Shown here: piece by piece, positions 1-43,215 of the stretch | How positions within the stretch are numbered: position 1 is the first letter of the stretch | Layout of the letters: each line of letters starts with the position of its first letter | UHGV virus genome: UHGV-0324072 | Source: a virus | Reading direction: 5' to 3' (one strand) | Length of the DNA: 43,215 bases | The notes under the pieces: model-generated | Seen by the model: the letters and a program-made list of their open reading frames with translations, nothing else | What the model was told of the DNA's origin: nothing | Database searches by the model: none | Made by a program: the position numbers and the translations under genes

Positions 1-612
1 ACCGAGAGCGTAAAGCATAAGCTGCTTGTTTTCTTTCGCTTCGACGCGATGCCGTCCTGTTTTAAGGTCGCCGATAATGAGCATCGCGGAGTTACTTTCA
101 CCTGTAAAGCCTTCTATAACCGCCACTAAGTCGGCTGTCCCGAATGTCTCTAAATCATCCTCCTTACCTTCTTCACTCTCAGCAGGTACTTTGTAGCCCG
201 GATGCAATACCTCAGTAAGATTGACACGCATTTCCAGCTTGGCGTAAGTCGCTACATCGATAATCGCTTTGCAGTAGTCGGTGTACTTGCGAACCTGTTC
301 AATCATGTCAGCCGTAATCAGTACCGCGCCTTTCATAGGGCTGATTAACGCCTTAATCTGGCCTTTTCCTTCGTCCAGTACATAAGCGCCGACTTCACGT
401 TCTAATGGCAACGCAGTGCCTTTGATGTACTGGTTAAGGTGTATCTCGGCTATGGTGTGCATTGCCGTGCCTAATATCGCAGCTTTACCGGACGTGTCAG
501 GAATATCCTTTTCACAGGCCAGTGATGCGGCGCAGGTTAACCACTTTTTAGCACCTGACGGTGACAGTAAGGCGTGTACGTCGTTATTGCCGCCGCGTTC
601 TTTTAGAATCAT
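1..612 (-). CDS. DUF2800-family PD-(D/E)xK (Cas4/RecB-like) nuclease, N-terminal part; ORF runs off window start and continues in frame at 42547..43215
   Basis: ATG at 612 (RBS GGAGAG upstream); translation MILKERGGNNDVHALLSPSGAKKWLTCAASLACE...; no stop before position 1; family call from motif memory. Confidence 0.6.
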   Translation of the reverse strand, partial: MILKERGGNNDVHALLSPSGAKKWLTCAASLACEKDIPDTSGKAAILGTAMHTIAEIHLNQYIKGTALPLEREVGAYVLDEGKGQIKALISPMKGAVLITADMIEQVRKYTDYCKAIIDVATYAKLEMRVNLTEVLHPGYKVPAESEEGKEDDLETFGTADLVAVIEGFTGESNSAMLIIGDLKTGRHRVEAKENKQLMLYALG

Positions 613-956
613 CGTAAACTCTCCAAATACAAGTTTAATGCCTGTAGCTGTTCTTCTGTGGGGATGAAAGAATCATCACGATGTAAGTCGCTTAACTGTT
701 GCAGCATTCCTGCGAACTTACGTCTTGCGTCAACAGTGGCCATGTGATGCTTTTCGCTTTTGTATATTAATGTTTTCGGGTAATCCTCAAGTCTTCCAGA
801 CGATTTATTCACGCGGAGTGCTCGAGCTTCATGCGCAATGTGGATGTACTTTTTGCCGTTTTGTAGCACAGTAGCTACGCCGCTGTTCTTTCTGCGGTCA
901 CCGACGGTGTAAACCTTGTCACCACTACGCAGATTAAGCCACCATTTATCCGTCAT
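609..956 (-). CDS. hypothetical protein (115 aa)
   Basis: ORF track 609..971; ATG at 956 overlaps upstream stop (ATGA); stop overlaps start of nuclease gene. Confidence 0.5.
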   Translation of the reverse strand: MTDKWWLNLRSGDKVYTVGDRRKNSGVATVLQNGKKYIHIAHEARALRVNKSSGRLEDYPKTLIYKSEKHHMATVDARRKFAGMLQQLSDLHRDDSFIPTEEQLQALNLYLESLR

Positions 957-1225
957 ACCCGGTTCTCCCACTGGTCAATTAAATGTCGTGTCTTGTGGTC
1001 ACAATGCATCGCCCAGCTATACATCGACTCGAAGACATAAAAGTCACTTTTAACGAATGTCGTGCGCTTAATCTGCGACAGGTGACGGCCTATATCTTTC
1101 GGCTTCGGTACTTTGCCGAGGTAGGCCATCTCTTCCATCTGGTGCGCGCCGGACGGCGCACGCAACAGCCACAACGCCTCTGTGTTACCCCGTCGGTCAA
1201 TACCTCGGTAGAGTTGGTAAATCAT
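953..1225 (-). CDS. hypothetical protein (90 aa)
   Basis: ORF track; ATG at 1225 with GAGGG RBS; coupled to downstream gene. Confidence 0.5.
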   Translation of the reverse strand: MIYQLYRGIDRRGNTEALWLLRAPSGAHQMEEMAYLGKVPKPKDIGRHLSQIKRTTFVKSDFYVFESMYSWAMHCDHKTRHLIDQWENRV

Positions 1226-1268
1226 ATTACGACCCTCTGTTAAAGCGGCCCGGAGGCCGCCAGATAAA

Positions 1269-1769
1269 TTATTCTTCTTCGAAATACTTGTTCTTAATCG
1301 CCGTCAGGCGTTTCAGGTATTCAGCCAGGTCTTCGTCTTTAATCGCGGCAATCTTCATTTTCTTACCGGTGAACTCCTCCAGCAGTTCATCGGAATCGTC
1401 GCACGCAGCATCGCTAGGACCCTCGTTAATTGCATCGTCGATAGTCTGAATCTGGTCACGAAGAGACTGGTAATCGACCTCTTCTTTCTCTTCTTCTGGT
1501 TCTGGAGTCGGCTCCTCTACTTTAGCTTTACGCGGCTTGCGTTTCGGCTTCTCTTCTTCTGCTGGTTTAGCGTCAACGATGTCTTCACCTTCAACAGGGA
1601 TTTCTTTTGTTGCTTCTTTTTCGCACTCAGCTACCGCTTCTTTGGTATACACTACCGTCTCTACTTCTAACGGCGCTGCAACTTGTGCTGACTGTTTCGC
1701 ACTGTTCGCAGCAATCAGTTCATGTGCAACTACGAAACGTTCCAGTAATTTTAAGAATTGTTCTAACAT
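1269..1769 (-). CDS. acidic hypothetical protein (166 aa), first gene behind promoter at 1801..1829
   Basis: ORF track; ATG at 1769 with strong RBS (rc GAGAGGAGAGAAACAA); Glu/Asp-rich. Confidence 0.55.
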   Translation of the reverse strand: MLEQFLKLLERFVVAHELIAANSAKQSAQVAAPLEVETVVYTKEAVAECEKEATKEIPVEGEDIVDAKPAEEEKPKRKPRKAKVEEPTPEPEEEKEEVDYQSLRDQIQTIDDAINEGPSDAACDDSDELLEEFTGKKMKIAAIKDEDLAEYLKRLTAIKNKYFEEE

Positions 1770-1800
1770 TTGTTTCTCTCCTCTCGTTTGGTATGGGCTA

Positions 1801-1829
1801 ACTATAATAGCGAACTATTCACATGTCAA
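1801..1829 (-). promoter_or_regulatory. sigma70-like promoter (minus strand): -35 TTGACA, 17-bp spacer with ATAGTTCGCTAT palindrome, -10 TATAGT
   Basis: rc of 1801..1829 reads TTGACA-N17-TATAGT; same architecture at 38774..38802 and 42333..42361. Confidence 0.55.
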
Positions 1830-1893
1830 TGGGCTTTTCTAAAATAATTAATATGGTACTATTCACATATCAACTGACTAAGGAGTAATTGAC

Positions 1894-2109
1894 ATGCAAC
1901 CATCTGAACTAGGCATCCGTGTAGAACAACGCCGCAAAGAACTCGGCATCTCCCAGCGCCGTTTGGCGGCCCTGACCGGCGTTTCCCAGGGCGCGATTAA
2001 CCAACTGGCACTTGGAGTAACTCAGGACGTCCGCCCGGCAACGCTGTTCAAACTGGCGGAAGTTCTGGAAGTAGACGCCAAGTGGCTGGCGTTAGGTGAA
2101 GGGGCTTAA
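1894..2109 (+). CDS. XRE/Cro-type helix-turn-helix transcriptional regulator (71 aa)
   Basis: ORF track; ELGISQRRLAALTGVSQGAINQL HTH-like segment; RBS AAGGAG 9 nt upstream. Confidence 0.6.
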   Translation: MQPSELGIRVEQRRKELGISQRRLAALTGVSQGAINQLALGVTQDVRPATLFKLAEVLEVDAKWLALGEGA

Positions 2110-2124
2110 AGCCCCTTTCTTTTT
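2101..2124 (+). terminator. rho-independent terminator after XRE gene
   Basis: GGGGCT-taa-AGCCCC hairpin followed by TTTCTTTTT. Confidence 0.55.
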
Positions 2125-2126
2125 AC

Positions 2127-4361
2127 CTATTCCAAATCCTCCTCTGTCACCACCAGCATCTCATTTGGTTCGTATAGTGTCTTCGGCCTTAATCTATCCC
2201 CTATTCTTTCGGGTATACGATATGTTCTCGGTACTACTTCGCCGTTAGCATCGCAACCAAGCATTAGTTCTCCATCTTTCAACATTTTATCAAGATGGGT
2301 GTTAGTCACAGAGAAGTCACCGGAACGAGCCACTATCTGCTGCTGAGTAAAACCGCGACCTGTGTCATCTGACTGTTGCAGGTCTTCCAGTGCCGAAAGT
2401 ATTGACTCCTTCCTTACTTCATCCCTGCCGCGTTTAACTTCTTCCTTTACTTTTTGCTTACCTTCTTTCGTCAACCCTTCTTCCCGCTCTTTCTCCTCGT
2501 CAGTTTTGAACGGCTCGAAACCCCACGGCATCAACACAAGCGCCTTGTGTGGTTCAGGAAGGTCCAGGTTTACGATTGTGCCGTATTCTTCTGTGCCCCC
2601 CAGGAACTCAACCGCACGGTACTCTTTCGGCGGCGGAGCTTCGCGGAACTGCACAGACTCCAGCACCATGCCAACCGTTTTCTGTTGAGGACCGTGCTTA
2701 AATTTCGAGTGGTATACGTTTATTTGACGGTCGGTTGCACGTTCGATTGTCAGTTCCACGTCAACACCCGCATACAGCGCCCCACTGCCGCGTGCTTTCT
2801 TTCCGCCCTTCTGCGTATGGTGGACAACGCCTACTGCGGCTTTAGTTGCATCGCGTACTTCTTTCAGAATGGCGATAACTTTACCCATGCCGATTGCTGT
2901 TGATGAACTGTTCTCGTCGAACTTATCAATCGTCAGTGCCAGGGTCTGGTTAAGGGTGTCGAACGCAACCATGCCAATTGGCTCGTCGCCAGCAGTTTCG
3001 CGCATTAACTTAATCAGGCTTTTAAGTTTGCCGACTTCGCCCATATCGATGACGTGTACATAATCTTTACCTTCCCCGCCATATTTAGCCGCTAGTGCAT
3101 CAATACGGGTGCGTGTAGCTGCGCCACCCTCACCATCAATATAGAAATGGTGGCAACGCTGGGTATCCGCCCCCGCAAACCTGTACCCGGCGGCGCTGAG
3201 GTACATCATCCCCAGCGTATAGAACGATTTGTACGTGCCAGATTCCCCGACGATATCCCAGATACAATCCGACGGCATGTACCCCTCAACGACGAAATCA
3301 GCCTTTACCGGCTCCGGTAACTCGTCCCCCTCTGAGTCCTCCTCTGAGTCCTCGTCGTCTTCCAGGTCGTCGAGGCTGCAAGTTACTGGGTCCTCGTTCT
3401 CTGTGCGGTGTAGTTCTTCAATCTCTTCTTCCGGTAAATCAGGCAGAGCCGCACGAATGCTGTTAATGCTGATAGGTTGCTTGTCTACGTTAAGCTCGTC
3501 TGGCAGGCCGCACATACGCAGGGCCAAATGCTGTCGGCGGTTAAGCTCGGTGCAAGCGCCGTTGTTTGTATGCTGGCAGACAAAGCGCACTTCTTTACCG
3601 TCGAGCATTATGCTGGTGGAGCCCTTGCCTGTATGCAGATGTTCGTTAGGGCATGGCACTTCGTACCCGCGCCCGGAAGATAAAGCGTCAAGGCCAAGCT
3701 CGGCTTCGCAGAAGTGTGCTATATCCGCGTTAAGCCCATGCTCATCAGCGGCAAGTGTTTTAGCCTCACGCTTACGCAACCCCATCTCTTCGGCTTTCTT
3801 GATGTACCGCTCGGCACGGATAACACGCCCTTCTGTAACCGTTATCTTCGACTCTTTGTGCGGCAGGTAGATAAGGCGGTTGCCATCTTCCGTGCAGTGG
3901 TCGCGCAACGCTTCGTCTATTTCTAACTCTGCACAAATAGCACGTTGCACCATCCACGCGTCGTTAGAGTTAAACGGCGTGCGAGCTGGAACCAGAACGC
4001 GGAAAGCGTAATCTCCGTTTTTACACACATGCTGATGCGATGCCGTTGTATGCAGAATATTGAAGAACGGTGCGTTCTTGAATTTGCGGGTAAGGTCGCG
4101 GTACTGAGTACGGTTGAGATGGTCAAAATCGAACTTAACCACACTGTCTTCCAGAATAGCGTTCTTACGGCGACCGCCAACAGGCGCAATAGCTTTCTGT
4201 TTAATCTTGGCCGCGTCGTACTCTTCCTTAGTCCATGACGGGTCCACGGATAAACGCTTCGATGTATCGCAGACATACTCCACAAACTGCTCGAGCGGCA
4301 TCTCACGCGCTACAGGGTTTTTATCGAATGTGTTACGCAGCGTTGCAAAAACAATATTCAT
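2127..4361 (-). CDS. DNA primase/helicase fusion (N-terminal primase-polymerase-like region, C-terminal RecA-fold replicative helicase)
   Basis: 744-aa ORF; Walker A-like GESGTYKSF, RecA/DnaB-like helicase segment; Cys/His-rich zinc-binding-like central region; C-terminus VVTEEDLE. Confidence 0.7.
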   Translation of the reverse strand: MNIVFATLRNTFDKNPVAREMPLEQFVEYVCDTSKRLSVDPSWTKEEYDAAKIKQKAIAPVGGRRKNAILEDSVVKFDFDHLNRTQYRDLTRKFKNAPFFNILHTTASHQHVCKNGDYAFRVLVPARTPFNSNDAWMVQRAICAELEIDEALRDHCTEDGNRLIYLPHKESKITVTEGRVIRAERYIKKAEEMGLRKREAKTLAADEHGLNADIAHFCEAELGLDALSSGRGYEVPCPNEHLHTGKGSTSIMLDGKEVRFVCQHTNNGACTELNRRQHLALRMCGLPDELNVDKQPISINSIRAALPDLPEEEIEELHRTENEDPVTCSLDDLEDDEDSEEDSEGDELPEPVKADFVVEGYMPSDCIWDIVGESGTYKSFYTLGMMYLSAAGYRFAGADTQRCHHFYIDGEGGAATRTRIDALAAKYGGEGKDYVHVIDMGEVGKLKSLIKLMRETAGDEPIGMVAFDTLNQTLALTIDKFDENSSSTAIGMGKVIAILKEVRDATKAAVGVVHHTQKGGKKARGSGALYAGVDVELTIERATDRQINVYHSKFKHGPQQKTVGMVLESVQFREAPPPKEYRAVEFLGGTEEYGTIVNLDLPEPHKALVLMPWGFEPFKTDEEKEREEGLTKEGKQKVKEEVKRGRDEVRKESILSALEDLQQSDDTGRGFTQQQIVARSGDFSVTNTHLDKMLKDGELMLGCDANGEVVPRTYRIPERIGDRLRPKTLYEPNEMLVVTEEDLE
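2130..2147. repeat. 18-bp exact repeat TTCCAAATCCTCCTCTGT (second copy 42550..42567), encoding C-terminal TEEDLE of two replication proteins
   Basis: identical nucleotide strings at both gene 3' ends. Confidence 0.8.
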
Positions 4362-4486
4362 TTCTTTTTCTCCGCACGTTCTAAGGCTTCCTGCATACGG
4401 CGCATTGCGCGGTTCATCTTTACCGGTGCGAAGAAGTCAGCGCCGTGTTTCTGGCGGCGTAGCTGTGGAACTATTAACTTTGTCAT
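4358..4486 (-). CDS. small basic protein (42 aa) translationally coupled to primase/helicase start
   Basis: ATG at 4486 with AAGGA RBS; stop overlaps primase ATG (ATGA); below the 60-aa track cutoff. Confidence 0.35.
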   Translation of the reverse strand: MTKLIVPQLRRQKHGADFFAPVKMNRAMRRMQEALERAEKKK

Positions 4487-4526
4487 TGTATAATCCTTAT
4501 GCTTACTTTGATGATTTGTACTTTAG

Positions 4527-4558
4527 CCCCGACGTTCTGGCGTTGGGGTTTCTTTTTA
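4527..4558 (+). terminator. plus-strand hairpin plus T-run inside a minus-strand gene block
   Basis: CCCCGACG-ttctgg-CGTTGGGG then TTTCTTTTT; T-run only on plus strand. Confidence 0.3.
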
Positions 4559-4846
4559 CCGTTTAGCCAACCCTTCCAGCAAATTTTTATACTCTTCAAA
4601 ATATTCCTCGACCAAATCATCGCCGAAATAGAAGTCGATATACTCGAGATTATCTCTTACGTTAAGCGATGCCGACATGGTGCTTAGTTGGCGTAAGCTA
4701 ATTAGCTTCATTTCTGTTTCTACGCAGAAAGGCCGGTAGGTATCAAGATGGCAAGAGATATTGAAGCATAAAGCGAACTCTCCGGCCACGGAGTGAACCA
4801 TATACACTTCGTTTTCTGCTTTATTGTGGAAAATTACGCCTTTCAT
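4556..4846 (-). CDS. hypothetical protein (96 aa), coupled to AlpA-like regulator gene
   Basis: ORF track; ATG 4846 overlaps stop of upstream gene (ATGA). Confidence 0.5.
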   Translation of the reverse strand: MKGVIFHNKAENEVYMVHSVAGEFALCFNISCHLDTYRPFCVETEMKLISLRQLSTMSASLNVRDNLEYIDFYFGDDLVEEYFEEYKNLLEGLAKR

Positions 4847-5025
4847 TTCACGTTCTCCTTAATCCATGCTTCGACTTTATTACGGTCAAATGTTCCCGGT
4901 AAACGGCGGCCCATAACCTTAATACAGCAGTCAGGGAATTTGCCGCTGCGCAACCAGTTATTAATGGTCTGACGTGTCACCCCGATACGCTCGGCTACCT
5001 CATTCTGTGTCATGTAATGTTGCAT
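4843..5025 (-). CDS. AlpA/excisionase-family HTH DNA-binding protein (60 aa)
   Basis: ATG at 5025 (RBS AGGGGA); MTQNEVAERIGVTRQTINNWLRSGKFP typical AlpA-type HTH; track start is an upstream alternative codon. Confidence 0.55.
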   Translation of the reverse strand: MQHYMTQNEVAERIGVTRQTINNWLRSGKFPDCCIKVMGRRLPGTFDRNKVEAWIKENVK

Positions 5026-5056
5026 TTTTATATCCCCTGTTTGTTTAGTGAAACCG

Positions 5057-5085
5057 AGTATAGGATAGCGGGAATGTAAAAGCAA
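5057..5085 (-). promoter_or_regulatory. candidate sigma70 promoter for AlpA-like operon (TTGCTT-N17-TATACT, minus strand)
   Basis: rc of 5057..5085. Confidence 0.4.
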
Positions 5086-5122
5086 CCAATCCCTGCAATA
5101 TTTAATCTTTACAAAAAAGTTA

Positions 5123-5152
5123 TTGAAAGTTCTTGACACATGTTTGTATAAT
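5123..5152 (+). promoter_or_regulatory. candidate sigma70 promoter (TTGAAA-N18-TATAAT) facing a 350-bp ORF-free region
   Basis: TTGAAA 5123..5128, TATAAT 5147..5152. Confidence 0.45.
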
Positions 5153-5159
5153 GGTTTTG

Positions 5160-5380
5160 GGACTTGTATATATTACGGAGTTGACGAACCCTCCCCGAGG
5201 GATTCGTCAACCCCTCCCAGACAGCTGAGATGCTTGCCTTGTGGTTTAAGGATAAGTGTATCTAAATCTCATTTAAAGAAGTAACCCGCTGAAATATCTA
5301 CTGTTTCTTAATGTGCCGTAGATTCGCAACCGTAAAAATGTAACGATTATTGGGCAGGCCCTAAGCCTGCCCTTTAGTTA
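5160..5380 (+). ncRNA. candidate small non-coding RNA between promoter 5123..5152 and terminator 5353..5380
   Basis: no ORF over 11 codons on plus strand; 13-bp stem-loop 5181..5210 near the 5' end; GGGCAGGC-ctaa-GCCTGCCC plus TTTAGTT terminator at 3' end. Confidence 0.25.
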
Positions 5381-5444
5381 CCAAGTAATAAGAATAAAGG
5401 CACAACAGTTTCGAAAGAATCACAACGGCAACGTAACTATTCTC

Positions 5445-5473
5445 TTGCACACCACAACATAATAGGATACTAT
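5445..5473 (+). promoter_or_regulatory. early promoter, class TTGCAC-N17-TACTATTCA
   Basis: TTGCAC 5445..5450, TACTAT 5468..5473. Confidence 0.5.
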
Positions 5474-5507
5474 TCACTTATCGAAACGAGACAGAGGAGT
5501 GAGGGTT

Positions 5508-5699
5508 ATGTTTAAGAAGGGTCAGTTGGTTAAAACTAAACGCGGATGGCAATATGTATTAGTGTTGCAGGACGAGAGCGAGTATGACGAGGATAATCTG
5601 GTTGACGTATGGGGTCTGGTAAGAAAGAAAACTGGGTTCGCCTCCCGCGATAATTTAGAACTCATCGGCAACAATTTTAAATTCAAAGGGGCGAAGTGA
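5508..5699 (+). CDS. hypothetical protein (63 aa)
   Basis: ATG 5508 behind GAGGAGTGAGGG RBS; track start at 5499 is GTG. Confidence 0.45.
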   Translation: MFKKGQLVKTKRGWQYVLVLQDESEYDEDNLVDVWGLVRKKTGFASRDNLELIGNNFKFKGAK

Positions 5700-5935
5700 T
5701 GCAAATCATAATTACGGATAACACAGTTGCCTACGAAAAAGGTGGCGACAATACTCTGGAAAGAATAGGCGTAAATATAGGTGACGTTTTTGATGTGCTT
5801 GGTACTGTATCAGGCGGTTGGTGGATTAAGGTTGGACACAACAAAGTGCCAGTAACTAAGGCCGAAGCGGAAATATACACAACGGCATCGAATCATGATG
5901 CTCGTGCCAACGACTCTGAGGGAGGTTGCCGTTAA
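5699..5935 (+). CDS. hypothetical protein (78 aa)
   Basis: ATG 5699 overlaps upstream stop (TGATG). Confidence 0.45.
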   Translation: MQIIITDNTVAYEKGGDNTLERIGVNIGDVFDVLGTVSGGWWIKVGHNKVPVTKAEAEIYTTASNHDARANDSEGGCR

Positions 5936-6126
5936 TGAGAATTCGTATAACTGATGTTGATTATGTGGACCCGCGCGATGGTGACGATTTGCCGCTTAGT
6001 TACTGGGGCGTTGCAGTAGGAGATGAGTTTGAGGTTACACACGCCGGTTCCGCTATGTTCATTATTGAACGTGACGCGGGGTATGTAGTTGTGTATGCAA
6101 GTGAATGCGAAGTTCTGGAGGACTAA
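5935..6126 (+). CDS. hypothetical protein (63 aa)
   Basis: ATG 5935 overlaps upstream stop (TAATG); RBS GAGGGAGG. Confidence 0.45.
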   Translation: MRIRITDVDYVDPRDGDDLPLSYWGVAVGDEFEVTHAGSAMFIIERDAGYVVVYASECEVLED

Positions 6127-6129
6127 GTT

Positions 6130-6273
6130 ATGAGAGAAGCATTCGAACGATGGGCCGTAGTCGAGGGTCTGCCGGTTAACAAGGGTTCGAAGAAAGAGTA
6201 CCTGAACGTTAAGACGCGTCTTGCGTGGCGGGCGTGGAAAGCTGGTGCGCAAGCTGTGATGAATAAGGGGTGA
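6130..6273 (+). CDS. small hypothetical protein (47 aa)
   Basis: ATG 6130, GGAGGA RBS about 10 nt upstream; fills gap between tracked ORFs. Confidence 0.35.
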   Translation: MREAFERWAVVEGLPVNKGSKKEYLNVKTRLAWRAWKAGAQAVMNKG

Positions 6274-6276
6274 TTT

Positions 6277-6516
6277 ATGGGCGAGTGGATTAAGTGTAGT
6301 GAGATGCTGCCAGGTAATGGGTATACAGATAAAGAGTTCCTGGTGTATGAAACGTTAAATAACGCAGTTCAACACGATTATTACATCGTTCCTGATGACG
6401 GGAGAAAGCCTTTCTGGAATAACTACGATAAGTACGTGACGCACTGGATGCCGTTACCCGAGCCGCCAGAAGTGTTATGTTATACTGTAACAATAGTTTG
6501 GGATTTTACTGAGTGA
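6277..6516 (+). CDS. DUF551-like phage protein (79 aa)
   Basis: ORF track; C-terminal THWMPLPEPP motif recalled as DUF551 signature. Confidence 0.45.
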   Translation: MGEWIKCSEMLPGNGYTDKEFLVYETLNNAVQHDYYIVPDDGRKPFWNNYDKYVTHWMPLPEPPEVLCYTVTIVWDFTE

Positions 6517-6518
6517 CC

Positions 6519-6555
6519 TACGCTGCTACACAGCAGCGTATCATTTTTCTCATTT
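6519..6555 (+). terminator. rho-independent terminator
   Basis: TACGCTGCT-acac-AGCAGCGTA then TCATTTTTCTCATTTTTG. Confidence 0.55.
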
Positions 6556-6633
6556 TTGTTCTATTTCACCAAACGCAACAATCGAAGCGACTATTGCGGG
6601 AGACGCAACAATACAAACACCAATAAAATTTAC

Positions 6634-6662
6634 TTGCACGCTGGGATAGAATAGGCTACTAT
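6634..6662 (+). promoter_or_regulatory. early promoter, class TTGCAC-N17-TACTATTCA
   Basis: TTGCAC 6634..6639, TACTAT 6657..6662. Confidence 0.5.
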
Positions 6663-6691
6663 TCATTTACACAAACGAGAGGAGAGATAAT

Positions 6692-6961
6692 ATGGTACAG
6701 AGATATGAGGTAAAAGCGTGGGGCCTGCCAGAGCCTGAGATGGCTGAGTACGCATACGGCGATTATGTAGAGTACGACAGCTATAAGGAACTGGACGACT
6801 ATTACCAGGAACGTCTAGCCGACGCCGACAAGGAAATAGAAGGGCTTGTGTCGAGACTGGCAGAAGTAAACGCCGAGCTACAGAAATACAAAGACCAGTA
6901 CCCTGATTACGTCGAGTGCGCGAACTGCGGGTCGGTTACACATGTGGAGGGGGTGGAGTGA
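6692..6961 (+). CDS. hypothetical protein (89 aa)
   Basis: ORF track; RBS GAGGAGAG. Confidence 0.5.
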   Translation: MVQRYEVKAWGLPEPEMAEYAYGDYVEYDSYKELDDYYQERLADADKEIEGLVSRLAEVNAELQKYKDQYPDYVECANCGSVTHVEGVE

Positions 6962-7254
6962 TGTCGTTAGCAACTGACATCCTGAAACGAAGCGGCCTTG
7001 CGCCGCTGTCACCGAGAGCGAAGACACGTATACACAAGCGTCGCCGTAACGTGCTGTACCCAGAGATACAAGAACGGCGTAAAGCTATCCGCGCCTGTGG
7101 ATTCCAGAACGGAAAGGCCGTGAATCTCGGTGAGTTTAAAACAAAGGAACGCGCAGCTATCGCGAACCGGCTATTTAATTACTGGAAATCGCTGGGGTAC
7201 GATGATATTCCGACGAAACCACAGAGACGACAATACATCTGGAGACATAAATGA
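6961..7254 (+). CDS. basic hypothetical protein (97 aa)
   Basis: ATG 6961 overlapping upstream stop; track start 6916 is an alternative codon. Confidence 0.45.
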   Translation: MSLATDILKRSGLAPLSPRAKTRIHKRRRNVLYPEIQERRKAIRACGFQNGKAVNLGEFKTKERAAIANRLFNYWKSLGYDDIPTKPQRRQYIWRHK

Positions 7255-7691
7255 CTACTATCGCGTTTGACGGAAAGACAATGGCCTGTGATACCCGTGT
7301 TGTGTGCGGGAGTAACTGTTACAACACAGACACAAAGATATACGAGAACGAATTTGTTGTTATTGGGGCGGCTGGCGATGCAGGGGTTGGTATCCTTTTA
7401 GTGGAGGACGATAGTATTTTAGTGCCTAAGCACTACGATTTTGATTTCTCTGCCTTGGTGTGGGTTAAAGACATCGAAACGTTGTGTAGGGTGGAGTTCT
7501 ATAAATCTTGGGATTGTGCTCTTAGTTTGGTTATTCAGATTGCGGACAGCTTTTCCGCCGTTGGTTCAGGCGCCCCTTATGCCCTAGCGGCTATGGAATG
7601 TGGGTATTCGGCGCAAGGTGGTGTAGCAGTTGCATCGAAGTTCTACCCTGACACCGGCGGCAAGATTATTACCAAACAACTATTAGGATAA
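7251..7691 (+). CDS. HslV/proteasome-beta-like N-terminal nucleophile (Ntn) hydrolase (146 aa)
   Basis: N-terminus MTTIAF (Thr directly after Met) and AVGSGAPYALAAM resemble HslV TTIV and IGSGGPYAQAAA; ATGA coupling to upstream gene. Confidence 0.45.
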   Translation: MTTIAFDGKTMACDTRVVCGSNCYNTDTKIYENEFVVIGAAGDAGVGILLVEDDSILVPKHYDFDFSALVWVKDIETLCRVEFYKSWDCALSLVIQIADSFSAVGSGAPYALAAMECGYSAQGGVAVASKFYPDTGGKIITKQLLG

Positions 7692-7750
7692 TTCCTAACC
7701 GTGCTATCCTCCAGTTACTGCATACTTAATACGCACCTGGAGGGTTCATC

Positions 7751-8059
7751 TTGGATAAATTTACTGAAACAGTGACTGGGTGGCTTCTGGCAGCCGCACT
7801 AGCTGGTGGGGTAATCGGACTACGACAACATAAGTCCGCTATTTCCGGCCCTATCGACGGATTCTGCTTTATTGCAACTGGCTTCACTTGCGCCGTATTT
7901 GGCGCGCCTCTCGCCGCTCAATGGTTCGGTATTACCGGAGAGCGCGAGATAGCTGGCCTCGGATTCATCATCGCAATTCTCTGGATGCCCATCTATTCCC
8001 GTCTCTCCGGTATCGTCGCCGGAGAATACATCGCACGTCGAGGAGGCACAGATGAATGA
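7751..8059 (+). CDS. putative holin (three predicted transmembrane segments)
   Basis: TTG start 7 nt after GGAGGG; hydrophobic stretches GWLLAAALAGGVIGL, FCFIATGFTCAVFGAPLAA, IAGLGFIIAILWMPIY; sits upstream of endolysin. Confidence 0.45.
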   Translation: MDKFTETVTGWLLAAALAGGVIGLRQHKSAISGPIDGFCFIATGFTCAVFGAPLAAQWFGITGEREIAGLGFIIAILWMPIYSRLSGIVAGEYIARRGGTDE

Positions 8060-8324
8060 ATTATTCTGGTTCGGCGGTATGCTGGCAATCGGAGGCACAT
8101 CGCTGTTTAATGTATATCACCCCAGCGTGGATGACGGATTATTTGGCCGTGTGCTATATATCCTGACCGCTATTGTCTGCGCCGCAGGATGTATCCACCT
8201 GTTACAGGGCAGCATGTCTCCGACGCTGCCTGAGACATTAATCACATTAGTTGCGCTGCGCCAGATTCGTCAGACGTGGCTGTCATACGGAGGACATAAG
8301 CGTGTCTCGAAATATTTCAGATAA
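8052..8324 (+). CDS. membrane protein, putative second holin/antiholin (two transmembrane segments)
   Basis: ORF track; ATG overlaps end of holin gene. Confidence 0.4.
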   Translation: MNELFWFGGMLAIGGTSLFNVYHPSVDDGLFGRVLYILTAIVCAAGCIHLLQGSMSPTLPETLITLVALRQIRQTWLSYGGHKRVSKYFR

Positions 8325-8414
8325 TGGACTTACCGCAGATAAGCTGCGCGAGGTTTTACACTACGACCCCGATACCGGAGTTTTCGCGAACCATAAATTA
8401 CGGGAAGGTGCTTT

Positions 8415-8900
8415 ATGAGAAACATTAGCAACAATGGCATCAAATTCACCGCCGCGTTCGAGGGATTCCGCGGAACTGCGTATCGTGCTACGCCAAATGA
8501 GAAGTACCTGACTATTGGGTACGGTCATTATGGGCCAGACGTAACGCCAGGCAAGACCATCACCCCGGGACAAGGCCTCCTGTTACTGAATCGTGATATG
8601 GCTAAGGCCGTAGCTGCGGTTGACGCAGCAGCACACCATTCATTGACACAGGCACAGTTCGATGCAGTGTGCGACCTGGTATACAACGCAGGTGCTGGTG
8701 TGATTGCTGCTACTACCGGCACGGGTAAGGCACTGCGTTCTGGTGATATTGCAACGCTGCGGGCTAAGCTGACACTGTTCATCAACCAGAACGGCAGACC
8801 GTTACTTGGTCTGCGCCGCCGTACTGCCGGTCGTCTGGCGCTGTTCGACGGTAAACCGTGGCAAGAGGCAGAGGCTATCGGGCGCGCGGTGAAAGGTTGA
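8415..8900 (+). CDS. endolysin, GH24 phage lysozyme
   Basis: FEGFRGTAYRATPNEKYLTIGYGH catalytic Glu-Asp-Thr lysozyme motif; RBS GGAAGG. Confidence 0.85.
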   Translation: MRNISNNGIKFTAAFEGFRGTAYRATPNEKYLTIGYGHYGPDVTPGKTITPGQGLLLLNRDMAKAVAAVDAAAHHSLTQAQFDAVCDLVYNAGAGVIAATTGTGKALRSGDIATLRAKLTLFINQNGRPLLGLRRRTAGRLALFDGKPWQEAEAIGRAVKG

Positions 8901-8964
8901 CACCTGAGACTAATCCGACGATACTTAAATCACCTCCTGTTCCATACCTCTGCTCTCCAGTTTT

Positions 8965-8998
8965 ATCCCGGCCCTGACCCAGCCGGGATTTTTTTTAT
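8965..8998 (+). terminator. rho-independent terminator after endolysin
   Basis: TCCCGG...CCGGGA hairpin followed by TTTTTTTT. Confidence 0.65.
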
Positions 8999-9018
8999 CT
9001 ATTTTCTGCAATGACTAG

Positions 9019-9047
9019 TTGACTATTACCTACGACCCTATTATATT
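9019..9047 (+). promoter_or_regulatory. sigma70-like promoter TTGACT-N17-TATATT
   Basis: TTGACT 9019..9024, TATATT 9042..9047. Confidence 0.45.
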
Positions 9048-9080
9048 TACTCCATCGACAACGAGAACGGAGTAGAGAAG

Positions 9081-9278
9081 ATGAGTAACGTACAGACAAT
9101 CGCAATAACCGAGGAACTTGAAGCCAAATGTATCGCATCAGTTATAGGGAATGGTTCGGTGGAAAAACTACAGATGAGGGCCGCTGCGGGCTACATACGC
9201 AGGGCTAATAGTGCGATGAATGATTCCTTACGTAAACGTTACCTCATGAAAGCGTTAGAAATTCTGGAGAATAAGTAA
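9081..9278 (+). CDS. hypothetical protein (65 aa)
   Basis: ORF track. Confidence 0.45.
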   Translation: MSNVQTIAITEELEAKCIASVIGNGSVEKLQMRAAAGYIRRANSAMNDSLRKRYLMKALEILENK

Positions 9279-9427
9279 TGAAAATCACAGATATTGAGGC
9301 ATTCAAAGACGCACAACTGATGGCACGTATCGCCGTTAGTAACCTTAGCAACAGCATCCCGGCAGACGCGTTCTGGTTCGCTGCGATGCAGACACTTAAA
9401 GCAGCATATGCAGGAGAGAAGAAATGA
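9278..9427 (+). CDS. small hypothetical protein (49 aa)
   Basis: ATG overlaps upstream stop (TAATG) and downstream start (ATGA). Confidence 0.35.
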   Translation: MKITDIEAFKDAQLMARIAVSNLSNSIPADAFWFAAMQTLKAAYAGEKK

Positions 9428-9621
9428 AAGTTAAAGCAGCTAAAATTCTCTGGTTACCCGCCCTTGACTATGTCACAGAGGGTAAAGTGTATGATGTATA
9501 CAACCCGACAGCTACTGGTTTCGGTTATATAGACTCCGACGACGACTGCCATATTTTCATAGACTTTGGTAACGATGACGGTGATGGTTTCCACGGCGTT
9601 AAATGGGAGGTTGTAGAATGA
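9424..9621 (+). CDS. hypothetical protein (65 aa)
   Basis: ORF track. Confidence 0.45.
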   Translation: MKVKAAKILWLPALDYVTEGKVYDVYNPTATGFGYIDSDDDCHIFIDFGNDDGDGFHGVKWEVVE

Positions 9622-9776
9622 GCGAACAAGGTCAAGTAAGCCAACCACTACTGGTAGGCCGTAAAGTCAGCCACACCCCGTTCCCGACACGCGAGGAACT
9701 GATGAAACGTAACAGTTTCCCTGGGCCGGACAAGAACAAGTATCTCAATCGCATGTGGGGAGAGCGTAAAGTATGA
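9618..9776 (+). CDS. small hypothetical protein (52 aa)
   Basis: ATGA overlaps at both ends. Confidence 0.35.
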   Translation: MSEQGQVSQPLLVGRKVSHTPFPTREELMKRNSFPGPDKNKYLNRMWGERKV

Positions 9777-9997
9777 CTAATAACGAATATGAAAAAGCAT
9801 GCGTCGAATCCGCGACCGGTGAATCTGAAATAGCGTGGATTGACACCCACATCGAACACCACTTACGGCAGGTGGATAATCTTATGGAACGCCGCCGTGA
9901 GCTGATTAGCCGCTTCAACATGAACAAGGGGCGCGCTATTTCTGACGATTTCGATGGGGATTACCGAAATGGCGATTTTTATGAGGGAGCCGAATAA
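9773..9997 (+). CDS. hypothetical protein (74 aa)
   Basis: ORF track. Confidence 0.45.
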   Translation: MTNNEYEKACVESATGESEIAWIDTHIEHHLRQVDNLMERRRELISRFNMNKGRAISDDFDGDYRNGDFYEGAE

Positions 9998-10296
9998 TGC
10001 CTAAAATCACAATTGCATCGCTCGAGCGCCGTATTATGGTGCTTGAGTCGGAGAAACAGACGTTAGGCGGGCAACTGTCAATTAACGGTGAGTTTCAACT
10101 GGAGGCGTATAAAGAACTTCTAGAGGCGTTTAAAGAGCTACAAGCCATCGCGTCTGACATAGAAAATATGATTGGATTGTTGCAATCCGGGGAGTGGGCC
10201 GAACACTGCACTAAATCGGCGTTAGGAAAACGGCTTGAGACGGAGATTACTGACATGCTGAGTTGTCTTGTTGAGGCGCCAGATGAGCACGCCTGA
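9997..10296 (+). CDS. hypothetical protein (99 aa), coiled-coil-like
   Basis: ORF track. Confidence 0.45.
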   Translation: MPKITIASLERRIMVLESEKQTLGGQLSINGEFQLEAYKELLEAFKELQAIASDIENMIGLLQSGEWAEHCTKSALGKRLETEITDMLSCLVEAPDEHA

Positions 10297-10465
10297 GCCG
10301 GTAGTTATCGATGGCGTCCTGTGGAAACCTTACTCGGTTAACCACATCGACGCCGATGGGAAGAAGTTCAGTTTCTACATTTTTGCGATTAGCCGCGAGC
10401 ACGCTGCGTGTGTAGTAGACGATATACGAGAAACGGCGTGGCTTGGCGATGAGATAGTGGTGTGA
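10283..10465 (+). CDS. hypothetical protein (60 aa)
   Basis: ATG 10283 in frame of track ORF 10268..10465. Confidence 0.4.
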   Translation: MSTPEPVVIDGVLWKPYSVNHIDADGKKFSFYIFAISREHAACVVDDIRETAWLGDEIVV

Positions 10466-10552
10466 GAGCATGAGTCTTGAGGTTGTTATAAGTCTGGTTG
10501 GTCTTAGTTACTTCATTGGGCTATTGGTCGGTTTTCTGTGGGGTAGATACTA

Positions 10553-10723
10553 ATGTTCAGCGACATCAACGCAGCAATCGAAGAAGCAATCTGGCGCCGT
10601 TACAACGGCGAGCAACAGCGTCACTTCTGCCTGGTGCAACGTGGTAACATGGTCGCCGTGGTGCAGGACCGCGATAACAAATATCCGAATGCGATGTGGA
10701 CAACGAGGAATTTCTTAGGATGA
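10553..10723 (+). CDS. small hypothetical protein (56 aa)
   Basis: ATG 10553; plus-strand frame in gap between tracked ORFs; ATGA coupling to next gene. Confidence 0.35.
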   Translation: MFSDINAAIEEAIWRRYNGEQQRHFCLVQRGNMVAVVQDRDNKYPNAMWTTRNFLG

Positions 10724-10956
10724 TTACCAGCATTCCTAACCTGATTAAAGAATATGGCACGATGGCCGAGACATGCCGACAAACCGGCATCAACGAAATG
10801 ACTATTGCTAAGTACAGCAAAGATGTTAACTGCGATCGCCACGTAATTTTTAACAACCGTCTGATGACGCACGTTAAGACAAGCCCGGTGTTATTCACGC
10901 GCCGGGGTATCACTAAAACAGAGCAACGCATTGCTAAAGAGGAGAGTGGGGAATGA
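10720..10956 (+). CDS. hypothetical protein (78 aa)
   Basis: ATG 10720 in frame of track ORF 10696..10956. Confidence 0.4.
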   Translation: MITSIPNLIKEYGTMAETCRQTGINEMTIAKYSKDVNCDRHVIFNNRLMTHVKTSPVLFTRRGITKTEQRIAKEESGE

Positions 10957-10982
10957 GACTACTAGTCTTTCCGAATTCCTGG

Positions 10983-11010
10983 GCTATCGCCGTAGCTATC
11001 GCCGTAGCTA
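10983..11010. repeat. tandem direct repeat GCTATCGCCGTA x2 plus partial third copy
   Basis: copies at 10983..10994 and 10995..11006, then GCTA. Confidence 0.7.
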
Positions 11011-11070
11011 ACGACCATTACGGCGGCGACGGTAAACGAGCGCCACGCCACGGCCTATATAACTGATACA

Positions 11071-11094
11071 AGCCCTCTACGGAGGGCTTTTCTG
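11071..11094 (+). terminator. rho-independent terminator upstream of terminase genes
   Basis: AGCCCTC-tacg-GAGGGCT then TTTCTGT. Confidence 0.5.
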
Positions 11095-11187
11095 TACATC
11101 CCGCCCAATCCCCTTATATAATCCCTTTAGACGCGTAGGGCGCGTCTGGTGCGCTCTGATGGTCAGACGCATATGCAAGGGGATTCT

Positions 11188-11733
11188 ATGAAGCTGAAAC
11201 TTAAGCAGCCATCGCCAGAGGTGGTACAAGCTGCACATGAAGAAGCTGTTAGCGCAAACCGTCGCCGTAAACGACCGCGCGGTAAACAGAGCATTTATCA
11301 ATCATCCCGTAATTCCGCCGCGTTGTGGGACCCGGACTATTGCGATGCATTGATTCGTTTCTTCGACCGCACGTCGTGGGAGCTTGTGCCAACGTCTAAG
11401 GGTGACGAACGCCCACTGATTCAGGATAAACCACCGTCACTGGCCCGCTTCGCCTTACACATCGGAGTCACTATCCCGATTATTAAGCTTTGGCTGCGTG
11501 AGATTCCCGCATTTGCAGAAGCCTGGGAGACAGCACAGGCGCTGGAAGATGCTTATTTCACTGAGACAGGGGCCGCCGGTATCTCGGCTACGTTTGCTGC
11601 CGCTAAGCTGGGCCTCGGCAAAGAGAAACCAGTCGAATCCGCCGAAGAAACAGCACCGACTGAGATTATTTTCAGTGTTGCAGAGCCTGTAGGTAAAATC
11701 GTAACAACGAATATGGGCGAGGCAGAGGAATGA
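11188..11733 (+). CDS. putative terminase small subunit
   Basis: ATG 11188 (RBS AAGGGGA); basic N-terminal region; immediately upstream of and overlapping terL; called by position. Confidence 0.45.
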   Translation: MKLKLKQPSPEVVQAAHEEAVSANRRRKRPRGKQSIYQSSRNSAALWDPDYCDALIRFFDRTSWELVPTSKGDERPLIQDKPPSLARFALHIGVTIPIIKLWLREIPAFAEAWETAQALEDAYFTETGAAGISATFAAAKLGLGKEKPVESAEETAPTEIIFSVAEPVGKIVTTNMGEAEE

Positions 11734-12980
11734 GTATTCAGCTATCCGCACCACAGGCGCTGTTCCTGAATTGTGATAACAAGTACAAAGCTTATGTCGG
11801 TGGGTTCGGCAGCGGAAAGACATTCGTAGGCTGCCTTGACCTGCTTACGTTTATGCTCAAGCACCCTGGTACGCGCCTGGGCTACTTCGGCCCGACATAC
11901 CCGGCCATACGTGACATCTTCTACCCGACATTCGAGGAAGCGGCTAACCTCCTCGGCCTCGATGTGCTGGTTAAATCCGGCGACAAAGAGGTCGTTGTTA
12001 CGCGAGGCAAGACGGTGCTCGGTACGGTTATCTGCCGTTCAATGGATAACCCCGGCTCGATAGTTGGTTTCAAAATCGCTGCGGCGGTCGTGGATGAACT
12101 GGACGTATTGAGCCGTGAGAAAGCCGAGCTGGCGTGGAACAAAATCGTCGCCCGTATGCGTCTGGTTATCCCGGGCGTAATTAACCACATCTCCGTCACC
12201 ACGACACCGGAAGGGTTCAAGTTCGTCTACTCCAAGTTCAAGGAGAACCCGACACCGAGTTACTCTATGGTGCAGGCATCAACTCATGAGAATGCGAGGT
12301 TCCTGCCGCCGGATTACATTAGCTCGCTAACAGAGACTTACCCGGCGCAACTGATTAACGCGTATCTGAATGGTGAGTTCGTCAACCTGACATCCGGCAG
12401 CGTGTATTACGCCTATGACCGCCGTAAGCACCGCAGCAAAGAGACAATTCAACCAGGCGACACTTTGTACATCGGGCAGGACTTCAACGTTACGAAGAAC
12501 GCAAGCGCCGTGTATGTACAACGTAAAGACGGCTGGCACGCGGTAGCAGAACTGAAGGGCCTGTTCGATACGCCGGACACCGTGCGCGTAATCACCGAGA
12601 AATGGAAGTCGCAAGGCCACCGCATCGTCGTTTACCCCGACGCCAGCGGCAAGAACCGAAAAACCAACTCAGCGTCAATCTCTGATATTGCATTACTCCA
12701 GCAGGCTGGGTTCGATGTTCGCGCTAAATCAGCCAACCCCCCGGTTAAAGACCGTGTTTTAGCCGTGAATACCGCGCTGGAAAAAGGTAAGCTGTGGATT
12801 AACGACCACTTATGCCCTGAGATAGCGAAGACGCTGGAGCAGCAGGCATATGACGATAACGGAGAGCCAGCTAAAGACGGCATCATTGACCATATGGCAG
12901 ATGCGCTCGGCTATCCTGTAGTTTACGAGATGCCGGTGGTTAAACCCGTAATCAACATCCCGGTGACTTTCGCACTTTAA
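11730..12980 (+). CDS. terminase large subunit
   Basis: Walker A GGFGSGKT near N-terminus; 416 aa; ATGA overlap with upstream gene. Confidence 0.8.
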   Translation: MSIQLSAPQALFLNCDNKYKAYVGGFGSGKTFVGCLDLLTFMLKHPGTRLGYFGPTYPAIRDIFYPTFEEAANLLGLDVLVKSGDKEVVVTRGKTVLGTVICRSMDNPGSIVGFKIAAAVVDELDVLSREKAELAWNKIVARMRLVIPGVINHISVTTTPEGFKFVYSKFKENPTPSYSMVQASTHENARFLPPDYISSLTETYPAQLINAYLNGEFVNLTSGSVYYAYDRRKHRSKETIQPGDTLYIGQDFNVTKNASAVYVQRKDGWHAVAELKGLFDTPDTVRVITEKWKSQGHRIVVYPDASGKNRKTNSASISDIALLQQAGFDVRAKSANPPVKDRVLAVNTALEKGKLWINDHLCPEIAKTLEQQAYDDNGEPAKDGIIDHMADALGYPVVYEMPVVKPVINIPVTFAL

Positions 12981-12992
12981 GAGGATTATTCA

Positions 12993-14462
12993 ATGTTAAC
13001 TATGCACGGTCAGAATCAGGGTGTTAAGACAAAACACCGGGAATGGCTGCATCACTTCGATAAATGGCAGAAGGTGCGCCACGCACTGGAAGGCGACCTT
13101 ATTCGCTACCTCCGTAATGTAGGGAAGAACGAGCCAGACCCTACCTACGCAGCCCAGCGCCAGGAAGAATACGAGAACGGTGCTATCTGCTACAACTTCA
13201 CAAAACGTACCCTGGCCGGGATGGTGGGGTCGGTGATGCGCAAAGACCCTGAGCAGATTATCCCGCCTGAACTGGAGTACCTGTTACGCAATGCTGACGG
13301 TTCCGGTGTCGGGCTGTGGCAGCACGCGCAGGACACTTTGATGGAGATTGATTCTGTGGGTCGTGGCGGGTTGCTGGTGGACGCCCCGGAGACAGCCGCG
13401 GCAACGGCGGCAGAACAGAACGCGGGGTTATTAAACCCGGTCATAGCATTCTACACCGCTGAGAACATCATCAACTGGCGACTGACTCGCATCGGTTCTG
13501 TTAACCGTGTGACGATGGTTGTGTTGCGCGAGGTATGGGAATACTCGGAACCGGGCGCAGAGTTCGAAACAAAGTTCGGGGAACAGTATCGTGTTCTTGA
13601 CCTGATTGAGGGCCGCTACCGCCAGCGCATTTACCGCTTCGATGCCGAAGGTGGCGCTCAGGACGAAGTAATCGAAATCTTCCCGGAACTTGGCGAACAG
13701 TTACGCGGCAAAATCCCGTTCACATTCATCGGGGCAAGCAACAACGATGCGACCATCGACGATGCTCCTTTGCTGCCGTTGGCTGAGCTTAATATCGGGC
13801 ATTTCCGCAACAGCGCGGACAATGAGGAGTCGAGCTTCGTTGTAGGCCAGCCCACGCTGTTTATCGCCCCCGGCGAGAACATGAGCATGGAACAGTGGAA
13901 AGAGGCCAACCCTCACGGTGTGCGCATGGGGTCGCGCTCAGGCCATAACATCGGTTACGGAGGTAATGCGTTTCTTGTCCAGGCGGGGGAGAATAACCTT
14001 GCCAAGCAGAACATGCTGGATAAAGAGAATCAGGCAATCCAGATTGGCGCACAGCTTATCACCCCGACGCAGCAAATCACCGCAGAATCGGCCCGCCTGC
14101 AACGCGGCGCTGATACTTCAGTTATGGCGACAATCGCGCGTAACGTAAGCATGGCGTATACAGACGCGTTGCTCTGGGTAGCTGCGATGCTCGGATTGCG
14201 TGAAGGCACAGAGGTTGATTTCAAACTGAATATGGAGTTCTTCCTGCAACCGATGACCGCTCAGGACCGTGCACAGTGGATGGCGGACATTAACGCCGGT
14301 TTGCTACCCGCCACTGCTTACTATGCTGCGTTGCGTAAGGCGGGTGTAACTGACTGGACTGACGAGGATATTCAGAACGCTATCGAGGATGCGCCTCTGC
14401 CGTTAGGTGCTGTTACTCAGGTGGCAGGGGAGATTCCGCAGTCGGTGCAGCAGCAGGAGTAA
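12993..14462 (+). CDS. portal protein
   Basis: 489-aa ORF directly after terL; RBS AAGAGGA; called by position and size. Confidence 0.65.
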   Translation: MLTMHGQNQGVKTKHREWLHHFDKWQKVRHALEGDLIRYLRNVGKNEPDPTYAAQRQEEYENGAICYNFTKRTLAGMVGSVMRKDPEQIIPPELEYLLRNADGSGVGLWQHAQDTLMEIDSVGRGGLLVDAPETAAATAAEQNAGLLNPVIAFYTAENIINWRLTRIGSVNRVTMVVLREVWEYSEPGAEFETKFGEQYRVLDLIEGRYRQRIYRFDAEGGAQDEVIEIFPELGEQLRGKIPFTFIGASNNDATIDDAPLLPLAELNIGHFRNSADNEESSFVVGQPTLFIAPGENMSMEQWKEANPHGVRMGSRSGHNIGYGGNAFLVQAGENNLAKQNMLDKENQAIQIGAQLITPTQQITAESARLQRGADTSVMATIARNVSMAYTDALLWVAAMLGLREGTEVDFKLNMEFFLQPMTAQDRAQWMADINAGLLPATAYYAALRKAGVTDWTDEDIQNAIEDAPLPLGAVTQVAGEIPQSVQQQE

Positions 14463-14467
14463 AGAAA

Positions 14468-14487
14468 AAGGCCCCGCTAGGGGCCTT
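14468..14487. terminator. bidirectional hairpin terminator AAGGCCCC-gcta-GGGGCCTT
   Basis: perfect 8-bp GC-rich stem between convergent genes. Confidence 0.6.
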
Positions 14488-14491
14488 AGCT

Positions 14492-15145
14492 TTAACGTAT
14501 ATTAGCCGCACATTTACGCACAACCCGAGGTATCGCCTCTTTCAGTTCACCCCATGTATTAACGGCCTCCATGTCAAGAAGTGTCACCAGAGCTTTCTGG
14601 ATGTCACTTCGCAACTGATTGGTCTTCGCATCCTGAGAGTCCCATGTATCGAAACCCGTTACGTCGCGGATATCTACGGATTCCTTTACCGCTTTAGCCA
14701 CCTGTATGAAGTGTCCACTGTGGCCAATTCTTCCCTCCGTGCGCTCAATCATTCGACTAACGGCAGCGTTAAGCTCGACAAAGCTCACCGCGCCAATGTT
14801 TCGTAGTTCTACCTGCCGTTGTGTGATAAAGCGGTCGATAACGAGGAAATGGAAATAGGCGCTGTATTGCTCAGCAATATATACTGCCAGATGGAGACAT
14901 GCAAAGGTGCGACCGTTTCGGCCTTTCGTCGCCCTTATGGCATTCTCGATTCCGAGTTGTTTTTCGCATTCCTCCTTGAAAATCTTGAAGCCATCCGTTG
15001 CCATGACCTGGCGAAGCTCTCTTGCCCCCATGCCGTTGTCTAAACGCCAACGGTTCATCTGGTCAACCAGCTCGTTTACGTTAATAAAGTTTTCACGGTC
15101 AAAAGTGATTTCTCCATAAGGGAACTCTAATGTTTGCAGTTTCAT
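14492..15145 (-). CDS. KilA-N domain protein (217 aa), reverse-oriented insertion
   Basis: KGRNGRTFACLHLAVYIAEQYSAYFHFLVIDRF resembles the KilA-N core; ATG 15145 with AGGAG RBS. Confidence 0.5.
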   Translation of the reverse strand: MKLQTLEFPYGEITFDRENFINVNELVDQMNRWRLDNGMGARELRQVMATDGFKIFKEECEKQLGIENAIRATKGRNGRTFACLHLAVYIAEQYSAYFHFLVIDRFITQRQVELRNIGAVSFVELNAAVSRMIERTEGRIGHSGHFIQVAKAVKESVDIRDVTGFDTWDSQDAKTNQLRSDIQKALVTLLDMEAVNTWGELKEAIPRVVRKCAANIR

Positions 15146-15172
15146 GCGTATTTCTCCTGTTTAAGTGTACGT

Positions 15173-15202
15173 TTAAATTCTACATTTGAATGTAGAATTT
15201 AA
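15173..15202. promoter_or_regulatory. perfect 13-bp-arm palindrome (candidate operator) upstream of KilA-N gene
   Basis: TTAAATTCTACAT-ttga-ATGTAGAATTTAA; overlaps candidate minus-strand promoter TTGATT-N18-TAGAAT (15177..15206). Confidence 0.5.
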
Positions 15203-15287
15203 TCAAGCTCTTTTTAACCTTAAATGTGTATGATTATGCCAATACGTTACCGACTGATATGATTGTCATATCGAAACAGGAGGGTAT

Positions 15288-16331
15288 ATGAGCTTACTGA
15301 CATCTCTAATCAGCCACCAGATTTGGCTGCAACGCGCCGCATCCGGTGAAGTAAAAGACCTCGCACCATTCATTCAGGAAATGCGGGACGAAATCAAACG
15401 GCAGGTGCTGTTATTCGGTGACGACGGTCGCAGCACTGCGCGACTGAATAAACTGTTACGCGACCTGGAAGAAGCACTAACCGGTATTACGGGTGGCTGG
15501 CAAACAAAGCTAACAGACGACCTTAAGGAACTGGCGGCGTACGAGGCTGAGTGGAACGTAAAGACACTGACCGCCAACGTAGACGCGGAATTTGTTACGC
15601 CTACCGCTGAGCAGGTATGGGCCGCTGCCGAGTTTCAACCATTATCATTGAGCGACAAGCCCGTTGATTTCACCAAGCTGATGTCTGGATGGGGCGAAAC
15701 GGAAGTAGCACGTCTTGTAACTGGAGTTAAGATGGGCTTTGTGCAAGGTCAAACCACACGGCAGATTGTTAAGAATGTTGTTGGCGCTGGTGGACTAGCC
15801 GACATCTCAGAACGTAACGCGACTACGGTAATCCGCACCGCGCTGTCCCACGTATCCAACGAGGCCCGTAACGAGACGTACCGCCAGAACGACGACATCA
15901 TCGAGAAATATGAGTGGGTGTCAACTTTGGACAGCCGTACCAGCACGATTTGCAGGGCCAGAGACGGAATGACGTGGGAAATCGGTAAAGGCCCGATGCC
16001 ACCAGCCCATCCTAATTGCCGAAGTACCACTGCACCGGTAATCAGTTCAGAGTTCGACTTCCTTGATAAAGGCGCAAAACGTGCGGCTAAGGGTGCGGAC
16101 GGCGGTACTCAGGTAAGCGCAGACACCACCTATTACGAGTTCCTGAAACAACAACCAGCATGGTTTCAGGACCAGGCGCTCGGTCCTGTTCGCGGTAAGA
16201 TTTTCCGTAACAGCGGTATATCGCCGGAAGAGTTTCGCGTAATATCTGTAGATGGTTTCGGGAATCCGCTCACGCTTAAGCAGATGGCGGAACTCGATAA
16301 ACGTGTTGCTGATTATCTGAAAGGGGATTAA
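15288..16331 (+). CDS. head morphogenesis / minor head protein
   Basis: 347-aa ORF after portal; RBS AGGAGGG; called by position. Confidence 0.55.
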   Translation: MSLLTSLISHQIWLQRAASGEVKDLAPFIQEMRDEIKRQVLLFGDDGRSTARLNKLLRDLEEALTGITGGWQTKLTDDLKELAAYEAEWNVKTLTANVDAEFVTPTAEQVWAAAEFQPLSLSDKPVDFTKLMSGWGETEVARLVTGVKMGFVQGQTTRQIVKNVVGAGGLADISERNATTVIRTALSHVSNEARNETYRQNDDIIEKYEWVSTLDSRTSTICRARDGMTWEIGKGPMPPAHPNCRSTTAPVISSEFDFLDKGAKRAAKGADGGTQVSADTTYYEFLKQQPAWFQDQALGPVRGKIFRNSGISPEEFRVISVDGFGNPLTLKQMAELDKRVADYLKGD

Positions 16332-16792
16332 TGACGGGCTTTTTCAAAGTAACTGATGTGCCGTCACGTCGCGTAGTCCAGTACGCTCGTGTGTCTGGCT
16401 CCGGTGAGAACGTAACCTACGTTGAGGATGAAAGTGTACTAGGTACACCTGTAGACGAGATGCCGTACGCAGACAAGACAGGTATCGCACTCTCTGCTGC
16501 TGGTATGCTTTATGAAATTCCGTATCTGGCTGACGCAGGCGATGTGTATTTCTCTGTACAACCGCAGGACGTTGAACTGGCAGATGGCAGCGCAACTATC
16601 ACTGTCGAAGTTAAGGCGGGTAAATCCCCCTATGCACTGGCCTGGTACAAAGACGGCAAGGAAGTAGTAAACGCGCCCGAAGAGGCTTTGTCTCTGACGG
16701 TTAACGCGGTCGGTGAATACTTCGTTAAAGTTACCGATTCCGATGGTGTAGCGGCCGTCAGTAAAGCAGCGAAGGTCACTAAGCCAGACTGA
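16331..16792 (+). CDS. Ig-like domain protein (153 aa)
   Basis: ALAWYKDGKEVV...GEYFVKVTDSDG Ig-like strand pattern. Confidence 0.45.
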   Translation: MTGFFKVTDVPSRRVVQYARVSGSGENVTYVEDESVLGTPVDEMPYADKTGIALSAAGMLYEIPYLADAGDVYFSVQPQDVELADGSATITVEVKAGKSPYALAWYKDGKEVVNAPEEALSLTVNAVGEYFVKVTDSDGVAAVSKAAKVTKPD

Positions 16793-16795
16793 TAA

Positions 16796-16816
16796 AAGGC
16801 CCCATTACGGGGCCTT
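16796..16816. terminator. bidirectional hairpin terminator AAGGCCCC-attac-GGGGCCTT
   Basis: between convergent genes 16331..16792 and 16822..17025. Confidence 0.6.
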
Positions 16817-16821
16817 AGTTT

Positions 16822-17025
16822 TCAACGGAATTTTGTGTTTAAATCCTGCTCATGGACAACCCTCAGAACAGTGTCATAATCCCCGTATCTTCCAGGTTCA
16901 AATATATCTAATGCCTTGTAAGCAGACATTGCGTCAGGGAAAACCTGCAGAACCTTTTTAACCCGGCACAAGTCACCGTCGAACTCTTCATCGAACTCTT
17001 GAACTACTTCGCAAATTGCATACAT
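16822..17025 (-). CDS. hypothetical protein (67 aa), reverse-oriented insertion with own promoter
   Basis: ATG 17025, RBS AGGAGG; promoter 17053..17081. Confidence 0.5.
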   Translation of the reverse strand: MYAICEVVQEFDEEFDGDLCRVKKVLQVFPDAMSAYKALDIFEPGRYGDYDTVLRVVHEQDLNTKFR

Positions 17026-17052
17026 TTTTCACCTCCTGTTTAAGTTAACTGA

Positions 17053-17081
17053 ATAGTACCCTATTATATTGGGGTGTGCAA
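17053..17081 (-). promoter_or_regulatory. promoter TTGCAC-N17-TACTATTCA (minus strand)
   Basis: rc of 17053..17081; 31-bp core almost identical to 26174..26204. Confidence 0.5.
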
Positions 17082-17133
17082 ACTATTTATTTACGTATTC
17101 CAGTTATTCCTCCGAATTGTAAATGTTGGAATA

Positions 17134-17149
17134 AACTATTCGAATAGTT
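17134..17149. promoter_or_regulatory. perfect 16-bp palindrome AACTATTCGAATAGTT (candidate operator)
   Basis: self-complementary; overlaps TTGACT (17148..17153) of a candidate plus-strand promoter. Confidence 0.45.
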
Positions 17150-17182
17150 GACTTTTCACTAAAAATATGATAAGCTCCACCT

Positions 17183-17383
17183 GAGCTTGTGAAGTATGAA
17201 CAAGCGACCGCGGCGCGGGCAGGTAACGGAGCGGGACGTAAGTCCTGAGTGTAGTTACGCTGACGCGTTCGGAAGGGCCATACTCTATTGCTTGTGTAAA
17301 AAGTAACTGGTTTACTGAGATTACGCCGTTTCTATGTTTAAATGATAAGGACTAGCGCCCCGCTTTATGGCGGGGCTTTACTT
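17183..17383 (+). ncRNA. candidate small RNA or leader transcript, ending at terminator 17357..17383
   Basis: about 200 bp with no ORF over 37 codons, between candidate promoter (TTGACT 17148 / TAAGCT 17171) and GCCCCGC-tttatg-GCGGGGC plus TTTACTT. Confidence 0.2.
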
Positions 17384-17400
17384 ATCGAGAAAGGGGAAAC

Positions 17401-17787
17401 ATGAATCTTAAAGCAACTGTCGTAGCAGGAGCATGTTTCATCATCCTGGTTTACACACACGGCATCTACCAGTATCGCAGCGGATGGAACGAAGGCCGGG
17501 CTAATCTCGTTTCGCAGCAACAGCAGAAAGCACAGGCTGAGTTAGCGAAGAAAACACAACGGCAGCAGCAGGATGAATCGAAGGCCGCCGCCGCTGACAA
17601 CGAAGGCAAGACGAAATCAGAGGTGATTACCCGTGAAGTCGTTAAGTACATTAAAACGCCTGGTCGCAGCGTGTGCACTTTTGACCCTGAGCGCGTGCAG
17701 CTCAAGTCCCGCGCCGTCGCCAACGCCAATTCCATCCCCGGATACGACGATGATGCAGCCGCCGTGCAAACTGGCGCAGCCAAGTAG
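17401..17787 (+). CDS. i-spanin (Rz-like)
   Basis: N-terminal transmembrane segment TVVAGACFIILVYTHGIY then Gln/Ala-rich coiled-coil region; contains the embedded o-spanin ORF. Confidence 0.55.
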   Translation: MNLKATVVAGACFIILVYTHGIYQYRSGWNEGRANLVSQQQQKAQAELAKKTQRQQQDESKAAAADNEGKTKSEVITREVVKYIKTPGRSVCTFDPERVQLKSRAVANANSIPGYDDDAAAVQTGAAK

Positions 17788-17896
17788 CGACGCTGATGAG
17801 GATTTGGCCGTCGACGTTCAGAATGCTGAATGCGTACGGCAACTGAGACTGAAAGTGTTCATGTTGCAGGATTACGTGAGGAATATTCTGGAATAG
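17633..17896 (+). CDS. o-spanin (Rz1-like lipoprotein), +1 frame, overlapping 3' end of i-spanin
   Basis: signal peptide with lipobox LTLSAC, proline-rich PAPSPTPIPSPD, Cys residues. Confidence 0.55.
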   Translation: MKSLSTLKRLVAACALLTLSACSSSPAPSPTPIPSPDTTMMQPPCKLAQPSSDADEDLAVDVQNAECVRQLRLKVFMLQDYVRNILE

Positions 17897-17978
17897 TTGC
17901 CTTGCATGTTGGAATAATTTATTCTTGACATGTAAATCCGGGTGGCCCGGGTTCCAACGTCCAGGGGACATACTGACT

Positions 17979-18680
17979 ATGAATCGTTTTTTACGTTATC
18001 CGTTCCAGGAAGAAGCTGGGGCAGAAGATAAAGCTGGTGGCGGTGACGCGCCGAAAATGTTCACCGCTGAAGAAGTTCAGGCGCTGATTGAGAAAGAAGT
18101 TGCCGGGCTTAAGGCTAATCAGGAAGCATTGTTGGCGGAGAAGAAAGAAGCCGCTCGCAAAGCAAAAGAGGCCGAAGAAGAACGGCAGCGCGCGCACCAG
18201 GAGGCGTTAAAAGCCGCTGGTAAGATGGATGAGTTCGAAAAGACGATTCGTAGCCAGTACGACCCTGTGTTAGCCGAGAAAGACGGTCGCATCTCCAGAA
18301 TGGCAGAGCGTATCCTCGGCAGCGAACGTAAAGCGGTGCTAGGCTCTTTCGCGGGTGACTTTATTACCCCAGAAGCAGTGGACATTCTTGCGCCGTTCGT
18401 TAAGACTGAGTTCGAAGGCGATGATGTGGTTACTAAGTTTGTTGGTGCAGACGGTAACGTAATCACGACTGACCCGGAACAGTTCCGCAAATACCTGCGC
18501 GAACACAAGGCGTTTTCGCATTTGATCAAAGCAAATGCAGCTTCCGGCGGCGGGGCTTCCGGTAGCAAAGGCGGCGGGGCCGCACCAGCATTTAAAGACA
18601 TGAGTGAAGCAGAGCGTTTAGCCCTGTATAAATCGAACCCTGCCGAATTTGAACGGCAACTTAAAGCCCTGAGGAAATAA
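17979..18680 (+). CDS. putative scaffolding protein
   Basis: ATG 17979; Ala/Glu/Lys-rich helical protein directly upstream of capsid gene; called by position. Confidence 0.5.
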   Translation: MNRFLRYPFQEEAGAEDKAGGGDAPKMFTAEEVQALIEKEVAGLKANQEALLAEKKEAARKAKEAEEERQRAHQEALKAAGKMDEFEKTIRSQYDPVLAEKDGRISRMAERILGSERKAVLGSFAGDFITPEAVDILAPFVKTEFEGDDVVTKFVGADGNVITTDPEQFRKYLREHKAFSHLIKANAASGGGASGSKGGGAAPAFKDMSEAERLALYKSNPAEFERQLKALRK

Positions 18681-18682
18681 TA

Positions 18683-19732
18683 ATGGCAATTACCACTATC
18701 GGCGATATCGTAACTGGCAACATCCCGGTCCTGGCGTCTTATATGACCGAGGACCCGGTAGAAAAAACCGCGTTCTTCCAGTCTGGTATTCTGACCCCGA
18801 CCCCATACGCCGCCGAGATTGCCCGCGGCCCGTCCAACGTCGCTAATATTCCTTTCTGGAAAGCGATTGATACCTCTATCGAGCCGAACTACTCGAACGA
18901 CGTATACCAGGACATCGCCACCCCGCGTAACGTGCAGACCGGCGAGATGATGGCGCGCGTTGCGTACCTGAACGAATGTTTCGGTCAGGCGGATTTGACC
19001 GTTGAACTGACCAGCCAGAACCCGCTGCAATCCGTAGCGTCACGTCTGGATAACTTCTGGCAGCGTCAGGCACAACGCCGTCTGATTGCTACCGCGCTCG
19101 GGCTGTACAATGACAACGTAGCCGCTACCGACGCATACCACGAGCAGAATGACATGGTAATCGACGTGTCTGCTACTCTGGGCTTCGATGCGGGCGCGTT
19201 CATCGACGCTACCCAGACTATGGGCGATGCTCTGATGGGCAACGGCGGTGAAGTGCTGGGGGCTATCGCGATGCATAGCTTCGTTTATGCGCAGGCACGT
19301 AAGCAGCAGCTTATCGACTTCATCCGTGACGCGGACAACAACACCATGTTCGCCACCTACCAGGGCTACCGCGTGATTGTTGACGACAGCATGACCGTAG
19401 TCGGCACTGGCCCGACCAGTAAGTTCATCTCCATCATCTTCGGCAACGGCGCTATCGGTTACGGTGAAGGTTCTCCGTCCAACCCGCTGGAATACGAGCG
19501 CGAAGCGTCCCGCGGCAACGGCGGCGGCGTTGAAACCCTGTGGACCCGTAAGACCTGGTTGCTACATCCGTTTGGTTACAGCTTCACCAGCGCAGTAATC
19601 ACCGGTAACGGCACCGAGACTGTCGCACGTTCTGCTTCCTGGCAGGACCTGGCGAACGCCTCCAACTGGAACCGTGTGGTTGACCGCAAGCACGTACCGA
19701 TTGCCTTCCTGGTAACTGGTGTCGGTGCTTAA
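18683..19732 (+). CDS. major capsid protein
   Basis: 349-aa ORF after scaffold; strong RBS; followed by a terminator; called by position. Confidence 0.65.
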   Translation: MAITTIGDIVTGNIPVLASYMTEDPVEKTAFFQSGILTPTPYAAEIARGPSNVANIPFWKAIDTSIEPNYSNDVYQDIATPRNVQTGEMMARVAYLNECFGQADLTVELTSQNPLQSVASRLDNFWQRQAQRRLIATALGLYNDNVAATDAYHEQNDMVIDVSATLGFDAGAFIDATQTMGDALMGNGGEVLGAIAMHSFVYAQARKQQLIDFIRDADNNTMFATYQGYRVIVDDSMTVVGTGPTSKFISIIFGNGAIGYGEGSPSNPLEYEREASRGNGGGVETLWTRKTWLLHPFGYSFTSAVITGNGTETVARSASWQDLANASNWNRVVDRKHVPIAFLVTGVGA

Positions 19733-19746
19733 GGTTAAGCTATAAT

Positions 19747-19776
19747 CGAGAGGGACTTCGGTCCCTCTTTTCATTT
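19747..19776 (+). terminator. rho-independent terminator after capsid gene
   Basis: GAGAGGGAC-ttcg-GTCCCTCTT then TTCATTT. Confidence 0.6.
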
Positions 19777-19791
19777 ACTAAGAGGTAAATT

Positions 19792-20091
19792 ATGGTCAAG
19801 ACCGGAAAAGGCTTGCCGCGCAGCCTTCAGAATGTCGATTTCGGCGACTTTGATATCCCAGTCACGCCTGCTACTACCAGCGTAGTTGGTGGGGTTAAAA
19901 AGTCAGCTACTGTAGCCGCACCTGCGGCGGTTACCGCTGGTAAAGGAGCGCAGTCCGCCGCGGCACCGACTAAGGGAGAGTTCGACGCCCTTGTAGCGGA
20001 GTACAACAAACTCCGAACCGATGTTACCGCGCTGCGCACTACCGTAGCAAATCTGTTGACTGCGCTTAAAAACGCAGGAACCGTAAGCTAA
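19792..20091 (+). CDS. hypothetical structural protein (99 aa)
   Basis: ORF track; RBS AGAGG. Confidence 0.45.
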   Translation: MVKTGKGLPRSLQNVDFGDFDIPVTPATTSVVGGVKKSATVAAPAAVTAGKGAQSAAAPTKGEFDALVAEYNKLRTDVTALRTTVANLLTALKNAGTVS

Positions 20092-20103
20092 AGGAGCTTA
20101 AAA

Positions 20104-20454
20104 ATGGTTGATGTAATCAAACGTCGTATTACCGGTGTTTCTGATGATTCTCCTGCCGATGGTCAGGTTGAAATCGATATGGCGAATATCTCGCCAGCGT
20201 CTTTTTCTACCGCGCTTGCGGCTACCACCGTAACTGCGGTGGGGCATACTATGACTCTTACCGTAGTGGTAACTGGCGGTCTGGAGCCGTATTCCTACCA
20301 GTGGTACAAAGATAACAACGCCATCGACGGAGCCACCGCAGCTACCTATGCGAAGGCGTCCACTACTACCGCAGATTCAGGCACGTATAAAGTGGTTGTT
20401 CACGATGTGTATGGTAATATTATCTCCAGCAGCACCGTAGCAACTGTGTCTTAA
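20104..20454 (+). CDS. Ig-like domain protein, candidate capsid decoration protein
   Basis: YQWYKDNNAIDGATAATYAKASTTTADSGTYKVVV Ig-like pattern. Confidence 0.45.
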   Translation: MVDVIKRRITGVSDDSPADGQVEIDMANISPASFSTALAATTVTAVGHTMTLTVVVTGGLEPYSYQWYKDNNAIDGATAATYAKASTTTADSGTYKVVVHDVYGNIISSSTVATVS

Positions 20455-20490
20455 TACAACGGCCCTTCGGGGCCGTAATAAGGAAAGGTC

Positions 20491-20670
20491 ATGGCAGATA
20501 ATTACGTAATCCGCGAAAAGTATACCCACGTTGATATCGTTGACGGACAGGTGATGCCTGTTCGCGGTGTGGTAGAAGCGGATGAACTGGTTGCAACCCA
20601 ACCAGACAATGAAGAAGCGCACAACAACGGCGGTGGTACTAAGCGTCGTCGCCGTAAGTCAGAGGAATAA
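20491..20670 (+). CDS. small hypothetical protein (59 aa)
   Basis: ATG 20491 behind AAGGAAAGG; below track cutoff. Confidence 0.35.
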   Translation: MADNYVIREKYTHVDIVDGQVMPVRGVVEADELVATQPDNEEAHNNGGGTKRRRRKSEE

Positions 20671-20673
20671 TTT

Positions 20674-21186
20674 ATGCCGCTAATCGTGGAAACTGGGGTG
20701 ATCGTCCCAAATGCCGACAGTTACATTAGTCTGGCTGACGCCCGCGCGTTAGCGGCTAATTATGGCCTTGAGCTGCCGGAAGACGATACCGCAGCAGAGG
20801 TGGCCTTACGCAACGGTGCTACTTATGTAGGGCTTGCAGAACCGCAGATGTGCGGTCGTCGAGTATCCGCCGAACAGTCTCTTGCATACCCCCGCACCGG
20901 CGTTACGTTAAACGGGTTCCCTGTCGCGAACAATGTAATCCCGAAACAGGTTATTCTTGCGCAGGTAATCGCTGCCGCTACATATGGCGATGGCACCGAA
21001 GTCCGGGCTAACTCAGACGGTCGCGCCGTGCAGACTGAGCGTGTCGAGGGTGCGGTAACAGTGACCTACTTCAACAATGGCAACAGTGGCGCTACGACCG
21101 CGGTTACCGCTGCTGACGACGCTTTACGCCCGTTATTGTGTGGCGGTCTTAACAATGGTTTCTCGTTTAACGTGTACCGGGGTTAA
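20674..21186 (+). CDS. putative head-tail connector/adaptor protein
   Basis: position between head and tail genes. Confidence 0.35.
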   Translation: MPLIVETGVIVPNADSYISLADARALAANYGLELPEDDTAAEVALRNGATYVGLAEPQMCGRRVSAEQSLAYPRTGVTLNGFPVANNVIPKQVILAQVIAAATYGDGTEVRANSDGRAVQTERVEGAVTVTYFNNGNSGATTAVTAADDALRPLLCGGLNNGFSFNVYRG

Positions 21187-21188
21187 AA

Positions 21189-21803
21189 ATGGCGAAGACT
21201 AAATCAGAGATATTCACGCTAATCGGTTCCGAGCTACCGGACAACACGACCGGACTTATTACGCCTGCGAAGTTGCGCGGGGTATTAACCCAGATGGCTG
21301 ACTCACCTATTTACGCCACTCCGGGTGTTAAAGAGGTTGAAGTTCTCCGCGCTGCGTCGACAGTAGCGCAAGCGCCTACCGCAGTAGATACGGCGTTGCA
21401 GGTATCGTTCGGCTCTGCTCAGGGTAGTGCATCTGACCCGGTAATGATTAATGCTGCGGGGCTGGTTACATTCAACACCGCGGGTAACTACGCCGTTCGC
21501 ATCAAGTTACAGGCGGGGCGCACAGGGGCCAGCGGCACGTCCATCCTGTTATCGCGCATTCTTCTTAACGGAGCTCAATACGGCTCACCAGCTGCCACGA
21601 AACTGGTAAGCGCCGATGTAACAATCCCGATTGAATCCCGCGTCGTTATTAACCCGACCGCAGGCCAGACGTTTGCCGTTCAGATTATGCGGGATAGCGC
21701 CGGGAGTAACTTCGGCGGCGTATACCCGCAAGCGGCTACGGTAACTGCAGGGGGCACAGCACCATCTGCGCTACTGGTTATTTCGAGACTGGAGGCTGCG
21801 TAA
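21189..21803 (+). CDS. hypothetical structural protein (204 aa)
   Basis: ORF track. Confidence 0.4.
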   Translation: MAKTKSEIFTLIGSELPDNTTGLITPAKLRGVLTQMADSPIYATPGVKEVEVLRAASTVAQAPTAVDTALQVSFGSAQGSASDPVMINAAGLVTFNTAGNYAVRIKLQAGRTGASGTSILLSRILLNGAQYGSPAATKLVSADVTIPIESRVVINPTAGQTFAVQIMRDSAGSNFGGVYPQAATVTAGGTAPSALLVISRLEAA

Positions 21804-21934
21804 TGCGTAAAATAATTAATATGTGGATTAACTCTGATTTTTTGTGGAAGTACGAATTTTTGGTATCAGTGTTTGCGCTGGTATCAACAACAGCTCTAAT
21901 TATATTTTTAGCGGTTTGCGGGGAGTCAACATGA
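21803..21934 (+). CDS. small hydrophobic protein (43 aa)
   Basis: TAATG start overlap and ATGA stop overlap with neighbours; LVSVFALVSTTALIIFLAV hydrophobic segment; AT-rich region. Confidence 0.3.
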   Translation: MRKIINMWINSDFLWKYEFLVSVFALVSTTALIIFLAVCGEST

Positions 21935-22290
21935 GCACCGCTTTCAGCAAACGTATGCAGGGCGTGGGTACACGCCTGCTAACCAAATTCGGTAGCACGG
22001 TAGCTCTGGTTCGCGCTGGCTCGAAAGTGTGGGATGAAGTTCTCGGTGAATACGTCTGGTCTGCGGATGAAGCGCTGCCGTTGAAGGCCGTTCCGGTTCC
22101 GGTAAACGCTGGACTGGTAAACGGTACGACGATTCAGGCCGGTGATGTGATTGTTAAAGCCGATTGCAGTGTCGTTCCGAAGATGGAAGACAAGGTGCAA
22201 TTCGACGGCGGGCAATGGTCTGTCGTAGCCATCGAGAAGAAGATGGTTAATGGTGATGTCGTGGCATACTTTATTCAGGTGAGAAAATGA
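21931..22290 (+). CDS. putative head-tail joining protein (119 aa)
   Basis: ATG 21931 in frame of track ORF 21844..22290. Confidence 0.4.
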   Translation: MSTAFSKRMQGVGTRLLTKFGSTVALVRAGSKVWDEVLGEYVWSADEALPLKAVPVPVNAGLVNGTTIQAGDVIVKADCSVVPKMEDKVQFDGGQWSVVAIEKKMVNGDVVAYFIQVRK

Positions 22291-22787
22291 GTTTCGCGCT
22301 TGATGTCTCTAAGTTCGTGGAAAAGGCGAAGAAGAACCCCGAGAAGGTGATGCGTCAGGTGTCTATCAAGCTGTTTTCCGCTATTATAAAGGCGAGTCCG
22401 GTAGATACAGGCCGGTTCCGAATGAACTGGATGGCCTCTGGCAGTACCCCCGCTTCCGGTACAAGCCGCGGTACTGACCCTAGCGGGGCGAACGCAATAA
22501 GTGCCATGGTTTCTACCGTGTCTGGTTTACCCGACTGGAGCGAGTTCACCTTGACAAATAATCTGCCGTATGCGGAAGTTATAGAGTTCGGGGGTTACGC
22601 TACCGGCTTCCATGGCCCTAAGCGTCCTTCTAACTTAGGCTCTAAATTTGTTGGGCCATTGAGGCCGAAAGCACCCAGCAGAACAACCACAGACGGGTAT
22701 TCCCTTCAGGCCCCGCAAGGTGTTGTCCGGGTTAACGTTCAGCGGTTCAATAAACTGCTGGAAGAAGAAGCGAGGAAGTATAAATAA
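22287..22787 (+). CDS. HK97 gp10-like neck/tail-completion protein
   Basis: DTGRFRMNW motif resembles HK97 gp10 family. Confidence 0.45.
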   Translation: MSFALDVSKFVEKAKKNPEKVMRQVSIKLFSAIIKASPVDTGRFRMNWMASGSTPASGTSRGTDPSGANAISAMVSTVSGLPDWSEFTLTNNLPYAEVIEFGGYATGFHGPKRPSNLGSKFVGPLRPKAPSRTTTDGYSLQAPQGVVRVNVQRFNKLLEEEARKYK

Positions 22788-23200
22788 TGGGCTACTTTGA
22801 GGACTTAACCAAAGCGTTTGATGTGCCGCTGGTGGCCTTCGGAACCACCAACGGCATCAAAGTCGCGCTTGAAAACATCGACGCGCCGACGTCAACCGAT
22901 ACGCCGTATCTTGCAAGTTACATGTTACTGGCGGATACCGAGCAGGCGGATTTGTTCTTCACGGAACAACGCTCTGGTATTTATCAGGTCGACATTAACT
23001 ACGCATCGGCGAAAGGTAGCGCGGAAATCAATAAAATGGCAGACTTACTTAACACGGCGTTTAAAGCAGGTAAGTCATTTTCACGTAACGACATCTGCGC
23101 CGAGGTTCAATCGGTTAGCCTGGGGCCGCTGATTGTAGAAAACGGATGGGCCAAACGGCCATTGTCAATTAACTTTATAGCATTCACCAAGAGGCTGTGA
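22787..23200 (+). CDS. putative tail completion protein (137 aa)
   Basis: position. Confidence 0.35.
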   Translation: MGYFEDLTKAFDVPLVAFGTTNGIKVALENIDAPTSTDTPYLASYMLLADTEQADLFFTEQRSGIYQVDINYASAKGSAEINKMADLLNTAFKAGKSFSRNDICAEVQSVSLGPLIVENGWAKRPLSINFIAFTKRL

Positions 23201-23202
23201 AT

Positions 23203-24369
23203 ATGGCTACAACTCCTTTTAAGGGCGCGAATACCGCGCAATTCTATGTGGCGGAAGTGACCCCGGGTGTAACACCGACTAACCCGGTCTGGTCACCATT
23301 ACGTAACACGGGCGGTGTTCCTGCCATTACCCGTGACACACTGACCTCCAACGAACTCGACGGCAGCCGTGAAACTACATCCATCCGCACCGGTAACAAA
23401 CAGGTTAGCGGTGAATACGCAATTGAGCTTAGCTCTAAAAGCCAGGATGACTGGTTGGCAGGTGCTTTAGGCTCTACGTGGCGATCCGGTGTTTCTCTGC
23501 CAGGACTATCGATCACCGTCGCACCCGCGGGCAAGACGTTCACACGCGCTACCGGCAGTTTTATCACTGACGGAGTTGGGGTAGGCGACCTGATTGCGTT
23601 TACCGACTTAACAGGCGATAACGCAAAACCATTTATTGTTACCGCAGTAACGGCTACCGTTGTTACTGGTGCAGGCATCCAACACACCCTGACCACCGAG
23701 ACAAAAACTAGTAAGGCTAAAACTGGCGACACGCTGGAAACCGGTAACACATGTAAGACGTTCTCTATTCTCACCTGGTACAAAGGACAGTGCGGCGGGA
23801 CTTACGCATACACACTAACCAAAGGTGTGGAAGTTTCCGGTTTCACCGTTGAGCAGGCCGTTAACGCGATGGTTACAGGTAGCTTCCCGTTCATCGGGCG
23901 CAGCCAGGAGATTCTTACTACGCCGCCGTCTGGTTCCAACTTCTCCTCTGTCACGTTTGGTGATGAGCCATTCTCCTCGGTTGACGTTTCTGTGTTTGAC
24001 GGCTATACGCCGTTGCGTTGCGACAGCCTGACCATCACCAACGACAACAGCGCATCCGCGCAGTTCGAACTCGGCAACACTAACGTAGCGTTTGTAGAAC
24101 GTAACCGCGCGGCTAACACCTTCTCCATCTCCGGCAAGCTGTATGACATGGCGATGATTCAGAAGTTTATCAACGAGCAGCAGGTAGAGATTAACTCTAT
24201 TCTGGCGGGGGTAAACGGGGCTATGTCTTTCAGTTTGAAACGTGCGGAGCTTACGGCAGTTACCCCAGAGATTGGCGGACCTGAGTCAATCACTCAGTCC
24301 ATTGAAGGCCAGGCTACTGGCAACCAGTACCAGTCGTCTATTGTTATTCAGCGTATCACCTACGCATAA
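23203..24369 (+). CDS. major tail protein (tail tube)
   Basis: ATG 23203 (RBS AGAGG); about 390 aa, Thr/Gly-rich; followed by a strong terminator; called by position. Confidence 0.55.
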   Translation: MATTPFKGANTAQFYVAEVTPGVTPTNPVWSPLRNTGGVPAITRDTLTSNELDGSRETTSIRTGNKQVSGEYAIELSSKSQDDWLAGALGSTWRSGVSLPGLSITVAPAGKTFTRATGSFITDGVGVGDLIAFTDLTGDNAKPFIVTAVTATVVTGAGIQHTLTTETKTSKAKTGDTLETGNTCKTFSILTWYKGQCGGTYAYTLTKGVEVSGFTVEQAVNAMVTGSFPFIGRSQEILTTPPSGSNFSSVTFGDEPFSSVDVSVFDGYTPLRCDSLTITNDNSASAQFELGNTNVAFVERNRAANTFSISGKLYDMAMIQKFINEQQVEINSILAGVNGAMSFSLKRAELTAVTPEIGGPESITQSIEGQATGNQYQSSIVIQRITYA

Positions 24370-24373
24370 AACT

Positions 24374-24398
24374 AAGGCCCCGAAAGGGGCCTTTTTTA
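24374..24398. terminator. bidirectional terminator AAGGCCCC-gaaa-GGGGCCTT plus T-run
   Basis: perfect 8-bp stem followed by TTTTTATT. Confidence 0.65.
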
Positions 24399-24629
24399 TT
24401 ACTCATCAATGTTACTCCTGTACTCCCGTAACTTTTCCAGACTTTCAATTGCTTCCGCTAAGTCGGTTCCGGTGTCCTTGTGTCCACGTAAACCCATGCA
24501 CAATAGCTTCTTCAATGCGTGCTGTAACGCCGGGTCGCGGATGTCGAAAGCGCGGAGCACATCATAAACGTCTACTGTCATAGTGCTGCCGTGAGTATTT
24601 GTCATTGTGCGGTTGTATTTTGAAGTCAT
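24399..24629 (-). CDS. small protein (76 aa), possibly DUF3310-like; third gene of reverse cassette
   Basis: ATG 24629 overlaps stop of upstream gene (ATGA); VYDVLRAF...QHALKKLL motif recalled from DUF3310. Confidence 0.4.
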   Translation of the reverse strand: MTSKYNRTMTNTHGSTMTVDVYDVLRAFDIRDPALQHALKKLLCMGLRGHKDTGTDLAEAIESLEKLREYRSNIDE

Positions 24630-25756
24630 CCCAGCATCTCCGGTGAAATAGTTAAACGTGCGACCTCGCCATATTCGGCGCTATAAGTAATTACGTTTGC
24701 GCTACGCCCAGACATCCATCCGCCGCGCGAGGCGTAGGCGTCTTTCGCCGCTAAGGTGCGGTGTTGCTCAACAATCATGTTACGGCTTTCTACAATCTTC
24801 TGGTGGTGCAGGTGGCCTACGTGGGCGTAGCTGTAAACACTCTCGCCGAACGCTTTACGGAACTTGGCAATCATAACCGGTTCGATAGCGTAGAATCGTG
24901 CTTTATGCCCGTGATGGAAGAACAGCGTCGTTTTGCCGTGTTGCACCATCTTGTAAACATCCGGCGACGTATCAACAATCACTCGGCTGTCGTTTGAGTA
25001 TAAAACCGTGAACATTTCGGCAAGCCATACGGAGCCAACAGGGTCGTGGTTACCTTGAACGATTAAAAGTTTTACTGTGTGATGCTTAACCAGCGCCATA
25101 TCAACAACACGGCGGACCATACGAATCATGTAACGTACCAGTTTCTGATAGCGAGTATCCGCATCTAATACATGGCGCGACTCGGGGGTAACGGCATCAA
25201 GACTATCGAAGTGTGCGAAGTCCCCAAGCAGGTTAATAACTCCTGTTCCTGCATCCGGTGCTTTCTGAAACGCCGCGTCGAACCACCGAGAGAACAGGTC
25301 TTCTGCAATCTTCATGTCCCAGTCGTCGCCGCTCTCATCGGCCCATGCCAGCATACCGAGATGGAAATCAGATACAGTGTAAAGATTGAGTAGCTTGTCG
25401 TCACGTTTGGCGCGCGCCGCTTTAACAGGCGCAACGGGCGTAATCTCTGACTTCATGCCCTCTATTACGGCTTTCATCAATTCAACCTGACGTTCGGCGT
25501 CGGTATCAGTCTTAACCCATTGCAACTTAGTGTTGCCGAACTCGTCCACAAGTGACGACGTTCCTTTAATCTTGTAGCCGTCTGGCACAAGGTGGCTAAC
25601 GTCGCGCCCGTGGCCCACGCCTTTCTTAGCCAGCTTCGCTTTACGGATACGAATTACGCGGTCTGAGATGCCGTATTTACGGGCGATATCTACATTCTTC
25701 ATACCGGCGTTCAATTCTTCCTGCAACTGTTCGTCGGTTATTTTCTTCCGGGCCAT
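24626..25756 (-). CDS. N-terminal HTH fused to calcineurin-like (Mre11/SbcD-type) metallophosphoesterase
   Basis: phosphoesterase motifs in order: SDFHLG, LGDFAHFD, QGNHD, FFHHGHK, GHLHH; N-terminal KNVDIARKYGISDRVIRIR HTH-like segment; RBS GAGGA. Confidence 0.6.
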   Translation of the reverse strand: MARKKITDEQLQEELNAGMKNVDIARKYGISDRVIRIRKAKLAKKGVGHGRDVSHLVPDGYKIKGTSSLVDEFGNTKLQWVKTDTDAERQVELMKAVIEGMKSEITPVAPVKAARAKRDDKLLNLYTVSDFHLGMLAWADESGDDWDMKIAEDLFSRWFDAAFQKAPDAGTGVINLLGDFAHFDSLDAVTPESRHVLDADTRYQKLVRYMIRMVRRVVDMALVKHHTVKLLIVQGNHDPVGSVWLAEMFTVLYSNDSRVIVDTSPDVYKMVQHGKTTLFFHHGHKARFYAIEPVMIAKFRKAFGESVYSYAHVGHLHHQKIVESRNMIVEQHRTLAAKDAYASRGGWMSGRSANVITYSAEYGEVARLTISPEMLG

Positions 25757-25820
25757 GCTTATTCCTCGTGCTTAGGATTTGTCCTATTTAACCACAGTGG
25801 ATTCCTTTAAATAAAGGCAA

Positions 25821-26147
25821 CTATTTACTTTCTGCGCCTATCGCCCACCCTGTCATTACCATTTGCAGACGGGTGGCTGTCAGTAGGCTATAGAAAGCAT
25901 CTCCGTTTTTCTCTACCGAACGTATCACTGTGTAGGTTACGGCCTGCGGGGGTAGGTCCGATTTACCAACCTCTACAGCGGCCTCACACTCGCGAACCGT
26001 AGAGTCCTTAAATGCCTTTACGATAGTAGGGTCAGCTTTCTCAAGCACACCAGAAGTCATAAGAACAGATTCAGTAAATACCTGTTCGCACGGGGACCCA
26101 AAAGTAGCAAAAGGCATAAACCCCAGAGCTAATACTAATTTACGCAT
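25821..26147 (-). CDS. secreted/periplasmic protein (108 aa) with N-terminal signal peptide; first gene of reverse cassette
   Basis: MRKLVLALGFMPFATFG signal-like N-terminus, two Cys; RBS GAGGA; promoter at 26176..26204. Confidence 0.5.
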   Translation of the reverse strand: MRKLVLALGFMPFATFGSPCEQVFTESVLMTSGVLEKADPTIVKAFKDSTVRECEAAVEVGKSDLPPQAVTYTVIRSVEKNGDAFYSLLTATRLQMVMTGWAIGAESK

Positions 26148-26175
26148 AATTATTTCCTCAGTAAGTTACAGGTGA

Positions 26176-26204
26176 ATAGTACACTATTATATTGGGGTGT
26201 GCAA
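26176..26204 (-). promoter_or_regulatory. promoter TTGCAC-N17-TACTATTCA (minus strand) driving reverse cassette
   Basis: rc of 26176..26204; near-identical to 17053..17081. Confidence 0.5.
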
Positions 26205-26271
26205 GTAATGTGATAGAATAATTTTGCGCCTAGTGTCGCACACGAAAAGCGGGTGGTTCCCGTCTGGCGCA

Positions 26272-26298
26272 TTAACCTTAACCCGTAACCTCTTAACC
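26272..26298 (+). repeat. four closely spaced (T)TAACC direct repeats in leader of tail chaperone gene
   Basis: TTAACC TTAACC cg TAACC tc TTAACC. Confidence 0.6.
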
Positions 26299-26311
26299 AA
26301 AGGATTAAAGA

Positions 26312-26728
26312 ATGAAACTTTCTGATTTTTATTTTGCCGACCGCCACGCCGCCGGTACTAAAATGCCTATCCTTCTGCCCAGTGGTAAAGATTCCGGTGA
26401 ATGGTTGCAGGTCATCGGCCCCGATTGTGACGCTGGTGTTCGTGCGGGCCGTGCCTACACAACGGCAATTCGACGCCTTACGGAAGAACTTGCGCCATTA
26501 GATAAAGAGTGCGAGGCGCTGAATAACTGGGCGCGCTATAATGATGAGAAGGGCTGGCGGGTGATGGACCTGAACAAGCAGCTTGCCGTGGAAATCGTCA
26601 CCGGTTGGTCATTCGACGAACCATTCAGCAAAGAGGCGCTTGCTAACCTGTTAGACCAGTACAGTGGGTTGGCAGAGGCCGTAGTTAAGCATCACACCGA
26701 TAGCCGTGAGAAACTCTCGGAAAAGTAA
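26312..26728 (+). CDS. tail assembly chaperone (lambda gpG-like)
   Basis: 138-aa ORF directly upstream of tape measure gene; RBS AAAGGA. Confidence 0.5.
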   Translation: MKLSDFYFADRHAAGTKMPILLPSGKDSGEWLQVIGPDCDAGVRAGRAYTTAIRRLTEELAPLDKECEALNNWARYNDEKGWRVMDLNKQLAVEIVTGWSFDEPFSKEALANLLDQYSGLAEAVVKHHTDSREKLSEK

Positions 26729-27090
26729 AAGCGCTGTATGAATTTGCGCAATGGTGCTTTGTCGACCGCCACAAACGTAAGCAATTCGACGACATCGCGG
26801 CGGGCCACCAGGCGGCTTTGATTGCAATGGGCGTGATTAAAGAACCGCAGATGAAAGAAGCGACGGGGCCGGAATGCCCCGTTTCTCTTATCGACGTGTT
26901 CGAGAAATACCGTGCCATTAAATTCCTACAGCGCGAAACAGATGATACTATCGTTATAATCCCGCGCGATGCGCTCAAATGGCAAGATTTGGTAGCGTTT
27001 CGTTATGTCGCCGGTTACGGCATAAGTTTGTTCGAAGCCGAGGTTATCATGGGCTTAGACGGAATATTTGAGGGCAGAGAAGATGGCTGA
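26710..27090 (+). CDS. -1 frame extension of chaperone (candidate gpGT-like frameshift product)
   Basis: -1 frame opens at 26710 and runs to 27090; GGAAAAG slip-like heptamer (26719..26725) directly before the G stop codon; T-frame stop overlaps tape measure start. Confidence 0.4.
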   Translation, partial: ETLGKVKALYEFAQWCFVDRHKRKQFDDIAAGHQAALIAMGVIKEPQMKEATGPECPVSLIDVFEKYRAIKFLQRETDDTIVIIPRDALKWQDLVAFRYVAGYGISLFEAEVIMGLDGIFEGREDG

Positions 27091-29395
27091 TACGGCTTCC
27101 CTAATTGCCAGAGTAAAAACAGAAGGCGCTGATGTAGCCGCTAAACAGCTTGACGCTATGGCGGCATCCGCAGACCGTGCGGACACATCCGTAAACAAAC
27201 TAACGCCGGATGTTAATAAAGTAAACTCCGCTACGTCTAAAGCGGCTTCTGACGGTTTCGCTAAATTCCGTAACGCCGCCGGGCAGGTAGGCTTCCAGGT
27301 GCAGGACATGGTCGTCCAGTTGCAGTCCGGCACGTCTGCATTCGTAGCAATCGGGCAACAAGGCTCTCAGCTTGCGGGTGCTTTCGGCCCTGGTGGCGCG
27401 GTGCTTGGGGCCGTAATTGCTCTTGCGTCAGCAATCGGTGGTGTCCTGTATAAATCGTTAACCGAAGCAGAAGGCAGTTCAAAAGACCTCGAAGCCGCGC
27501 AGAAACAGTTAAAAGATACTTTCCAGCAAACGGCATCTGGCTCTCTCGAGCTGACAGACGGCCTTATCCAGCTTACCCAAATCAGCAGAGAGGCGGCAGA
27601 GACTCAGCTTGCTCTGGCTAAGGCCAACGCGGACCTTATCGCGCAGCAAACAGCTAAAGCCGTTCGTGAGGACGCAGAATCGTGGGAAACATGGAAAGCA
27701 TCCACGGCATCGGCGATTAGCCAGTACGATGCACTGACCTCTAAGGGTGCTGATGTAGGTGACACGTTAGAAAAACTCGGTGGTACTTACGAGGGTAACA
27801 TCGTAGGCGTCAACATGCTGGCGCAGAATATCGCGGAGCTTAGCAGTAAGTTCGGAGTTAACCGTGACCAGGCGCTGGAGATGATAGCGGCGCAGAGTGC
27901 GTTTAACAAAGAGCCAACCGCCGAGAATGCCCGTCGCATCGCCGATGTGTTTACCGACTGGCTCGGTAACACAAAACAGTTGAACCCGGAACTTATCCGC
28001 CTGACGGACAACGCCAACAAGAACGCCACGGCACTGGAGAACGCGGAGAAGTCAGCAAACGCGGCGGCAGAGGCCCAAAAGAATCTTGGTCGCAACGTCA
28101 ACTCAACCACGCAGAGATTCCAGGAACAGAACGAAGCTATCGTCAAAAACCAGCAAATCGCCATCTTAAGCGACCGTGAGCGTATCCGGGCGCAAGCTGA
28201 ACTTGATAAACAGGCGTTCGCTAAACGTGAAGCCGTCACCAAAGAACAGATAGCCGCGTATAATGCGGCCCGCGACGCGGAAGCGCAGCAAGACATCGCC
28301 CGCATTGACAAGACCGAGAAAGAGAAGGCCGACCGCGAGGCTAAATCGAACGAGGAACGTCTGGCGGCACAAGCCAAACGCGAAGAAACAGCGGCACAAC
28401 GTCAGAAAAAAGCGGCGGAAGATTTCCTGGCTACTGTCGACCGCACAACCGGAGACGAAATTTCACGTATCACAGCGGCAGAAGAACAGAAACTGGCGAA
28501 ACTTGAAGAGTTCAACCGCGCCGGAACGATAAGCCAGCAGCAGTACGAAAACGCCAAAACTCAAATTATGCTCACCGCCGAGCAGGCCAGACAGGAAGAA
28601 CTGGATAAGAAAAGAAAAGAGCAGCAGGAAAAGCAGCAGAAAGGCGACGACTTCATGGCCCAGATTATAGGTCAGAACGCCGCTGAGCTTGAGCTTCTCG
28701 ACATCCAGGAACAGCAGAAACTGTCGGTAGCAGATAAGTACCGCGAGCAGGGTTTGATTAGTGAGAAGCAGTACCAGGCGGCGCTTAACGCCATCAATGA
28801 GCAGTATGCTACGAAGCGTGCCGACGCAACGGCAACGGCCTTCGGTAACATGGCTTCAAACATCGGTTCGGCTTTGGGCGAGGCTTCTGGCGCGTATAAG
28901 GCATTCGCTATCGTACAGGCCACTATCGCCACGTACACCGCGGCTATCGAGGCGTACAAGTCCACAGCGGCTATCCCTGTAGTTGGTCCGTTCCTGGCTC
29001 CTGTAGCTGCCGCCGCTGCCGTTGGGGCGGGTATGGCGCAGATTTCCGCTATCAGGTCCGCACGTGAACAGGGCGGACAGTTATCAGCCGGGCAGGCTTC
29101 CACCATCGCTGAACGTGGTAAACCAGAAGTTATCATGCCCGCTGGTGCGTCACGTGTACGCACCGCACAGCAGATGAAAGAGATTATGGGACAAAACGGG
29201 TCTTCTTCCGGCCCATCTAATGTTACCATTGTAAATAATACATCGAGTCAGATTGGCAACGTATCCACCGAGCAGGATGATGAAGGCCGTCTGCGTATCA
29301 TCATAGAAGAGCAAGTTGCTGCATCTTTGCAGAACAGCAACAGTAAGATTAGCAAGGCCCGCAAGGCCACAAGAAACGCGCCGGGGTTTAAATAA
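27083..29395 (+). CDS. tail tape measure protein
   Basis: 770 aa, Ala/Gln/Glu-rich helical; ATG 27083; longest tail-module ORF. Confidence 0.8.
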   Translation: MADTASLIARVKTEGADVAAKQLDAMAASADRADTSVNKLTPDVNKVNSATSKAASDGFAKFRNAAGQVGFQVQDMVVQLQSGTSAFVAIGQQGSQLAGAFGPGGAVLGAVIALASAIGGVLYKSLTEAEGSSKDLEAAQKQLKDTFQQTASGSLELTDGLIQLTQISREAAETQLALAKANADLIAQQTAKAVREDAESWETWKASTASAISQYDALTSKGADVGDTLEKLGGTYEGNIVGVNMLAQNIAELSSKFGVNRDQALEMIAAQSAFNKEPTAENARRIADVFTDWLGNTKQLNPELIRLTDNANKNATALENAEKSANAAAEAQKNLGRNVNSTTQRFQEQNEAIVKNQQIAILSDRERIRAQAELDKQAFAKREAVTKEQIAAYNAARDAEAQQDIARIDKTEKEKADREAKSNEERLAAQAKREETAAQRQKKAAEDFLATVDRTTGDEISRITAAEEQKLAKLEEFNRAGTISQQQYENAKTQIMLTAEQARQEELDKKRKEQQEKQQKGDDFMAQIIGQNAAELELLDIQEQQKLSVADKYREQGLISEKQYQAALNAINEQYATKRADATATAFGNMASNIGSALGEASGAYKAFAIVQATIATYTAAIEAYKSTAAIPVVGPFLAPVAAAAAVGAGMAQISAIRSAREQGGQLSAGQASTIAERGKPEVIMPAGASRVRTAQQMKEIMGQNGSSSGPSNVTIVNNTSSQIGNVSTEQDDEGRLRIIIEEQVAASLQNSNSKISKARKATRNAPGFK

Positions 29396-30795
29396 TGAGC
29401 GACTTATATTTCCCACGTAGCCTTAAGCCGGTGGTATCGAAAGGCTACTCAATGACCAGACGCAACAACGTCTGGAGTGTAGATTTAGCCGGTGGCGGAG
29501 TGCGTCAAGGCCGTGACACGTATTATGATGTGTTCCCAATAAGCGTAACCCTGATTACATCTGCACTAGGGCGACAGGCGTTCCTGTCGTTCCTTGAGAA
29601 AGTGGACGGCGGCGCGTCAAGTTTCTGGATGGCGCATGACTTCGGCATGGGTATTGAAGATTATCAGGTAACCATCACGTCCACCATCGCGGAGTCCACC
29701 GAAGACGGCATTAACTGGACGATTACTTTCACGGCAACCGCCGAGAAATCCCCGTTCCAGGACCAAGAGAACCAGTGCCTGATTAACAATCTTCCAGATT
29801 TGTACGGTTGTTACGGGGATTGTCTGGGTAGTTTCCTGAAAATATACGCGAACTACGAGACTACGTTCCCGCGCATCTGGAGCAATGAAGGGCCTGCCGG
29901 GCATCCACCGATTAACCTTCTGGCGTCGACTCTTGATAGCCGCATTGTTTACGACGGGCCACAGGTTTACTACATCAACCGAAATGGCAATCTTGTGCAG
30001 TCCGCCACTAATGAATGGCCTCTTACGTTTATCGATGGAGTTGCTGTTGGGCGTGTACCACCGGAAAAGGCGGCTACCAATGTGGTAGAACATTCTAACA
30101 ACTTACTATCTACATCATTTTCACGTACCAGAACAACAACTACGGCGAGTTCTTTGAAGTTATCCCAAGAAACTTATGCCGCTAAATTAACCGCAACGTC
30201 GGTATCAGATAACCATTATATAAACAAGAGGGTGGCTCCCGCACCGGGAACAAGGTATTCTCTTAGCGTTATCATGAAAGCAGATGAGTACCAGTCGGCA
30301 GCGGTAGTCATCGGCAACCGAGCCGCTTTAGATAATTTCCAGTATGCCTATGTTGACTTAGCCTCCGGCTATTTGATATCAGGCGACACCTCAAGGTCGT
30401 TCGTAAGCAATCTTGGTGGTGGGTGGTATCACGTTTCAATGTCAGCGGACACTAACGACTCCGGCGGATTGATTTATTCGCAGATAAACATGTTGTCGCC
30501 GTCTAACTCCCTCACCTTCATGGGGGATGGTGTCAGCGGCTTCAATGTGGCTCTAATTCAATTGGAGGCATCGCCATTTGCCACATCGCCAATAGTAACC
30601 GATGCGTCACCGGTAACCAGACACACGGCATCGGCAAAAGTAGCAATGAATGGCGCAACAAGCATCGACATTATGTATTCCGACGGCTCTGTGGTAACTG
30701 TTCCGGCAGTTGGCGATTACGCCTCCATACCCCAAGCGGATTCGGCGTGGGGTAGTAAGTACATCACTCGTATTGATTTTAATGTGGACGGTTAA
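29395..30795 (+). CDS. distal tail protein with C-terminal extension (candidate carbohydrate-binding module)
   Basis: first gene after tape measure; C-terminal half has lower-GC, Ser/Thr-rich composition. Confidence 0.45.
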   Translation: MSDLYFPRSLKPVVSKGYSMTRRNNVWSVDLAGGGVRQGRDTYYDVFPISVTLITSALGRQAFLSFLEKVDGGASSFWMAHDFGMGIEDYQVTITSTIAESTEDGINWTITFTATAEKSPFQDQENQCLINNLPDLYGCYGDCLGSFLKIYANYETTFPRIWSNEGPAGHPPINLLASTLDSRIVYDGPQVYYINRNGNLVQSATNEWPLTFIDGVAVGRVPPEKAATNVVEHSNNLLSTSFSRTRTTTTASSLKLSQETYAAKLTATSVSDNHYINKRVAPAPGTRYSLSVIMKADEYQSAAVVIGNRAALDNFQYAYVDLASGYLISGDTSRSFVSNLGGGWYHVSMSADTNDSGGLIYSQINMLSPSNSLTFMGDGVSGFNVALIQLEASPFATSPIVTDASPVTRHTASAKVAMNGATSIDIMYSDGSVVTVPAVGDYASIPQADSAWGSKYITRIDFNVDG

Positions 30796-30798
30796 TTT

Positions 30799-31314
30799 AT
30801 GAGCCAGGAATCTGTAGAAGCCGCCTATCGCCGTAAGCTGGCCTCAAATCCCGACGGCGAGATGGACTACATCACGTTGCAAATCAGCCACCCGTTGTTG
30901 TCAAAGACGTACTATCTTGTTCGTGGGCTACAGGAACTCACGGCAACACTGGAGACAGGCGAAATTATCACGTTCGAGCCAACCCCGATGGAGGCGTCGG
31001 GGGCGGCTAACAACAGTGATATGGACCAGACGACTACGTTTACTTTACCGGATATTCTCAATCAACTTGACGATGAGATGGATAAAATCCCGATGAGTAA
31101 CACCGAGTTGCCGAAATTCCTCTTCCGCCGTTACGTCAGCACTGACCTGTCTTATCCGGCTGACGGTCCTGTCGTGTACGAGTTACAGGCCATCAACCAG
31201 GAGAAGGGCGAGTTCTCCGCGGATGTCGGTACACCTATGCTGAACCAACGAAGCACTGGTATACTGATGACACCTAAAGAGATACCGTTATTACGCGGCC
31301 TGTTGACCACATGA
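30799..31314 (+). CDS. minor tail protein (lambda gpL-like position)
   Basis: position. Confidence 0.4.
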   Translation: MSQESVEAAYRRKLASNPDGEMDYITLQISHPLLSKTYYLVRGLQELTATLETGEIITFEPTPMEASGAANNSDMDQTTTFTLPDILNQLDDEMDKIPMSNTELPKFLFRRYVSTDLSYPADGPVVYELQAINQEKGEFSADVGTPMLNQRSTGILMTPKEIPLLRGLLTT

Positions 31315-31676
31315 ATATTAACGACTACACGGGAATACCTTACGACTTTCGCAAACGCAATTGCTGGCACCACGTTCGCATTGTCCGCGCGGATGCGGGG
31401 TTAGAAACTCCGGCGTTCGACGTTACAAGCCCGACTGCAATTAACGAAGCGTTTGACGAAGGCCACCGTGACACGAAGGGGCTTACTAAAATAGATATGC
31501 CTGAAAACTTCTGTGCGGTGCTTATGGGGTATCGCCGCGGTGGTCGTATCGTGTGGCACGCTGGAGTTTACTTCGACGGGATGGTCAGCCATTGCGAGCT
31601 TGCCTCACGTCAGGTACGGCTCGACAGGCTGGCGGACCTCAGAGACACGTACACGGAGATTGAATTTTGGCGATAA
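31311..31676 (+). CDS. NlpC/P60-family tail assembly protein (lambda gpK-like)
   Basis: Cys...His...His pattern NCWHHVRIV, HAGVYFDGMVSHCE. Confidence 0.55.
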   Translation: MNINDYTGIPYDFRKRNCWHHVRIVRADAGLETPAFDVTSPTAINEAFDEGHRDTKGLTKIDMPENFCAVLMGYRRGGRIVWHAGVYFDGMVSHCELASRQVRLDRLADLRDTYTEIEFWR

Positions 31677-34234
31677 TCCTGCACTACACGCGAAACGCTG
31701 ATGGCGCTTTCAACCGTACAAAACACGTCGGGATGCCGATGGAGTTTGTCGTTAACCGTATCCCGGACGGCGTTCCGGTACGCGTCTATCTTGGCGAGAT
31801 TGGTGATGATACTGATGTTACAGACGACTTCGACGCGCTCAAAGACGAGGACGCCGTGTACCACATTATTGAGGGCGCTGGCGGCGGCATTGGCGACGCC
31901 ATCGGGAGTGTATTCAGTTTCATCCTTAAGCCAATCGCCAAATTGTTCGGGCTAAACACAGCGGCTAACGCTAATTATTCCGCTACCAACAATCAGGCTA
32001 CGTCGCCTAACAACAGTCTCACCGACCGCTCAAACAAGCCACGACCTTATGAGCGTTCCTATGATATCTGCGGGACAGTGCAGACCATCCCCAATGACCT
32101 GATGCAGACATATAAGGTGTTTAATGCCGCGGGTGCGCTTATTGAATATGCGTACTATGACGCCGGTCGAGGGTATCTGCATATTGAGGAAGACGGTGTA
32201 ACTGAGGCAGATACCCGAATCAGCGAGATAACTGGCTCGTCGGTGACGGTGTATTCTCCTTACACTTCGCCGAATAACACCAGCACACCACAATTGCATA
32301 TCGGCGACCCTATAGACCAGAAATTGTACGTTACATTTAAAAACGCCGATGTCGATGGCGCTGTTCTTCCCGCCCCTAATGATATCGCTATAGACGTGCA
32401 GGACTACACTGTCCAGCGGCAGGGAACAACCGGCGTTGTAGTAGGCGATGACGCTGGTTTCGATGAGTTTTTGGCGGTCGGGGACCTGGCATACTTCGAT
32501 AACGTATATGCAGATACAACCCCAGGGTCTTTGGGTAATGAGGTTAACCTGGACGGGAGGTACACGGTTCTTTCGGTTAGTGAAACCACCCTTATTGTGG
32601 ACGTCAGTACAAATCAATCAGTATGGAACCAGCTAGGGGCGTCTGTGTGGTTTATAGGTGAAGAGGGTAACCATCTTATAGGCCCGGCGGACACTTACGC
32701 GGCTTCTCTCTCTGAATGGGCGTACATCACCCGCGGTACTGTCGACCGTGTTGTAGCCAATGTCGCCGCCAGCAACGGCATGTATAAATACAACGGCGAC
32801 TATAACCGCGCTTCAGTGACAGTCGAACTGCAATACCAGATGGTTGATGAGTTGAAACGGCCCGTAGGTGATATATTCACCGTACAAGGAACTTTAACAG
32901 GCAGGAACACGGATTACACTGGGATAACTCTTTACGGAAGTTTACCAACTGCTTCCAGATTCCGCGCCCGTATGCGTCGTGTTTCTGACACCGATAAAGA
33001 TTTTGAGGGTACTGTTAGCGACGAGGTTACTTTCACTAACCTGTACGGACAGTCTCTGGACACAACACCGCACTACGGCAACCGCACTACGGTGCACTGT
33101 GCCCGTAAACAAACCCCACGTGCAGCCGAGGTGTCAGAACCGGAACTGCGCATGATTGCTACCGAGATGTGCTACAAATACTTAGGTAACGGCGTATTCG
33201 ATACGGTAATGACACCGAACACTCAGGCCGTGCAGTCGCTAATCAGGCTGGCGCGTGACCCTGTGGTGGGTAATCTGGAACTGACAACGGCAAATATGGA
33301 CAAGTTACTTGCCGTGCAGGAAGAAATTGAGTCGTATTTTGACAGTGAATTAGCCGGGCAGTTCTGCTACACATTCGACGACTACGACACAACCATGCAA
33401 GACATCGTTCAGACCATCGCGGAAGCCGTGTTTTGTACGGCATACCGTAAAGGTGCTGATATTATGCTGCGATTCGACCGTCCTGTTGCGGGGCCTGAGA
33501 TGGTTTTCACCCACCGCAGCAAAACGACCGGTACGGAGAAATGGACGCGCACGTTCAACGATTCGACAACCTACGATAGCCTGTCGTTCTCGTACATTGA
33601 CCCGGATACAAACGTACAGGAGACGATTTATATCCCGGAAGAACTCGGCGCGAACACCGAGGAGTACGAATCGAAGGGTGTACGTAACTATCAGCAAGCG
33701 TACTGGCTGGCGTGGCGTCGCTACCAGCGCAATGCGTTAAGTAAAGTTGTCGTAGAGTTCGAAGCTACCGAAGAAGGCGCTCTAGCTACTCCCGGCGGCG
33801 TAATCAGCGTGGTTAAAGGCTCCCGCATCGCGCCGCAGGATGGTTATGTTGTCGCCGTTAATGGGCTTACGCTTACGCTGTCGCAGCCGGTTACGTTTAC
33901 TCCTGGTGATGACCATTCCATCATTCTTAAGAAGCGCGACGGCTCTGTGCAGAGTATTTCTGTTATCAAAGGAAGCCACGACCGCGAAGTGATTATGCTC
34001 TCCGCGCCGGAGGAGGCAATCTACACGGGGAATAGTGCGCTAAAAACTGAGTTTTCATTCGGCAACGAAGCAAGGCATAATGCTCAGAAGATAGTTGTTT
34101 CTTCAATCGACCCCGGCGACGACCGCACGGTCAAGATTACGGGCTACAACTATGATGACGGATTCTATAAATACGACGGCGTCGCGCCATACGGCAGCGG
34201 TTTCTCCGACGGATTCAGCAATGGTTTTAATTAA
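31667..34234 (+). CDS. central tail tip / host specificity protein (lambda gpJ-like)
   Basis: 855 aa; position after gpK-like gene; start codon uncertain (TTG 31667, or ATG near 31733). Confidence 0.55.
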   Translation: MAIILHYTRNADGAFNRTKHVGMPMEFVVNRIPDGVPVRVYLGEIGDDTDVTDDFDALKDEDAVYHIIEGAGGGIGDAIGSVFSFILKPIAKLFGLNTAANANYSATNNQATSPNNSLTDRSNKPRPYERSYDICGTVQTIPNDLMQTYKVFNAAGALIEYAYYDAGRGYLHIEEDGVTEADTRISEITGSSVTVYSPYTSPNNTSTPQLHIGDPIDQKLYVTFKNADVDGAVLPAPNDIAIDVQDYTVQRQGTTGVVVGDDAGFDEFLAVGDLAYFDNVYADTTPGSLGNEVNLDGRYTVLSVSETTLIVDVSTNQSVWNQLGASVWFIGEEGNHLIGPADTYAASLSEWAYITRGTVDRVVANVAASNGMYKYNGDYNRASVTVELQYQMVDELKRPVGDIFTVQGTLTGRNTDYTGITLYGSLPTASRFRARMRRVSDTDKDFEGTVSDEVTFTNLYGQSLDTTPHYGNRTTVHCARKQTPRAAEVSEPELRMIATEMCYKYLGNGVFDTVMTPNTQAVQSLIRLARDPVVGNLELTTANMDKLLAVQEEIESYFDSELAGQFCYTFDDYDTTMQDIVQTIAEAVFCTAYRKGADIMLRFDRPVAGPEMVFTHRSKTTGTEKWTRTFNDSTTYDSLSFSYIDPDTNVQETIYIPEELGANTEEYESKGVRNYQQAYWLAWRRYQRNALSKVVVEFEATEEGALATPGGVISVVKGSRIAPQDGYVVAVNGLTLTLSQPVTFTPGDDHSIILKKRDGSVQSISVIKGSHDREVIMLSAPEEAIYTGNSALKTEFSFGNEARHNAQKIVVSSIDPGDDRTVKITGYNYDDGFYKYDGVAPYGSGFSDGFSNGFN

Positions 34235-34246
34235 AGAGGACTCTAT

Positions 34247-36178
34247 ATGTCAAGCGGATGCGGTGACGTTTTAAGCCTGGCGGATTTACAAACCGCCAAG
34301 AAACACCAAATTTTTGAAGCCGAGGTTATCACCGGTAAAGCTGGCGGTGTAGCTACGGGTGCTGATATCGATTACGCGACAAATCAGGTTACAGGGCAGA
34401 CTCAGAAGACGCTCCAGGCCGTGTTGCGTGACGCCGGGTTCAGACCTGCGCCATTCACATTCGAAACAGGTGGGACTTTGGGCGTTAACGACGCTGACCT
34501 GGCGGTGTTGTGGCCAGGGCCATCAGGCGACGGCAACTATTATGCATGGAAAGGCGCCCTGCCAAAAACCATCCCGGCATCTTCAACCCCGGCGTCTACG
34601 GGCGGAGTAGGCCAGACCGCATGGGTTGCCGTTAGTGAAGCTGCATTGCGCCGTGATTTGGCCCTAAGCACTGGCGCAGGGCTAGTCGGTACGTCTTCGG
34701 GTCGCACAGTGCAAGGCGAGGTTGACCATTTCAAAATAGGGTATATGACACCCGATGATTTCGGCGCGGTGGGTGATGGTGTTACCGACGACACCGCGCC
34801 TTTGCAACAGGCTATTGACTATTGCTCAAGCAACGGTATCGCGTTAAGAATCCCCGCAAAATCTTATGTTTGGAATGGCGGTATTATAACTTCACCCGTA
34901 ACAATAATCGGTGACAGACGTCCTGATTACAATCTTAGCTCCAATTCTATGTCTAACGGGTCTGTTATAATTGGCAATTTAAGATTTTCCGCAAGCCAGG
35001 TGATTATTAAGTCACTTGGTGTGCGTAGGCCTACAGGCTCCCCCGGAGATTGTCTGGTGTTATCGACCGATAACTATGCTGGTGGGTCTTGTATTGTTCA
35101 AGATGTAGTTGCCGCGGGCCTTTCCGGTTCGGACACGTACCACAGCGTTCTTGTTGAAGGCTACGATTCCGCGCATGTATCTCAAATAACTGGCGGTTAT
35201 AATCTTTTTGGCCTCGCGATTAAGTCAAGAAACGTTGTTGCCAGAGGCGTAATAACCGTAAGCTGTGATACTGGCGTTATCATTAAATCTGATAGTGAGT
35301 TCAGCACGGCAAAAAATGTGGTGCTGGACGGGCACATTAATGTCGGTAATGGTGTTTCTAGTCAAGGTGTTTGGATTCACAGCACAACCGCACAACTTGA
35401 GCGTATTACCTGCGCAAACTTACAAAGCATCGATTCCGCTATACATATGCGGATTAAGTCCGAAAACGTAGCTAATGACGTGCAAATTGTTGGGGCAAAT
35501 TATTCAGGATCTACTTATGCGGATGTGCTCGTCGAAGGCACTTCGGCTGGCACGTTGTACAATGTTAGTTTAGATAGTATAACCGCAGTAAATAGCCAGA
35601 AATTTATGGCTGCAGGTTTCTGTGAACAACTGATGGTAACAGGATTCTATGGGTCCCTGAAACCTGGCGCTCCCGCCGATACTGCGTTTGAGGTTAGCGC
35701 CGCCGTAGGGCTTTTTAGCGGGTCAAATATCCAACTAGTCCGTCAATACCGCAGTGACCTAATGACAATGAATCTCGGTAACAGTTATCTTAATAATAGA
35801 TTATCATCTGTTAAGGCGAAAGTAATAGGAAACGGCAAACCTAGGCCGGGGTATAAAGAACAGAATCTTAGCGGCGCTGCGGCTACAATGATTGTTGGCG
35901 ACAGTTTGGGGCCCTCTGGTGTTGTGTCTGTCACCGCGATATCCGCCGGCATGTCATTCAGCAGTATTGCTATTAATGACGACTATGGTCAGCCGGTTAA
36001 GCCAGGTTTTCTTCTAATAATCCGAAACGCATCCGCTATCTCGTTCGTTATGAACCATAATCCAGGGTCTGGTGGAATCGCAAATAACGGGGCGGTTGGT
36101 AAGACCATTGCGGGCGGAGACACTATAATGTACGTTTTTGACGGGGCGAATTGGCGTCAGACTCCATCAATAACATAA
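34247..36178 (+). CDS. tailspike protein with pectate-lyase-type right-handed beta-helix
   Basis: MTPDDFGAVGDGVTDDTAPLQQAIDY beta-helix entry motif; 643 aa; RBS AAGAGGA. Confidence 0.7.
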   Translation: MSSGCGDVLSLADLQTAKKHQIFEAEVITGKAGGVATGADIDYATNQVTGQTQKTLQAVLRDAGFRPAPFTFETGGTLGVNDADLAVLWPGPSGDGNYYAWKGALPKTIPASSTPASTGGVGQTAWVAVSEAALRRDLALSTGAGLVGTSSGRTVQGEVDHFKIGYMTPDDFGAVGDGVTDDTAPLQQAIDYCSSNGIALRIPAKSYVWNGGIITSPVTIIGDRRPDYNLSSNSMSNGSVIIGNLRFSASQVIIKSLGVRRPTGSPGDCLVLSTDNYAGGSCIVQDVVAAGLSGSDTYHSVLVEGYDSAHVSQITGGYNLFGLAIKSRNVVARGVITVSCDTGVIIKSDSEFSTAKNVVLDGHINVGNGVSSQGVWIHSTTAQLERITCANLQSIDSAIHMRIKSENVANDVQIVGANYSGSTYADVLVEGTSAGTLYNVSLDSITAVNSQKFMAAGFCEQLMVTGFYGSLKPGAPADTAFEVSAAVGLFSGSNIQLVRQYRSDLMTMNLGNSYLNNRLSSVKAKVIGNGKPRPGYKEQNLSGAAATMIVGDSLGPSGVVSVTAISAGMSFSSIAINDDYGQPVKPGFLLIIRNASAISFVMNHNPGSGGIANNGAVGKTIAGGDTIMYVFDGANWRQTPSIT

Positions 36179-36182
36179 AACT

Positions 36183-36205
36183 AAGGCCCCGTTTGGGGCC
36201 TTTTC
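36183..36205. terminator. bidirectional terminator AAGGCCCC-gttt-GGGGCCTT between tailspike and replication module
   Basis: perfect 8-bp stem flanked by T-rich tracts. Confidence 0.65.
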
Positions 36206-36206
36206 T

Positions 36207-36344
36207 CTACTCTTCCGATAACTTCTCCAGCACAAACGCCAGTTGCGCATTAGCGGCATCTCTCTGTTGCCGTAGGCGTAGAACCTCCTCTTCGAGTTCC
36301 TTGATACGTTTTTGCAATGCTGGAATCGGGGCTATGATGTTCAT
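36207..36344 (-). CDS. small coiled-coil protein (45 aa) coupled to end of SNF2 helicase gene
   Basis: ATG 36344 overlaps helicase stop (ATGA); MNIIAPIPALQKRIKELEEEVLRLRQQRDAANAQLAFVLEKLSEE. Confidence 0.35.
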   Translation of the reverse strand: MNIIAPIPALQKRIKELEEEVLRLRQQRDAANAQLAFVLEKLSEE

Positions 36345-37765
36345 TTCTTACCTCGTCTCTTCATGTAGTTAAGCAACTCTTCCTGTACCGATTTCTTCTC
36401 GTCGGTACGCGCGGCAACAACCTCGTCCAGCGTGTCTTTAGCGACTATGTGATAAAGGAACACCGGGCGCTCGTGCCCAGCTTGTTTCTGGCGAACAGGG
36501 CCGATGCGCTCGACAACCTGCAAATAGTGCTCAAGATTCCAGCCTTGTGAAATAAACGCCAGATGATGGCCGCCGTCCTGTAAATTCAAACCATGCCCGG
36601 CTGACGCAGGGTGTACGCATAAGATTTCTATTTCGCCGCGGTTCCACGCTTCCATCTGCTTATTACCCTTCGCGCCTTTGGAAAACGCCTGCGCCTGTGG
36701 GAATCGCTTAAGGATGCGCTCAAGTTCGTGCTTGAACTGATAGGCGACCAGCAACGGCGCGCCCTGCAACTCCTCCACAATTGACTCCAGCGCATCCAGT
36801 TTCGTATCGTGCACTTTCTCCCAGTCTTTCGTTGCTTCTCCGTCTGGTCCGGATACATACACGGCACCGGATGCAATCTGCAAACACTTCGACGTCTTCG
36901 CCGCCGCGTTAGCCGCTTCGACTTCCCCGCTCTCCAGTTCCGCAAATAACTTCTCCTCCATATCTATGTACGCCTGACGCGCTTTCTTCGGCAGGTCGAT
37001 TTCAACAGGTACGATAACCGGCGCTTCGCATCCGAACCACTCAGCGGCGTCAATCGTGAGACTGATGTCCTTCATCTTCTGGTGGATTTCAGTATCCGCA
37101 CCCGGGCGGGCGTGGTATTCGCGCGCCATAGCAGATTTGCCTTTCTGCACCGAGTTAAACCAGCGGTCGGTGAATGCCGTGTACGAAGAACCGAGGCGCT
37201 CGCCCGCGTCGATAAACCAGTTCTGTCCCCACAAGTCCTTGAGGCCGTTAGGCGATGGTGTACCTGTCAGGTTGATAAAACGCTTAACCTTTCCGAACGC
37301 CACTCTACTAAGCGCCTTCGCCCGCTTGCTGCCGCCTGAACGGCTGCGGAATGACTTCAGTTTCGTGCTTTCATCGGCAACGATAACGGTAAAAGGCCAG
37401 TCGTCTTTGCCGTAGTAGTCAATCAACCACTCTATTACCTCATAGTTCGTGCACACCACGTTAGCGTCCGACTCCAGCGCCGCGATGCGGCGCTTCTCTG
37501 AACCGGTCGCGTCTACGACACGCAGACATGGGAAATTCCACTTAGTTTGTTCCGCCGGCCATGTGCCTGATGCAACGCGCAACGGGGCGAGGATTAACAC
37601 GCGGTCCTCTTCTGTAAGCTGCCCGTTGCGGAACAGTCGGTTTAATGTCCACAGTACGCTGCCAGTCTTCCCGGCGCCCATGCTCGCCCAAATATTACAG
37701 CGATGGTGCCGCAACATGAACGAAGTCATTAGCTTCTGGTATTCGCGCCTTTGAAACTTACTCAT
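36341..37765 (-). CDS. SNF2/DEAD-box superfamily II helicase
   Basis: Walker A-like SMGAGKTG, DEAD-like VIVADESTKL, helicase C-terminal domain segment. Confidence 0.75.
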   Translation of the reverse strand: MSKFQRREYQKLMTSFMLRHHRCNIWASMGAGKTGSVLWTLNRLFRNGQLTEEDRVLILAPLRVASGTWPAEQTKWNFPCLRVVDATGSEKRRIAALESDANVVCTNYEVIEWLIDYYGKDDWPFTVIVADESTKLKSFRSRSGGSKRAKALSRVAFGKVKRFINLTGTPSPNGLKDLWGQNWFIDAGERLGSSYTAFTDRWFNSVQKGKSAMAREYHARPGADTEIHQKMKDISLTIDAAEWFGCEAPVIVPVEIDLPKKARQAYIDMEEKLFAELESGEVEAANAAAKTSKCLQIASGAVYVSGPDGEATKDWEKVHDTKLDALESIVEELQGAPLLVAYQFKHELERILKRFPQAQAFSKGAKGNKQMEAWNRGEIEILCVHPASAGHGLNLQDGGHHLAFISQGWNLEHYLQVVERIGPVRQKQAGHERPVFLYHIVAKDTLDEVVAARTDEKKSVQEELLNYMKRRGKK

Positions 37766-38552
37766 TTACGGCCCCCATGAACGCCTTTATAAATTCAGCG
37801 GCTACTTGCGGGACGATAGCATTGCCGTAACCGCGCAATCGTCCCACTCTGGCGGGTACCCCATTAGCCAGCGGGAATGTGCTGGGTTCAACTGGCCTGA
37901 ATTTTCCATCCCGGCATCCGAGCCAGTCAGCATCTGACCAGAACCCGTTAGGCGGATTGGCTGTGTCAGAGATGCCTCTGTTTGCAGATTGTGGCCCCCG
38001 TTCCTGCCCTGATGGCCTGCTCCCGCCGAGTTGTTCGCACACGGTGTTGGCCAGTTGCTGCGCTCCGAAGAACAATCGATTCCTTTTGTGCGGTGCGCCG
38101 ACGCTACAAGCTGGGAGTACGGCAAACCCGACGGCGTAGTCTTCTCTTTCCAGGTGAGTTTGTAAATCGCACATCCACGATTTTGCAATTGCTGCCGCAA
38201 CCTGCTCCCCAAAGATGACTGGAGGGTGGCACTCGCTGATGAGGTCGAGGAGCACAGGTGCGAGGTGTCTCTGGTCGAACTGTCCGAGTTGCTTTCCTGC
38301 CGTGCTAAACGGTTGGCAAGGCGGACTTCCCGTCCATATAGGCGTATCTTCAGAAACTCCCGCAAGTCTGAGCGCGAGAGGCCAGCCGCCGATACCCGCG
38401 AAAAAATGACACTGGGTGAACCCGTCAAGGTCTTCTGGTCTAACTTCGGTAATGCTTCTTTCATCTACAACTCCAAAAGGTATGTGACCCTGTTTTATTA
38501 ATTCACGCAGCCACGCGGCTGCGCCTTTATCCCATTCGTTGTAATAGTTCAT
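37758..38552 (-). CDS. DNA (cytosine-5)-methyltransferase, compact; conserved motifs split between two frames
   Basis: motifs [34 protein letters not shown] and X GNAIVPQV in this frame; motif IX-like [10 protein letters not shown] lies in overlapping ORF 37802..38464. Confidence 0.55.
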
Positions 38553-38740
38553 TTTGCCACCAGAACTAACTCTTTACGCCCGAACGCCGTAATATTGCCG
38601 GTTACATCTTCGATAACCAGTTTACCGTTCGACTCGACGAACACTGTATCAACGGCAACAGGACGACGGGTCTTAACGTTGAAAATCATGTCGCCTGGTA
38701 CGATGTCACGTGCAGGTTTGCGGTCATATTCGTGTTTCAT
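38549..38740 (-). CDS. hypothetical protein (63 aa)
   Basis: ORF track; ATGA coupling to methyltransferase gene. Confidence 0.45.
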   Translation of the reverse strand: MKHEYDRKPARDIVPGDMIFNVKTRRPVAVDTVFVESNGKLVIEDVTGNITAFGRKELVLVAK

Positions 38741-38770
38741 TTCTCAATTCCTTATATTGTTGGTGTAGGA

Positions 38771-39058
38771 CTAACTATAATAGTTCGCTATTAGGTCGTC
38801 AACCTGTTTAAACGAACCAACGACAAAAACATTTGCACCACGTTTACGCATCCGCTCGTGCTCTCGTATCTGGTGCGGGTCTGGCTTCGTGTTTTCGTCT
38901 TTCTTAACCTCGACGAACCAGACGATGCCGCCTGGGAGAATTACCAGCAGGTCGGGGGCGCCGGAGCGCCCCTCATAAGACAGCTTACGAACGAGGCCAC
39001 CAATGGCCTCGAATCGCTCTTTTGCGTATTTCTGGATGCACCCCTCAGGCGTACTCAT
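38771..39058 (-). CDS. VRR-NUC domain nuclease (PD-(D/E)xK)
   Basis: GAPDLLVILPGGIVWFVEVKK motif. Confidence 0.7.
   Translation of the reverse strand: MSTPEGCIQKYAKERFEAIGGLVRKLSYEGRSGAPDLLVILPGGIVWFVEVKKDENTKPDPHQIREHERMRKRGANVFVVGSFKQVDDLIANYYS
38774..38802 (-). promoter_or_regulatory. sigma70-like promoter TTGACG-N17-TATAGT with palindromic spacer (minus strand), embedded in 3' end of VRR-NUC gene
   Basis: rc of 38774..38802; spacer contains AATAGCGAACTAT. Confidence 0.5.
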
Positions 39059-39139
39059 CTACGCACCCCTATCGTTTCGTGTGCTCAATCCCGCAGCGTG
39101 GACAGATTCGGCAGTCTTCTTCATAAAACCAGTAAATTT

Positions 39140-39271
39140 TCATTCCAGCACCCACATATAAATTGCGATGAATATACCCAATACGGCAACCATCATGCCG
39201 TACTGACCCTCATGACAGTAAACACCGGCGGCGAATCCAGCCAGTACCGCGATAATCAGTTTACTTGGCAT
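39140..39271 (-). CDS. small hydrophobic membrane protein (43 aa) overlapping 3' end of polymerase gene
   Basis: ATG 39271; MPSKLIIAVLAGFAAGVYCHEGQYGMMVAVLGIFIAIYMWVLE. Confidence 0.3.
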   Translation of the reverse strand: MPSKLIIAVLAGFAAGVYCHEGQYGMMVAVLGIFIAIYMWVLE

Positions 39272-41441
39272 AACGCTTCATCTCCGCACCTTCTGCTACA
39301 AGAGGGAACCCCTCAGCCCACTCCGGTAATTCGCACATCAACCGCTCAAGCTCTGCAACATTGTATTCTGGCGTATCTGGTGTTTCGCAGATAATTTCGT
39401 CGTGTACGTGAAGCACAATAGGATAGCCGTTTGCTTCAACGTTCAGCAGTGCATTGGCCAGCAAATCACGGCACAGCGCCTGAGTACAGTTTTCCACGAG
39501 TTTACCAGAGTAGGTGTACTGGAAGCCCCACTGACGGGTTAACTGGTTCTCCCCCTGGTACTTGATGCGTACGTTAGTAGACACTTTTCCATCTTCGTCT
39601 GTTTCTTTCGACACGCTTAACCCGACGCCCGGATAAGACATAACGCGACCCGACGGCAACGTCATGCGCAACCACCAGCCGGCGACTTTGTTGCCGTTGT
39701 TGTCTGTCTCTACGTTGCGCGAAAACTTAACCCCCCTAGGCCCCGCGGTGAACTCTTTACCTGGATTGCGGATAGCGGCCATAGCTGCGTCTTCAATATC
39801 TCGCCAGAAAGCTACTGTTTCAGGGTGTGACTCTCGCCACATACGCTTGATAGCGTCACAGGTACGCCACACTTTCTTATCAAGAATATACGATGGTCGG
39901 TCATCCTTCTCCCCGGGTCGCGGCGGTCGCTTGGCTTCCTGAATACGTGCCCATTCATAGCCGCGTGCAGTAGCCGCCCAGATGTGGTCCGGGAAAGTAC
40001 CGTCCATTGTTTTTGACATATCAACAAGGTCAAGTCCGAGGTTCTTAGCAAACTGAACGAAAGCGCCAACACCACCAGCGTAGCCGAGGCCAAGCTCGCA
40101 GGCTTTACCAATCTGGCGCAAGTCTTTGCGTTCCTTCTTAATGTAATCCGGCTCCATGCCGAACATCTTACCCGCGGTTACACAGTAAATGTCCAGCCCG
40201 GCGCGGAACGTATCTAGCGCGGTTTCTTCGCCTGCCAGCCACGCAAGCCCCCGACCTTCAACGTTAGAGTAATCGGCGACGACAAACTTTTTTCCGGCTT
40301 CCGTGATAATGCAGCTACGCACCGTCGATGCCGTTAGCTTAGCGACATCGAAACGGCGATGCGCGCGGCCCTTAAGTAACGCTGAAATACCTTTATCCAG
40401 TTCATCATCGTGATAGTACCCACGCGCGAGGTTCTGCGGCTGAAATCCTTTACCGGCAAATCGTAATGTACGCTTGGCTCCGCCGTACTGAATGCAACCA
40501 CGACGGCGGTCGTCCGACGAGCGCCCTAACAGCAGCGGGTTATATTTCGTTGACGCTGTGGACGCGGCCCCGAGGCGCATTTCGATAATCGTGCGTGCGT
40601 CGTCCGGTAAATCATCATCCGCCAACAGGTCGTTAAGCGTAGACTTCTGCGCGTTGTGGATGCGGTGCGCTGGTGCAAGTTCACGCAGAATCGGCAGGAA
40701 GTCTTTACCAGTAAGCGAGCCGCCGTATTTGCGCTGTGCTTCTTCCTGTAGCTGGGCCTTGTGTTTTTCCACGGCTTCAATCGCGGCTTCCGCCAGCGTC
40801 ACATCAACCTTAAACCCACGGTCGTTAATCAACTGGTCCAGTTCCAGTACACGGTCTTCGAACTCGGAGTTGCCCCAACGCGGCAGCTTATGGAAGACTT
40901 CACGCATCGCAGTGATGTCGCTCACGGCGTACCTGATGAACATCGCCCACTCGTCAGGGTGAGTTTCTGCGGTGTAGCGGCGGATTTTGTAGTTCTTCGG
41001 CGTCGGTTTAGAGAAACGCTTAATCAGAGCCTTGCCGCGTTTATCTTTCGCGTTGTCTGCAGACACGCCCAGCACTTCGCACAGCGCATCAAGTGAACCC
41101 GGCAGCGCGTGACGAAACGCCCAAATCATCGTATCAATGGTGTTGCTTACGGGAATATCAAAGCCCCAGCAGTGTTTCATGATGAGCCTGTCGAACATTG
41201 AGCCGTTGTGCCACACCATCTTAATACGACTGTTCGGCTTAACCAGGCGGCGCAGTGCGCGGTGCAAATCACCCGGCATGTCGCTGCCGTCGGTGCAATC
41301 CCATACCCGCACAGGCTCGTCGTCAAAAGCATATGTGCAGATAAGCACTTCGGTAGTCGGGTGTTCGGCGTAAGCGTAGGAGCCGACTTTCTTTAAATCG
41401 GCTTCGGAGAATGTTTCAAAGTCCAGGTATAAGTAGCTCAT
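39261..41441 (-). CDS. DNA polymerase I-like (family A) with 3'-5' exonuclease domain
   Basis: Exo I LYLDFETFS; Pol A motifs DYSNVEGR (A), RQIGKACELGLGYAGG (B), VLHVHDEIICE (C); ATG 41441 with AAGGAAAAAG RBS; track start 41495 is TTG. Confidence 0.85.
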   Translation of the reverse strand: MSYLYLDFETFSEADLKKVGSYAYAEHPTTEVLICTYAFDDEPVRVWDCTDGSDMPGDLHRALRRLVKPNSRIKMVWHNGSMFDRLIMKHCWGFDIPVSNTIDTMIWAFRHALPGSLDALCEVLGVSADNAKDKRGKALIKRFSKPTPKNYKIRRYTAETHPDEWAMFIRYAVSDITAMREVFHKLPRWGNSEFEDRVLELDQLINDRGFKVDVTLAEAAIEAVEKHKAQLQEEAQRKYGGSLTGKDFLPILRELAPAHRIHNAQKSTLNDLLADDDLPDDARTIIEMRLGAASTASTKYNPLLLGRSSDDRRRGCIQYGGAKRTLRFAGKGFQPQNLARGYYHDDELDKGISALLKGRAHRRFDVAKLTASTVRSCIITEAGKKFVVADYSNVEGRGLAWLAGEETALDTFRAGLDIYCVTAGKMFGMEPDYIKKERKDLRQIGKACELGLGYAGGVGAFVQFAKNLGLDLVDMSKTMDGTFPDHIWAATARGYEWARIQEAKRPPRPGEKDDRPSYILDKKVWRTCDAIKRMWRESHPETVAFWRDIEDAAMAAIRNPGKEFTAGPRGVKFSRNVETDNNGNKVAGWWLRMTLPSGRVMSYPGVGLSVSKETDEDGKVSTNVRIKYQGENQLTRQWGFQYTYSGKLVENCTQALCRDLLANALLNVEANGYPIVLHVHDEIICETPDTPEYNVAELERLMCELPEWAEGFPLVAEGAEMKRYAK

Positions 41442-41593
41442 TTCTTTTTCCTTAAATCCAGTGCCTTCGTTTCGCTGAGTCTTATTTTCATACAATCACG
41501 GCAAATCCACACATGCCTGTACCCGGCGCGGTACTCATCCGCGTACCACGGAAGCGGTTTCATATATCGGTATACGTGCTTACAGAAAAACAT
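41438..41593 (-). CDS. small Cys-rich protein (51 aa) coupled to polymerase start
   Basis: ATG 41593; stop overlaps polymerase ATG (ATGA); C-x3-H...C-x2-C pattern. Confidence 0.3.
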   Translation of the reverse strand: MFFCKHVYRYMKPLPWYADEYRAGYRHVWICRDCMKIRLSETKALDLRKKK

Positions 41594-41613
41594 GATTTTC
41601 GACCCTTAGTAAA

Positions 41614-41633
41614 AAGGCCCAATGAAGGGCCTT
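41614..41633 (-). terminator. hairpin AAGGCCC-aatgaa-GGGCCTT, candidate attenuator between SSB-like and polymerase genes
   Basis: followed on minus strand by a T-run (rc of AAAAA 41609..41613). Confidence 0.4.
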
Positions 41634-41652
41634 AGTTAAATTGATTCAGATA

Positions 41653-42279
41653 TTAACGGCGGCGACGTTCGCGGCGCGGTGCTTCATCTTCTTCGTCGTC
41701 TTCCAGGTCGTCGACGCTTGCAGCAACTTTAGAGCCTCCAAACGCTTTACCTTCGCCAACGTACTTAATTGCCAGCAGGTTAACGCCGAGTACTTTATAT
41801 TTCTGGCTGAACCAGATTTCAACGCTTACGTTAGCGACGCAGCCACTGTACACCTGTTCACCTTCAATCTGTTCGCCTTCTACATTGAAGTCTGGTTCTA
41901 CCTGAGTTTCGCCTTTTTTAGATGTTACAATCAGAGGTTGTTTCTGCGCTTTCGCTTTGAAGTAGAAACCTTCCGGGAAGTCTTCAAACGGATTGTCGCG
42001 CTCGGCGATGTCCTTAATCGCGCATTTATCCATGTGCTTGCCTTCGCCGTAGTTTGACTTCATCCATTTCTCTGCGGCGGCTGCACCCAACGCTTCTTCA
42101 ACCACAGCGTAAACGGTGTCGTAGAGCGCGTCGATTTGAGCATGGTCAGACGGCAGGATGATAGTTGCGCTGTACTGGCCTTTAGTGATTGAGCCGTCGT
42201 CGTTTTCACGGTCTTTTTCGCGTTCGAATACGTTAACCCATGCAGTGTTTACTTTACGCAGATTCAGTTTAATGCCCAT
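41653..42279 (-). CDS. putative ssDNA-binding protein (DUF2815-like)
   Basis: 208 aa; acidic DDLEDDEEDE tract near C-terminus; first gene behind promoter 42333..42361; family call from memory. Confidence 0.4.
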   Translation of the reverse strand: MGIKLNLRKVNTAWVNVFEREKDRENDDGSITKGQYSATIILPSDHAQIDALYDTVYAVVEEALGAAAAEKWMKSNYGEGKHMDKCAIKDIAERDNPFEDFPEGFYFKAKAQKQPLIVTSKKGETQVEPDFNVEGEQIEGEQVYSGCVANVSVEIWFSQKYKVLGVNLLAIKYVGEGKAFGGSKVAASVDDLEDDEEDEAPRRERRRR

Positions 42280-42332
42280 CTTGATTTCTCGCTTTTAAGT
42301 TTACTCCGGGAGCTGCCCGGCCAGTGATTAGA

Positions 42333-42361
42333 ACTATAATAGCTAACTATTCAGGTGTCAA
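42333..42361 (-). promoter_or_regulatory. sigma70-like promoter TTGACA-N17-TATAGT with palindromic spacer (minus strand)
   Basis: rc of 42333..42361; spacer contains AATAGTTAGCTAT. Confidence 0.5.
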
Positions 42362-42550
42362 ATAAAATTTCGCAATACGGACTATGTTCTCGAAATCATT
42401 CATATCAACGGGTTCGAATTCATCCTCCACATGGTTGTATCGCACCATCGTGCCGTTCAGGAACGTAAACGATTCCGAATGGATATAACCGCCCCAGCGC
42501 CATATCATCACAAAATCTTTATCTGTGGGCATTTCATTTACTTGAATCAT
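42347..42550 (-). CDS. hypothetical protein (67 aa)
   Basis: ATG 42550 (RBS AGGA) overlaps stop of nuclease gene (ATGA); track start is an upstream alternative codon. Confidence 0.4.
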   Translation of the reverse strand: MIQVNEMPTDKDFVMIWRWGGYIHSESFTFLNGTMVRYNHVEDEFEPVDMNDFENIVRIAKFYLTPE

Positions 42551-43215
42551 TCCAAATCCTCCTCTGTTACCTGATTCCACTCAGGACGTTTGTCGTCTGC
42601 CGTTGCGACACATGGTGCGCCTGGCTTACGGGTAATGAAGTCTTTCAGTTCTTCTTCCGGTATGACTTTAACAGCTTCGGTAGGTGACATGAGCACTTCT
42701 TTAGTCAGCTTGTCGCCGTAGAGTTCTGTTACTTTCTCCGCGTCTTTCCATGCACGATTACCCGGGCGGCCTTCAACCAACTTGTAACCAGGAACTTTCT
42801 TACCTGAATGCAACGCGGCCGCCATAGCTTTCTCAACCTTGTCGATGTGCTGGCGCAACAGCGGCAACTTCTCATACTCAGCTACGAGTTGCTCCGGCGT
42901 CAGTTCCAGCACAAAGTCGTCTTCCAGTTCTTCCGCCAGTACAGAATTAACCGTCTTTGTACGCGCAGCGCATTGTTCAGAGAACCGGCACCACTGACAA
43001 CCATCTACCGATGGCTTGAAGTCCGACGCTTTCAGGTTCTTCTTGCCACGGAAATACGCATCAAGCGCTAACAGCGCGCGTTTCTGTGCGAACTTAGCGA
43101 ACAGTTCCAGTCCTTCAACCGAGATGTCCCACTCTGTCGCGCCCCCAGCGTAAGGCTGGAAGATGACCAGACGAACGGTTGTTATGTTATAACGTCTCTT
43201 GAGTCGACGATAAAC
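42547..43215 (-). CDS. DUF2800-family nuclease, C-terminal part; ORF enters from beyond window end and is in frame with 1..612
   Basis: open frame from 43215 to stop at 42547; Cys cluster CQWCRFSEQC (Cas4-like Fe-S motif); ends VTEEDLE. Confidence 0.6.
   Translation of the reverse strand, partial: VYRRLKRRYNITTVRLVIFQPYAGGATEWDISVEGLELFAKFAQKRALLALDAYFRGKKNLKASDFKPSVDGCQWCRFSEQCAARTKTVNSVLAEELEDDFVLELTPEQLVAEYEKLPLLRQHIDKVEKAMAAALHSGKKVPGYKLVEGRPGNRAWKDAEKVTELYGDKLTKEVLMSPTEAVKVIPEEELKDFITRKPGAPCVATADDKRPEWNQVTEEDLE

Follow-up and report, generated by a model that had tools for sequence, protein, structure and literature searches.

Comparison across related phages showed that the two tandem hairpins predicted in the leader of the small terminase subunit gene (terS) of UHGV virus genome UHGV-0324072 are, as judged from their covariation, a conserved plus-strand RNA structure. 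All coordinates refer to the whole stretch of 43,215 nt (called the window here; the features discussed are on the plus strand). The window is a Kagunavirus (a Guernseyvirinae siphophage of E. coli), and it is matched with 80-99% identity by 180 phage records, the majority of them from Kagunavirus and other Guernseyvirinae. The analysis delineates a conserved promoter together with a covariation-supported RNA motif of 45 nt, not in Rfam, that heads the packaging operon. Of the E. coli and Salmonella phages that are isolated for therapeutic use and biocontrol, Kagunavirus, Jerseyvirus and Dhillonvirus are some of the most common, and the motif offers a concrete, easily mutated target for studies of late-gene control. 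A preliminary description had presented as one finding a region that holds three unrelated things (a 12-mer repeat, a terminator with a promoter, and the leader RNA); its view that the region is a regulatory leader of terS was borne out.

The region would be an operon boundary, at which the early-side upstream operon would end with a 33-aa microgene and an intrinsic terminator, and a host sigma-70-type promoter would then open the packaging operon (terS-terL-portal). The product of terS (11188..11733; 181 aa) matches phrog_3064 'terminase' with E 6.5e-72; terL (11730..12980) and the portal gene (12993..14462), both taken from the ORF list, complete a first transcription unit of ~3.3 kb. The arrangement is like that of other phage early/late operon boundaries, in which an intrinsic terminator is followed by a promoter: a G+C hairpin and T-run lie 3 nt past the last upstream stop codon, the -35 hexamer adjoins the T-run, and the mosaic boundary of the upstream genes, when relatives are compared, coincides exactly with the terminator. 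No unusual difference from such boundaries was seen in the window.

The terminator of the upstream operon (11070..11092; placed at 11071..11094 in the preliminary description, which had rightly put it ahead of the terS leader) was recognized as an inverted repeat, AAGCCCTC-TACG-GAGGGCTT followed by TTTC, with a perfect 8-bp G+C stem (11070..11077/11082..11089) and a 4-nt loop. Its T-tract TTTTCTGT is short and interrupted, and a simple consensus terminator scan did not list the hairpin; relatives have TTCTTTT(T)G at the same terminator. The arms covary between lineages (AGCCCTC/GAGGGCT, with AGCACTC/GAGTGCT in L184, and GCCCGC/GCGGGC in the Jersey, Cornell, Eap-2 and Hafnia lineages), and the predicted terminator is considered real.

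A sigma-70-type promoter (11093..11122) was identified by consensus scan and hexamer conservation. The -35 hexamer TGTACA (11093..11098) and the -10 hexamer TATAAT (11117..11122) are separated by an 18-nt spacer and match the consensus at 10 of 12 positions, and the pattern TGTACA-N17-19-TAYAAT occurs once in the window against 0.04 expected. In 51 Kagunavirus contexts, positions 11093..11099 and 11115..11123 are invariant while 11100..11114 and 11124..11126 vary, a footprint of invariant hexamers and variable spacer that fits a promoter, and TATAAT or TACAAT is found at the equivalent position in all lineages. As a caveat, a -35 TGTACA with an 18-nt spacer is weak, and the window shows no overall excess of promoter-like matches (4 found, 3.8 expected). 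Transcription is predicted to start at ~11129. The distance from the -10 hexamer to the first paired base of hairpin 1 is 5-9 nt in all lineages, i.e., ~-1 to +3 of the predicted start, and it is because of the promoter prediction that hairpin 1 can be called 5'-terminal. A literature search returned no transcriptome study or published transcript map for these genera. The promoter, lying between the terminator and the hairpins, does not figure in the preliminary description.

The predicted 5' untranslated leader is 59 nt long, of which the two-hairpin element takes up 45 nt. Hairpin 1 (11128..11148; 8-9 bp, loop AGG, mean pair probability 0.97) begins no more than 2 nt from the predicted 5' end and contains the arms AGACGCG (11129..11135) and CGCGTCT (11141..11147) around TAGGG, exactly as previously described. 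Hairpin 2 (11149..11172; mean pair probability 0.96) has a lower stem GUGCG/CGCAU, a bulged C, an upper stem UCUGA/UCAGA and a UGG loop; in both the minimum-energy and the ensemble folds, 11149..11159 pairs locally with 11163..11172, adjoining hairpin 1. Taken alone the leader of the window folds unremarkably (z = -1.7; 14 of 200 shuffles fold as well), so that the significance of the fold derives solely from the comparison with relatives. The covariance model built on the element matches the window at 11128..11172 with 68.7 bits, its sole copy; a second copy was sought and rejected, as the next-best match reached only 9.2 bits. A scan of 10500..11800 against Rfam 15 with E up to 10 gave no family match; its only hit, to nos_TCE, scored 18.8 bits where the gathering score is 60 and is put down to chance. 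Two further candidates were discarded: AGACGCG as a repeated operator motif (11 matches in the window, 8.9 expected, hence not enriched), and a sigma-dependent pause element, suggested by TATGAT in hairpin 2 of the non-Kagunavirus lineages, for which the window has TCTGAT without the key A.

The two-hairpin fold is common to Kagunavirus, Jerseyvirus, Cornellvirus, the phiEap-2-like phages, Hafnia and Klebsiella phages, and Dhillonvirus, and an independent RNAalifold run returned as consensus exactly hairpins 1 and 2. In alignment A1 (38 distinct sequences), 98% of the cells of hairpin 1 and 98.9% of those of hairpin 2 are paired, with compensatory pairs present; the pair 11156:11166, for example, is C-G in 19 distinct sequences and A-U in the other 19. 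A MAFFT alignment including Dhillonvirus (A4) put hairpin 1 out of structural register and was set aside for alignment A5, comprising 24 distinct sequences including the Klebsiella and Dhillonvirus phages and fitted to the model, which inflates its pairing somewhat. In A5, 95.6% of the cells are paired and 11 of the 19 pairs show compensatory changes on both sides (none of 500 shuffles scored as high, and slid controls were 15-61% paired). The upper stem of hairpin 2 is 100% paired in A5, with four of its five pairs compensatory and an invariant closing A-U, and in the Klebsiella and Dhillonvirus phages the stem sequence of hairpin 1 is largely replaced, its pairing being kept. The covariance-model matches of these phages are modest (16-21 bits, E 0.0014-0.25 depending on search size), and we trust them mainly because their position between promoter and terS is the same. 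The UGG loop of hairpin 2 is unchanged throughout the alignments, and the hairpin 1 loop reads NGG in nearly every sequence and AGA in the rest. Substitutions on one side of a stem all keep a standard pair, mostly G-U (A to G opposite U, C to U opposite G); since such changes would be mismatches in duplex DNA or in the minus strand, they point to selection on the plus-strand RNA and not on duplex DNA. Part of the leader conservation could stem from recent recombination between related phages. No two-hairpin element was found upstream of terS in Citrobacter phage K1M or Pectobacterium phage Ymer, which carry TerS homologues.

Hairpin 2 is followed after 4 nt by the Shine-Dalgarno sequence AAGGGGA (11177..11183), itself 4 nt before the terS ATG at 11188. 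The motif and the 4-nt gap agree with the preliminary description; its coordinates (11175..11181) were 2 nt off and read GCAAGGG. In the predicted promoter-initiated transcript of the window the ribosome-binding site (RBS) is mostly unpaired (P unpaired 0.57-0.62), and it is predicted to be open in promoter-initiated RNA in all 12 representatives folded (P unpaired 0.39-0.74).

These features suggest a leader that would open with two stable hairpins side by side, the first no more than ~2 nt from the predicted start, continued by a short A/U-rich single-stranded linker carrying an exposed RBS. The 5'-terminal stem-loop may shield the mRNA from decay that depends on the 5' end; both hairpins together would lock up the leader, so that neighbouring sequence could not trap the RBS, and would leave little naked RNA before the translation start. 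A structured 5' end thus likely stabilizes and insulates the packaging-operon mRNA, and the explanation as a whole, an operon boundary with a structured 5' leader, is the one we hold with moderate confidence. 5'-terminal stem-loops of the kind found in the ompA 5' UTR are reportedly stabilizing. The likeness to an ompA-type leader consists in a stem-loop at or a few nucleotides from the 5' end, a second hairpin, a single-stranded segment with the RBS, and a structure more conserved than the stem sequence. The window leader differs in length (59 nt versus 133 nt) and in that its start is predicted and its effect on half-life is inferred. It also differs in the sequences of its loops and closing pair: the A-UGG-U of hairpin 2 and the NGG/AGA loop of hairpin 1 are more conserved than a purely steric, generic stabilizer needs, which hints at a specific partner.

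Such a partner would make the hairpins a specific regulatory RNA, either an operator at which an RNA-binding protein of phage or host would repress or activate translation or a put-like anti-pausing or antitermination element recognized by the polymerase; in either case it would govern how strongly or when the packaging genes are expressed. We regard this as unlikely, though the sequence conservation beyond pairing needs (closing A-U and UGG of hairpin 2, NGG of hairpin 1) speaks for it. Furthermore, the element is more conserved (~77% identity) than the flanking genes (31% for TerS), and the late-gene strand carries strong terminator-like hairpins farther downstream (17357, 19748 and 24374). 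Two adjacent stem-loops right after a promoter also resemble putL of HK022 (PMC9378689). The put RNAs of HK022 are V-shaped, measure about 70-73 nt, have long stems with bulges as well as a triplex in stem I, and depend on the zinc-binding domain of the RNA polymerase beta-prime subunit (PMC9378689). They share with the window element a cis-acting nascent RNA of two adjacent stem-loops, a few nucleotides past a sigma-70 start at the head of an operon; the likeness is one of architecture, whereas the window element is 45 nt long and consists of two simple 8-10-bp hairpins lacking the triplex and the long bulged stems. Against a specific partner it also counts that no candidate binding protein was identified, that the terS-terL-portal unit showed no strong internal terminator in the scan, and that shared ancestry can conserve loops as well. 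The stronger form of the idea, in which the element is a dedicated, sequence-specific cis-regulatory RNA of Guernseyvirinae and Dhillonvirus that binds a phage or host factor or RNA polymerase, seems to us similarly doubtful. If true, the partner would control the timing and strength of packaging-gene expression, and the element would represent an undescribed regulatory RNA family.

A further possibility, which we rate as low and which might operate alongside the structured leader, is silencing of early transcripts. Two pyrimidine-rich copies complementary to the RBS were found as inverted repeats, AATCCCCTT at 11107..11115 and AATCCCTTT at 11120..11128; the former complements AAGGGGATT (11177..11185) perfectly over 9 nt, the latter nearly so. 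Since transcription is predicted to start downstream of both, only read-through transcripts would contain them; in these the -10/discriminator region would pair with the Shine-Dalgarno and start region and block terS translation, while transcripts started at the promoter, lacking this arm, would be translated. Translation of the phage T4 lysozyme (e) and soc genes is said to be blocked in early transcripts in this manner. In both cases the promoter lies between the RBS-complementary upstream sequence and the RBS, so that only read-through transcripts can sequester the RBS; the T4 hairpin is short-range and experimentally proven, whereas the helix of the window is long-range over two hairpins, imperfect, marginal against shuffles and lost in some lineages. 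Folds of the read-through RNA pair the copies with 11177..11189, closing a helix around both hairpins (z = -3.6), and in representatives of Kagunavirus, Jerseyvirus and Hafnia the RBS becomes less accessible, with predicted values of 0.01-0.2 instead of 0.4-0.7. Two pairs covary (A1 pairs 6:77 and 12:71), including TATAAT/ATTATA versus TACAAT/ATTGTA, and comparable complementarity is visible in Dhillonvirus. However, only 84-85% of the cells are paired, with many mismatches (A1 helices 1-2), RNAalifold does not predict the helix, and the RBS is still often occluded when the upstream sequence is shuffled (mean 0.24-0.34); compared with such shuffles, the window and Hafnia are marginal (p about 0.04) and Jersey, Eap-2 and Cornell are not significant. 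In L160 the complementarity has disappeared and in L222 it looks, by eye, weak; it is also partly trivial, a -10 hexamer plus CC facing GG plus ATT.

Proposals that act at the level of DNA fare worse. The preliminary description had considered a terminase recognition region; a pac or terminase-recognition site of this kind, or, at +1..+19, a palindromic operator bound by a dimeric repressor, is in our estimate very unlikely. The pac sites of headful phages are often in or near terS. Jerseyviruses package by the headful route with their pac site unmapped (PMC10783031, PMC9409062), and hairpin 1 is a perfect 7-N5-7 palindrome in the window genome. The substitutions in relatives, however, keep plus-strand pairing, mostly by G-U, and break the symmetry of the DNA palindrome. 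The leader, moreover, is ~77% identical between lineages with TerS only 31% identical, i.e., the two do not co-evolve, and a recognition region thus found no support. Permuted genomes and no defined termini are reported for Kagunavirus and Jerseyvirus (PMC9825357, PMC10783031, PMC9409062), PhageTerm giving none for the Kagunavirus fBC-Eco01 (PMC9825357), and the genome holds neither an enrichment of AGACGCG nor a second whole element. GenBank and IMG records that begin inside the leader were considered as physical ends and rejected, because their starts are either an annotated upstream start codon or the arbitrary convention of annotators to open the genome at terS. Hairpin 1 of the Cornell and Hafnia lineages resembles the cos site of phage Chi, GGTGCGCAGAGC, at 11 of 12 positions; we take this for coincidence, since the cos site of Chi is ~10 kb distant from the terS of that phage, between genes of an unrelated region, and the similarity does not extend into the flanks.

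That 11149..11187 is coding, either extending TerS at its N-terminus or forming a conserved upstream ORF, is extremely improbable. All Guernseyvirinae lineages retain a GTG or ATG at 11149, no stop codon separates it from terS in Kagunavirus, Jerseyvirus, Cornellvirus and phiEap-2 itself, where the two share a frame, several GenBank records (e.g., Bas73 and St162) annotate the start at GTG 11149, and the bulge position of hairpin 2 varies among C, T and A, which is synonymous for Arg. The extension was nevertheless rejected because the frame is not conserved, the upstream start being out of frame in the phiEap-2-like L138, L139 and L131, in Hafnia and in Dhillonvirus. Other substitutions are non-synonymous yet preserve pairs (S to Y with Q to H; R to L with R to G), nothing upstream resembles a Shine-Dalgarno sequence except the hairpin 1 loop, whereas ATG 11188 has a strong one in front of it, and TerS begins with MK at the downstream ATG in every lineage. 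TerS in many GenBank records therefore begins 13-15 codons early, inside a leader hairpin, and the annotation should be corrected. An upstream ORF from the AUG in the loop of hairpin 2 ends in AUGA over the terS start in the window; it stops after 5 codons in Jerseyvirus and is therefore not conserved.

The preliminary description had also proposed a regulatory switch, with hairpin 1 and a stem formed by GCGTCTG (11142..11148) and CAGACGC (11164..11170) as alternative conformers; both 7-nt inverted repeats exist and the stems, sharing 11142..11147, are geometrically exclusive, but the alternative stem has a pair probability of ~0, and the chance of a switch is negligible. The best structure containing the alternative stem is 7.7-9.0 kcal/mol worse than the tandem hairpins, no riboswitch match was found in Rfam, and the alternative helix has no compensatory pairs, while four of its seven pairs cannot form in some sequences. 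Of the 38 distinct A1 sequences, 19 (all 19 of the non-Kagunavirus sequences) lack the central pair and 12 the outer pair; the change of G to T at 11166 that disrupts the central pair is offset in the local hairpin 2 by C to A at 11156, and in four lineages a 2-nt insertion splits the 3' arm of the alternative helix. The overlap of the arms is a by-product, seen because AGACGC occurs in both hairpins of the Kagunavirus lineage. Overlapping inverted repeats in one sequence are thus weak evidence for a switch, and a comparison across lineages settles the matter quickly.

The tandem 12-mer with a partial third copy (10983..11010) was confirmed where first described, with GCTATCGCCGTA at 10983..10994 and 10995..11006 and a partial GCTA at 11007..11010 (Tandem Repeats Finder: period 12, 2.3 copies, 100% match, score 56). 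The window has 2 perfect tandem duplications with a period of 9-15, where shuffles give 0.16, and the repeat is therefore a true duplication and no chance match. It had been assigned to the terS leader, to which it does not belong: it sits upstream of the terminator in a separate small protein gene, the last of the upstream operon (10953..11066; ORF list), whose start overlaps the stop of a NinH-like gene (ATGA). The gene product has 37 aa in the window and 33 aa in relatives, and all of it (residues 1-37) aligns with the complete profile of phrog_32259, positions 1-33 of 33 (E 3e-12). The repeat is an in-frame duplication of four codons, reading AIAV-AIAV-A, and equals the 4-residue insert relative to phrog_32259. 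Only the window carries it; the 33 other protein variants are single-copy (32 of 33 aa, one of 35 aa). It is a recent in-frame slippage duplication, private to the window genome and unrelated to the leader. Across all 34 protein variants (~80 loci), the C-terminus NDHYGGDGKRAPRHGLYN is nearly invariant and changes are mostly synonymous or conservative. An unannotated 33-aa homologue of the microgene is also carried by Warwickvirus tonnikala.

The terS leader lies at an operon boundary formed by a terminator and a conserved promoter-like element, directly downstream of which a conserved two-hairpin plus-strand RNA is followed by an accessible ribosome-binding site. Over the 1.5 kb around it, 180 phage records match at 80-99% identity; they are siphophages of Escherichia and Salmonella (subfamily Guernseyvirinae), with Kagunavirus nearest. 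BASEL phage Bas73 has a TerS protein 99.4% identical to the one encoded here. Small early-type genes extend along the plus strand as far as 11066; terS (11188..11733, start codon at 11188) comes first among the structural genes, ahead of terL (11730..12980) and then the portal gene (12993..14462). The terminator hairpin (plus strand, 11070..11089, then TTTTC) has arms that covary among lineages and, because the genes upstream of it differ between relatives, it marks a mosaic boundary. Directly 3' of it, a consensus scan predicted a plus-strand promoter, TGTACA-18-TATAAT (11093..11122), a combination unique within the 43-kb window. Its hexamers are invariant in 51 distinct Kagunavirus contexts, in which the spacer and the bases right after the -10 vary, and TATAAT or TACAAT was found at the equivalent site in Jerseyvirus, Cornellvirus, phiEap-2-like, Hafnia, Klebsiella and Dhillonvirus relatives, always 5-9 nt ahead of the first hairpin. 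Promoter geometry would place the transcription start at about 11129; a literature search on these genera found no published transcript map. A 217-aa gene on the minus strand (14492..15145), accompanied by a terminator-like hairpin (14468..14487), breaks the plus-strand late region right after the portal gene; because of this intervening gene, the promoter probably drives only terS-terL-portal as a single transcription unit.

In the predicted plus-strand fold, hairpin 1 (11129..11147, extendable by a U-G pair to 11128..11148; loop AGG) and hairpin 2 (11149..11172; loop UGG) have mean pair probabilities of 0.97 and 0.96. The latter consists of a lower stem GUGCG/CGCAU, a bulged C and an upper stem UCUGA/UCAGA, and the Shine-Dalgarno sequence is predicted to be largely single-stranded in RNA begun at 11129. 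On the window sequence alone, the folding energy of the leader is unremarkable (z = -1.7; 14 of 200 shuffles fold equally well), and the genome shows no enrichment of the heptamer AGACGCG. IMG/VR, GenBank phages and metagenomes together supplied 74 distinct leader contexts, and 38 distinct sequences, from the -10 to the ATG, entered a MAFFT-based alignment (A1) without bias towards the model structure. Unguided RNAalifold on A1 returned exactly these two tandem hairpins. In A1, 98% (hairpin 1) and 98.9% (hairpin 2) of cells are paired; at 11156:11166, 19 sequences have C-G and 19 have A-U. One-sided changes in both hairpins kept a standard pair every time, mostly via a new G-U, the pattern that selection on the plus-strand RNA would be expected to leave; such changes would be mismatches on the other strand or in a DNA palindrome.

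A covariance model built on the 47-column element scored a single copy in the window at 68.7 bits, against 9.2 bits for the next-best hit, and also matched Klebsiella phage VLCpiS11a and Dhillonvirus genomes (16-21 bits) at the equivalent place, between a -10 hexamer and terS. In these phages the stem sequences largely differ (AGAUGGC/GCCGUCU, AGGUGGU/GCCACCU or GUGGCCC/GGGCCGC in hairpin 1; GCCGA/UCGGC or GCGUA/UACGC in the upper stem of hairpin 2), while hairpins, spacing and loops are retained. A second alignment of 24 distinct sequences, fitted to the covariance model and leaning towards its structure, had 95.6% of cells paired and both-sided changes in 11 of 19 pairs; no shuffle attained these values, and slid controls paired 15-61% of cells. 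There, pairing in the hairpin 2 upper stem was 100%, with four of its five pairs compensatory. The unbiased A1 points the same way.

The hairpins would stand right at the 5' terminus of the packaging-operon mRNA, where a structured leader would shield that end from decay and stop the ribosome-binding site from mispairing. Other 5'-terminal stem-loops, such as those of the ompA leader, are known for this role. We found no Rfam family matching the element and no description of it in a literature search; the nearest architectural analogue is the put RNAs of HK022, which differ in size and shape (PMC9378689). We regard the element as a new, well-supported case of a familiar class, the structured 5' leaders of phage operons, and not as a new kind of system.

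It is possible that transcripts reading through the terminator mask the terS ribosome-binding site, in the manner of T4 lysozyme. The -10/discriminator region is complementary to the Shine-Dalgarno/start region (AATCCCCTT, 11107..11115; AATCCCTTT, 11120..11128), this arm (11107..11128) is expected only in read-through RNA, and burial of the site in such RNA is predicted for Kagunavirus, Jerseyvirus and Hafnia representatives. Two pairs of the helix covary, but pairing reaches just 84-85%, RNAalifold does not call the helix, and the site is hidden nearly as frequently when the upstream sequence is shuffled (p ~0.04 for two lineages and no significance for three); the complementarity is lost in at least one lineage (L160) and seemingly weak in another (L222). 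A role as a specific binding site, for RNA polymerase or for a protein, is unlikely for the element, and we leave it this small chance because the loop and closing-pair sequences are conserved beyond what a stabilising leader needs. Nor is the element obviously a packaging (pac) site: the window and the Cornellvirus lineage share about 77% identity in it although their TerS proteins are only 31% identical, and its substitution pattern indicates selection on RNA. Terminase recognition, suggested in the preliminary description, finds no support here or in published PhageTerm analyses; Kagunavirus fBC-Eco01 has a permuted genome with no defined ends (PMC9825357), and Jerseyvirus packages by headful with its pac site unmapped (PMC10783031, PMC9409062). 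Hairpin 1 of the Cornellvirus/Hafnia lineages (L149, L150-L152), GGTGCGCAGGGC / GATGCGCAGAGC, agrees at 11 of 12 positions with GGTGCGCAGAGC (L210:11231..11242), the cohesive end (12 nt) of phage Chi, which we take to be coincidental: the Chi cos site has no flanking similarity and lies about 10 kb from the Chi terS. A regulatory switch, proposed from two 7-nt inverted repeats that do overlap (11142..11147 is common to both), fails: the alternative stem (11142..11148 with 11164..11170) has essentially zero probability, the best structure containing it is 7.7-9.0 kcal/mol worse, and its helix shows zero compensatory changes, with the central pair broken in 19 of 19 distinct non-Kagunavirus sequences of A1. 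The sequence elements first described were otherwise all found in place, except that the ribosome-binding site AAGGGGA lies at 11177..11183, not 11175..11181.

Several GenBank records begin TerS at an in-frame GTG/ATG at 11149, inside hairpin 2 (PQ850603 (Bas73), CDS 1..585; MF158037, St162 gp32), several IMG/VR isolate records start 39 nt before terS, and some genomes were opened at the upstream GTG/ATG. In phiEap-2-like contigs, in Hafnia phage TS33 and in Dhillonvirus, this start does not share the terS frame; given that lack of frame conservation between lineages, it probably reflects a recurrent mis-annotation by 13-15 codons. Substitutions there are non-synonymous yet pair-preserving, and a good Shine-Dalgarno precedes the downstream ATG in all lineages, where TerS begins MK.

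The 12-mer repeat, earlier counted as part of the terS leader, sits upstream of the terminator inside a plus-strand ORF of 37 codons (10953..11066) and does not belong to that leader. The ATG of this ORF overlaps the stop codon of the preceding NinH-like gene, and phrog_32259 matches the ORF over its whole length (E 3e-12). Among about 80 related loci this microgene has 34 protein variants, 33 aa throughout except for one of 35 aa and that of the window (37 aa), whose four additional residues are exactly the duplicated AIAV; the repeat is therefore a recent in-frame slippage duplication in a real microgene. The conservation of the gene is of coding type, with an invariant C-terminal NDHYGGDGKRAPRHGLYN, and over 50 nt its nucleotide sequence is 86% identical to that of unrelated Drexlerviridae phages; the 33-aa microgene is a small mobile gene. 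It is also present, unannotated, in Warwickvirus tonnikala (Drexlerviridae, L153; about locus 2450..2560). Some relatives (L011, L022; GenBank KMB36, ZCEC5, LM02P1, NBSal006) carry an extra 130-240 bp near here, recognised as a two-piece alignment. L011 and L022 diverge immediately past the microgene stop, which suggests a further small moron gene before the terminator; the terminator-promoter-leader block is intact in both.

Elsewhere in the window, the palindrome AATAGT-N4-ACTATT is strongly over-represented (23 strand matches at <=1 mismatch vs 1.8 expected), mostly in intergenic positions (~1806, 1850, 5461, 6650, 9014, 17052, 17143, 26175, 38779, 42338); one copy overlaps a sigma-70-like promoter (9019..9047), and none of the matches falls at the terS leader. 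It is the PHIRE 'phage promoter' consensus of Kagunavirus fBC-Eco01 (PMC9825357) and probably serves a phage regulator as its operator. Within terS, ACCGTCGCCGTAAACG forms an imperfect tandem repeat of 15 nt (11258..11287; 1.9 copies, 86% match) that codes for a basic stretch close to the N-terminus of TerS, RRRKRPRGK; the repeat also shows partial complementarity to 11018..11033, within the microgene upstream.

Follow-up and report, generated by a model that had tools for sequence, protein, structure and literature searches.

The window, a 43,215-nucleotide stretch of DNA, belongs to a Kagunavirus (Guernseyvirinae), an E. coli phage with 95.6% identity to phage Bas73. At four places in it, a forward gene converges on a reverse gene: portal on rev217, an Ig-like gene on rev67, the major tail gene on rev76 and the tailspike gene on rev45. 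Each gap of about 30 nt between the convergent stop codons is occupied by a full copy of one hairpin, AAGGCCCC-N4/5-GGGGCCTT, whose stem lies 5 nt from the stop codon on both sides, and a shorter variant is located at 41614. The positions and sequences of all five copies, which had been predicted from the letters of the window, were confirmed exactly. The four sites of the full copies are referred to here as slots A to D:

14468..14487: hairpin A, AAGGCCCC-GCTA-GGGGCCTT, between the stop codons of portal (14462) and rev217 (14492)
16796..16816: hairpin B, AAGGCCCC-ATTAC-GGGGCCTT, between the stop codons of the Ig-like gene (16792) and rev67 (16822)
24374..24393: hairpin C, AAGGCCCC-GAAA-GGGGCCTT, between the stop codons of the major tail gene (24369) and rev76 (24399)
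36183..36202: hairpin D, AAGGCCCC-GTTT-GGGGCCTT, between the stop codons of the tailspike gene (36178) and rev45 (36207)
41614..41633: hairpin E, AAGGCCC-AATGAA-GGGCCTT, followed by TTTTTAC on the - strand

In dinucleotide-preserving shuffles of the window, the 8-bp version was never matched by chance and a relaxed version was matched a mean of 0.01 times. The identity of the copies extends past the stem and gives the hairpin an orientation, with the consensus stop-AAACT-AAGGCCCC-loop-GGGGCCTT-TTTT, which the copies at 24374 and 36183 have on the + strand and those at 14468, 16796 and 41614 on the - strand. The loops of the four full copies all differ, and concerted evolution within the genome was rejected as the source of the stem identity.

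The anatomy of copies A to D is that of a compact terminator. Their stems of 8 bp (6 G-C pairs) and loops of 4-5 nt have folding energies of -14.9 to -15.8 kcal/mol on either strand, and on each strand 3-6 U are found within the first 8 nt after the stem, in addition to two stem-closing U. The weakest tail is that of the + strand at 14468 (3 U in 8), where the - strand has the better one; at 24374 it is the + strand that has the better tail. In every copy, the U run of one strand is broken (..CCUU-AG-UUUU), which may mean weaker termination in that direction, and terminating ribosomes, with stop codons so close to the stem, could interfere with hairpin folding. A scan with a terminator consensus recovered 14468 (- strand), 24374 (both strands) and 36183 (- strand only), and 16796 was not among the sites that it reported as terminator-like. 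Convergent genes, a 5' A run and a 3' T run are found together at 14468, 16796, 24374 and 36183. The other terminator-like hairpins in the window (2098, 4525, 5352, 17357 and 19748) carry their U tail on a single strand and lie in a co-directional context; the one at 2098 is also called a fifth convergent junction.

Relatives of the phage provide further evidence. The GenBank record of phage Shashou has terminators annotated on both strands at the orthologous sites. Hairpin C is kept in relatives with 99% down to about 68% identity in the major tail protein, and in more distant ones the same position is kept by hairpins with different G/C stems (GGCCCC, GGGGCC, GGGGC, GGGCC and GCCCC in slot C). 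Among slot C sequences that had been chosen by a hairpin finder, 98.3% of cells are paired and 4 of the 8 pairs have changed on both sides, a level of covariation that was reached in 0-1 of 500 shuffles. Because they are stable on either strand and carry U-rich tails on both, the hairpins look like bidirectional intrinsic terminators, and the proposal that they are bidirectional is consistent with the stem energies, the tails, the Shashou annotation and the hairpins of distant relatives; termination would occur on either strand. No Rfam family matched anywhere in the window at the gathering score. The literature searched contained no RNA 3'-end data for Guernseyvirinae phages: the only Kagunavirus RNA-seq paper, on phage K1B4, reports gene-level timing, without 3' ends or terminator analysis (PMC12645636), and the BASEL and genome-announcement papers give predicted terminators and do not remark on the repeat.

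The original prediction had placed every copy between convergent genes, which applies to the four full copies but not to hairpin E. This hairpin, with a 7-bp stem, a 6-nt loop and energies of -11.9/-12.5 kcal/mol, lies between the co-directional ssb (-) and small ORF/DNA polymerase (-) genes, and its + strand tail is poor (AGTTAAAT). It is invariant in Kagunavirus, loop included, and at the same position Jerseyvirus genomes have AAGGCGGC-TTCG-GTCGCCTT, with CGGC/GTCG against CCC/GGG in Kagunavirus. Hairpin E was therefore rejected as a fifth member of the family on its context and evolutionary behaviour; it is, as far as such comparisons can tell, a vertically inherited one-way terminator or attenuator that is separate from the cassette borders at A to D.

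On the reverse strand, three of the hairpins are followed by accessory genes with a promoter-like site of their own:

14492..15145, - strand: rev217, reverse cassette gene of slot A, PHROG 6095
15177..15206, - strand: promoter-like site of rev217, TTGATT-18-TAGAAT, with the palindrome ATTCTACAT-TCAA-ATGTAGAAT
16822..17025, - strand: rev67, reverse cassette gene of slot B, family F15
17046..17081, - strand: cassette promoter of slot B, TTGCAC (17081-17076)-N17-TACTAT (17058-17053), with the palindrome AATAG-N4-CTATT
24399..26147, - strand: reverse operon of slot C, with rev76, rev376 (metallophosphoesterase / 'DNA repair exonuclease') and rev108
26172..26205, - strand: cassette promoter of slot C, 97% identical to 17050-17081

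The label 'KilA-N', which had been given to the gene at 14492..15145, is a weak one, with an N-terminal match of 20.4 bits and a Pfam cut-off of 23.8. This gene, rev217, is found at the same slot in locus L135 (99.5% amino acid identity) and in the Jerseyvirus locus L123 (87.5%), is missing in 20 relatives, and has a promoter of another class than the remaining cassettes. The promoter of slot B forms the right border of its cassette, and homology to the empty site picks up again at TATTCCAGTTATTCC. Each reverse cassette is followed by a promoter-like site of the extended -10 type, TGATATGAT (about 15254), TGATAAGCT and TGATAGAAT, the last two read from the sequence, so that the downstream structural segments need not rely on read-through.

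Related phages had been proposed as the place to look for the motif at insertion points. In a comparison of about 130 related loci, all 132 copies (132/132) were found within the same four slots, which are either empty or hold differing reverse genes that abut the hairpin, as expected of a marker of insertion and module boundaries. Slots A (after portal) and B (after the Ig-like gene) are empty, with the one-way hairpin AGCCCC-GAAA-GGGGCT, or are filled with one of about 10 unrelated reverse genes, in which case the hairpin stands at one border and the conserved promoter TTGCAC-N17-TACTAT at the other. For slot A, 20 alleles are empty and 17 have extra sequence with about 10 different gene contents, the hairpin being present in 11 of the 17 (one imperfect); Bas73 belongs to the empty type, with AGCCCC-GAAA-GGGGCT and neither a reverse gene nor hairpin A. 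For slot B, 10 alleles are empty and 26 occupied, and the hairpin type is found in 25 of the 26, followed by 10 different gene contents; in the Jerseyvirus locus L123, the hairpin is present though slot B is empty. The number of genes in slot C varies from 1 to 7, and hairpin D is found in about 50 relatives behind different tailspikes.

The acquisition of these genes by a common mechanism, which had been suggested from the reuse of the hairpin, is likewise favoured by the comparison, since the cassettes appear to have both borders, hairpin and promoter, in common and a given gene can turn up in more than one slot. The right border is formed by the same promoter in slots A, B and C of the related loci. 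Family F10 is present in slot B (8 loci) and in slot A (2 loci), F18 in B and C, and F27 in A and B; in the alignment of F10, homology begins at AAAAGGCCCC and stops at the -35 of the promoter.

Several homology breaks coincide with the hairpins. Between the window and L135, mismatches are dense up to 14466 and then number 3 in about 830 nt, a step at the left edge of hairpin A. Hybrid hairpins are present at four loci (L153, L147, L172 and L130), and at two others (L152 and L123) a single inserted gene is flanked by duplicated hairpins. The 3' half of the tailspike gene, together with hairpin D, is 98% identical to Skatevirus Bas77-80; this homology ends at about 36208, some 6 nt past the hairpin, and homology to the replication modules of other Kagunavirus phages begins at 36170-36176, so the hairpin is where the two overlap. 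Counted from HSP ends, breaks occur in 11-44 loci at each of the five hairpin sites, with a median of about 1 at 30 control junctions, and they are equally frequent at four hairpin-free junctions (21823, 30797, 36342 and 37761). A sliding change-point scan with 300-nt windows placed only 3 of 182 divergence steps at hairpins; it misses replacements because it requires alignable sequence on both sides, and the HSP-end counts are the more informative of the two. Crossovers inside the motifs are indicated by the hybrid hairpins, the homology limits at hairpin and -35, the 14466/14468 step and the Skatevirus boundary, but the hairpin takes up nearly the whole intergenic gap, and homology breaks just as much at other junctions. 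The position of a breakpoint alone is no proof of hairpin-promoted recombination, because a crossover in such a gap falls into the hairpin.

Outside these relatives, the GAAA-loop version is present in 793 phage records, typically at 2-6 places per Guernseyvirinae genome, and in 2 of 5,426 complete E. coli genomes, one of the two matches being on a plasmid and the sole chromosomal one adjoining a prophage tailspike. A host-derived terminator was rejected on these numbers for the GAAA-loop version, which makes the test a partial one, as BLAST is blind to copies with other loops. The exact 20-mer is widespread in IMG/VR, where it occurs in at least 120 stretches, mostly as a single copy and, among the matches listed, mostly outside Guernseyvirinae. 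Of 104 occurrences sampled from IMG/VR viral contigs, a few of which belong to Guernseyvirinae, 45% are found where two ORFs converge, with the stop codons 4-5 nt away. Given single copies in so many unrelated viral contigs, some independent origin of the 20-mer is conceivable.

Hairpins A to D are probably bidirectional Rho-independent terminators of common origin that also form the 3' border of exchanged reverse cassettes and tailspikes. They would prevent read-through between late structural transcription in the forward direction and accessory transcription in reverse, and the presence of one sequence at four sites would go back to common origin, not separate invention. The standard reverse cassette would consist of the hairpin, one or more genes, a leader with a Shine-Dalgarno sequence and a sigma-70-type promoter, TTGCAC-N17-TACTAT, and its expression would be early. 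The major-tail and tailspike modules would likewise have the oriented unit stop-AAACT-hairpin-TTTT as their 3' border. Exchange of cassettes and tailspikes among genomes, slots and genera would take place by crossovers in or adjoining the hairpin unit of about 29 bp at one end and in the promoter/leader of 35-55 bp at the opposite end, and the likely agent would be the phage's own short-homology recombination functions. The positions of these crossovers would be set by the hairpin as such, not by selection that keeps the punctuation between genes intact.

The same hairpins could have arisen by independent convergence, each junction evolving the same near-optimal compact two-way terminator, AAGGCCCC..GGGGCCTT with A/T runs, in which case their identity would be uninformative about shared origin or recombination. 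The wide and mostly single-copy occurrence of the exact 20-mer in viral contigs, often at convergent junctions, agrees with this, as do the similar but different G/C stems at the same site in distant relatives and the differing loops of the window, which indicate no recent homogenisation within the genome. Convergence is nevertheless distinctly unlikely: besides the stem, the copies have stop-AAACT and, on the far side, the T run in common, complete cassettes with their hairpin recur in more than one slot and become homologous right at the hairpin edge, and the F10 alignment points to copies that coalesce with the cassette, not with the slot. Moreover, the hairpin type tracks slot occupancy, the fifth convergent junction (2098) and all one-way terminators have other stems, and the GAAA-loop motif is nearly missing from E. 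coli. Even less room is left for hairpins that serve RNA stability or processing, shielding mRNA 3' ends or being cut by RNase III/RNase E while RNA polymerase reads through. The stable stems with GNRA-type or U-rich loops, the need for structural operon expression across slots A to C and a similar tail-less hairpin inside the operon at 20461 (GGCCC-UUCG-GGGCC) would suit such a role, which is very improbable in view of the U-rich tails on both strands and the A/T-run symmetry, terminator features that are superfluous for a stabiliser, of a stem below RNase III length, and of promoter-like sites that spare the need for read-through.

Two further alternatives concern the movement of the element. 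If the extruded hairpin or cruciform were an active recombination site, acting like integron attC or PeSL as a substrate of a phage function such as the endonuclease VII/Holliday-junction resolvase or the single-strand annealing protein of the replication module, termination would be secondary. This fits the hybrid hairpins with their crossover inside the stem-loop, the single genes inserted between duplicated hairpins, the sharp step at the hairpin edge and the cross-genus transfer that ends just past hairpin D. It also fits the 30 distinct loops found with an invariant stem, among which 9 reverse-complement loop pairs, against 1.7 expected, indicate frequent inversion within the hairpin. In addition, relatives encode endonuclease VII, Holliday-junction resolvase, exonuclease and a Gp2.5-like annealing protein, and crossovers within PeSL stem-loops have been obtained experimentally in T4-type phages (PMC2839356). 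The idea is unlikely all the same, as neither a dedicated recombinase nor an integrase is annotated, a stem of 8 bp is rather short to extrude as a cruciform, breakpoints are forced into a hairpin that fills the gap, hairpin-free junctions break as often, and transitions from empty to occupied also swap the last portal codons, so that there are no clean site-specific events. An autonomous miniature repeat of the REP/MITE type, spreading by itself and landing between genes by chance, would also be short, palindromic and present in several copies per genome; this has next to no chance of being correct and was rejected, since the related loci have no copy outside the four slots, which are at gene 3' ends, and copies are always 5 nt from a stop codon, with neither target-site duplications nor a transposase.

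Returning to terminators of common origin at cassette borders, a bolder version of this reading, in which the hairpin is the working crossover site of a cassette-exchange system across Kagunavirus, Jerseyvirus and Skatevirus, is unlikely. If this were true, the palindrome would fold in single-stranded or cruciform DNA and be used by phage recombination or structure-specific nuclease functions, and its hypervariable, often inverted loops would be the footprint of crossover-site use. Promoter-equipped accessory genes and tailspike domains would be captured, moved among fixed slots and passed across genera, an integron-like or PeSL-like gene capture in small virulent phages.

Bidirectional intrinsic terminators at convergent genes are reportedly pervasive in bacteria, as Ju, Li and Liu are said to have found in 2019 by full-length RNA profiling. 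They have been reported in phages too (PMC10204088). The hairpins share with them the G/C stem, the short loop, the upstream A run, the downstream T run and the convergent stop codons; here, in contrast, activity is predicted, and a genome of 43 kb has a single sequence at four of its junctions, which travels with cassettes. Another related system is the moron of lambdoid phages, a unit of promoter, gene and terminator between structural genes (Juhala/Hendrix 2000, via PMC2839356). The present units resemble it in that an accessory gene with its own predicted promoter and terminator lies in the late operon and is present or absent among close relatives: hairpin, reverse gene and promoter-like TTGCAC-N17-TACTAT occur together, and 20 relatives have an empty slot A and 10 an empty slot B. 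Morons are regarded, in the account cited, as units without conserved flanks that enter by illegitimate recombination, whereas the cassettes here have standardised flanks, reused slots and a backward-facing orientation.

PeSL (promoter-early stem-loop) elements of T4-type phages are mobile regulatory cassettes (PMC2839356; PMC4122927), and here too insertions, deletions and replacements among relatives are bounded by motifs; PeSL crossovers have been mapped inside the element, sometimes in the loop (PMC2839356). Slot A has about 10 gene contents, slot B has 10 and slot C has multi-gene sets, all bordered by one hairpin and one promoter. In sequence, PeSL is unrelated to the hairpin or promoter described here. 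Its promoter and stem-loop make up one composite element between co-directional genes, in the ORFan arrays of hyperplastic regions, whereas here the two motifs stand at the two far ends of a cassette that is read in reverse within a small siphovirus's structural operon. Closer to slot D is 'motif three', a 20-nt terminator-like sequence downstream of receptor-binding-protein genes that has been proposed as a recombination hotspot (Pas et al. 2023; PMC10408124). Like hairpin D, it is a 20-nt predicted terminator right after the tailspike stop, and it has been proposed to guide cross-genus swaps of receptor-binding domains. It is reported there for Gamaleya-, Kutter- and Justusliebigvirus, not for Kagunavirus, and is likened to hairpin D by description, not by sequence; the reverse cassettes and the other three slots are not covered in that paper (PMC10408124). 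Integron attC sites also provide an imperfect palindrome at the 3' end of each exchangeable cassette, which is an analogy only: there is neither integrase nor attI here, none of the annotations of Bas73, Shashou and AKM_CE lists an integrase, and exchange apparently proceeds by general or short-homology recombination. The element is of an ordinary kind, a terminator, moron or PeSL-like cassette, and was previously undescribed in this phage family.

Kagunavirus and Jerseyvirus phages are common candidates for therapy and biocontrol and have been proposed as a synthetic-biology chassis. The fixed slots, bordered in a standard way by a two-way terminator unit of 29 bp and a promoter of 35-55 bp, show sites where foreign genes are tolerated and can guide payload insertion that spares the late operon; the borders are ready-made homology arms for the swapping of cassettes or tailspikes, and the compact hairpin may find use as a bidirectional terminator part. 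For the biology of the family, the finding ties in with the suggestion that host-range exchange is guided by terminators located behind receptor-binding genes, and it extends the PeSL idea, in which regulatory motifs double as recombination linkers, from large T4-type myoviruses to small siphoviruses.

Exact matches to the pattern AAGGCCCC-N3-6-GGGGCCTT occur four times in the window, compared with none in 100 dinucleotide-preserving shuffles, and a relaxed pattern adds one shorter variant (chance expectation 0.01). These exact matches and shuffle controls confirm the repeated stems reported in the original prediction.

Hairpins in the window, with the strand on which the oriented consensus reads
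14468-14487, - strand: hairpin A, loop GCTA, between the portal gene (+) and a 217-aa reverse gene
16796-16816, - strand: hairpin B, loop ATTAC, between the Ig-like decoration gene (+) and a 67-aa reverse gene
24374-24393, + strand: hairpin C, loop GAAA, between the major tail gene (+) and a three-gene reverse operon
36183-36202, + strand: hairpin D, loop GTTT, between the tailspike gene (+) and the last gene of the reverse replication module
41614-41633, - strand: hairpin E, AAGGCCC-AATGAA-GGGCCTT, with ssb on one side and a small ORF/DNA polymerase on the other (all -)

The ORFs on both sides of hairpins A-D are convergent (4/4), each with its stop codon 5 nt from the stem; the intergenic gap of ~30 nt is thus essentially the hairpin alone. 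Hairpin E had also been placed between convergent units, but its neighbours are co-directional on the - strand. The likeness among the copies exceeds the stem, which makes the element directional, with the oriented consensus stop codon-AAACT-AAGGCCCC-loop-GGGGCCTT-TTTT. The window belongs to a siphophage of the genus Kagunavirus (Guernseyvirinae) and, across the structural region, is 95.6% identical to Escherichia phage GertrudWoker_Bas73 (Bas73). The "KilA-N" match of the 217-aa gene (rev217) scores 20.4 bits, under the Pfam cut-off of 23.8. The 76-aa gene adjoining hairpin C (rev76; 24399-24629, - strand) aligns to longer PHROG families solely within their C-terminal ~70 positions, for example positions 150-220 of 235 in phrog_2452, one matched family being annotated as an ATPase, and may be a truncated remnant of cassette replacement.

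Hairpins A-D have fold energies of -14.9 to -15.8 kcal/mol on either strand, and on both strands two stem-closing U are followed by 3-6 U in the next 8 nt, the weakest of these tails being on the + strand of 14468. A consensus scan lists terminator-like sites at 14468 (- strand), 24374 (both strands) and 36183 (- strand), and 16796 is absent from that list. In the GenBank record of phage Shashou, the orthologous junctions behind the major tail and tailspike genes bear terminator annotations on both strands; none of the Rfam families matches the hairpin. The other strong hairpins of the window (2098, 4525, 5352, 17357 and 19748) carry a U tail on a single strand, which sets the AAGGCCCC class apart as the two-way one. 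These five lie between co-directional genes, with the exception of the one at 2098-2118, which marks a fifth convergent junction, between the cro-like gene (+) and the primase-helicase gene (-). There, the hairpin is GAAGGGGCT-TAA-AGCCCCTTC and only its + strand has a U tail; this different stem means that the AAGGCCCC hairpin is not found at every convergent junction of the genome. In hairpin E, only the - strand has a good U tail. A further hairpin at 20459-20478 (ACGGCCC-UUCG-GGGCCGU, -14.4 kcal/mol), between two co-directional head genes and kept in Bas73, is without a U tail and, instead of a terminator, may be an mRNA stabiliser, processing site or pause site.

In about 130 related loci (given L-numbers), the AGGCCCC..GGGGCCT hairpins lie without exception (132/132) within four slots, lettered as the hairpins are.

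Slots and their alleles in the related loci
Slot A, portal/head-morphogenesis: empty in 20 loci (84-nt junction with the one-way hairpin AGCCCC-GAAA-GGGGCTTTCTT; stem mismatch in one) and, without the spacer, in 4 further loci; occupied in 17 loci, with 145-1726 nt inside the slot
Slot B, Ig-like/spanin: empty in 10 loci, mostly with AAGCCCC-GAAA-GGGGCTTTTT; occupied in 26 loci, with the hairpin in 25/26 and 10 gene contents
Slot C, major tail/chaperone: a single hairpin ahead of a reverse operon with 1-7 genes (occupied alleles only)
Slot D, tailspike/helicase

Where slot A is occupied, the AAGGCCCC hairpin is present in 11 of the 17 loci (one imperfect) and is followed by about 10 unrelated gene contents. 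At its far end, a cassette has the start codon, a leader of one of two or three types (e.g., CTCCTGTTTAAGTTAACT) and then GAATAGTACCCTATTATATTGGTGTCTGCAA, which on the - strand is a sigma-70-type promoter-like TTGCAC-N17-TACTAT; the sequence past this promoter is slot-specific. The slot-A cassette of the window is an exception, with a TTGATT-18-TAGAAT promoter common to L135 and a Jerseyvirus. At the empty slot A of Bas73 (L001 3327-3362) and 20 other loci, AGCCCC-GAAA-GGGGCT is followed directly by TATAGTATGCTATTA, which resembles the promoter palindrome; cassette A occupies this place in the window. The empty slot thus has a composite layout of stem-loop and promoter-like sequence, reminiscent of PeSL.

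The predicted promoter class of the cassettes also serves + strand early genes at 5459 and 6648 and belongs to a family of about nine promoter-like repeats with the common palindrome AATAG-N4-CTATT (10 matches vs 1.1 in shuffles).

Promoter-like repeats in the window (class one, TTGCAC-N17-TACTAT; class two, TTGACA-N17-TATAGT)
1800-1829, - strand: class two at 1804
1844-1873, + strand: class one at 1848
5445-5484, + strand: class one at 5459
6628-6680, + strand: class one at 6648
17046-17081, - strand: class one at 17051, predicted cassette promoter
26172-26205, - strand: class one at 26174, predicted cassette promoter
38773-38802, - strand: class two at 38778
42332-42361, - strand: class two at 42336

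The palindrome has the look of a phage-regulator operator; in one paper, the AATAG-N4-CTATT repeat is labelled a 'phage RNA polymerase promoter', although a phage RNA polymerase is not annotated. An extended -10 promoter-like site follows each reverse cassette: TGATATGAT lies near 15254, and the other two, TGATAAGCT and TGATAGAAT, were taken straight from the sequence. The downstream structural segments would therefore not need to rely on read-through. Past cassette B (17160-17400), an extended -10 promoter-like site, TTGACT-17-TAAGCT with TG, is followed by a 36-codon basic ORF (MNKRPRRGQV..) and a one-way terminator at 17357-17376 directly before the spanin gene, a layout kept in all slot-B loci that resembles a leader/attenuator or a small gene.

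At slot C, the stem is identical in relatives with tail-protein identities from 99% to about 68%, and more distant relatives carry AAAGGGGC-TTAG-GCCCCTTT, AAGGGCC-GAAA-GGCCCTT, GGGGCC-TAAC-GGCCCC or AAAGCCCC..GGGGCTTT at the same spot. Among 15 distinct versions aligned, 98.3% of the cells are paired and 4 of 8 pairs have changes on both sides; the versions were picked by a hairpin finder, and the informative part is the occurrence of different stems at one position. At slot D, the same stem follows TAAAACT in ~50 loci, irrespective of the last codons of the tailspike. Hairpin E, including its loop, is invariant within Kagunavirus and is replaced in Jerseyvirus by AAGGCGGC-TTCG-GTCGCCTT, a pattern that fits a vertically inherited one-way attenuator. 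The segment from hairpin E to the DNA polymerase start (41438-41640; L184-L240 compared) is variable, with a small ORF that is present in the window and missing from Bas73, at least four polymerase N-terminal contexts, and homology breaks <=40 nt from the hairpin in 41 loci.

Outside the window, the GAAA-loop version with its flanks is found at 1962 places in 793 phage records, mainly of Salmonella and Escherichia Guernseyvirinae, mostly with 2-6 places each among the records listed, and as single copies in other enterobacterial phages. Only two of 5,426 complete E. coli genomes contain it, one on a plasmid; the sole chromosomal match (NZ_OW968111.1 1481407-1481435) lies under or beside a gene annotated as phage tailspike protein, which suggests that the hairpin accompanies tailspikes in prophages too. 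The exact 20-mer occurs in at least 120 IMG/VR contigs, mostly as one copy and, among the matches listed, mostly outside Guernseyvirinae; 45% of the 104 scorable copies among these matches separate convergent ORFs whose stops are at a distance of 4-5 nt.

Against the nearly invariant stem and immediate flanks, 30 loop versions were counted (window 24382-24385 and 36191-36194 vs L124-L240). The commonest alleles at one site are mutually reverse-complement, GAAA/TTTC after the major tail gene and AAAC/GTTT after the tailspike gene, and nine such pairs were observed vs 1.7 expected (0 of 5000 simulations reached nine). The asymmetric flanks do not flip, and therefore the hairpin, or just its loop, appears to invert often in place, as would be expected of template switching across a perfect palindrome, a process known from quasipalindrome mutagenesis and chloroplast hairpin inversions.

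The cassettes themselves appear to move between slots. Of the loci with family F10, a sliding-clamp-like gene, eight have it in slot B and two in slot A; slots B and C both contain F18, and slots A and B both contain F27. When F10 cassettes from the two slots are aligned, homology starts exactly at AAAAGGCCCC and stops at the promoter -35, and the flanks outside these limits are unrelated. In L152 and L123, one extra slot-C gene lies between two hairpin copies. Compared with L135, the window has a mismatch every 10-20 nt in the portal gene up to 14466, and three mismatches in the ~830 nt beyond, covering hairpin A and the cassette (portal proteins 82%, rev217 99.5% identical). Hybrid hairpins in L153, L147, L172 and L130 join the left arm and flank of the occupied allele to the right arm and flank of the empty one.

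At slot D, the 3' 1.3 kb of the tailspike gene together with hairpin D (window 34900-36208; Bas77, L255 2501-3809) is 98.3-98.5% identical in DNA to Skatevirus Bas77-80, where the hairpin separates a tail fiber gene from a convergent ssb gene; this homology ends ~6 nt past the stem. Kagunaviruses with other tailspikes match the window only from 36170-36176 on; the two homology blocks thus meet at hairpin D, which is their overlap. This identity covers the receptor-binding part of the tailspike and indicates a recent cross-genus transfer of the O16-specific domain, ending just past hairpin D. Internal BLAST alignment ends fall at hairpins A-E in 29, 26, 44, 11 and 41 loci, vs a median near 1 for 30 control junctions; hairpin-free junctions at 21823, 30797, 36342 and 37761 have equally high counts, and a change-point scan, which needs alignable sequence on both sides, placed 3 of 182 steps at hairpins. 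The hairpins are thus major mosaic boundaries, and others exist. Because they occupy the whole intergenic gap, promotion of crossovers cannot be demonstrated from their position alone.

The anatomy of the hairpin-bounded cassettes is that of a moron, and the PeSL cassettes of T4-type phages are closest in behaviour, with repeated promoters and G/C stem-loops that flank variable ORFs and within which crossovers have been mapped (PMC2839356; PMC4122927). Unlike in PeSL, here the motifs are at opposite ends of backward-facing cassettes inside the structural operon. In other genera, namely Gamaleya-, Kutter- and Justusliebigvirus, a 20-nt terminator-like 'motif three' downstream of receptor-binding genes has been proposed as a recombination hotspot (Pas et al., 2023; PMC10408124), and hairpin D resembles it by description. 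The Kagunavirus genome papers list predicted terminators and a tgAATAGTa-ccTATTat repeat, and the identity of the hairpin repeats and the cassettes are not described in them. The kind of element is therefore known, and its organisation in this phage family appears to be previously undescribed.

The original prediction read the stems as bidirectional terminators at module and insertion boundaries, implying a common acquisition mechanism or insulation, and the comparative evidence supports this for all copies except the one at 41614. In the best-supported reading, hairpins A-D would act as compact intrinsic terminators in both directions, keeping early-type reverse cassettes insulated from late structural transcripts, and they would be identical because all are the standard 3' border of exchangeable modules, namely the reverse cassettes in slots A and B and, in slots C and D, the forward units of the major tail and the tailspike. 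The hairpin unit of ~29 bp and the promoter/leader of 35-55 bp would provide the short homologies for exchange, most likely through the phage exonuclease and annealing-protein system, the genes of which are annotated.

Follow-up and report, generated by a model that had tools for sequence, protein, structure and literature searches.

The window analysed here, i.e., the whole 43,215-nucleotide stretch of the UHGV virus genome UHGV-0324072, comes from a Guernseyvirinae-type phage and contains a minus-strand ORF coding for a 217-residue protein (14492..15145, ATG start), which lies between the plus-strand genes for the portal and the Mu-F head-morphogenesis proteins, as the preliminary description of this DNA had it. 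We posit, as the reading that we hold to be probably correct, that this gene and the signals around it form an autonomous, horizontally mobile cassette of the "moron" type, whose product represses its own promoter via a palindrome, with matched pairs of palindrome and DNA-binding domain (P1 to P4) being swapped as modules. The segment 14468..15206 as a whole is best explained as a compact transcription unit with a predicted promoter, palindromic operator, ribosome-binding site, a single gene and a terminator. The features of the locus are:

12993..14462, plus strand: portal gene, one flank of the cassette
14468..14487, no strand assigned: GC-rich hairpin AAGGCCCC-GCTA-GGGGCCTT (terminator scan and folding)
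14492..15145, minus strand: KilA-N gene, 217 aa, with a KilA-N DNA-binding domain and a conserved helical domain (ORF listing)
14498..14815, minus strand: all-helical C-terminal domain, codons 111-216, nearly invariant and of no named family
14819..15109, minus strand: KilA-N/APSES-type DNA-binding domain, codons 13-109, the variable half of the protein
14930..15025, minus strand: putative specificity segment, codons 41-72 (residues discriminating P1 from P2; second divergence peak)
15154..15158, minus strand: ribosome-binding site AGGAG, 8 nt ahead of the ATG (read from the sequence)
15173..15202, no strand assigned: putative operator of type P1, perfect palindrome TTAAATTCTACATT-TG-AATGTAGAATTTAA (inverted-repeat search)
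15206..15177, minus strand: sigma-70-like promoter TTGATT-N18-TAGAAT, with the -35 at 15206..15201 and the -10 at 15182..15177 (promoter scan)
15236..15263, plus strand: divergent promoter-like site ATGCCA-16-(TG)TATGAT, before the head-morphogenesis gene (promoter scan)
15288..16331, plus strand: Mu-F-like head-morphogenesis gene, the other flank of the cassette

The promoter scan recovered the minus-strand site that had been proposed earlier as overlapping the palindrome; it is the sole promoter-like site 5′ of the KilA-N gene, and a promoter is annotated at the equivalent site in the Jersey record. The perfect palindrome is likewise real and slightly longer than first claimed, with arms of 14 rather than 13 nt (15173-15186 and 15189-15202) that are 100% complementary around a 2-nt centre. 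Its score was reached in 0 of 300 dinucleotide shuffles of the 120-nt upstream region. No other short-loop inverted repeat in the whole 43-kb window has arms of 11 nt or more, and the window has no further copy of the P1 half-site at up to two mismatches. The palindrome covers the spacer and the -10 of the promoter, with its gene-proximal arm including the -10 hexamer, and hence lies where the palindromic operator of a self-controlling regulator would, across the gene's core promoter. The same geometry recurs in P2, P3 and P4, the -10 being TAGAAT, TACCAT or TAGTAT among the palindromic types, and the ribosome-binding site is kept in every cassette aligned. The block with the divergent promoter-like site is conserved in the window, EcoPhCCP1, Jersey and AKM_CE, and is absent 5′ of the cassette where the latter sits in the tape-measure/tail context; we treat it as a neighbor of the cassette and a candidate promoter only, claiming no membership for it.

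At the other end of the unit, the GC-rich hairpin falls within the 29-nt gap separating the convergent stop codons of the portal and KilA-N genes. The terminator scan called it on the minus strand (8 pairs, tail TTTTTCTTT) and made no call on the plus strand, where the tail is TTAGCTTT; the folding energies are -17.8 kcal/mol (minus) and -18.5 kcal/mol (plus). The annotation of ASO78B lists an equivalent hairpin as terminator for both strands, and the hairpin is kept in ST20, which does not have the KilA-N gene. It is the predicted terminator of the cassette and possibly also terminates the portal transcript. Its earlier designation as a bidirectional terminator is accordingly half shown: canonical on the minus strand and plausible on the plus strand.

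The 217-residue protein matches the KilA-N profile PF04383 over residues 13-105 with an E-value of 4.6e-4 and 20.4 bits, which is below the gathering score of 23.8 bits. A search with a family profile found 139 representatives, and PF04383 is matched by 37 of the 50 full-length relatives that were aligned (best E 7.1e-18). The AF2 model of the protein (pLDDT 91.1) displays the Mbp1-type α/β fold with its helix pair and β-hairpin wing, and the segment of codons 41-72 aligns with residues 22-89 of Mbp1, which we take to be helix A, helix B and the β-hairpin wing. Thus, the KilA-N core reported previously, which the direct match left below threshold, is upheld via the relatives and the structure. 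These results support the placement of the protein in the KilA-N/APSES superfamily; that it binds DNA is suggested by the covariation of residues 41-72 with the palindrome, which is described below. The conserved helical C-terminal domain is probably a dimerisation and/or effector part.

Both halves of the protein are under purifying selection (dN/dS 0.02-0.12). Positive selection on the DNA-binding domain is unsupported, with a dN/dS of 0.04-0.10 and a saturated dS between the specificity types; this saturation is indicative of old alleles that recombination has reshuffled, and not of rapid positive selection. Relatives of 286-375 residues contain the same KilA-N and helical module following a domain of the GIY-YIG superfamily, with GIY-YIG, T5orf172 or MUG113 domains being found in P0043, P0049, P0075, P0091 and other longer relatives. 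The 217-residue protein has no GIY-YIG-superfamily catalytic domain and opens directly with the KilA-N domain. The module that it shares with these nucleases is their non-catalytic part, which implies a DNA-targeting role for it. We rejected the possibility that the cassette is a decayed homing endonuclease, given the purifying selection and its conservation across 342 phage genomes.

A survey of 29 related cassettes, which do not amount to 29 independent events, links protein and palindrome. Among these, four palindrome types correspond to four subtypes of the DNA-binding domain with 0 exceptions, and a fifth subtype (type B) goes without a palindrome:

P1 (the type of the window), 7 cassettes: half-site and centre AAATTCTACATT-N2; residues 41-49 [A/T]RE[L/I]RQVMAT
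P2, 9 cassettes: AAATGGTATAT-N4; FKHLRQLMTT
P3, 2 cassettes: TAAATACTAC-N8; TKNLSQLLATEQAK
P4, 4 cassettes: GAATACTA-N10/11; [E/V]KNLSQLLSTEQAR
Type B, 7 cassettes: no palindrome

Cassettes of types P1 and P2 have disjoint residues only at positions 41, 42, 43, 47, 49, 67, 68 and 72. In the three P1/P2 pairs compared at the nucleotide level, most of the divergence falls into two distinct peaks. One is at the palindrome, with 12-15 differences per 30 nt at -75..-45, and the other at codons 36-80, with 9-15; between -15 and +100 the count is 0-8 (mostly 1-5) per 30 nt. As only 30-60 bp separate the operator from the gene, linkage by itself should bring about a degree of co-inheritance. Both the portal/Mu-F and the tape-measure/tail slots hold P1 as well as P2 cassettes, and as the pairing is kept on different phage backbones, the binder is likely to travel with the cassette. 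Within a palindrome type the arms are identical while their flanks and centre drift, as is expected for recognition by a protein and not for a mere hairpin. Operator and DNA-binding residues thus change together, in the manner of an autoregulated repressor, across these related cassettes, in which the two lie in close linkage. Taken together, these patterns support the view that the palindrome serves the promoter as a sequence-specific operator and not as a generic hairpin, and the strict pairing bears out the operator-controlled layout that had been proposed for this gene.

Palindrome-based autoregulation is not universal in the family, as is evident from the 7 type B cassettes, whose promoter is the consensus TTGCAT-17-TATAAT, and from more distant relatives. 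A search for a weaker palindrome in the type B cassettes yielded only a match with 6-nt arms, not above shuffles. Among the seven relatives of 25-30% identity considered, four have, in the corresponding position, an unrelated palindrome of their own, whose score was reached by no more than 3 of 300 shuffles; none was found upstream of the gene in the remaining three. L040 has the shared half-site as a direct rather than an inverted repeat, displaced operator modules have left scars in some cassettes, and S119 is a single phage with two side-by-side cassettes of different specificity.

The exact P1 pattern was found in IMG/VR only on gene-bearing contigs, with one copy per contig; neither P1 nor P2 patterns occur outside cassettes among 2.9 million viral contigs, and neither the 185,579 species genomes nor the 5,426 E. 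coli genomes searched contain the P1 pattern. Hence, the one full target that can be detected is the promoter of the cassette itself; these searches addressed full palindromes, lone half-sites being too short for assessment. We therefore rejected a regulon in which phage or host targets bear the full palindrome, there being no copy outside the cassette in the window, the viral contigs, the species genomes or the E. coli genomes.

Homologues of the gene are found in 342 phage records, in all but two of which they are at least 60% identical. Its carriers are virulent Guernseyvirinae, and in the Salmonella Jerseyviruses the gene is near-universal, suggesting that it is an old, mobile resident and not a recent one-off insertion. 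The region flanking it is matched by 101 Escherichia phage records and 11 more named Kagunavirus; the gene itself is present in only 3 Escherichia phage records, and most E. coli Kagunaviruses do not have the cassette. In the Kagunavirus ST20 the slot is filled by an unrelated reverse ORF of 55 aa. Across genomes the cassette occupies three contexts, namely the portal/Mu-F slot, the tape-measure/tail slot and a position upstream of terS; in the window, as in one other of these contexts, it runs antisense to the late structural genes between which it is inserted. The initial reading of the gene as a reverse-oriented accessory gene agrees with this variable slot and with the two other contexts. 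Thus, the cassette combines the properties of a moron: its own promoter and terminator patterns, variable presence among close relatives and occurrence on unrelated backbones. Our literature search found no paper that connects Jerseyvirus, Kagunavirus or Guernseyvirinae with KilA-N, and there is no discussion of the gene in the paper on EcoPhCCP1. As for expression timing, the gene was not identified in the text and supplements of the transcriptome paper on the Kagunavirus vB_Eco_K1B4, most Kagunaviruses being without it.

We propose that host RNA polymerase would transcribe the cassette early and that the protein most likely binds the 30-bp palindrome as a dimer. With the palindrome filling the promoter spacer and its gene-proximal arm including the -10, such binding would exclude RNA polymerase and result in negative autoregulation, which could hold the protein at a low, fixed level. 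The operator and the recognition segment (residues 41-72) would then constitute the matched, distinct pairs P1 to P4, exchanged on a constant C-terminal domain.

Alternative readings of the palindrome have to be weighed against this self-repression. One is that it functions by secondary structure only, as a cruciform or RNA hairpin, a terminator or stabiliser of plus-strand read-through, or a recombination or replication signal. In its favor, the two arms changed in a compensatory manner between P1 and P2, which kept the symmetry; the predicted hairpins have -12.8 and -15.2 kcal/mol (z -4.4 and -5.2); the asymmetric centre flips between close relatives, which shows structural activity in vivo; and the equivalent site carries a terminator annotation in one record. 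We nevertheless give it very little credence: there are only four discrete arm sequences, each invariant within its type, whereas a pure hairpin would drift by compensatory changes, and a hairpin model predicts no link with residues 41-72 of the protein. Moreover, the palindrome precedes the predicted transcription start, and as a consequence the sense mRNA, which begins downstream of it, cannot carry the hairpin. An intrinsic terminator in particular was rejected, as the AT-rich stem has only 2 G-C pairs, lacks an adjacent U tract and was not called by the terminator scan. Another reading, to which we accord little weight, has the palindrome as the operator of another regulator, such as a small HTH/XRE-type protein of the phage backbone or a host factor, with the target of the KilA-N protein being elsewhere. 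The preliminary description had raised an XRE regulator, and related genomes do code for small HTH regulators, such as the "excisionase and transcriptional regulator" of EcoPhCCP1 and the DicA-like repressor of ST20. However, the palindrome type tracks the cassette and the domain subtype across backbones, and backbones that are nearly identical differ in it; in ST20 the DicA-like gene is present with neither palindrome nor cassette; and distant relatives on unrelated contigs bear palindromes of their own. Nor would a host factor call for four distinct sequences among phages that share a host genus. The cassette's own product is thus a likelier binder than the XRE regulator.

Two further alternatives concern the function of the protein. 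The gene is labeled as an amidase in PHROG 6095, which it matches over its full length (E 9e-121), and in the records of EcoPhCCP1, wksl3 and BPS11Q3, which would make it a cell-wall amidase, i.e., a lysis enzyme, as in many GenBank records. This is almost certainly wrong: Pfam, NCBIfam and PADLOC yield no amidase or any other catalytic family, and the gene is situated between the portal and head-morphogenesis genes, with the endolysin and holins of the closest genome lying about 38 kb off in its record. The note "similar to AFO12337.1" in BPS11Q3 indicates that the label was copied by similarity, and the same cluster is named "KilA-N domain-containing protein" in other sources. Autoregulation alone leaves two things unexplained, namely the near-invariant C-terminal domain and the presence of at least four specificities among near-identical lytic phages. 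A weightier alternative envisions self-recognition comparable to that of BstA and its aba element: the C-terminal domain would be an effector attacking or silencing DNA without the cognate palindrome, be it that of co-infecting Guernseyvirinae or of the host, and the palindrome, as a cognate "self" element, would titrate the protein or switch it off on the phage's genome. Autoregulation would then be a by-product, and diversified domain/palindrome pairs would prevent related phages from exploiting each other's immunity. The constant C-terminal domain combined with at least four matched pairs among near-identical phages presents a similar pattern, and the double cassette of S119 along with the displaced-operator scars looks like conflict-driven turnover of specificity. 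We still consider this account unlikely. The carriers are virulent phages and not prophages; in a comparison that covered the PADLOC 2.0.0 defence models, the best match (PDC-S22, E 0.0023, 15 bits) is not at a meaningful level; and aba has terminal direct repeats and lies partly in the gene, as against an upstream palindrome on the promoter that autoregulation already explains. The saturated dS again argues for old recombined alleles rather than for rapid positive selection. If the account is true, strictly lytic phages would have yielded their first system of this kind, and KilA-N proteins their first member whose DNA code is defined and reprogrammable; the matched pairs, the S119 tandem and the operator scars would then be traces left by an arms race among lytic phages in competition.

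Few DNA-binding domains of DNA viruses are as widespread as KilA-N, which is also ancestral to the fungal APSES cell-cycle factors. To our knowledge, no phage KilA-N protein has a defined target sequence or DNA operator, and our literature search found none defined for any. Comparative genomics alone offers a candidate target sequence for one here, read from covariation. The four natural operator/domain pairs, which differ at eight protein and three half-site positions, are a ready-made orthogonality matrix and might furnish a set of small orthogonal repressors. Further, virulent Salmonella and E. coli phages appear to carry a mobile, presumably self-regulated cassette inside their structural operons, which bears on phage-phage competition and on the safety assessment of therapeutic phages. 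Our results also correct an annotation error: the "amidase" label has spread in PHROGs and in phage records, several of which stem from work on phage therapy or biocontrol, and due to it such genomes seem to hold a second lysis enzyme that is not there.

The KilA-N/APSES superfamily (PF04383) includes KilA of phage P1, N1R/p28 of poxviruses and the fungal Mbp1, Swi4 and Bqt4; in the window's protein the KilA-N domain is joined to an unnamed, near-invariant helical domain in place of a KilA-C, RING or ankyrin module. With the GIY-YIG, T5orf172 and MUG113 nucleases, which carry KilA-N or Bro-N DNA-binding modules, it shares the KilA-N and helical module but not the nuclease domain. The homing endonuclease-type I-TevI reportedly represses its own promoter via an operator. 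The Deinococcus protein DdrC (PDB 7qvb) is only 14% identical, with no relation detected at the sequence level and homology not established. Morons are autonomous promoter-gene-terminator units between late-operon genes. The cassette is alike in its own promoter and terminator, its place between structural genes, its patchy presence and its unrelated backbones; it differs from the classic morons, which are known from temperate phages and are expressed from prophages, in residing in virulent phages, in having its own putative operator and in being near-universal in Jerseyvirus. The immunity systems of lambdoid phages (heteroimmunity) likewise have matched specificities swapped by recombination and palindromic operators over a promoter, and coexisting specificities as seen in S119. 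However, they rely on the HTH proteins Cro and CI and serve lysogeny, while the cassette has the KilA-N fold, a single operator, no partner Cro-like gene and no lysogeny. CapR of PLE, a nuclease-less relative of the T5orf172 homing endonucleases, binds to DNA of the phage and acts as repressor of a capsid operon (PMC8096241); its DNA-binding domain is of a different fold family than that of the window's protein. Finally, BstA of the Salmonella prophage BTP1, an abortive-infection protein against the replication of other phages, has a 63-bp cognate aba element that has terminal direct repeats and overlaps the start codon at the 5′ end of its gene, with BstA variants having distinct aba (PMC8585504). 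The variant-specific element of the cassette is an upstream promoter palindrome and not an element with terminal direct repeats; BstA is 307 aa long as against 217 aa and is encoded by prophages, whereas the carriers of the KilA-N cassette are virulent.

The KilA-N open reading frame occupies the position assigned to it in the preliminary description, antisense between two structural genes, and together with its control elements forms the compact cassette listed here.

Features of the cassette and its flanks in the window
12993..14462, plus strand, portal gene (one flank)
14468..14487, terminator hairpin
14492..15145, minus strand, KilA-N gene, 217 aa
15173..15202, palindrome (arms 15173-15186 and 15189-15202)
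15206..15177, minus strand, promoter TTGATT-18-TAGAAT
15288..16331, plus strand, Mu-F-type head-morphogenesis gene (other flank)

The palindrome is perfect and located as first read, although its arms are one pair longer than the 13 bp originally given, with 14 nt each around a 2-nt centre. When the 120 nt upstream were shuffled 300 times with dinucleotides preserved, its score was never reached, and the 43-kb window contains neither another such inverted repeat nor a close second copy of the P1 half-site. The scan also detected the proposed promoter; the terminator, previously described as bidirectional, was called on the minus strand, while its plus-strand T tail is weak, so that description is supported for one strand. 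In all palindromic cassettes the −35 hexamer adjoins the distal arm and the −10 hexamer is the proximal arm (TAGAAT in P1, TACCAT in P2, TAGTAT in P3 and P4), such that the dinucleotide distinguishing operator types corresponds to −10 positions 3-4. Hence, a protein sitting on the palindrome would be predicted to occlude RNA polymerase. A separate small perfect palindrome (GATATGA-TTG-TCATATC, 15256-15272) covers the −10 (TATGAT) of a plus-strand promoter-like site before the head-morphogenesis gene; its counterpart in the phage Jersey is not palindromic and it may be due to chance.

The window protein matches the Pfam KilA-N profile below threshold (aa 13-105, E 4.6e-4, 20.4 versus 23.8 bits), and the earlier KilA-N assignment gains support from its relatives: 37 of 50 full-length-aligning relatives match PF04383 (best E 7e-18). 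A close-family profile retrieves 139 cluster representatives, mostly of 200-230 aa, with both halves matched. The C-terminal region of 105 residues is wholly helical and almost unchanged across the family, with no match in Pfam, NCBIfam or PADLOC; residues 13-90 split into three types (A, B and C). Strong purifying selection acts on both halves (dN/dS 0.02-0.12). In longer relatives (286-375 aa), a GIY-YIG, T5orf172 or MUG113 nuclease domain precedes this two-domain module, marking the module as a probable DNA-targeting unit.

Across 29 cassettes, the palindrome type is strictly paired with the subtype of the DNA-binding domain.

Palindrome type, operator pattern, protein residues 41-49 onward, and number of cassettes
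P1: AAATTCTACATT-N2-AATGTAGAATTT; [A/T]RE[L/I]RQVMAT; 7 cassettes
P2: AAATGGTATAT-N4-ATATACCATTT; FKHLRQLMTT; 9 cassettes
P3: TAAATACTAC-N8-GTAGTATTTA; TKNLSQLLATEQAK; 2 cassettes
P4: GAATACTA-N10/11-TAGTATTC; [E/V]KNLSQLLSTEQAR; 4 cassettes
Type B: no significant palindrome, promoter TTGCAT-17-TATAAT; LQPRNLAQILKT; 7 cassettes

The arms are identical within each type, even as the flanks and centre drift. P1 and P2 cassettes diverge at two distinct stretches, one in the operator region and one across codons 36-80, and the roughly 115 nt between them (−15 to +100) are well conserved. The only residues discriminating them are 41, 42, 43, 47, 49, 67, 68 and 72, in the stretch aligning to Mbp1 residues 22-89, with none in the C-terminal half. 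As both the portal slot and a tape-measure slot host P1 as well as P2, the pairing is independent of the phage backbone. We also considered seven distant genes (25-30% identity), six of them on unrelated metagenomic contigs and one in a Vibrio phage. Four of these have palindromes of their own, unrelated and statistically exceptional, that lie 20-75 nt before the start codon; no more than 3 of 300 shuffles reach their scores, and two visibly overlap promoter hexamers of the TTGAC type. The other three lack an exceptional upstream palindrome. One metagenomic contig (L020) encodes two distant-family paralogues about 1 kb apart (3001-3651 and 4703-5356) beside an HNH gene, with a different long palindrome at each promoter. 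In a search of 2.9 million viral contigs, the exact P1 and P2 patterns turned up only in gene-carrying contigs, once each; searches for P1 in 185,579 species genomes and in 5,426 E. coli genomes gave no match.

The window genome is a Guernseyvirinae-type siphophage closest to Escherichia phage EcoPhCCP1 (95.8% identity over the region), with Jerseyviruses at about 81-83%. The cassette is an old, near-universal resident of the Jerseyviruses: tblastn recovers the gene in 342 phage records, of which Salmonella phages account for 335 and Escherichia phages for just 3, while the flanking portal and head genes are matched by 101 Escherichia phage records and 11 further named Kagunavirus. In ST20, a typical Kagunavirus, an unrelated acidic ORF of 55 aa fills this slot in antisense orientation (40801-40968), and homology to the window ends just past the common terminator hairpin to restart at the head-morphogenesis start codon. 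From −35 to terminator, the cassette recurs in ViII-E1/IME207-like phages of 45-48 kb, where it lies antisense between the tape-measure and the minor-tail genes, and a 70%-identical copy lies upstream of the small terminase gene (terS) in another phage contig (L040). The suspected accessory gene thus belongs to an autonomous unit that is mobile and occupies a variable slot. The L040 copy, in a third genome context, shares the strand of its neighbors and has the half-site (G/A)TACTAC, common to P3, twice in direct orientation (2340-2500); a second inverted repeat, TAGAACTATT / AATAGTTCTA, flanks its promoter on both sides.

The portal/head-morphogenesis slot seems to accept reverse-oriented cargo in general, and several mobile genes lie antisense in the terminase-portal-head region of these phages. 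In Jersey, a "Hef-like homing endonuclease" gene (Jersey_03, L001 1-35) runs in reverse directly upstream of the portal gene. The window has a second reverse-oriented ORF of 67 aa within the plus-strand structural module (16822-17025, minus strand) near promoter-like (17193..17164) and terminator-like (17188..17172) sites; not annotated in EcoPhCCP1, it may be another small cargo gene. In some Jerseyviruses the adjacent Mu-F gene encodes 619 rather than 347 aa (L042 463-2322; BPS11Q3, L047 2967-4826) and carries an intein (PF14890 Intein_splicing).

That an operator and its domain are replaced together as a unit is shown by scars of displaced modules. AG11 and AKM_CE retain a gene-proximal P1 whose −35 (TCGGTT) is ruined, lying behind a complete P2 promoter; the L038 locus has a degenerate P1, UTR and ruined ATG upstream of a P3 promoter; and S106 has a type-B promoter and truncated gene start upstream of P2. 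Salmonella phage S119 (MH370372 3350-5038) has two tandem KilA-N cassettes that run antisense to the structural genes and differ in specificity: orf4 belongs to type C′ and has a P4 palindrome, whereas orf6 belongs to type B and has none. Further, the P1 centre (15187-15188, plus strand) is flipped between the window (TG) and EcoPhCCP1 (CA), and P2 centres are reverse complements between L016 (ATAG) and both L017 and L048 (CTAT). This suggests whole-palindrome inversion or template switching, with the palindrome being structurally active in vivo.

The data are best explained by negative autoregulation, in which the cassette's own product would bind the palindrome through its KilA-N domain, probably as a dimer joined by its helical domain, and block the cassette's sigma-70 promoter. 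Our analysis establishes the anatomy, fold, pairing, mobility and selection; binding, dimerization, the sign of the regulation and when the gene is expressed are what we infer. A different regulator binding the palindrome fits the data less well. A purely structural hairpin likewise fits less well: with the proximal arm serving as the −10 hexamer, transcription is predicted to start downstream of the palindrome, and the sense mRNA should be unable to form the hairpin. Nor does an amidase fit as well, this label (PHROG 6095 and many records) being unsupported by sequence, fold or genome position, and other sources already name the same cluster "KilA-N domain-containing protein".

Autoregulation by the cassette's product does not explain the near-invariance of the C-terminal domain or the presence of at least four orthogonal specificity pairs among near-identical virulent phages. 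The nearest parallel to this pattern is BstA, an abortive-infection protein that contains KilA-N and whose variants have distinct cognate DNA elements (aba) at the 5′ end of the gene (PMC8585504). A comparable role in self-recognition or interference is a possible but improbable reading: the cassette protein has no meaningful sequence match among the PADLOC defense models, its carrier is a virulent phage and its DNA element differs in form from aba.

New here are an operator that comparative evidence would assign to a phage KilA-N protein, a specificity code legible from natural variants, the movement of the module between structural operons of virulent phages and the recognition that the amidase annotation is wrong. 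Among known systems, the window protein belongs to the KilA-N superfamily and the cassette resembles a moron; its proposed logic is that of a classical autorepressor. In I-TevI, the DNA-binding module of a GIY-YIG-type homing endonuclease acts as a repressor. Likewise, CapR is a domesticated DNA-binding module of GIY-YIG-type homing endonucleases that acts as a repressor (PMC8096241).

Follow-up and report, generated by a model that had tools for sequence, protein, structure and literature searches.

The window analysed here, the whole stretch of 43,215 nucleotides from UHGV virus genome UHGV-0324072, shares 95-97% identity with E. coli siphophages from the genus Kagunavirus (vB-Eco-KMB35, BASEL Bas70-76). 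It is more distantly related to the Salmonella Jerseyviruses, for example SETP3, both genera belonging to the Guernseyvirinae, and its gene order matches that of Kagunavirus and Jerseyvirus genomes. The plus strand carries small early-type and lysis genes at about 5.5-11 kb followed by the packaging, head and tail genes at 11-36 kb; the DNA-metabolism genes, at 36-43 kb and 1-5 kb, are encoded on the minus strand. The structural block is broken by three short units in minus-strand orientation, which occupy the gaps between the portal and head-morphogenesis genes (slot D), between the Hoc-like and spanin genes (slot A) and between the major tail and tail chaperone genes (slot B).

Slot A holds a single gene (16822-17025, minus strand) for a 67-amino-acid acidic protein, with a GC content of 42.6% against 50.9% for the window. 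Slot B is a cassette of three minus-strand genes (24399-26147) encoding proteins of 108, 376 and 76 amino acids. The 108-amino-acid protein has a signal-peptide-like N-terminus and the 376-amino-acid metallophosphoesterase ('DNA repair exonuclease', phrog_704) forms the conserved core of the cassette. In slot D, a minus-strand gene at 14492-15145 encodes a 217-amino-acid protein assigned to a phrog 'amidase' family with a weak KilA-N match, and is headed by a promoter of a different kind (15177-15206). The 67- and 108-amino-acid proteins gave no match in Pfam and fell only into PHROGs families of 'unknown function'. The 76-amino-acid ORF was considered as a remnant of the 184/189-amino-acid P-loop kinase of relatives and shows no similarity to it; a preprint on ApeA was found to have no bearing on the cassette genes.

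In front of slots A and B lie two stretches that a sequence-only reading had described as a 31-bp promoter module placed before two separate reverse-oriented insertions. The 31-mers at 17051..17081 and 26174..26204 do differ at a single position. An independent repeat finder recovers the two as paired 32-nt repeats (17050-17081 and 26173-26204; 31/32 positions, 97% identity), and across 100 dinucleotide-preserving shuffles no 31-mer match with three or fewer mismatches was obtained. When the copies are aligned with 70 nt of flanking sequence, identity extends over only about 32 nt, from TTGCAC to TACTATTCA; since it is confined to the unit, the repeat contains no coding sequence and is not part of a longer duplication. 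GenBank relatives carry the unit at the same sites, as do more than 30 independent contigs from IMG/VR. The earlier reading had itself raised two other explanations, a longer duplication and an artefact of assembly; both therefore have next to no probability, and nothing was found in favour of either. The same reading placed a GTAAGTTA-like leader after both copies; what the two sites have in common there is the 7-nt TAAGTTA, shifted by 2 nt from one site to the other.

Two is too low a count, as the window contains at least four full copies. Copy A (17050-17081, minus strand) reads TTGCAC-ACCCCAATATAATAGGG-TACTAT-TCA, includes the palindrome AATAG-GGTA-CTATT and heads the slot A gene; copy B (26173-26204, minus strand) heads the three-gene cassette of slot B. 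Copy C lies in the opposite orientation, on the plus strand (5445-5476, TTGCAC-ACCACAACATAATAGGA-TACTAT-TCA; three mismatches over 5445-5475), and heads a cluster of small early-type genes from 5508, the second of which (5696-5935, plus strand) encodes 79 amino acids. The fourth copy (6634-6665, plus strand, TTGCAC-GCTGGGATAGAATAGGC-TACTAT-TCA), upstream of an ORF at 6692, has the hexamers, palindrome and ends unchanged and a different spacer. A partial copy (TTAATATGGTACTATTCA, 1848-1865, plus strand), with one mismatch in the palindrome and lacking a good -35, is situated directly upstream of a Cro-like HTH_3 gene. The sequence-only reading had overlooked these three copies, as well as a second architecture, represented by three promoters with the common core. 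Because two of the full copies head early-type clusters of the phage's own, the 31-bp repeat is a general promoter type, the phage's general non-late promoter, rather than a module specific to insertions.

The proposal that the module drives the minus-strand genes agrees with its orientation, spacing and position. All four full copies have the form TTGCAC-N17-TACTAT-TCA on the coding strand, and every copy, both in the window and in relatives, has a Shine-Dalgarno sequence and a start codon 20-30 nt beyond it. From the sequence we infer promoter activity: the unit agrees with a host sigma-70 promoter whose spacing is optimal, and the host RNA polymerase would recognise TTGCAC as -35 and TACTAT as -10 on either side of the 17-bp spacer, with a predicted start about 7 nt further on. 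TTGCAC matches TTGACA at 3/6 positions and TACTAT matches the -10 consensus at 4/6, and the key bases TTG and TA...T are present; with only 7/12 consensus positions in total, these sites (class I) fall below the threshold of a simple consensus scanner, which called none of them. The orthologous promoters of slot B in increasingly distant relatives are informative here. The spacer sequence is replaced and what is kept is the spacing of 17 bp between a -35 of TTGCA type and a -10 of TAnnAT type (TTGCAT-17-TATTAT, TTGCAT-17-TAGTAT, TTGCGC-17-TATATT, TTGCAA-17-CAGTAT), the pattern of drift predicted by purifying selection on a sigma-70 promoter. The RefSeq record of SETP3 has promoters annotated at equivalent sites. 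A perfect TATAAT within the unit was rejected as the -10: its first base alternates between T and C and is the most variable position among the copies, while TACTAT is invariant, and at copy A it has no -35 at 17 bp upstream. The literature searched yielded no transcription-start, RNA-seq or reporter data for the Guernseyvirinae (Jerseyvirus/Kagunavirus), and an Rfam scan of the whole window gave no family at gathering score.

The unit has as its core a 14-bp palindrome, AATAG-N4-CTATT. Exact copies number seven in the window (1806, 5461, 6650, 17052, 26175, 38779 and 42338) against 0.03 expected, with a one-mismatch copy at 1850, and all seven exact copies occupy intergenic promoter positions. 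A search for AATAGTNNNCTATTAT allowing up to two mismatches gave 11 matches against 0.75 expected, and SETP3 has five exact palindromes at orthologous sites. Three of the exact copies belong to the second architecture (class II), TTGAC(A/G)-N17-TATAGT, found on the minus strand upstream of DNA-metabolism operons. The class II promoter at 1801-1829 (TTGACA), with the palindrome in its spacer, heads a 166-amino-acid gene and its operon and stands back to back with the partial copy at 1848. Another, at 38774-38802 (TTGACG), precedes the gene at 38549-38740, a methyltransferase and a helicase; the third, at 42333-42361 (TTGACA), precedes the Gp2.5-like single-stranded DNA-binding protein and the DNA polymerase, and its orthologue is annotated as a promoter in SETP3. 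The 18-bp asymmetric form of the core, TGAATAG-N4-CTATTAT, points in opposite directions in the two classes, and class I has the centre of the palindrome closer to the start site, by about 6 bp. Relative to the -35 the palindrome takes two registers in the window and three in SETP3. In both classes its arms are kept and the central 4 nt and the remaining spacer vary, the class profiles having been selected on the arms, which leaves only the variability of the centre informative.

The palindrome overlaps the -10 in both architectures and is best explained as a putative operator for a separate DNA-binding factor, since spacer sequence is kept in several registers and in two genera. Two small helix-turn-helix proteins are candidates for this role. 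The better one is a 56-amino-acid HTH_17 protein of the Xis/AlpA/MerR-like type (4843-5013, minus strand), 80% identical between Kagunavirus and Jerseyvirus. In relatives with a polymerase about 65% identical, neither HTH_17 nor any copy of the palindrome was detected, and no alternative enriched 5-N4-5 palindrome was found there; this co-occurrence is at clade level and amounts effectively to one clade split. The other candidate is the 71-amino-acid Cro/C1-type HTH_3 protein (1894-2109, plus strand), with two copies of the motif, 44 bp apart, upstream of its own gene. HTH_3 is only 48% identical between the genera and its recognition helix differs although the palindrome arms are the same, and co-variation thus leans against it as the palindrome reader. 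We prefer HTH_17 and treat both proteins as leads.

The distal ends of slots A, B and D are formed by one family of putative bidirectional terminators, AAGGCCCC-loop-GGGGCCTT. The hairpin has the loop ATTAC at the boundary of slot A (16793-16822) and GAAA at that of slot B (24365-24396); a terminator of the same family bounds slot D at 14459-14494, between the portal and head-morphogenesis genes. The promoter and terminator families are the two clearly over-represented repeat families that the repeat finder reports in this genome.

Each slot could be compared among relatives from IMG/VR and GenBank, in which the upstream flank of every module copy is specific to its site and the downstream genes vary. 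At slot A, insertion and module are present or absent together, as the sequence-only reading anticipated. Thirteen genomes have an occupied slot of 552-1157 bp with the palindrome and module at a fixed offset, and nine distinct genomes have an empty, module-free gap of 362-387 bp between Hoc and spanin; the empty ones include close relatives, with a tail chaperone 99% identical to that of the window. One further genome has a mutated module copy at this slot, and the genes found as slot A cargo belong to at least eight families unrelated to one another. At slot D, four loci are empty, with a gap of 99 bp, and three contain a class I module with cargo; the window, relative L043 and SETP3 have a gene there with a different promoter. 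Slot B does not bear out the idea that the genes at 24399-26147 are an acquired insertion. It is an old slot that is always occupied in both Kagunavirus and Jerseyvirus, with the metallophosphoesterase conserved, and only its first and last genes vary: the first encodes the 108-amino-acid secreted-type protein in the window and small membrane proteins annotated as superinfection immunity in others, and the distal genes differ among relatives.

The same cassettes are found in different slots. A DNA methyltransferase cassette occupies slot A in relative L089 and slot D in relative L032, and at the DNA level the two are homologous from the terminator, across gene and leader, up to the -35, where the homology stops. 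A two-gene cassette is shared by L025, where it lies in slot D, and L032, where it lies in slot A, with 95% and 93% amino-acid identity. Exchange with the early operon is suggested by a homologue of the copy C operon gene at 5696-5935, which in L088 occupies slot A and is preceded by a class I module with a leader of the copy C type. Sub-variants of the module accompany particular cargo genes, and the cassette junctions fall at differing points from the module's end to the Shine-Dalgarno sequence. The notion of a portable promoter unit therefore holds in part, being right for the most part and drawn too narrowly: the unit does travel with accessory genes, as the occupancy of slot A and the relocated cassettes indicate, but it is not special to insertions, given the plus-strand early-type clusters headed by the copies at 5445 and 6634.

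We propose that these elements form a single arrangement. Early in infection, host RNA polymerase would start at the units; copies A and B would fire leftward into the reverse-oriented accessory units between the late structural genes, and the copies at 5445 and 6634 rightward into the phage's own clusters of small early-type genes. The palindrome would most likely act as a common operator: by binding it, a small protein of the phage would regulate all the non-late promoters together and probably turn them off, repression being the most likely mode because the palindrome overlaps the -10. The promoter with its leader of about 20 nt at one end and the bidirectional terminator at the other may also serve as short homology arms for homologous recombination, about 50 bp for promoter and leader and about 30 bp for the terminator. 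By this route terminator-gene-leader-promoter units would enter, leave and change places among the early operon and the fixed slots A, B and D, and the phage exonuclease and Gp2.5-like annealing protein annotated in relatives could plausibly carry out the exchange. A shared operator and a role as homology arm are two presumed reasons for the near-identity of the copies outside the hexamers, which could also stem from recent spread alone. To the whole account (a standard sigma-70 promoter, a common operator and cassette exchange by homology arms) we assign a probability of roughly 70%.

The most probable competing explanation retains the sigma-70 promoters and dispenses with the operator: near-identity would then reflect recent descent by cassette spread or gene conversion, and the symmetry would be a by-product of AT-rich, -10-like sequence. 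CTATT does overlap the -10 hexamer in every architecture, and the association of module sub-variants with particular cargo suggests descent. Moreover, the slot B hexamers are retained in relatives L097 and L098, which have lost the palindrome (AATAC...CTATT); the palindrome is thus not needed for the promoter at that slot. Such by-product symmetry does not, however, account for the left arm, AATAG, which is part of the spacer, a region that sigma-70 does not contact in a base-specific way. This arm is nevertheless kept in two promoter classes, in two to three registers and in two genera, as the centre and neighbouring spacer bases vary, and the excess of exact palindromes over expectation is far from what chance would give. 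We regard promoters free of an operator as unlikely, with a share of probability that is still substantial.

A different polymerase has been proposed for the same sequences. For Kagunavirus fBC-Eco01, PHIRE returned seven copies, PP1-PP7, with the consensus tgAATAGTa-ccTATTat-T, which were labelled 'Phage RNAP promoter' (PMC9825357, Table S2); PP1 and PP2 (TGAATAGTACCCTATTATAT) are identical to positions 17050-17069 of the window. A regulatory element, TAATAGTACCCTATTATGTT, was reported for Salmonella phage SGP-C (PMC8790156), and seven PHIRE promoters for VB_EcoS-Golestan (PMC7203180). The motif of fBC-Eco01 and SGP-C is the same as that of the window, and the papers go no further than listing it: the palindrome, its two architectures, the slots for cassettes and a reading as -35 and -10 elements are absent from them. 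PHIRE does find a phage-specific repeat, yet its output consists of repeats and says nothing of polymerase specificity, and the units contain properly spaced sigma-70-type hexamers. By gene content, neither the window nor the annotated relatives have an RNA polymerase gene, and all ORFs of at least 640 amino acids in the window are assigned by synteny to a primase-helicase, DNA polymerase, tape measure, or tail protein or tailspike. As these genomes encode no RNA polymerase, the published assignment is almost certainly wrong. It is somewhat less implausible, though still improbable, that the module works in both directions and also restarts plus-strand late transcription beyond each reverse unit. 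The plus strand of copy B reads GTTACA-N17-TATATT, which matches the class II layout, and TGAATAG-N4-CTATTAT is inverted between the classes; but this plus-strand -35 lies in the cargo leader, is absent at copy A and is lost with other cargo. We rejected the bidirectional reading on this lack of conservation once the cargo changes, and separate conserved plus-strand promoter-like sites adjoin the module (TGnTAGAAT at 26211-26219; TTGACT-N17-TAAGCT at 17148-17176). Very little probability, finally, attaches to the palindrome and hairpin being integron-like targets of a site-specific recombinase or homing enzyme with no regulatory role. A unit with the palindrome delimits the cassettes on one side and a hairpin on the other, and some relatives have HNH endonuclease genes in slot B. 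However, the annotated relatives contain no integrase or recombinase gene. The palindrome is also found in promoters of core replication operons, away from cassette borders, and the junctions are variable, as homologous exchange predicts, rather than precise and invariant.

The sigma-70 promoter with its putative operator and terminator partner has its closest analogues in two known systems, the promoter-early stem-loops (PeSLs) of T4-type myoviruses (Arbiol et al. 2010, PMC2839356; Comeau et al. 2014, PMC4122927) and morons. Like PeSLs, the window signals are short, repeated and conserved sigma-70-like promoters and terminators at the borders of non-essential genes, and in both systems the signals delimit the indels and replacements that distinguish close relatives. 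In the Guernseyvirinae this is seen in the empty and occupied states of slots A and D, in their several cargo families and in homology that ends at the terminator and the -35. The two systems differ in several respects. The window represents a siphovirus group with genomes of about 43 kb and apparently unrelated sequence. A PeSL is an adjacent composite motif between tandem genes, whereas the window signals stand at opposite ends of a reverse unit within the late operon. The window group has three or four fixed slots in place of the long hyperplastic regions of the PeSL phages. Mini-circles are a feature of PeSLs, and promoter and terminator activity in the window is predicted from the nucleotide sequence.

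Morons of lambdoid and HK97-like phages, as characterised by Juhala, Hendrix and colleagues, usually have unrelated promoters and are expressed from prophages. They resemble the window units in being autonomous promoter-gene-terminator units between genes that are adjacent in relatives, with lower-GC cargo and accessory functions. At slot A these parts are the module (17050-17081), the gene (16822-17025) and the terminator (16793-16822), the two signals being putative, and the flanking genes are adjacent in the nine genomes with an empty slot A, as are those of slot D in the four loci with a 99-bp gap. Slots A and D correspond to the definition of a moron apart from prophage expression. The window phage, in contrast, is virulent, as its group is described to be, and the annotated relatives have neither an integrase nor a CI-type repressor. 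All its units share the phage's own promoter and terminator; because they all use this standard pair, the units are interchangeable. A more limited likeness is to the OR/OL regions of lambdoid phages with Cro and CI, where early promoters overlap operators arranged as tandem triplet sites. Both systems have palindromes of about 14-17 bp with variable centres that overlap the -35 or -10 of several promoters, and in both a small HTH protein is encoded beside paired sites in a divergent promoter region (1801-1865 in the window). The window phage differs in having one site per promoter, a virulent life style and no CI-like repressor, and its operator is a putative one.

Among phage genomes the phenomenon is an ordinary one, and part of it has been published before, the motif having already been described for sister phages. 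No new principle is involved; the analysis extends promoter- and terminator-mediated cassette shuffling, known from T4-type phages, to a group of small siphoviruses. A fuller formulation can be offered tentatively, with the odds somewhat against its holding in every part: the Guernseyvirinae may possess a PeSL-like system in which one promoter-operator and one terminator punctuate the non-late genes under a single HTH master regulator (the AlpA/Xis-like 56-amino-acid protein) and, at the same time, provide homology arms with which the exonuclease and annealing protein carry accessory genes between the early operon and three fixed slots in the late structural operon.

The practical consequences are modest. 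For annotation, the published label can be corrected, in that the motif is not a phage-polymerase promoter. The analysis also provides a rule for reading Kagunavirus and Jerseyvirus genomes: non-late units begin at an AATAG-N4-CTATT promoter, and accessory units end in a AAGGCCCC...GGGGCCTT hairpin. Small phages of this group are used as engineering chassis, and the BASEL paper names CM001. The three natural slots, tolerated empty or filled and already provided with a putative promoter and terminator, are candidate sites for payload genes.

Against module B, the minus-strand copy of the class I promoter unit (TTGCAC-N17-TACTAT-TCA) at 26173-26204, the plus strand carries a promoter-like site of its own. 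This extended -10 site, TGaTAGAAT (26192-26219, +), has a weak -35, TTGGGG, located within module B, and every Kagunavirus relative examined retains TGnTAGAAT. The site probably accounts for the conserved site-specific flank of module B, and tail-gene transcription is probably restarted from it after slot B, one of the places in the structural block that hold reverse-oriented accessory units. The gene content of slot B differs between relatives (e.g. L007, L056, L064, L088 and, at 12728-15208, the Salmonella phage SETP3, L055). In first position stands a gene either for the window's 108-aa secreted-type protein or for a small membrane protein that carries a superinfection immunity annotation. 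Among the distal genes of relatives are those for a 161-aa HAD-like protein together with a 184/189-aa P-loop protein, for HNH endonucleases and for Ant/Rha-type proteins.

In slot D, the gene at 14492-15145 (phrog 'amidase', with a weak match to KilA-N) has a putative promoter different from the module, TTGATT-N18-TAGAAT (15177-15206, -). This promoter has a 10-bp inverted repeat of its own, ATTCTACATT/AATGTAGAAT, which suggests that the gene is under separate regulation. A second repeat family in the window consists of putative bidirectional terminators with the common stem AAGGCCCC/GGGGCCTT, found at 14459-14494, 16793-16822, 24365-24396 and 36174-36209, with a weaker copy at 41607-41637. 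Every copy lies at a convergent gene junction and three form the distal borders of reverse-oriented slots.

Ahead of the spanin gene, a promoter-like site conserved in SETP3, TTGACT-N17-TAAGCT with a TG within the N17 (17148-17176, +), precedes a GC-rich leader of ~200 nt that ends, just before the gene, in a hairpin and T-run (17357-17376). This layout (17134-17400) resembles that of lambda PR'/6S RNA and hints at antitermination control of the late genes; the region has no match in Rfam. The -35 is overlapped by a perfect 16-bp palindrome, AACTATTCGAATAGTT (17134-17149), made from the same GAATAG half-site as the palindrome of the promoter family.

Just upstream of copy C of the promoter unit (5445-5476, +), a strong putative terminator (5352-5372) lies ~215 nt downstream of a promoter-like site, TTGAAA-N18-TATAAT (5123-5152, +). 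The plus strand of 5123-5375 folds unusually well (z = -4.5, 0/200 shuffles) and contains no convincing ORF; the interval may be a leader or encode a small early RNA. SETP3 has a promoter annotated at the equivalent place.

Annotation discrepancies occur in the BASEL E. coli phage Bas73 (L001, PQ850603.1) at about 33.9-34.3 kb and 37112-37432. In its GenBank record the Cro-like HTH_3 gene lacks a plus-strand CDS, although tblastn detects an identical 71-aa ORF there. There is also an overlap between promoter copy C and an annotated ORF, Bas73_0055; both are likely annotation errors. Finally, a degenerate module remnant (9014-9052), AATATAATAGGGTCGTAGG on the minus strand next to ACTAGTTGACTATT, lies in the gap from the endolysin gene to the next plus-strand ORF and may be a decayed promoter copy.

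Follow-up and report, generated by a model that had tools for sequence, protein, structure and literature searches.

A gene-free stretch located immediately upstream of the spanin genes very probably encodes a noncoding, structured RNA of ∼200 nt, transcribed by the host σ70 RNA polymerase from ∼17183 to a GC-rich hairpin at 17357 to 17383. Positions refer to the window, the whole 43,215-nucleotide stretch of DNA analyzed, which is a Kagunavirus (Guernseyvirinae) genome nearly identical to Escherichia phage Bas70 (PQ850619). The best reading of this RNA, held tentatively, is that it acts in cis as a leader that may control read-through of the terminal hairpin into the spanin and late genes; a stand-alone small RNA (sRNA) gene is almost as likely. 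A preliminary description had suggested a small RNA, a regulated spanin leader, or an operator-controlled switch. As a class the first two were supported, given a conserved covarying RNA with a conserved promoter on its 5′ side and the spanins on its 3′ side, with leader and sRNA inseparable.

Members of the Guernseyvirinae (Kagunavirus, Jerseyvirus, and Cornellvirus) are common therapeutic and model phages, and Bas70 to Bas76 form part of the BASEL collection. We know of no account of how late and lysis genes are timed in this subfamily by host RNA polymerase alone. A concrete and readily testable handle on late timing is offered by this covarying RNA: no other stretch of the genome is as well conserved, many isolates have two copies, and it stands at the gateway to the spanin and capsid genes. 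Action in cis on RNA polymerase would place it in a second family of RNA antiterminators, independent of the first; action in trans would make it a new phage sRNA common to E. coli and Salmonella phages. Either way, it deserves an entry in RNA family databases. No Rfam family and no paper were found for it, and the literature on these phages held in silico promoter and terminator lists only, with no transcriptome, start-site mapping, or noncoding RNA report.

Structure and conservation of the RNA

The RNA is preceded by a divergent accessory gene on the minus strand (16822 to 17025; 67 amino acids), which differs among lineages, and is followed by genes for the i-spanin and o-spanin, the scaffold, and the capsid, in that order. 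According to the open reading frame (ORF) list, the spanin unit (17387 to 17896, plus strand) comprises the Shine-Dalgarno sequence GAGAAAGGGGA, the i-spanin gene (17401 to 17787), and an overlapping o-spanin gene ending at 17896. The i-spanin ATG at 17401 places this gene right after the terminal hairpin, as had been described. The spanins are annotated as Rz-like in Bas70 and as i-/o-spanin in Schulenburg and have a weak DUF2514 match. A scan for tRNA and tmRNA genes identified none.

The structured 5′ domain (17181 to 17279, plus strand) was delineated with a covariance model and by covariation. It consists of a hairpin, P1 (17185 to 17205), and a long irregular hairpin, P2 (17208 to 17272), and carries the invariant motifs ACCGCG (17207 to 17212) and CGGAAGG (17270 to 17276). 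P2 is composed of a CCG/CGG pairing, a 6-bp lower helix with two G-U pairs, an internal loop (GG/A), and an 8-bp upper helix, topped by a conserved internal loop (GGA/GUA) and an apical GGGAC-GUAA-GUCCU hairpin. The same P2 topology was predicted in every variant of lineages A and B, the G-U pairs in P2 are conserved, and invariant unpaired motifs are flanked by covarying helices. The model scored 115 bits in the window and matched lineage B with E values of 2e−5 to 5e−5. In an alignment restricted to significant matches and fitted to the model structure, so that the counts are biased towards that structure, 97.2% of cells were paired compared with 81% in shuffles (0 of 500 equaled this), 15 of 30 pairs were altered on both sides, and the covariation score was 0.44; controls in which the structure was slid gave 27 to 37% pairing and scores of 0.006 to 0.06.

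The 3′ half of the RNA (17280 to 17356, plus strand) was less conserved in the A-B alignments. It includes TCTATTGCTT (17284 to 17293), a small hairpin, AGTAA-cuggu-TTACT (17302 to 17316), in which changes are confined to the loop, and the conserved stretch GAGATTACGCCGTTTCTATGTTTAAATGATA. Other modules take the place of this half in lineages A2, C, E, and G.

Compared with Salmonella phage S100, the leader RNA was the most conserved 200 nt of the window phage, at 99.5% identity against a median of 73.5% and 93.5% for the next-best segment. No other segment shared with S100 came near this identity, as might mark a cotransferred partner gene. Such identity across two hosts fits a partner common to both, RNA polymerase being one candidate. 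Structured leaders, homologous or analogous to this one, were found directly 5′ of the spanin start, in the same orientation, in lineages A, A2, B, C, D, E, and G, the versions of the other Guernseyvirinae lineages examined being divergent. On lineages C, D, E, and G, the covariance model gave weak matches (E value, ∼2), yet at the right loci, and no single consensus structure uniting A and B with these four could be derived by hand.

A second P1-P2 copy was present in at least 17 isolates at ≥97% identity and in ∼24 at ≥77%, directly behind the same core promoter and heading the plus-strand early genes. The paralog in L040 (12251 to 12351; 85 bits) ends in a hairpin without a T-rich tail and is separated from the next gene by another promoter. 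In the window, the slot occupied by the P1-P2 paralog in other Kagunaviruses contains a sister unit (5123 to 5379, plus strand) made up of a promoter (TTGAAA-18-TATAAT; 5123 to 5152), ∼220 nt with small annotated ORFs only, and a terminator (5352 to 5372) plus TTTAGTT.

Searches further afield gave no relatives. No host homolog was found in 5,426 E. coli genomes, and Rfam 15 yielded no match at gathering thresholds across the whole window. At permissive E values, the leader region and eight related loci, covering six other lineages, gave noise only (E value, ≥0.4; far below gathering). The pattern ACCGCGGN{35,65}TTCGGAAGGG, which was too loose, returned chance matches in unrelated taxa from 596 Gb of bacterial genomes.

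Promoters and the terminal hairpin

A candidate σ70 extended −10 promoter lies on the plus strand at 17148 to 17176, with the −35 sequence TTGACT (17148 to 17153), a 17-nt spacer, TG at 17168 to 17169, and the −10 sequence TAAGCT (17171 to 17176); from this arrangement, the RNA is predicted to start near 17183 (∼5269 in Bas70). At only 8/12 it was missed by the consensus scan, and its support comes from conservation of −35/N17/TGnTAnnCT across lineages, as TGnTAAGCT in A, TGtTACGCT in B, TGaTAACCT in E, and TGgTACCCT in G. The core promoter of the paralog reads TTGACT-N17-TGcTAAGCT. In most members of B and E, the −35 of the leader promoter is weak.

On the minus strand, the accessory gene is served by a divergent promoter (17052 to 17081) with the −35 sequence TTGCAC (17081 to 17076) and the −10 sequence TACTAT (17058 to 17053), the latter overlapped by the inverted repeat AATAG-N4-CTATT (17052 to 17065). 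Near-identical copies were found at 26173 to 26204 and 5445 to 5476, with related ones near 6650. The promoter previously placed at 17053 to 17081 is thus real as a member of a repeated promoter family, and the same AATAG-N4-CTATT motif has already been listed among "phage promoters" identified by PHIRE (PMC9825357).

The RNA ends at GCCCCGC(U)-UUAU-(G)GCGGGGC followed by UUUACUU (17357 to 17383, plus strand), a hairpin of 8 pairs, 7 of them G-C. In the consensus scan this was the joint strongest plus-strand terminator-like site in the window; further strong terminator-like hairpins occur within plus-strand gene arrays at 6519, 19748, and 24374. The hairpin ends 17 nt 5′ of the i-spanin ATG and 3 nt 5′ of the Shine-Dalgarno region, and its pairing is maintained by compensatory variants (GCCCTGC/GCAGGGC, GCCCGGC/GCCGGGC, and GCCCGAC/GTCGGGC). 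Its earlier designation as a terminator holds for the lineage of the window, with the sequence as described and a strong scan score, but not for its counterparts. The homologous hairpins of B and E fell below the terminator criteria of the scan and have T-poor tails, and by inspection the last hairpin in C and G lacks a T-rich tail. Without such tails in B, C, E, and G, the RNA must be continuous with the spanin mRNA and would thus be a leader in those lineages. In truncated folds, the 5′ arm of the terminator pairs with P2 (AGCGGG) in A and with the GGAAGGG region in B, and no consistent, covarying terminator/antiterminator alternative was found in the folds of these two lineages.

Beyond the spanins, a region maintained from lineage A through lineage F (17878 to 17978, plus strand) contains a GGAATA cluster and a candidate promoter (TTGCCT at 17897 to 17902, N17, and TATTCT at 17920 to 17925) that would serve the scaffold and capsid genes. 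Downstream of this promoter come a covarying hairpin (17935 to 17953) and a second hairpin, GTCC-agg-GGAC (17959 to 17969), which contains the scaffold Shine-Dalgarno sequence. Compensatory pairs across the region include AATCCGGG/CCCGGGTT, ACACCGGG/CCCGGTGT, AAGCCGGG/CCCGGCT, and GTCC/GGAC versus GACC/GGTC.

Proposed modes of action of the RNA

As a cis-acting leader, P1-P2 would act while nascent, by itself or together with a phage or host factor, to render the transcribing polymerase insensitive to the terminator ahead, as HK022 put RNA does; the lambda PR′-6S-tR′ leader has a matching layout but requires Q. Unmodified polymerases would stop at 17377 to 17383 and release an RNA of ∼200 nt. 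In favor of a leader are the strong support for the fold and the lack of both an Rfam match and a conserved ORF, and the second P1-P2 copy behind an early promoter parallels putL/putR and nutL/nutR. Other observations weigh against it. The spanins of lineages C and E are followed by an accessory gene in convergent orientation, and the leader there serves ∼0.6 kb only, which implies a weaker need for processive antitermination. Both RNA units in the window also end in canonical-looking terminators, and the one in the early slot is followed by a separate promoter, an arrangement resembling stand-alone sRNA genes.

In a more specific and rather unlikely form of the leader reading, virulent siphoviruses of the Guernseyvirinae would achieve processive antitermination with RNA alone, using an element that has no sequence relationship to HK022 put. 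The P1-P2/CGGAAGG module would bind the host RNA polymerase from which it emerges and carry it through terminators, with one copy heading the spanin and capsid genes and, in many phages, a second heading the early genes. Such a system would be the first of the put type beyond the lambdoid prophages, and it would explain the 99.5% identity of the module, as the E. coli and Salmonella polymerases are nearly the same.

It is possible, if less favored, that the unit is instead a trans-acting sRNA gene, complete with promoter, ∼200-nt RNA, and terminator, for which the position before the spanins is a convenient intergenic slot. Such an RNA could conceivably act on a host or phage target: it might base-pair via its unpaired CGGAAGG region, sequester a protein, or serve as an antidefense decoy. 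Its own conserved promoter and, in the window phage, a canonical-scoring terminator would suit this, as would the extreme conservation between phages of two hosts and the invariant unpaired motifs between covarying helices. The paralog, which occupies another genomic slot and has a separate promoter after it, and the additional promoter/ORF-free RNA/terminator unit in the early slot of the window give the impression that these phages carry RNA cassettes. However, the lack of a T-rich tail in B, C, E, G, and the L040 paralog means that, unless the RNA is processed, it should have no discrete 3′ end there, and the unit is always co-oriented with the next gene, directly abutting its ribosome-binding site. 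UUUACUU is a poor Hfq-type tail, as is UUAGCGU in B. Phage genome sites complementary to CGGAAGGG were limited to near-matches at chance level, and E. coli genomes hold no homolog.

A somewhat more doubtful alternative places the control in the DNA, with the RNA incidental and the sequences upstream of the promoter serving as an operator at which a dimeric phage helix-turn-helix (HTH) protein switches between the accessory and the spanin/late promoters. The preliminary description had stressed a perfect palindrome at 17134 to 17149, AACTATTCGAATAGTT, which is present, is the sole perfect 16-bp palindrome in the window, and overlaps the −35 sequence as described. It consists of two GAATAGT half-sites back to back, and its right half extends across the −35 into an imperfect operator-like dyad, AATAG-TTGA-CTtTT (17143 to 17156). 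By itself, the perfect palindrome has no statistical significance; in first-order Markov random sequences of the same length and dinucleotide composition, 0.76 are expected per window and 52% of sequences contain at least one. It was kept in 32 of 35 distinct lineage A promoters and is replaced by CTTTATTCAAAAAGT in B and by AATTATTCCAAAAGT in E. Homologous promoters in the Jersey-like, E, and G lineages lack it, and so does the paralogous early-region copy, although the core promoter and RNA are retained there. The emphasis on the palindrome was therefore not supported, as the element is chance-expected, lineage specific, and lacking in the early-region paralog.

The palindrome forms part of an array of five TATTC(C/G)/(C/G)GAATA half-sites (17096 to 17146), at 17096, 17105, 17128 (inverted), 17137, and 17141 (inverted), which contains the inverted repeat TTATTCC-N17-GGAATAA and represents candidate regulator-binding sites. 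TATTCC/GGAATA clusters occur only twice in the window, in this array at the leader promoter and at 17880 to 17916 by the scaffold promoter; no TATTCC array was found at the other late-operon starts (11.1 kb, 15.2 kb, and 26.2 kb). ATTCCAnTTATTCC-N16/17-GGAATA is kept in lineages A, B, and E. Recurrence of the AATAG/CTATT half-site in other promoter families, proposed earlier, was significant, with 12 GAATAGT half-sites in the window against 4.5 expected and 11 AATAG-N4-CTATT dyads against 0.98 expected (for each, 0 of 100 shuffles equaled the count), and these motifs lie in the core of at least eight promoters. The geometry did not agree, being AATAG-N4-CTATT at those promoters and thus unlike the palindrome.

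The operator alternative further draws on the small HTH proteins encoded by the phage, among them a 60-amino-acid HTH_17 protein (4846 to 5025, minus strand) and the Bas70_0050 regulator, and on the −35, which is weak in most B and E members and thereby hints at a need for an activator. Against it, conservation of the RNA far exceeds that of the array, and the array is absent from the paralogous early-region copy, where the same core promoter and RNA persist, so the RNA is not incidental. An operator here is compatible with, rather than exclusive of, a leader. The array, including the palindrome, upstream of and across the −35, is probably bound by a phage regulator controlling the timing of the spanin-leader promoter and would then be a separate DNA-level input, apart from the function of the RNA.

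Control after transcription appears improbable. The RNA would in this case be a 5′ untranslated region element affecting spanin translation or mRNA stability rather than elongation, through an anti-Shine-Dalgarno arm (riboswitch, thermosensor, or protein operator) or a structure for processing or stabilization by RNase III or RNase E. The hairpin lies at a short, conserved spacing from the Shine-Dalgarno sequence, and in each lineage one of its arms shows complementarity to this G-rich sequence (GCCCC to GGGG in A and B; in E and G, ACCCC to GGGGU, CUCCC to GGGAG, and CCGCC to GGUGG); these complementarities are, however, short, G/C-driven, and seen by inspection. Riboswitches usually combine, as here, a conserved core with 3′ platforms that differ by lineage, and P2, with two helices and an internal loop between them, resembles phage RNase III sites. 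Conversely, no Rfam riboswitch or leader was matched, and the paralog upstream of a different operon, with another promoter in between, is left unexplained.

That the region encodes a small protein is very improbable. The longest ORF between promoter and hairpin has 36 codons (17196 to 17306, plus strand), in line with the earlier statement that none exceeds 37 codons, and it is annotated as a "hypothetical protein" in Bas70, Schulenburg, and fBC-Eco01, probably spuriously. It is open in most lineage A genomes, two indels 10 nt apart restore its frame in some variants, and the A and B ORFs have AFGR-LYC in common. Nevertheless, it lacks a Shine-Dalgarno sequence, and start codons vary, with an ATG in A and, in B and in variants, a different GTG. 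Jersey has lost the ATG by deletion, and A2 and the paralog lack it. The frame is shifted in Golestan, no homologous ORF was found in C, D, E2, and G, and E2 and D have no ORF of ≥12 codons. AFGR-LYC, all that the A and B ORFs share, coincides with the nucleotide-invariant RNA core, and the frame-restoring indels also preserve the hairpin. A coding reading that included a possible upstream ORF of 3 to 22 codons after GGAAGGG was rejected, as starts and frames are unconserved.

An equally remote prospect is a DNA or replication element, with the transcript priming or activating an origin through an R-loop, as in ColE1 RNA II and the T4 origins, or with hairpins acting in single-stranded DNA: the promoter is strong, the transcript is structured and G-rich, the paralogous slot coincides with a point of divergent transcription and a cumulative GC-skew minimum near 5000, and the Bas70 annotation includes a DNA polymerase and a primase-helicase, but the skew shows no feature at 17.2 kb, the RNA is not flanked by iterons or an AT-rich unwinding element, and the conserved G-U pairs in P2 point to pairing in RNA rather than DNA. 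GC skew tracks gene orientation here and, thus confounded, was dropped as an origin indicator.

Comparison with known systems

Conserved structured RNAs that alter termination in cis, in or ahead of long operons, include EAR and the RNA polymerase-binding aptamers. The leader RNA is comparable in these respects but differs from EAR in organisms and fold, with no Rfam match to EAR or any other family. Like the P4 CI RNA and the c4 RNA of P1/P7, it would be a small structured RNA produced from the 5′ leader of the operon under control and acting through premature termination; those RNAs pair with repeated targets (seqA/seqC and a′/b′), whereas no such repeats were found here, and they serve lysogenic immunity, whereas the phage here is virulent. 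Unlike Hfq-dependent sRNAs, it has no long uninterrupted U tail in either A (UUUACUU) or B (UUAGCGU).

The nut sites of lambda and P22, which act with N, likewise occur as two copies behind two promoters, and the apical GNRA tetraloop in A, C, and E (GUAA or GCAA) recalls the GNRA-like boxB loop. However, the loops of lineage B are CUCA, CACA, or CGCA, no boxA-like motif was recognized, no arginine-rich N-like protein was identified, and the element is much larger than a nut site.

In the late leader of lambda, the promoter PR′, the 194-nt 6S RNA, and the terminator tR′ are read through under the action of Q into the lysis genes (including Rz/Rz1) and the head genes. The layout here corresponds closely, with a host-type promoter (17148 to 17176), ∼200 gene-free nucleotides ending in a terminator (17183 to 17383), lysis genes, and head genes. 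Differences are that no Q-like gene, and indeed no phage RNA polymerase or antiterminator protein of any kind, occurs among the 83 annotated products of Bas70; that the leader is a structured, covarying RNA, a feature for which the Q mechanism has no need; and that the hairpin is not canonical in sister lineages. By inspection there is also no conserved −10-like σ-dependent pause element after the start, a point that counts against a leader as well. A pause-like AAGTAT (17192 to 17197) occurs in lineage A only, with GAGTTATC and GAGATATC in A2 and the paralog and no equivalent in B and E.

The put RNAs of HK022 bind the β′ zinc-binding domain of RNA polymerase and suppress downstream terminators in cis. 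They are ∼70 nt long, form two bulged stem-loops just downstream of promoters, and are active without protein factors (PMC9378689). The covariance model of the leader had no match (E value up to 10) in HK022 24000 to 31000, taken as the stretch holding both put sites, which indicates no homology to put and also counts against the leader reading. HK022 is, moreover, a lambdoid prophage rather than a virulent siphovirus, and the leader RNA here continues for 100 to 200 nt as variable modules. In several other respects, the two resemble each other. The leader domain is promoter proximal, with P1 starting 9 nt after the −10 TAAGCT; it has two bulged stem-loops, P1 and P2, although P1 is short and the two span ∼88 nt rather than the ∼70 nt of put; and no dedicated antiterminator protein is annotated alongside it. 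As with put, two copies are found behind two promoters in many relatives, with terminators and long operons downstream.

Gene neighborhood and coding potential

The segment at 16800-17420 shared 99.7% identity with Escherichia phage MarieHeimVoegtlin_Bas70 and matched 184 phage records, nearly all from Escherichia and Salmonella Guernseyvirinae phages. In Bas70, plus-strand genes for the portal, a head-morphogenesis protein and a Hoc-like decoration protein lie upstream, followed by a short minus-strand gene annotated as hypothetical; downstream, a "hypothetical protein" is annotated over the studied region, ahead of Rz-like spanins, scaffold and major head protein. The upstream minus-strand gene occupies a variable slot, which holds a 67-aa ORF with no Pfam match here (16822-17025), a beta-clamp fragment in Schulenburg, a Dam methylase in Salmonella phage S100 and RusA in other relatives, and is empty in phage Jersey. 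This ORF and a second minus-strand accessory gene (14492-15145), encoding a 217-aa protein with a weak KilA-N match and missing from this position in Bas70, break up the plus-strand head-gene array. Near-identical bidirectional terminator hairpins, AAGGCCCC-nnnn-GGGGCCTT, border the minus-strand gene insertions (16798-16818, 24374-24393, 14468-14487 and 36183-36202).

The 16-bp palindrome (17134-17149), TTGACT, the divergent minus-strand promoter and the spanin start (ATG at 17401) all lie where the preliminary description had placed them. Its ORF-free stretch was likewise borne out, the ORF list containing none longer than 36 codons between the promoter and the terminal hairpin. The 36-codon ORF was rejected as a gene: it carries no ribosome-binding site, its ATG is absent in Jersey, in the divergent group A2 and in the paralog described below, a frameshift interrupts it in Golestan, and D and E2 lack any ORF. 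Between lineages A (this window) and B (Jersey-like) the translations share AFGR-LYC alone, which is the invariant RNA core translated. The region appears not to be coding.

A covarying RNA fold and its distribution

The Jersey homolog of the whole unit is only ~58% identical, with the same promoter layout (TTGACT-N17-TGtTACGCT) and the invariant ACCGCGG and TTCGGAAGGG; its helices change sequence and keep pairing. Further homologs were drawn from IMG/VR and metagenome contigs, giving A2, an A-like group (82% identical), and additional B variants. A covariance model built from five A and A2 sequences on a hand-drawn structure of 30 pairs matched all lineage B loci (E = 2e-5 to 5e-5) and gave weak matches (E about 2) at the correct loci of lineages C (Cornellvirus), E2 and G. 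Pairing statistics were computed from the significant hits only (15 distinct sequences); since the alignment was fitted to the model, the following figures lean towards the structure: standard pairs filled 97.2% of cells against 81.2% in shuffles (0 of 500 reached this value), both-sided changes occurred at 15 of 30 pairs, the covariation score was 0.438 against 0.006 to 0.059 with partners slid by 1 to 3 columns, and 21 of 30 pairs covaried once weak hits were added. Independent single-sequence folds of all A and B variants (z-scores, −1.6 to −3.7) agreed on the topology of the P2 hairpin (17208-17272).

Compensatory changes are also visible by eye in lower P2 (C-G, U-A, A-U), upper P2 (U-A, G-C), the apical stem (GGGAC/GUCCU, GGUGC/GCAC(U), GUGCC/GGCAC and GGGCG(U/C)/(A/G)CGCCC) and the preceding hairpin P1 (17185-17205; GCUUGU/ACAAGC, ACGCU/AGCGU and UUCGU/ACGAA). 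Across A, A2, the paralog and B, the invariant positions are ACCGCG, the GG of a GG/A internal loop, CGGAAGG, and the loop nucleotides G-A-(N)-C and AG(U/C)GUA. Conserved unpaired nucleotides framed in this way by covarying helices read as the signature of specific binding or of a tertiary core. On this comparative evidence, the ORF-free stretch is a structured RNA. No lineage searched had a match in Rfam 15, and none of 5,426 E. coli genomes carries a homolog.

Lineages A, A2, B, C, D (Serratia phage Otaku), E and G all have a structured leader directly ahead of the spanin start; lineage F has 3′ sequence in common with D and nothing more. The 3′ halves are mosaic, with two hairpins common to C and E and another module common to A and B. 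In this phage, the final hairpin of the leader (17357-17376, tail TTTACTTATC) is built of 8 pairs, of which 7 are G-C, and together with a hairpin at 5352 is the strongest plus-strand terminator-like site in the window. The earlier proposal that it is a terminator holds for its place and for the terminator scan in lineage A, the one lineage recognized, but does not extend further: the final hairpin fails the scan in B and E, has no T-rich tail by inspection in C and G, and is absent from that position in D.

From 17226 to 17425, identity to S100 reached 99.5%, the highest value among 949 windows of 200 nt (median, 73.5%; 95th percentile, 89.5%; next best, 93.5%), next to an i-spanin protein only 78% identical in the closely related phage S103. 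In the comparison with Jersey-type phages, divergence is greater for the RNA (58% identity) than for the scaffold protein (89% amino acid identity). These contrasts argue for an RNA module that is strongly constrained and swapped between phages as one unit.

The covariance model also identified a second copy (85 bits) in the early region of a related contig, L040 (12130-12400, minus strand), flanked by a divergent HTH gene and a family-I promoter. This paralog shares the core promoter (TTGACT-N17-TGcTAAGCT) and the P1-P2 fold, to which it adds new compensatory changes, and its terminal hairpin has no T tract after it. It occurs in at least 17 sequenced isolates at ≥97% identity and in ~24 at ≥77%, including phiEc3, phiEc4, fFiEco02, fPoEco01, AV104 and Ivi; every one of these Kagunavirus isolates also has the spanin-leader copy, and thus two copies. 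In this window, the early slot is occupied by a different unit of the same design (5123-5379). Its promoter, TTGAAA-18-TATAAT (5123-5152; score, 11/12), is similar to that of the Cornellvirus spanin leader. The ~220-nt body has only small annotated ORFs (two "hypothetical proteins" in Bas70) and holds a long hairpin, GTTGACGAA...TTCGTCAAC; the terminator is GGGCAGGC-cctaa-GCCTGCCC (5352-5372) plus TTTAGTT, to 5379. The 3′ half of this unit is conserved in 386 phage records.

Palindrome, half-sites and promoters

The weight previously given to the perfect palindrome was not upheld. Random sequence of matched composition is expected to hold 0.76 perfect 16-bp palindromes, and one turned up in 52% of simulations; taken by itself, the palindrome is thus evidence of nothing. 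Among 35 distinct lineage A promoters, 32 have it intact, and it is not kept outside that lineage; its position reads CTTTATTCAAAAAGT in B and AATTATTCCAAAAGT in E, and its right half is wholly missing in G. Perfect 12-bp palindromes are depleted in the window (4 observed against 12.4 expected in Markov-1 simulations), which may reflect avoidance of restriction-type sites. The plus-strand promoter candidate (17148-17176) has its TTGACT in place, but scored 8/12 and was not reported by the consensus scan.

Both palindrome halves are the heptamer GAATAGT, of which the window has 12 copies (4.5 expected; count reached in 0 of 100 shuffles). The recurrence of the half-site at other promoters was confirmed: the dyad AATAG-N4-CTATT occurs 11 times with up to one mismatch (0.98 expected) and lies in the core of at least eight σ70-like promoters (1806, 1850, 5461, 6650, 17052, 26175, 38779 and 42338). 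It marks two promoter families, CTTGCAC-N10-AATAGnnTACTATTCA, with the dyad over the −10 and including the divergent promoter at 17052-17081, and TTGACA-N4-AATAGnnnnCTAT/TATAGT, where it lies within the spacer. The same motif, obtained with PHIRE, is listed in the genome paper of fBC-Eco01 as "phage promoters" or "phage RNA polymerase promoters" (PMC9825357), whereas no RNA polymerase is annotated among the 83 features of the near-identical Bas70. An antiterminator is not annotated there either. A phage repressor probably uses the dyad as its operator.

At the promoter studied, a copy of the dyad with one mismatch extends from the palindrome's right half over the −35 (AATAG-TTGA-CTtTT, 17143-17156), and the left half is part of a five-member TATTC(C/G) half-site array (17096-17146) containing the inverted repeat TTATTCC-N17-GGAATAA. 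An array of the form ATTCCAnTTATTCC-N16/17-GGAATA is kept in lineages A, B and E. We read the perfect palindrome as a lineage-specific accident, two half-sites that came to lie side by side. Besides this promoter, GGAATA clusters in the window only at 17880-17916, ahead of the scaffold gene, and is absent at the late-operon starts near 11.1, 15.2 and 26.2 kb; the array is therefore probably where a regulator binds at two late promoters. The scaffold cluster belongs to a second block (17878-17978) kept in every lineage, with three GGAATA sites, a candidate promoter (TTGCCT, 17897-17902; N17; TATTCT, 17920-17925) and a covarying hairpin (17935-17953). A small hairpin enclosing the scaffold Shine-Dalgarno (GTCC-agg-GGAC, 17959-17969; GACC/GGTC in the related locus L103) is a possible translational operator.

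Possible function and relation to known leaders

Comparison across lineages demonstrates a conserved promoter-like sequence, a terminal hairpin and a constant place ahead of the genes, together with a covarying fold that starts within a few nucleotides of the expected start. The reading we favor is that the RNA would control elongation in cis. It is arranged like the lambda late leader and HK022 put, in most lineages it must form one transcript with the mRNA that follows, the phage has no polymerase of its own or known antiterminator, and the plus-strand arrays hold other strong hairpin terminators; near-identity between E. coli and Salmonella phages would also fit a partner whose conservation matches that of RNA polymerase. 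The TATTC array probably contributes timing at the DNA level, and is dispensable for the RNA itself, since the paralog carries neither array nor palindrome.

Against elongation control, the regulated unit is short in lineages C and E, where a convergent minus-strand gene between the spanins and the scaffold gene leaves the leader serving the spanin pair alone. No pause element is kept across lineages, a search for alternative pairing found none conserved, and both units in the window resemble free-standing sRNA genes. For these reasons, and given the lack of similarity to put, a trans-acting sRNA is nearly as likely. A 5′ untranslated region acting in translation or stability is possible.

No description of this RNA was found in Rfam or the searchable literature. 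HK022 put comprises two bulged stem-loops just past the promoter, is present in two copies and needs no protein (PMC9378689). The RNA resembles put in its place right after the promoter, in its duplication in many relatives and perhaps in its two bulged stem-loops, but shows no similarity to it, the covariance model giving no match in HK022 24000-31000; the likeness to the lambda late leader is one of layout. Structured leaders that lie close to a promoter, carry a terminator and precede phage lysis and late genes are a known kind of element. What is new is the RNA family, together with its fold and the fact that it is duplicated in a group of virulent siphoviruses.
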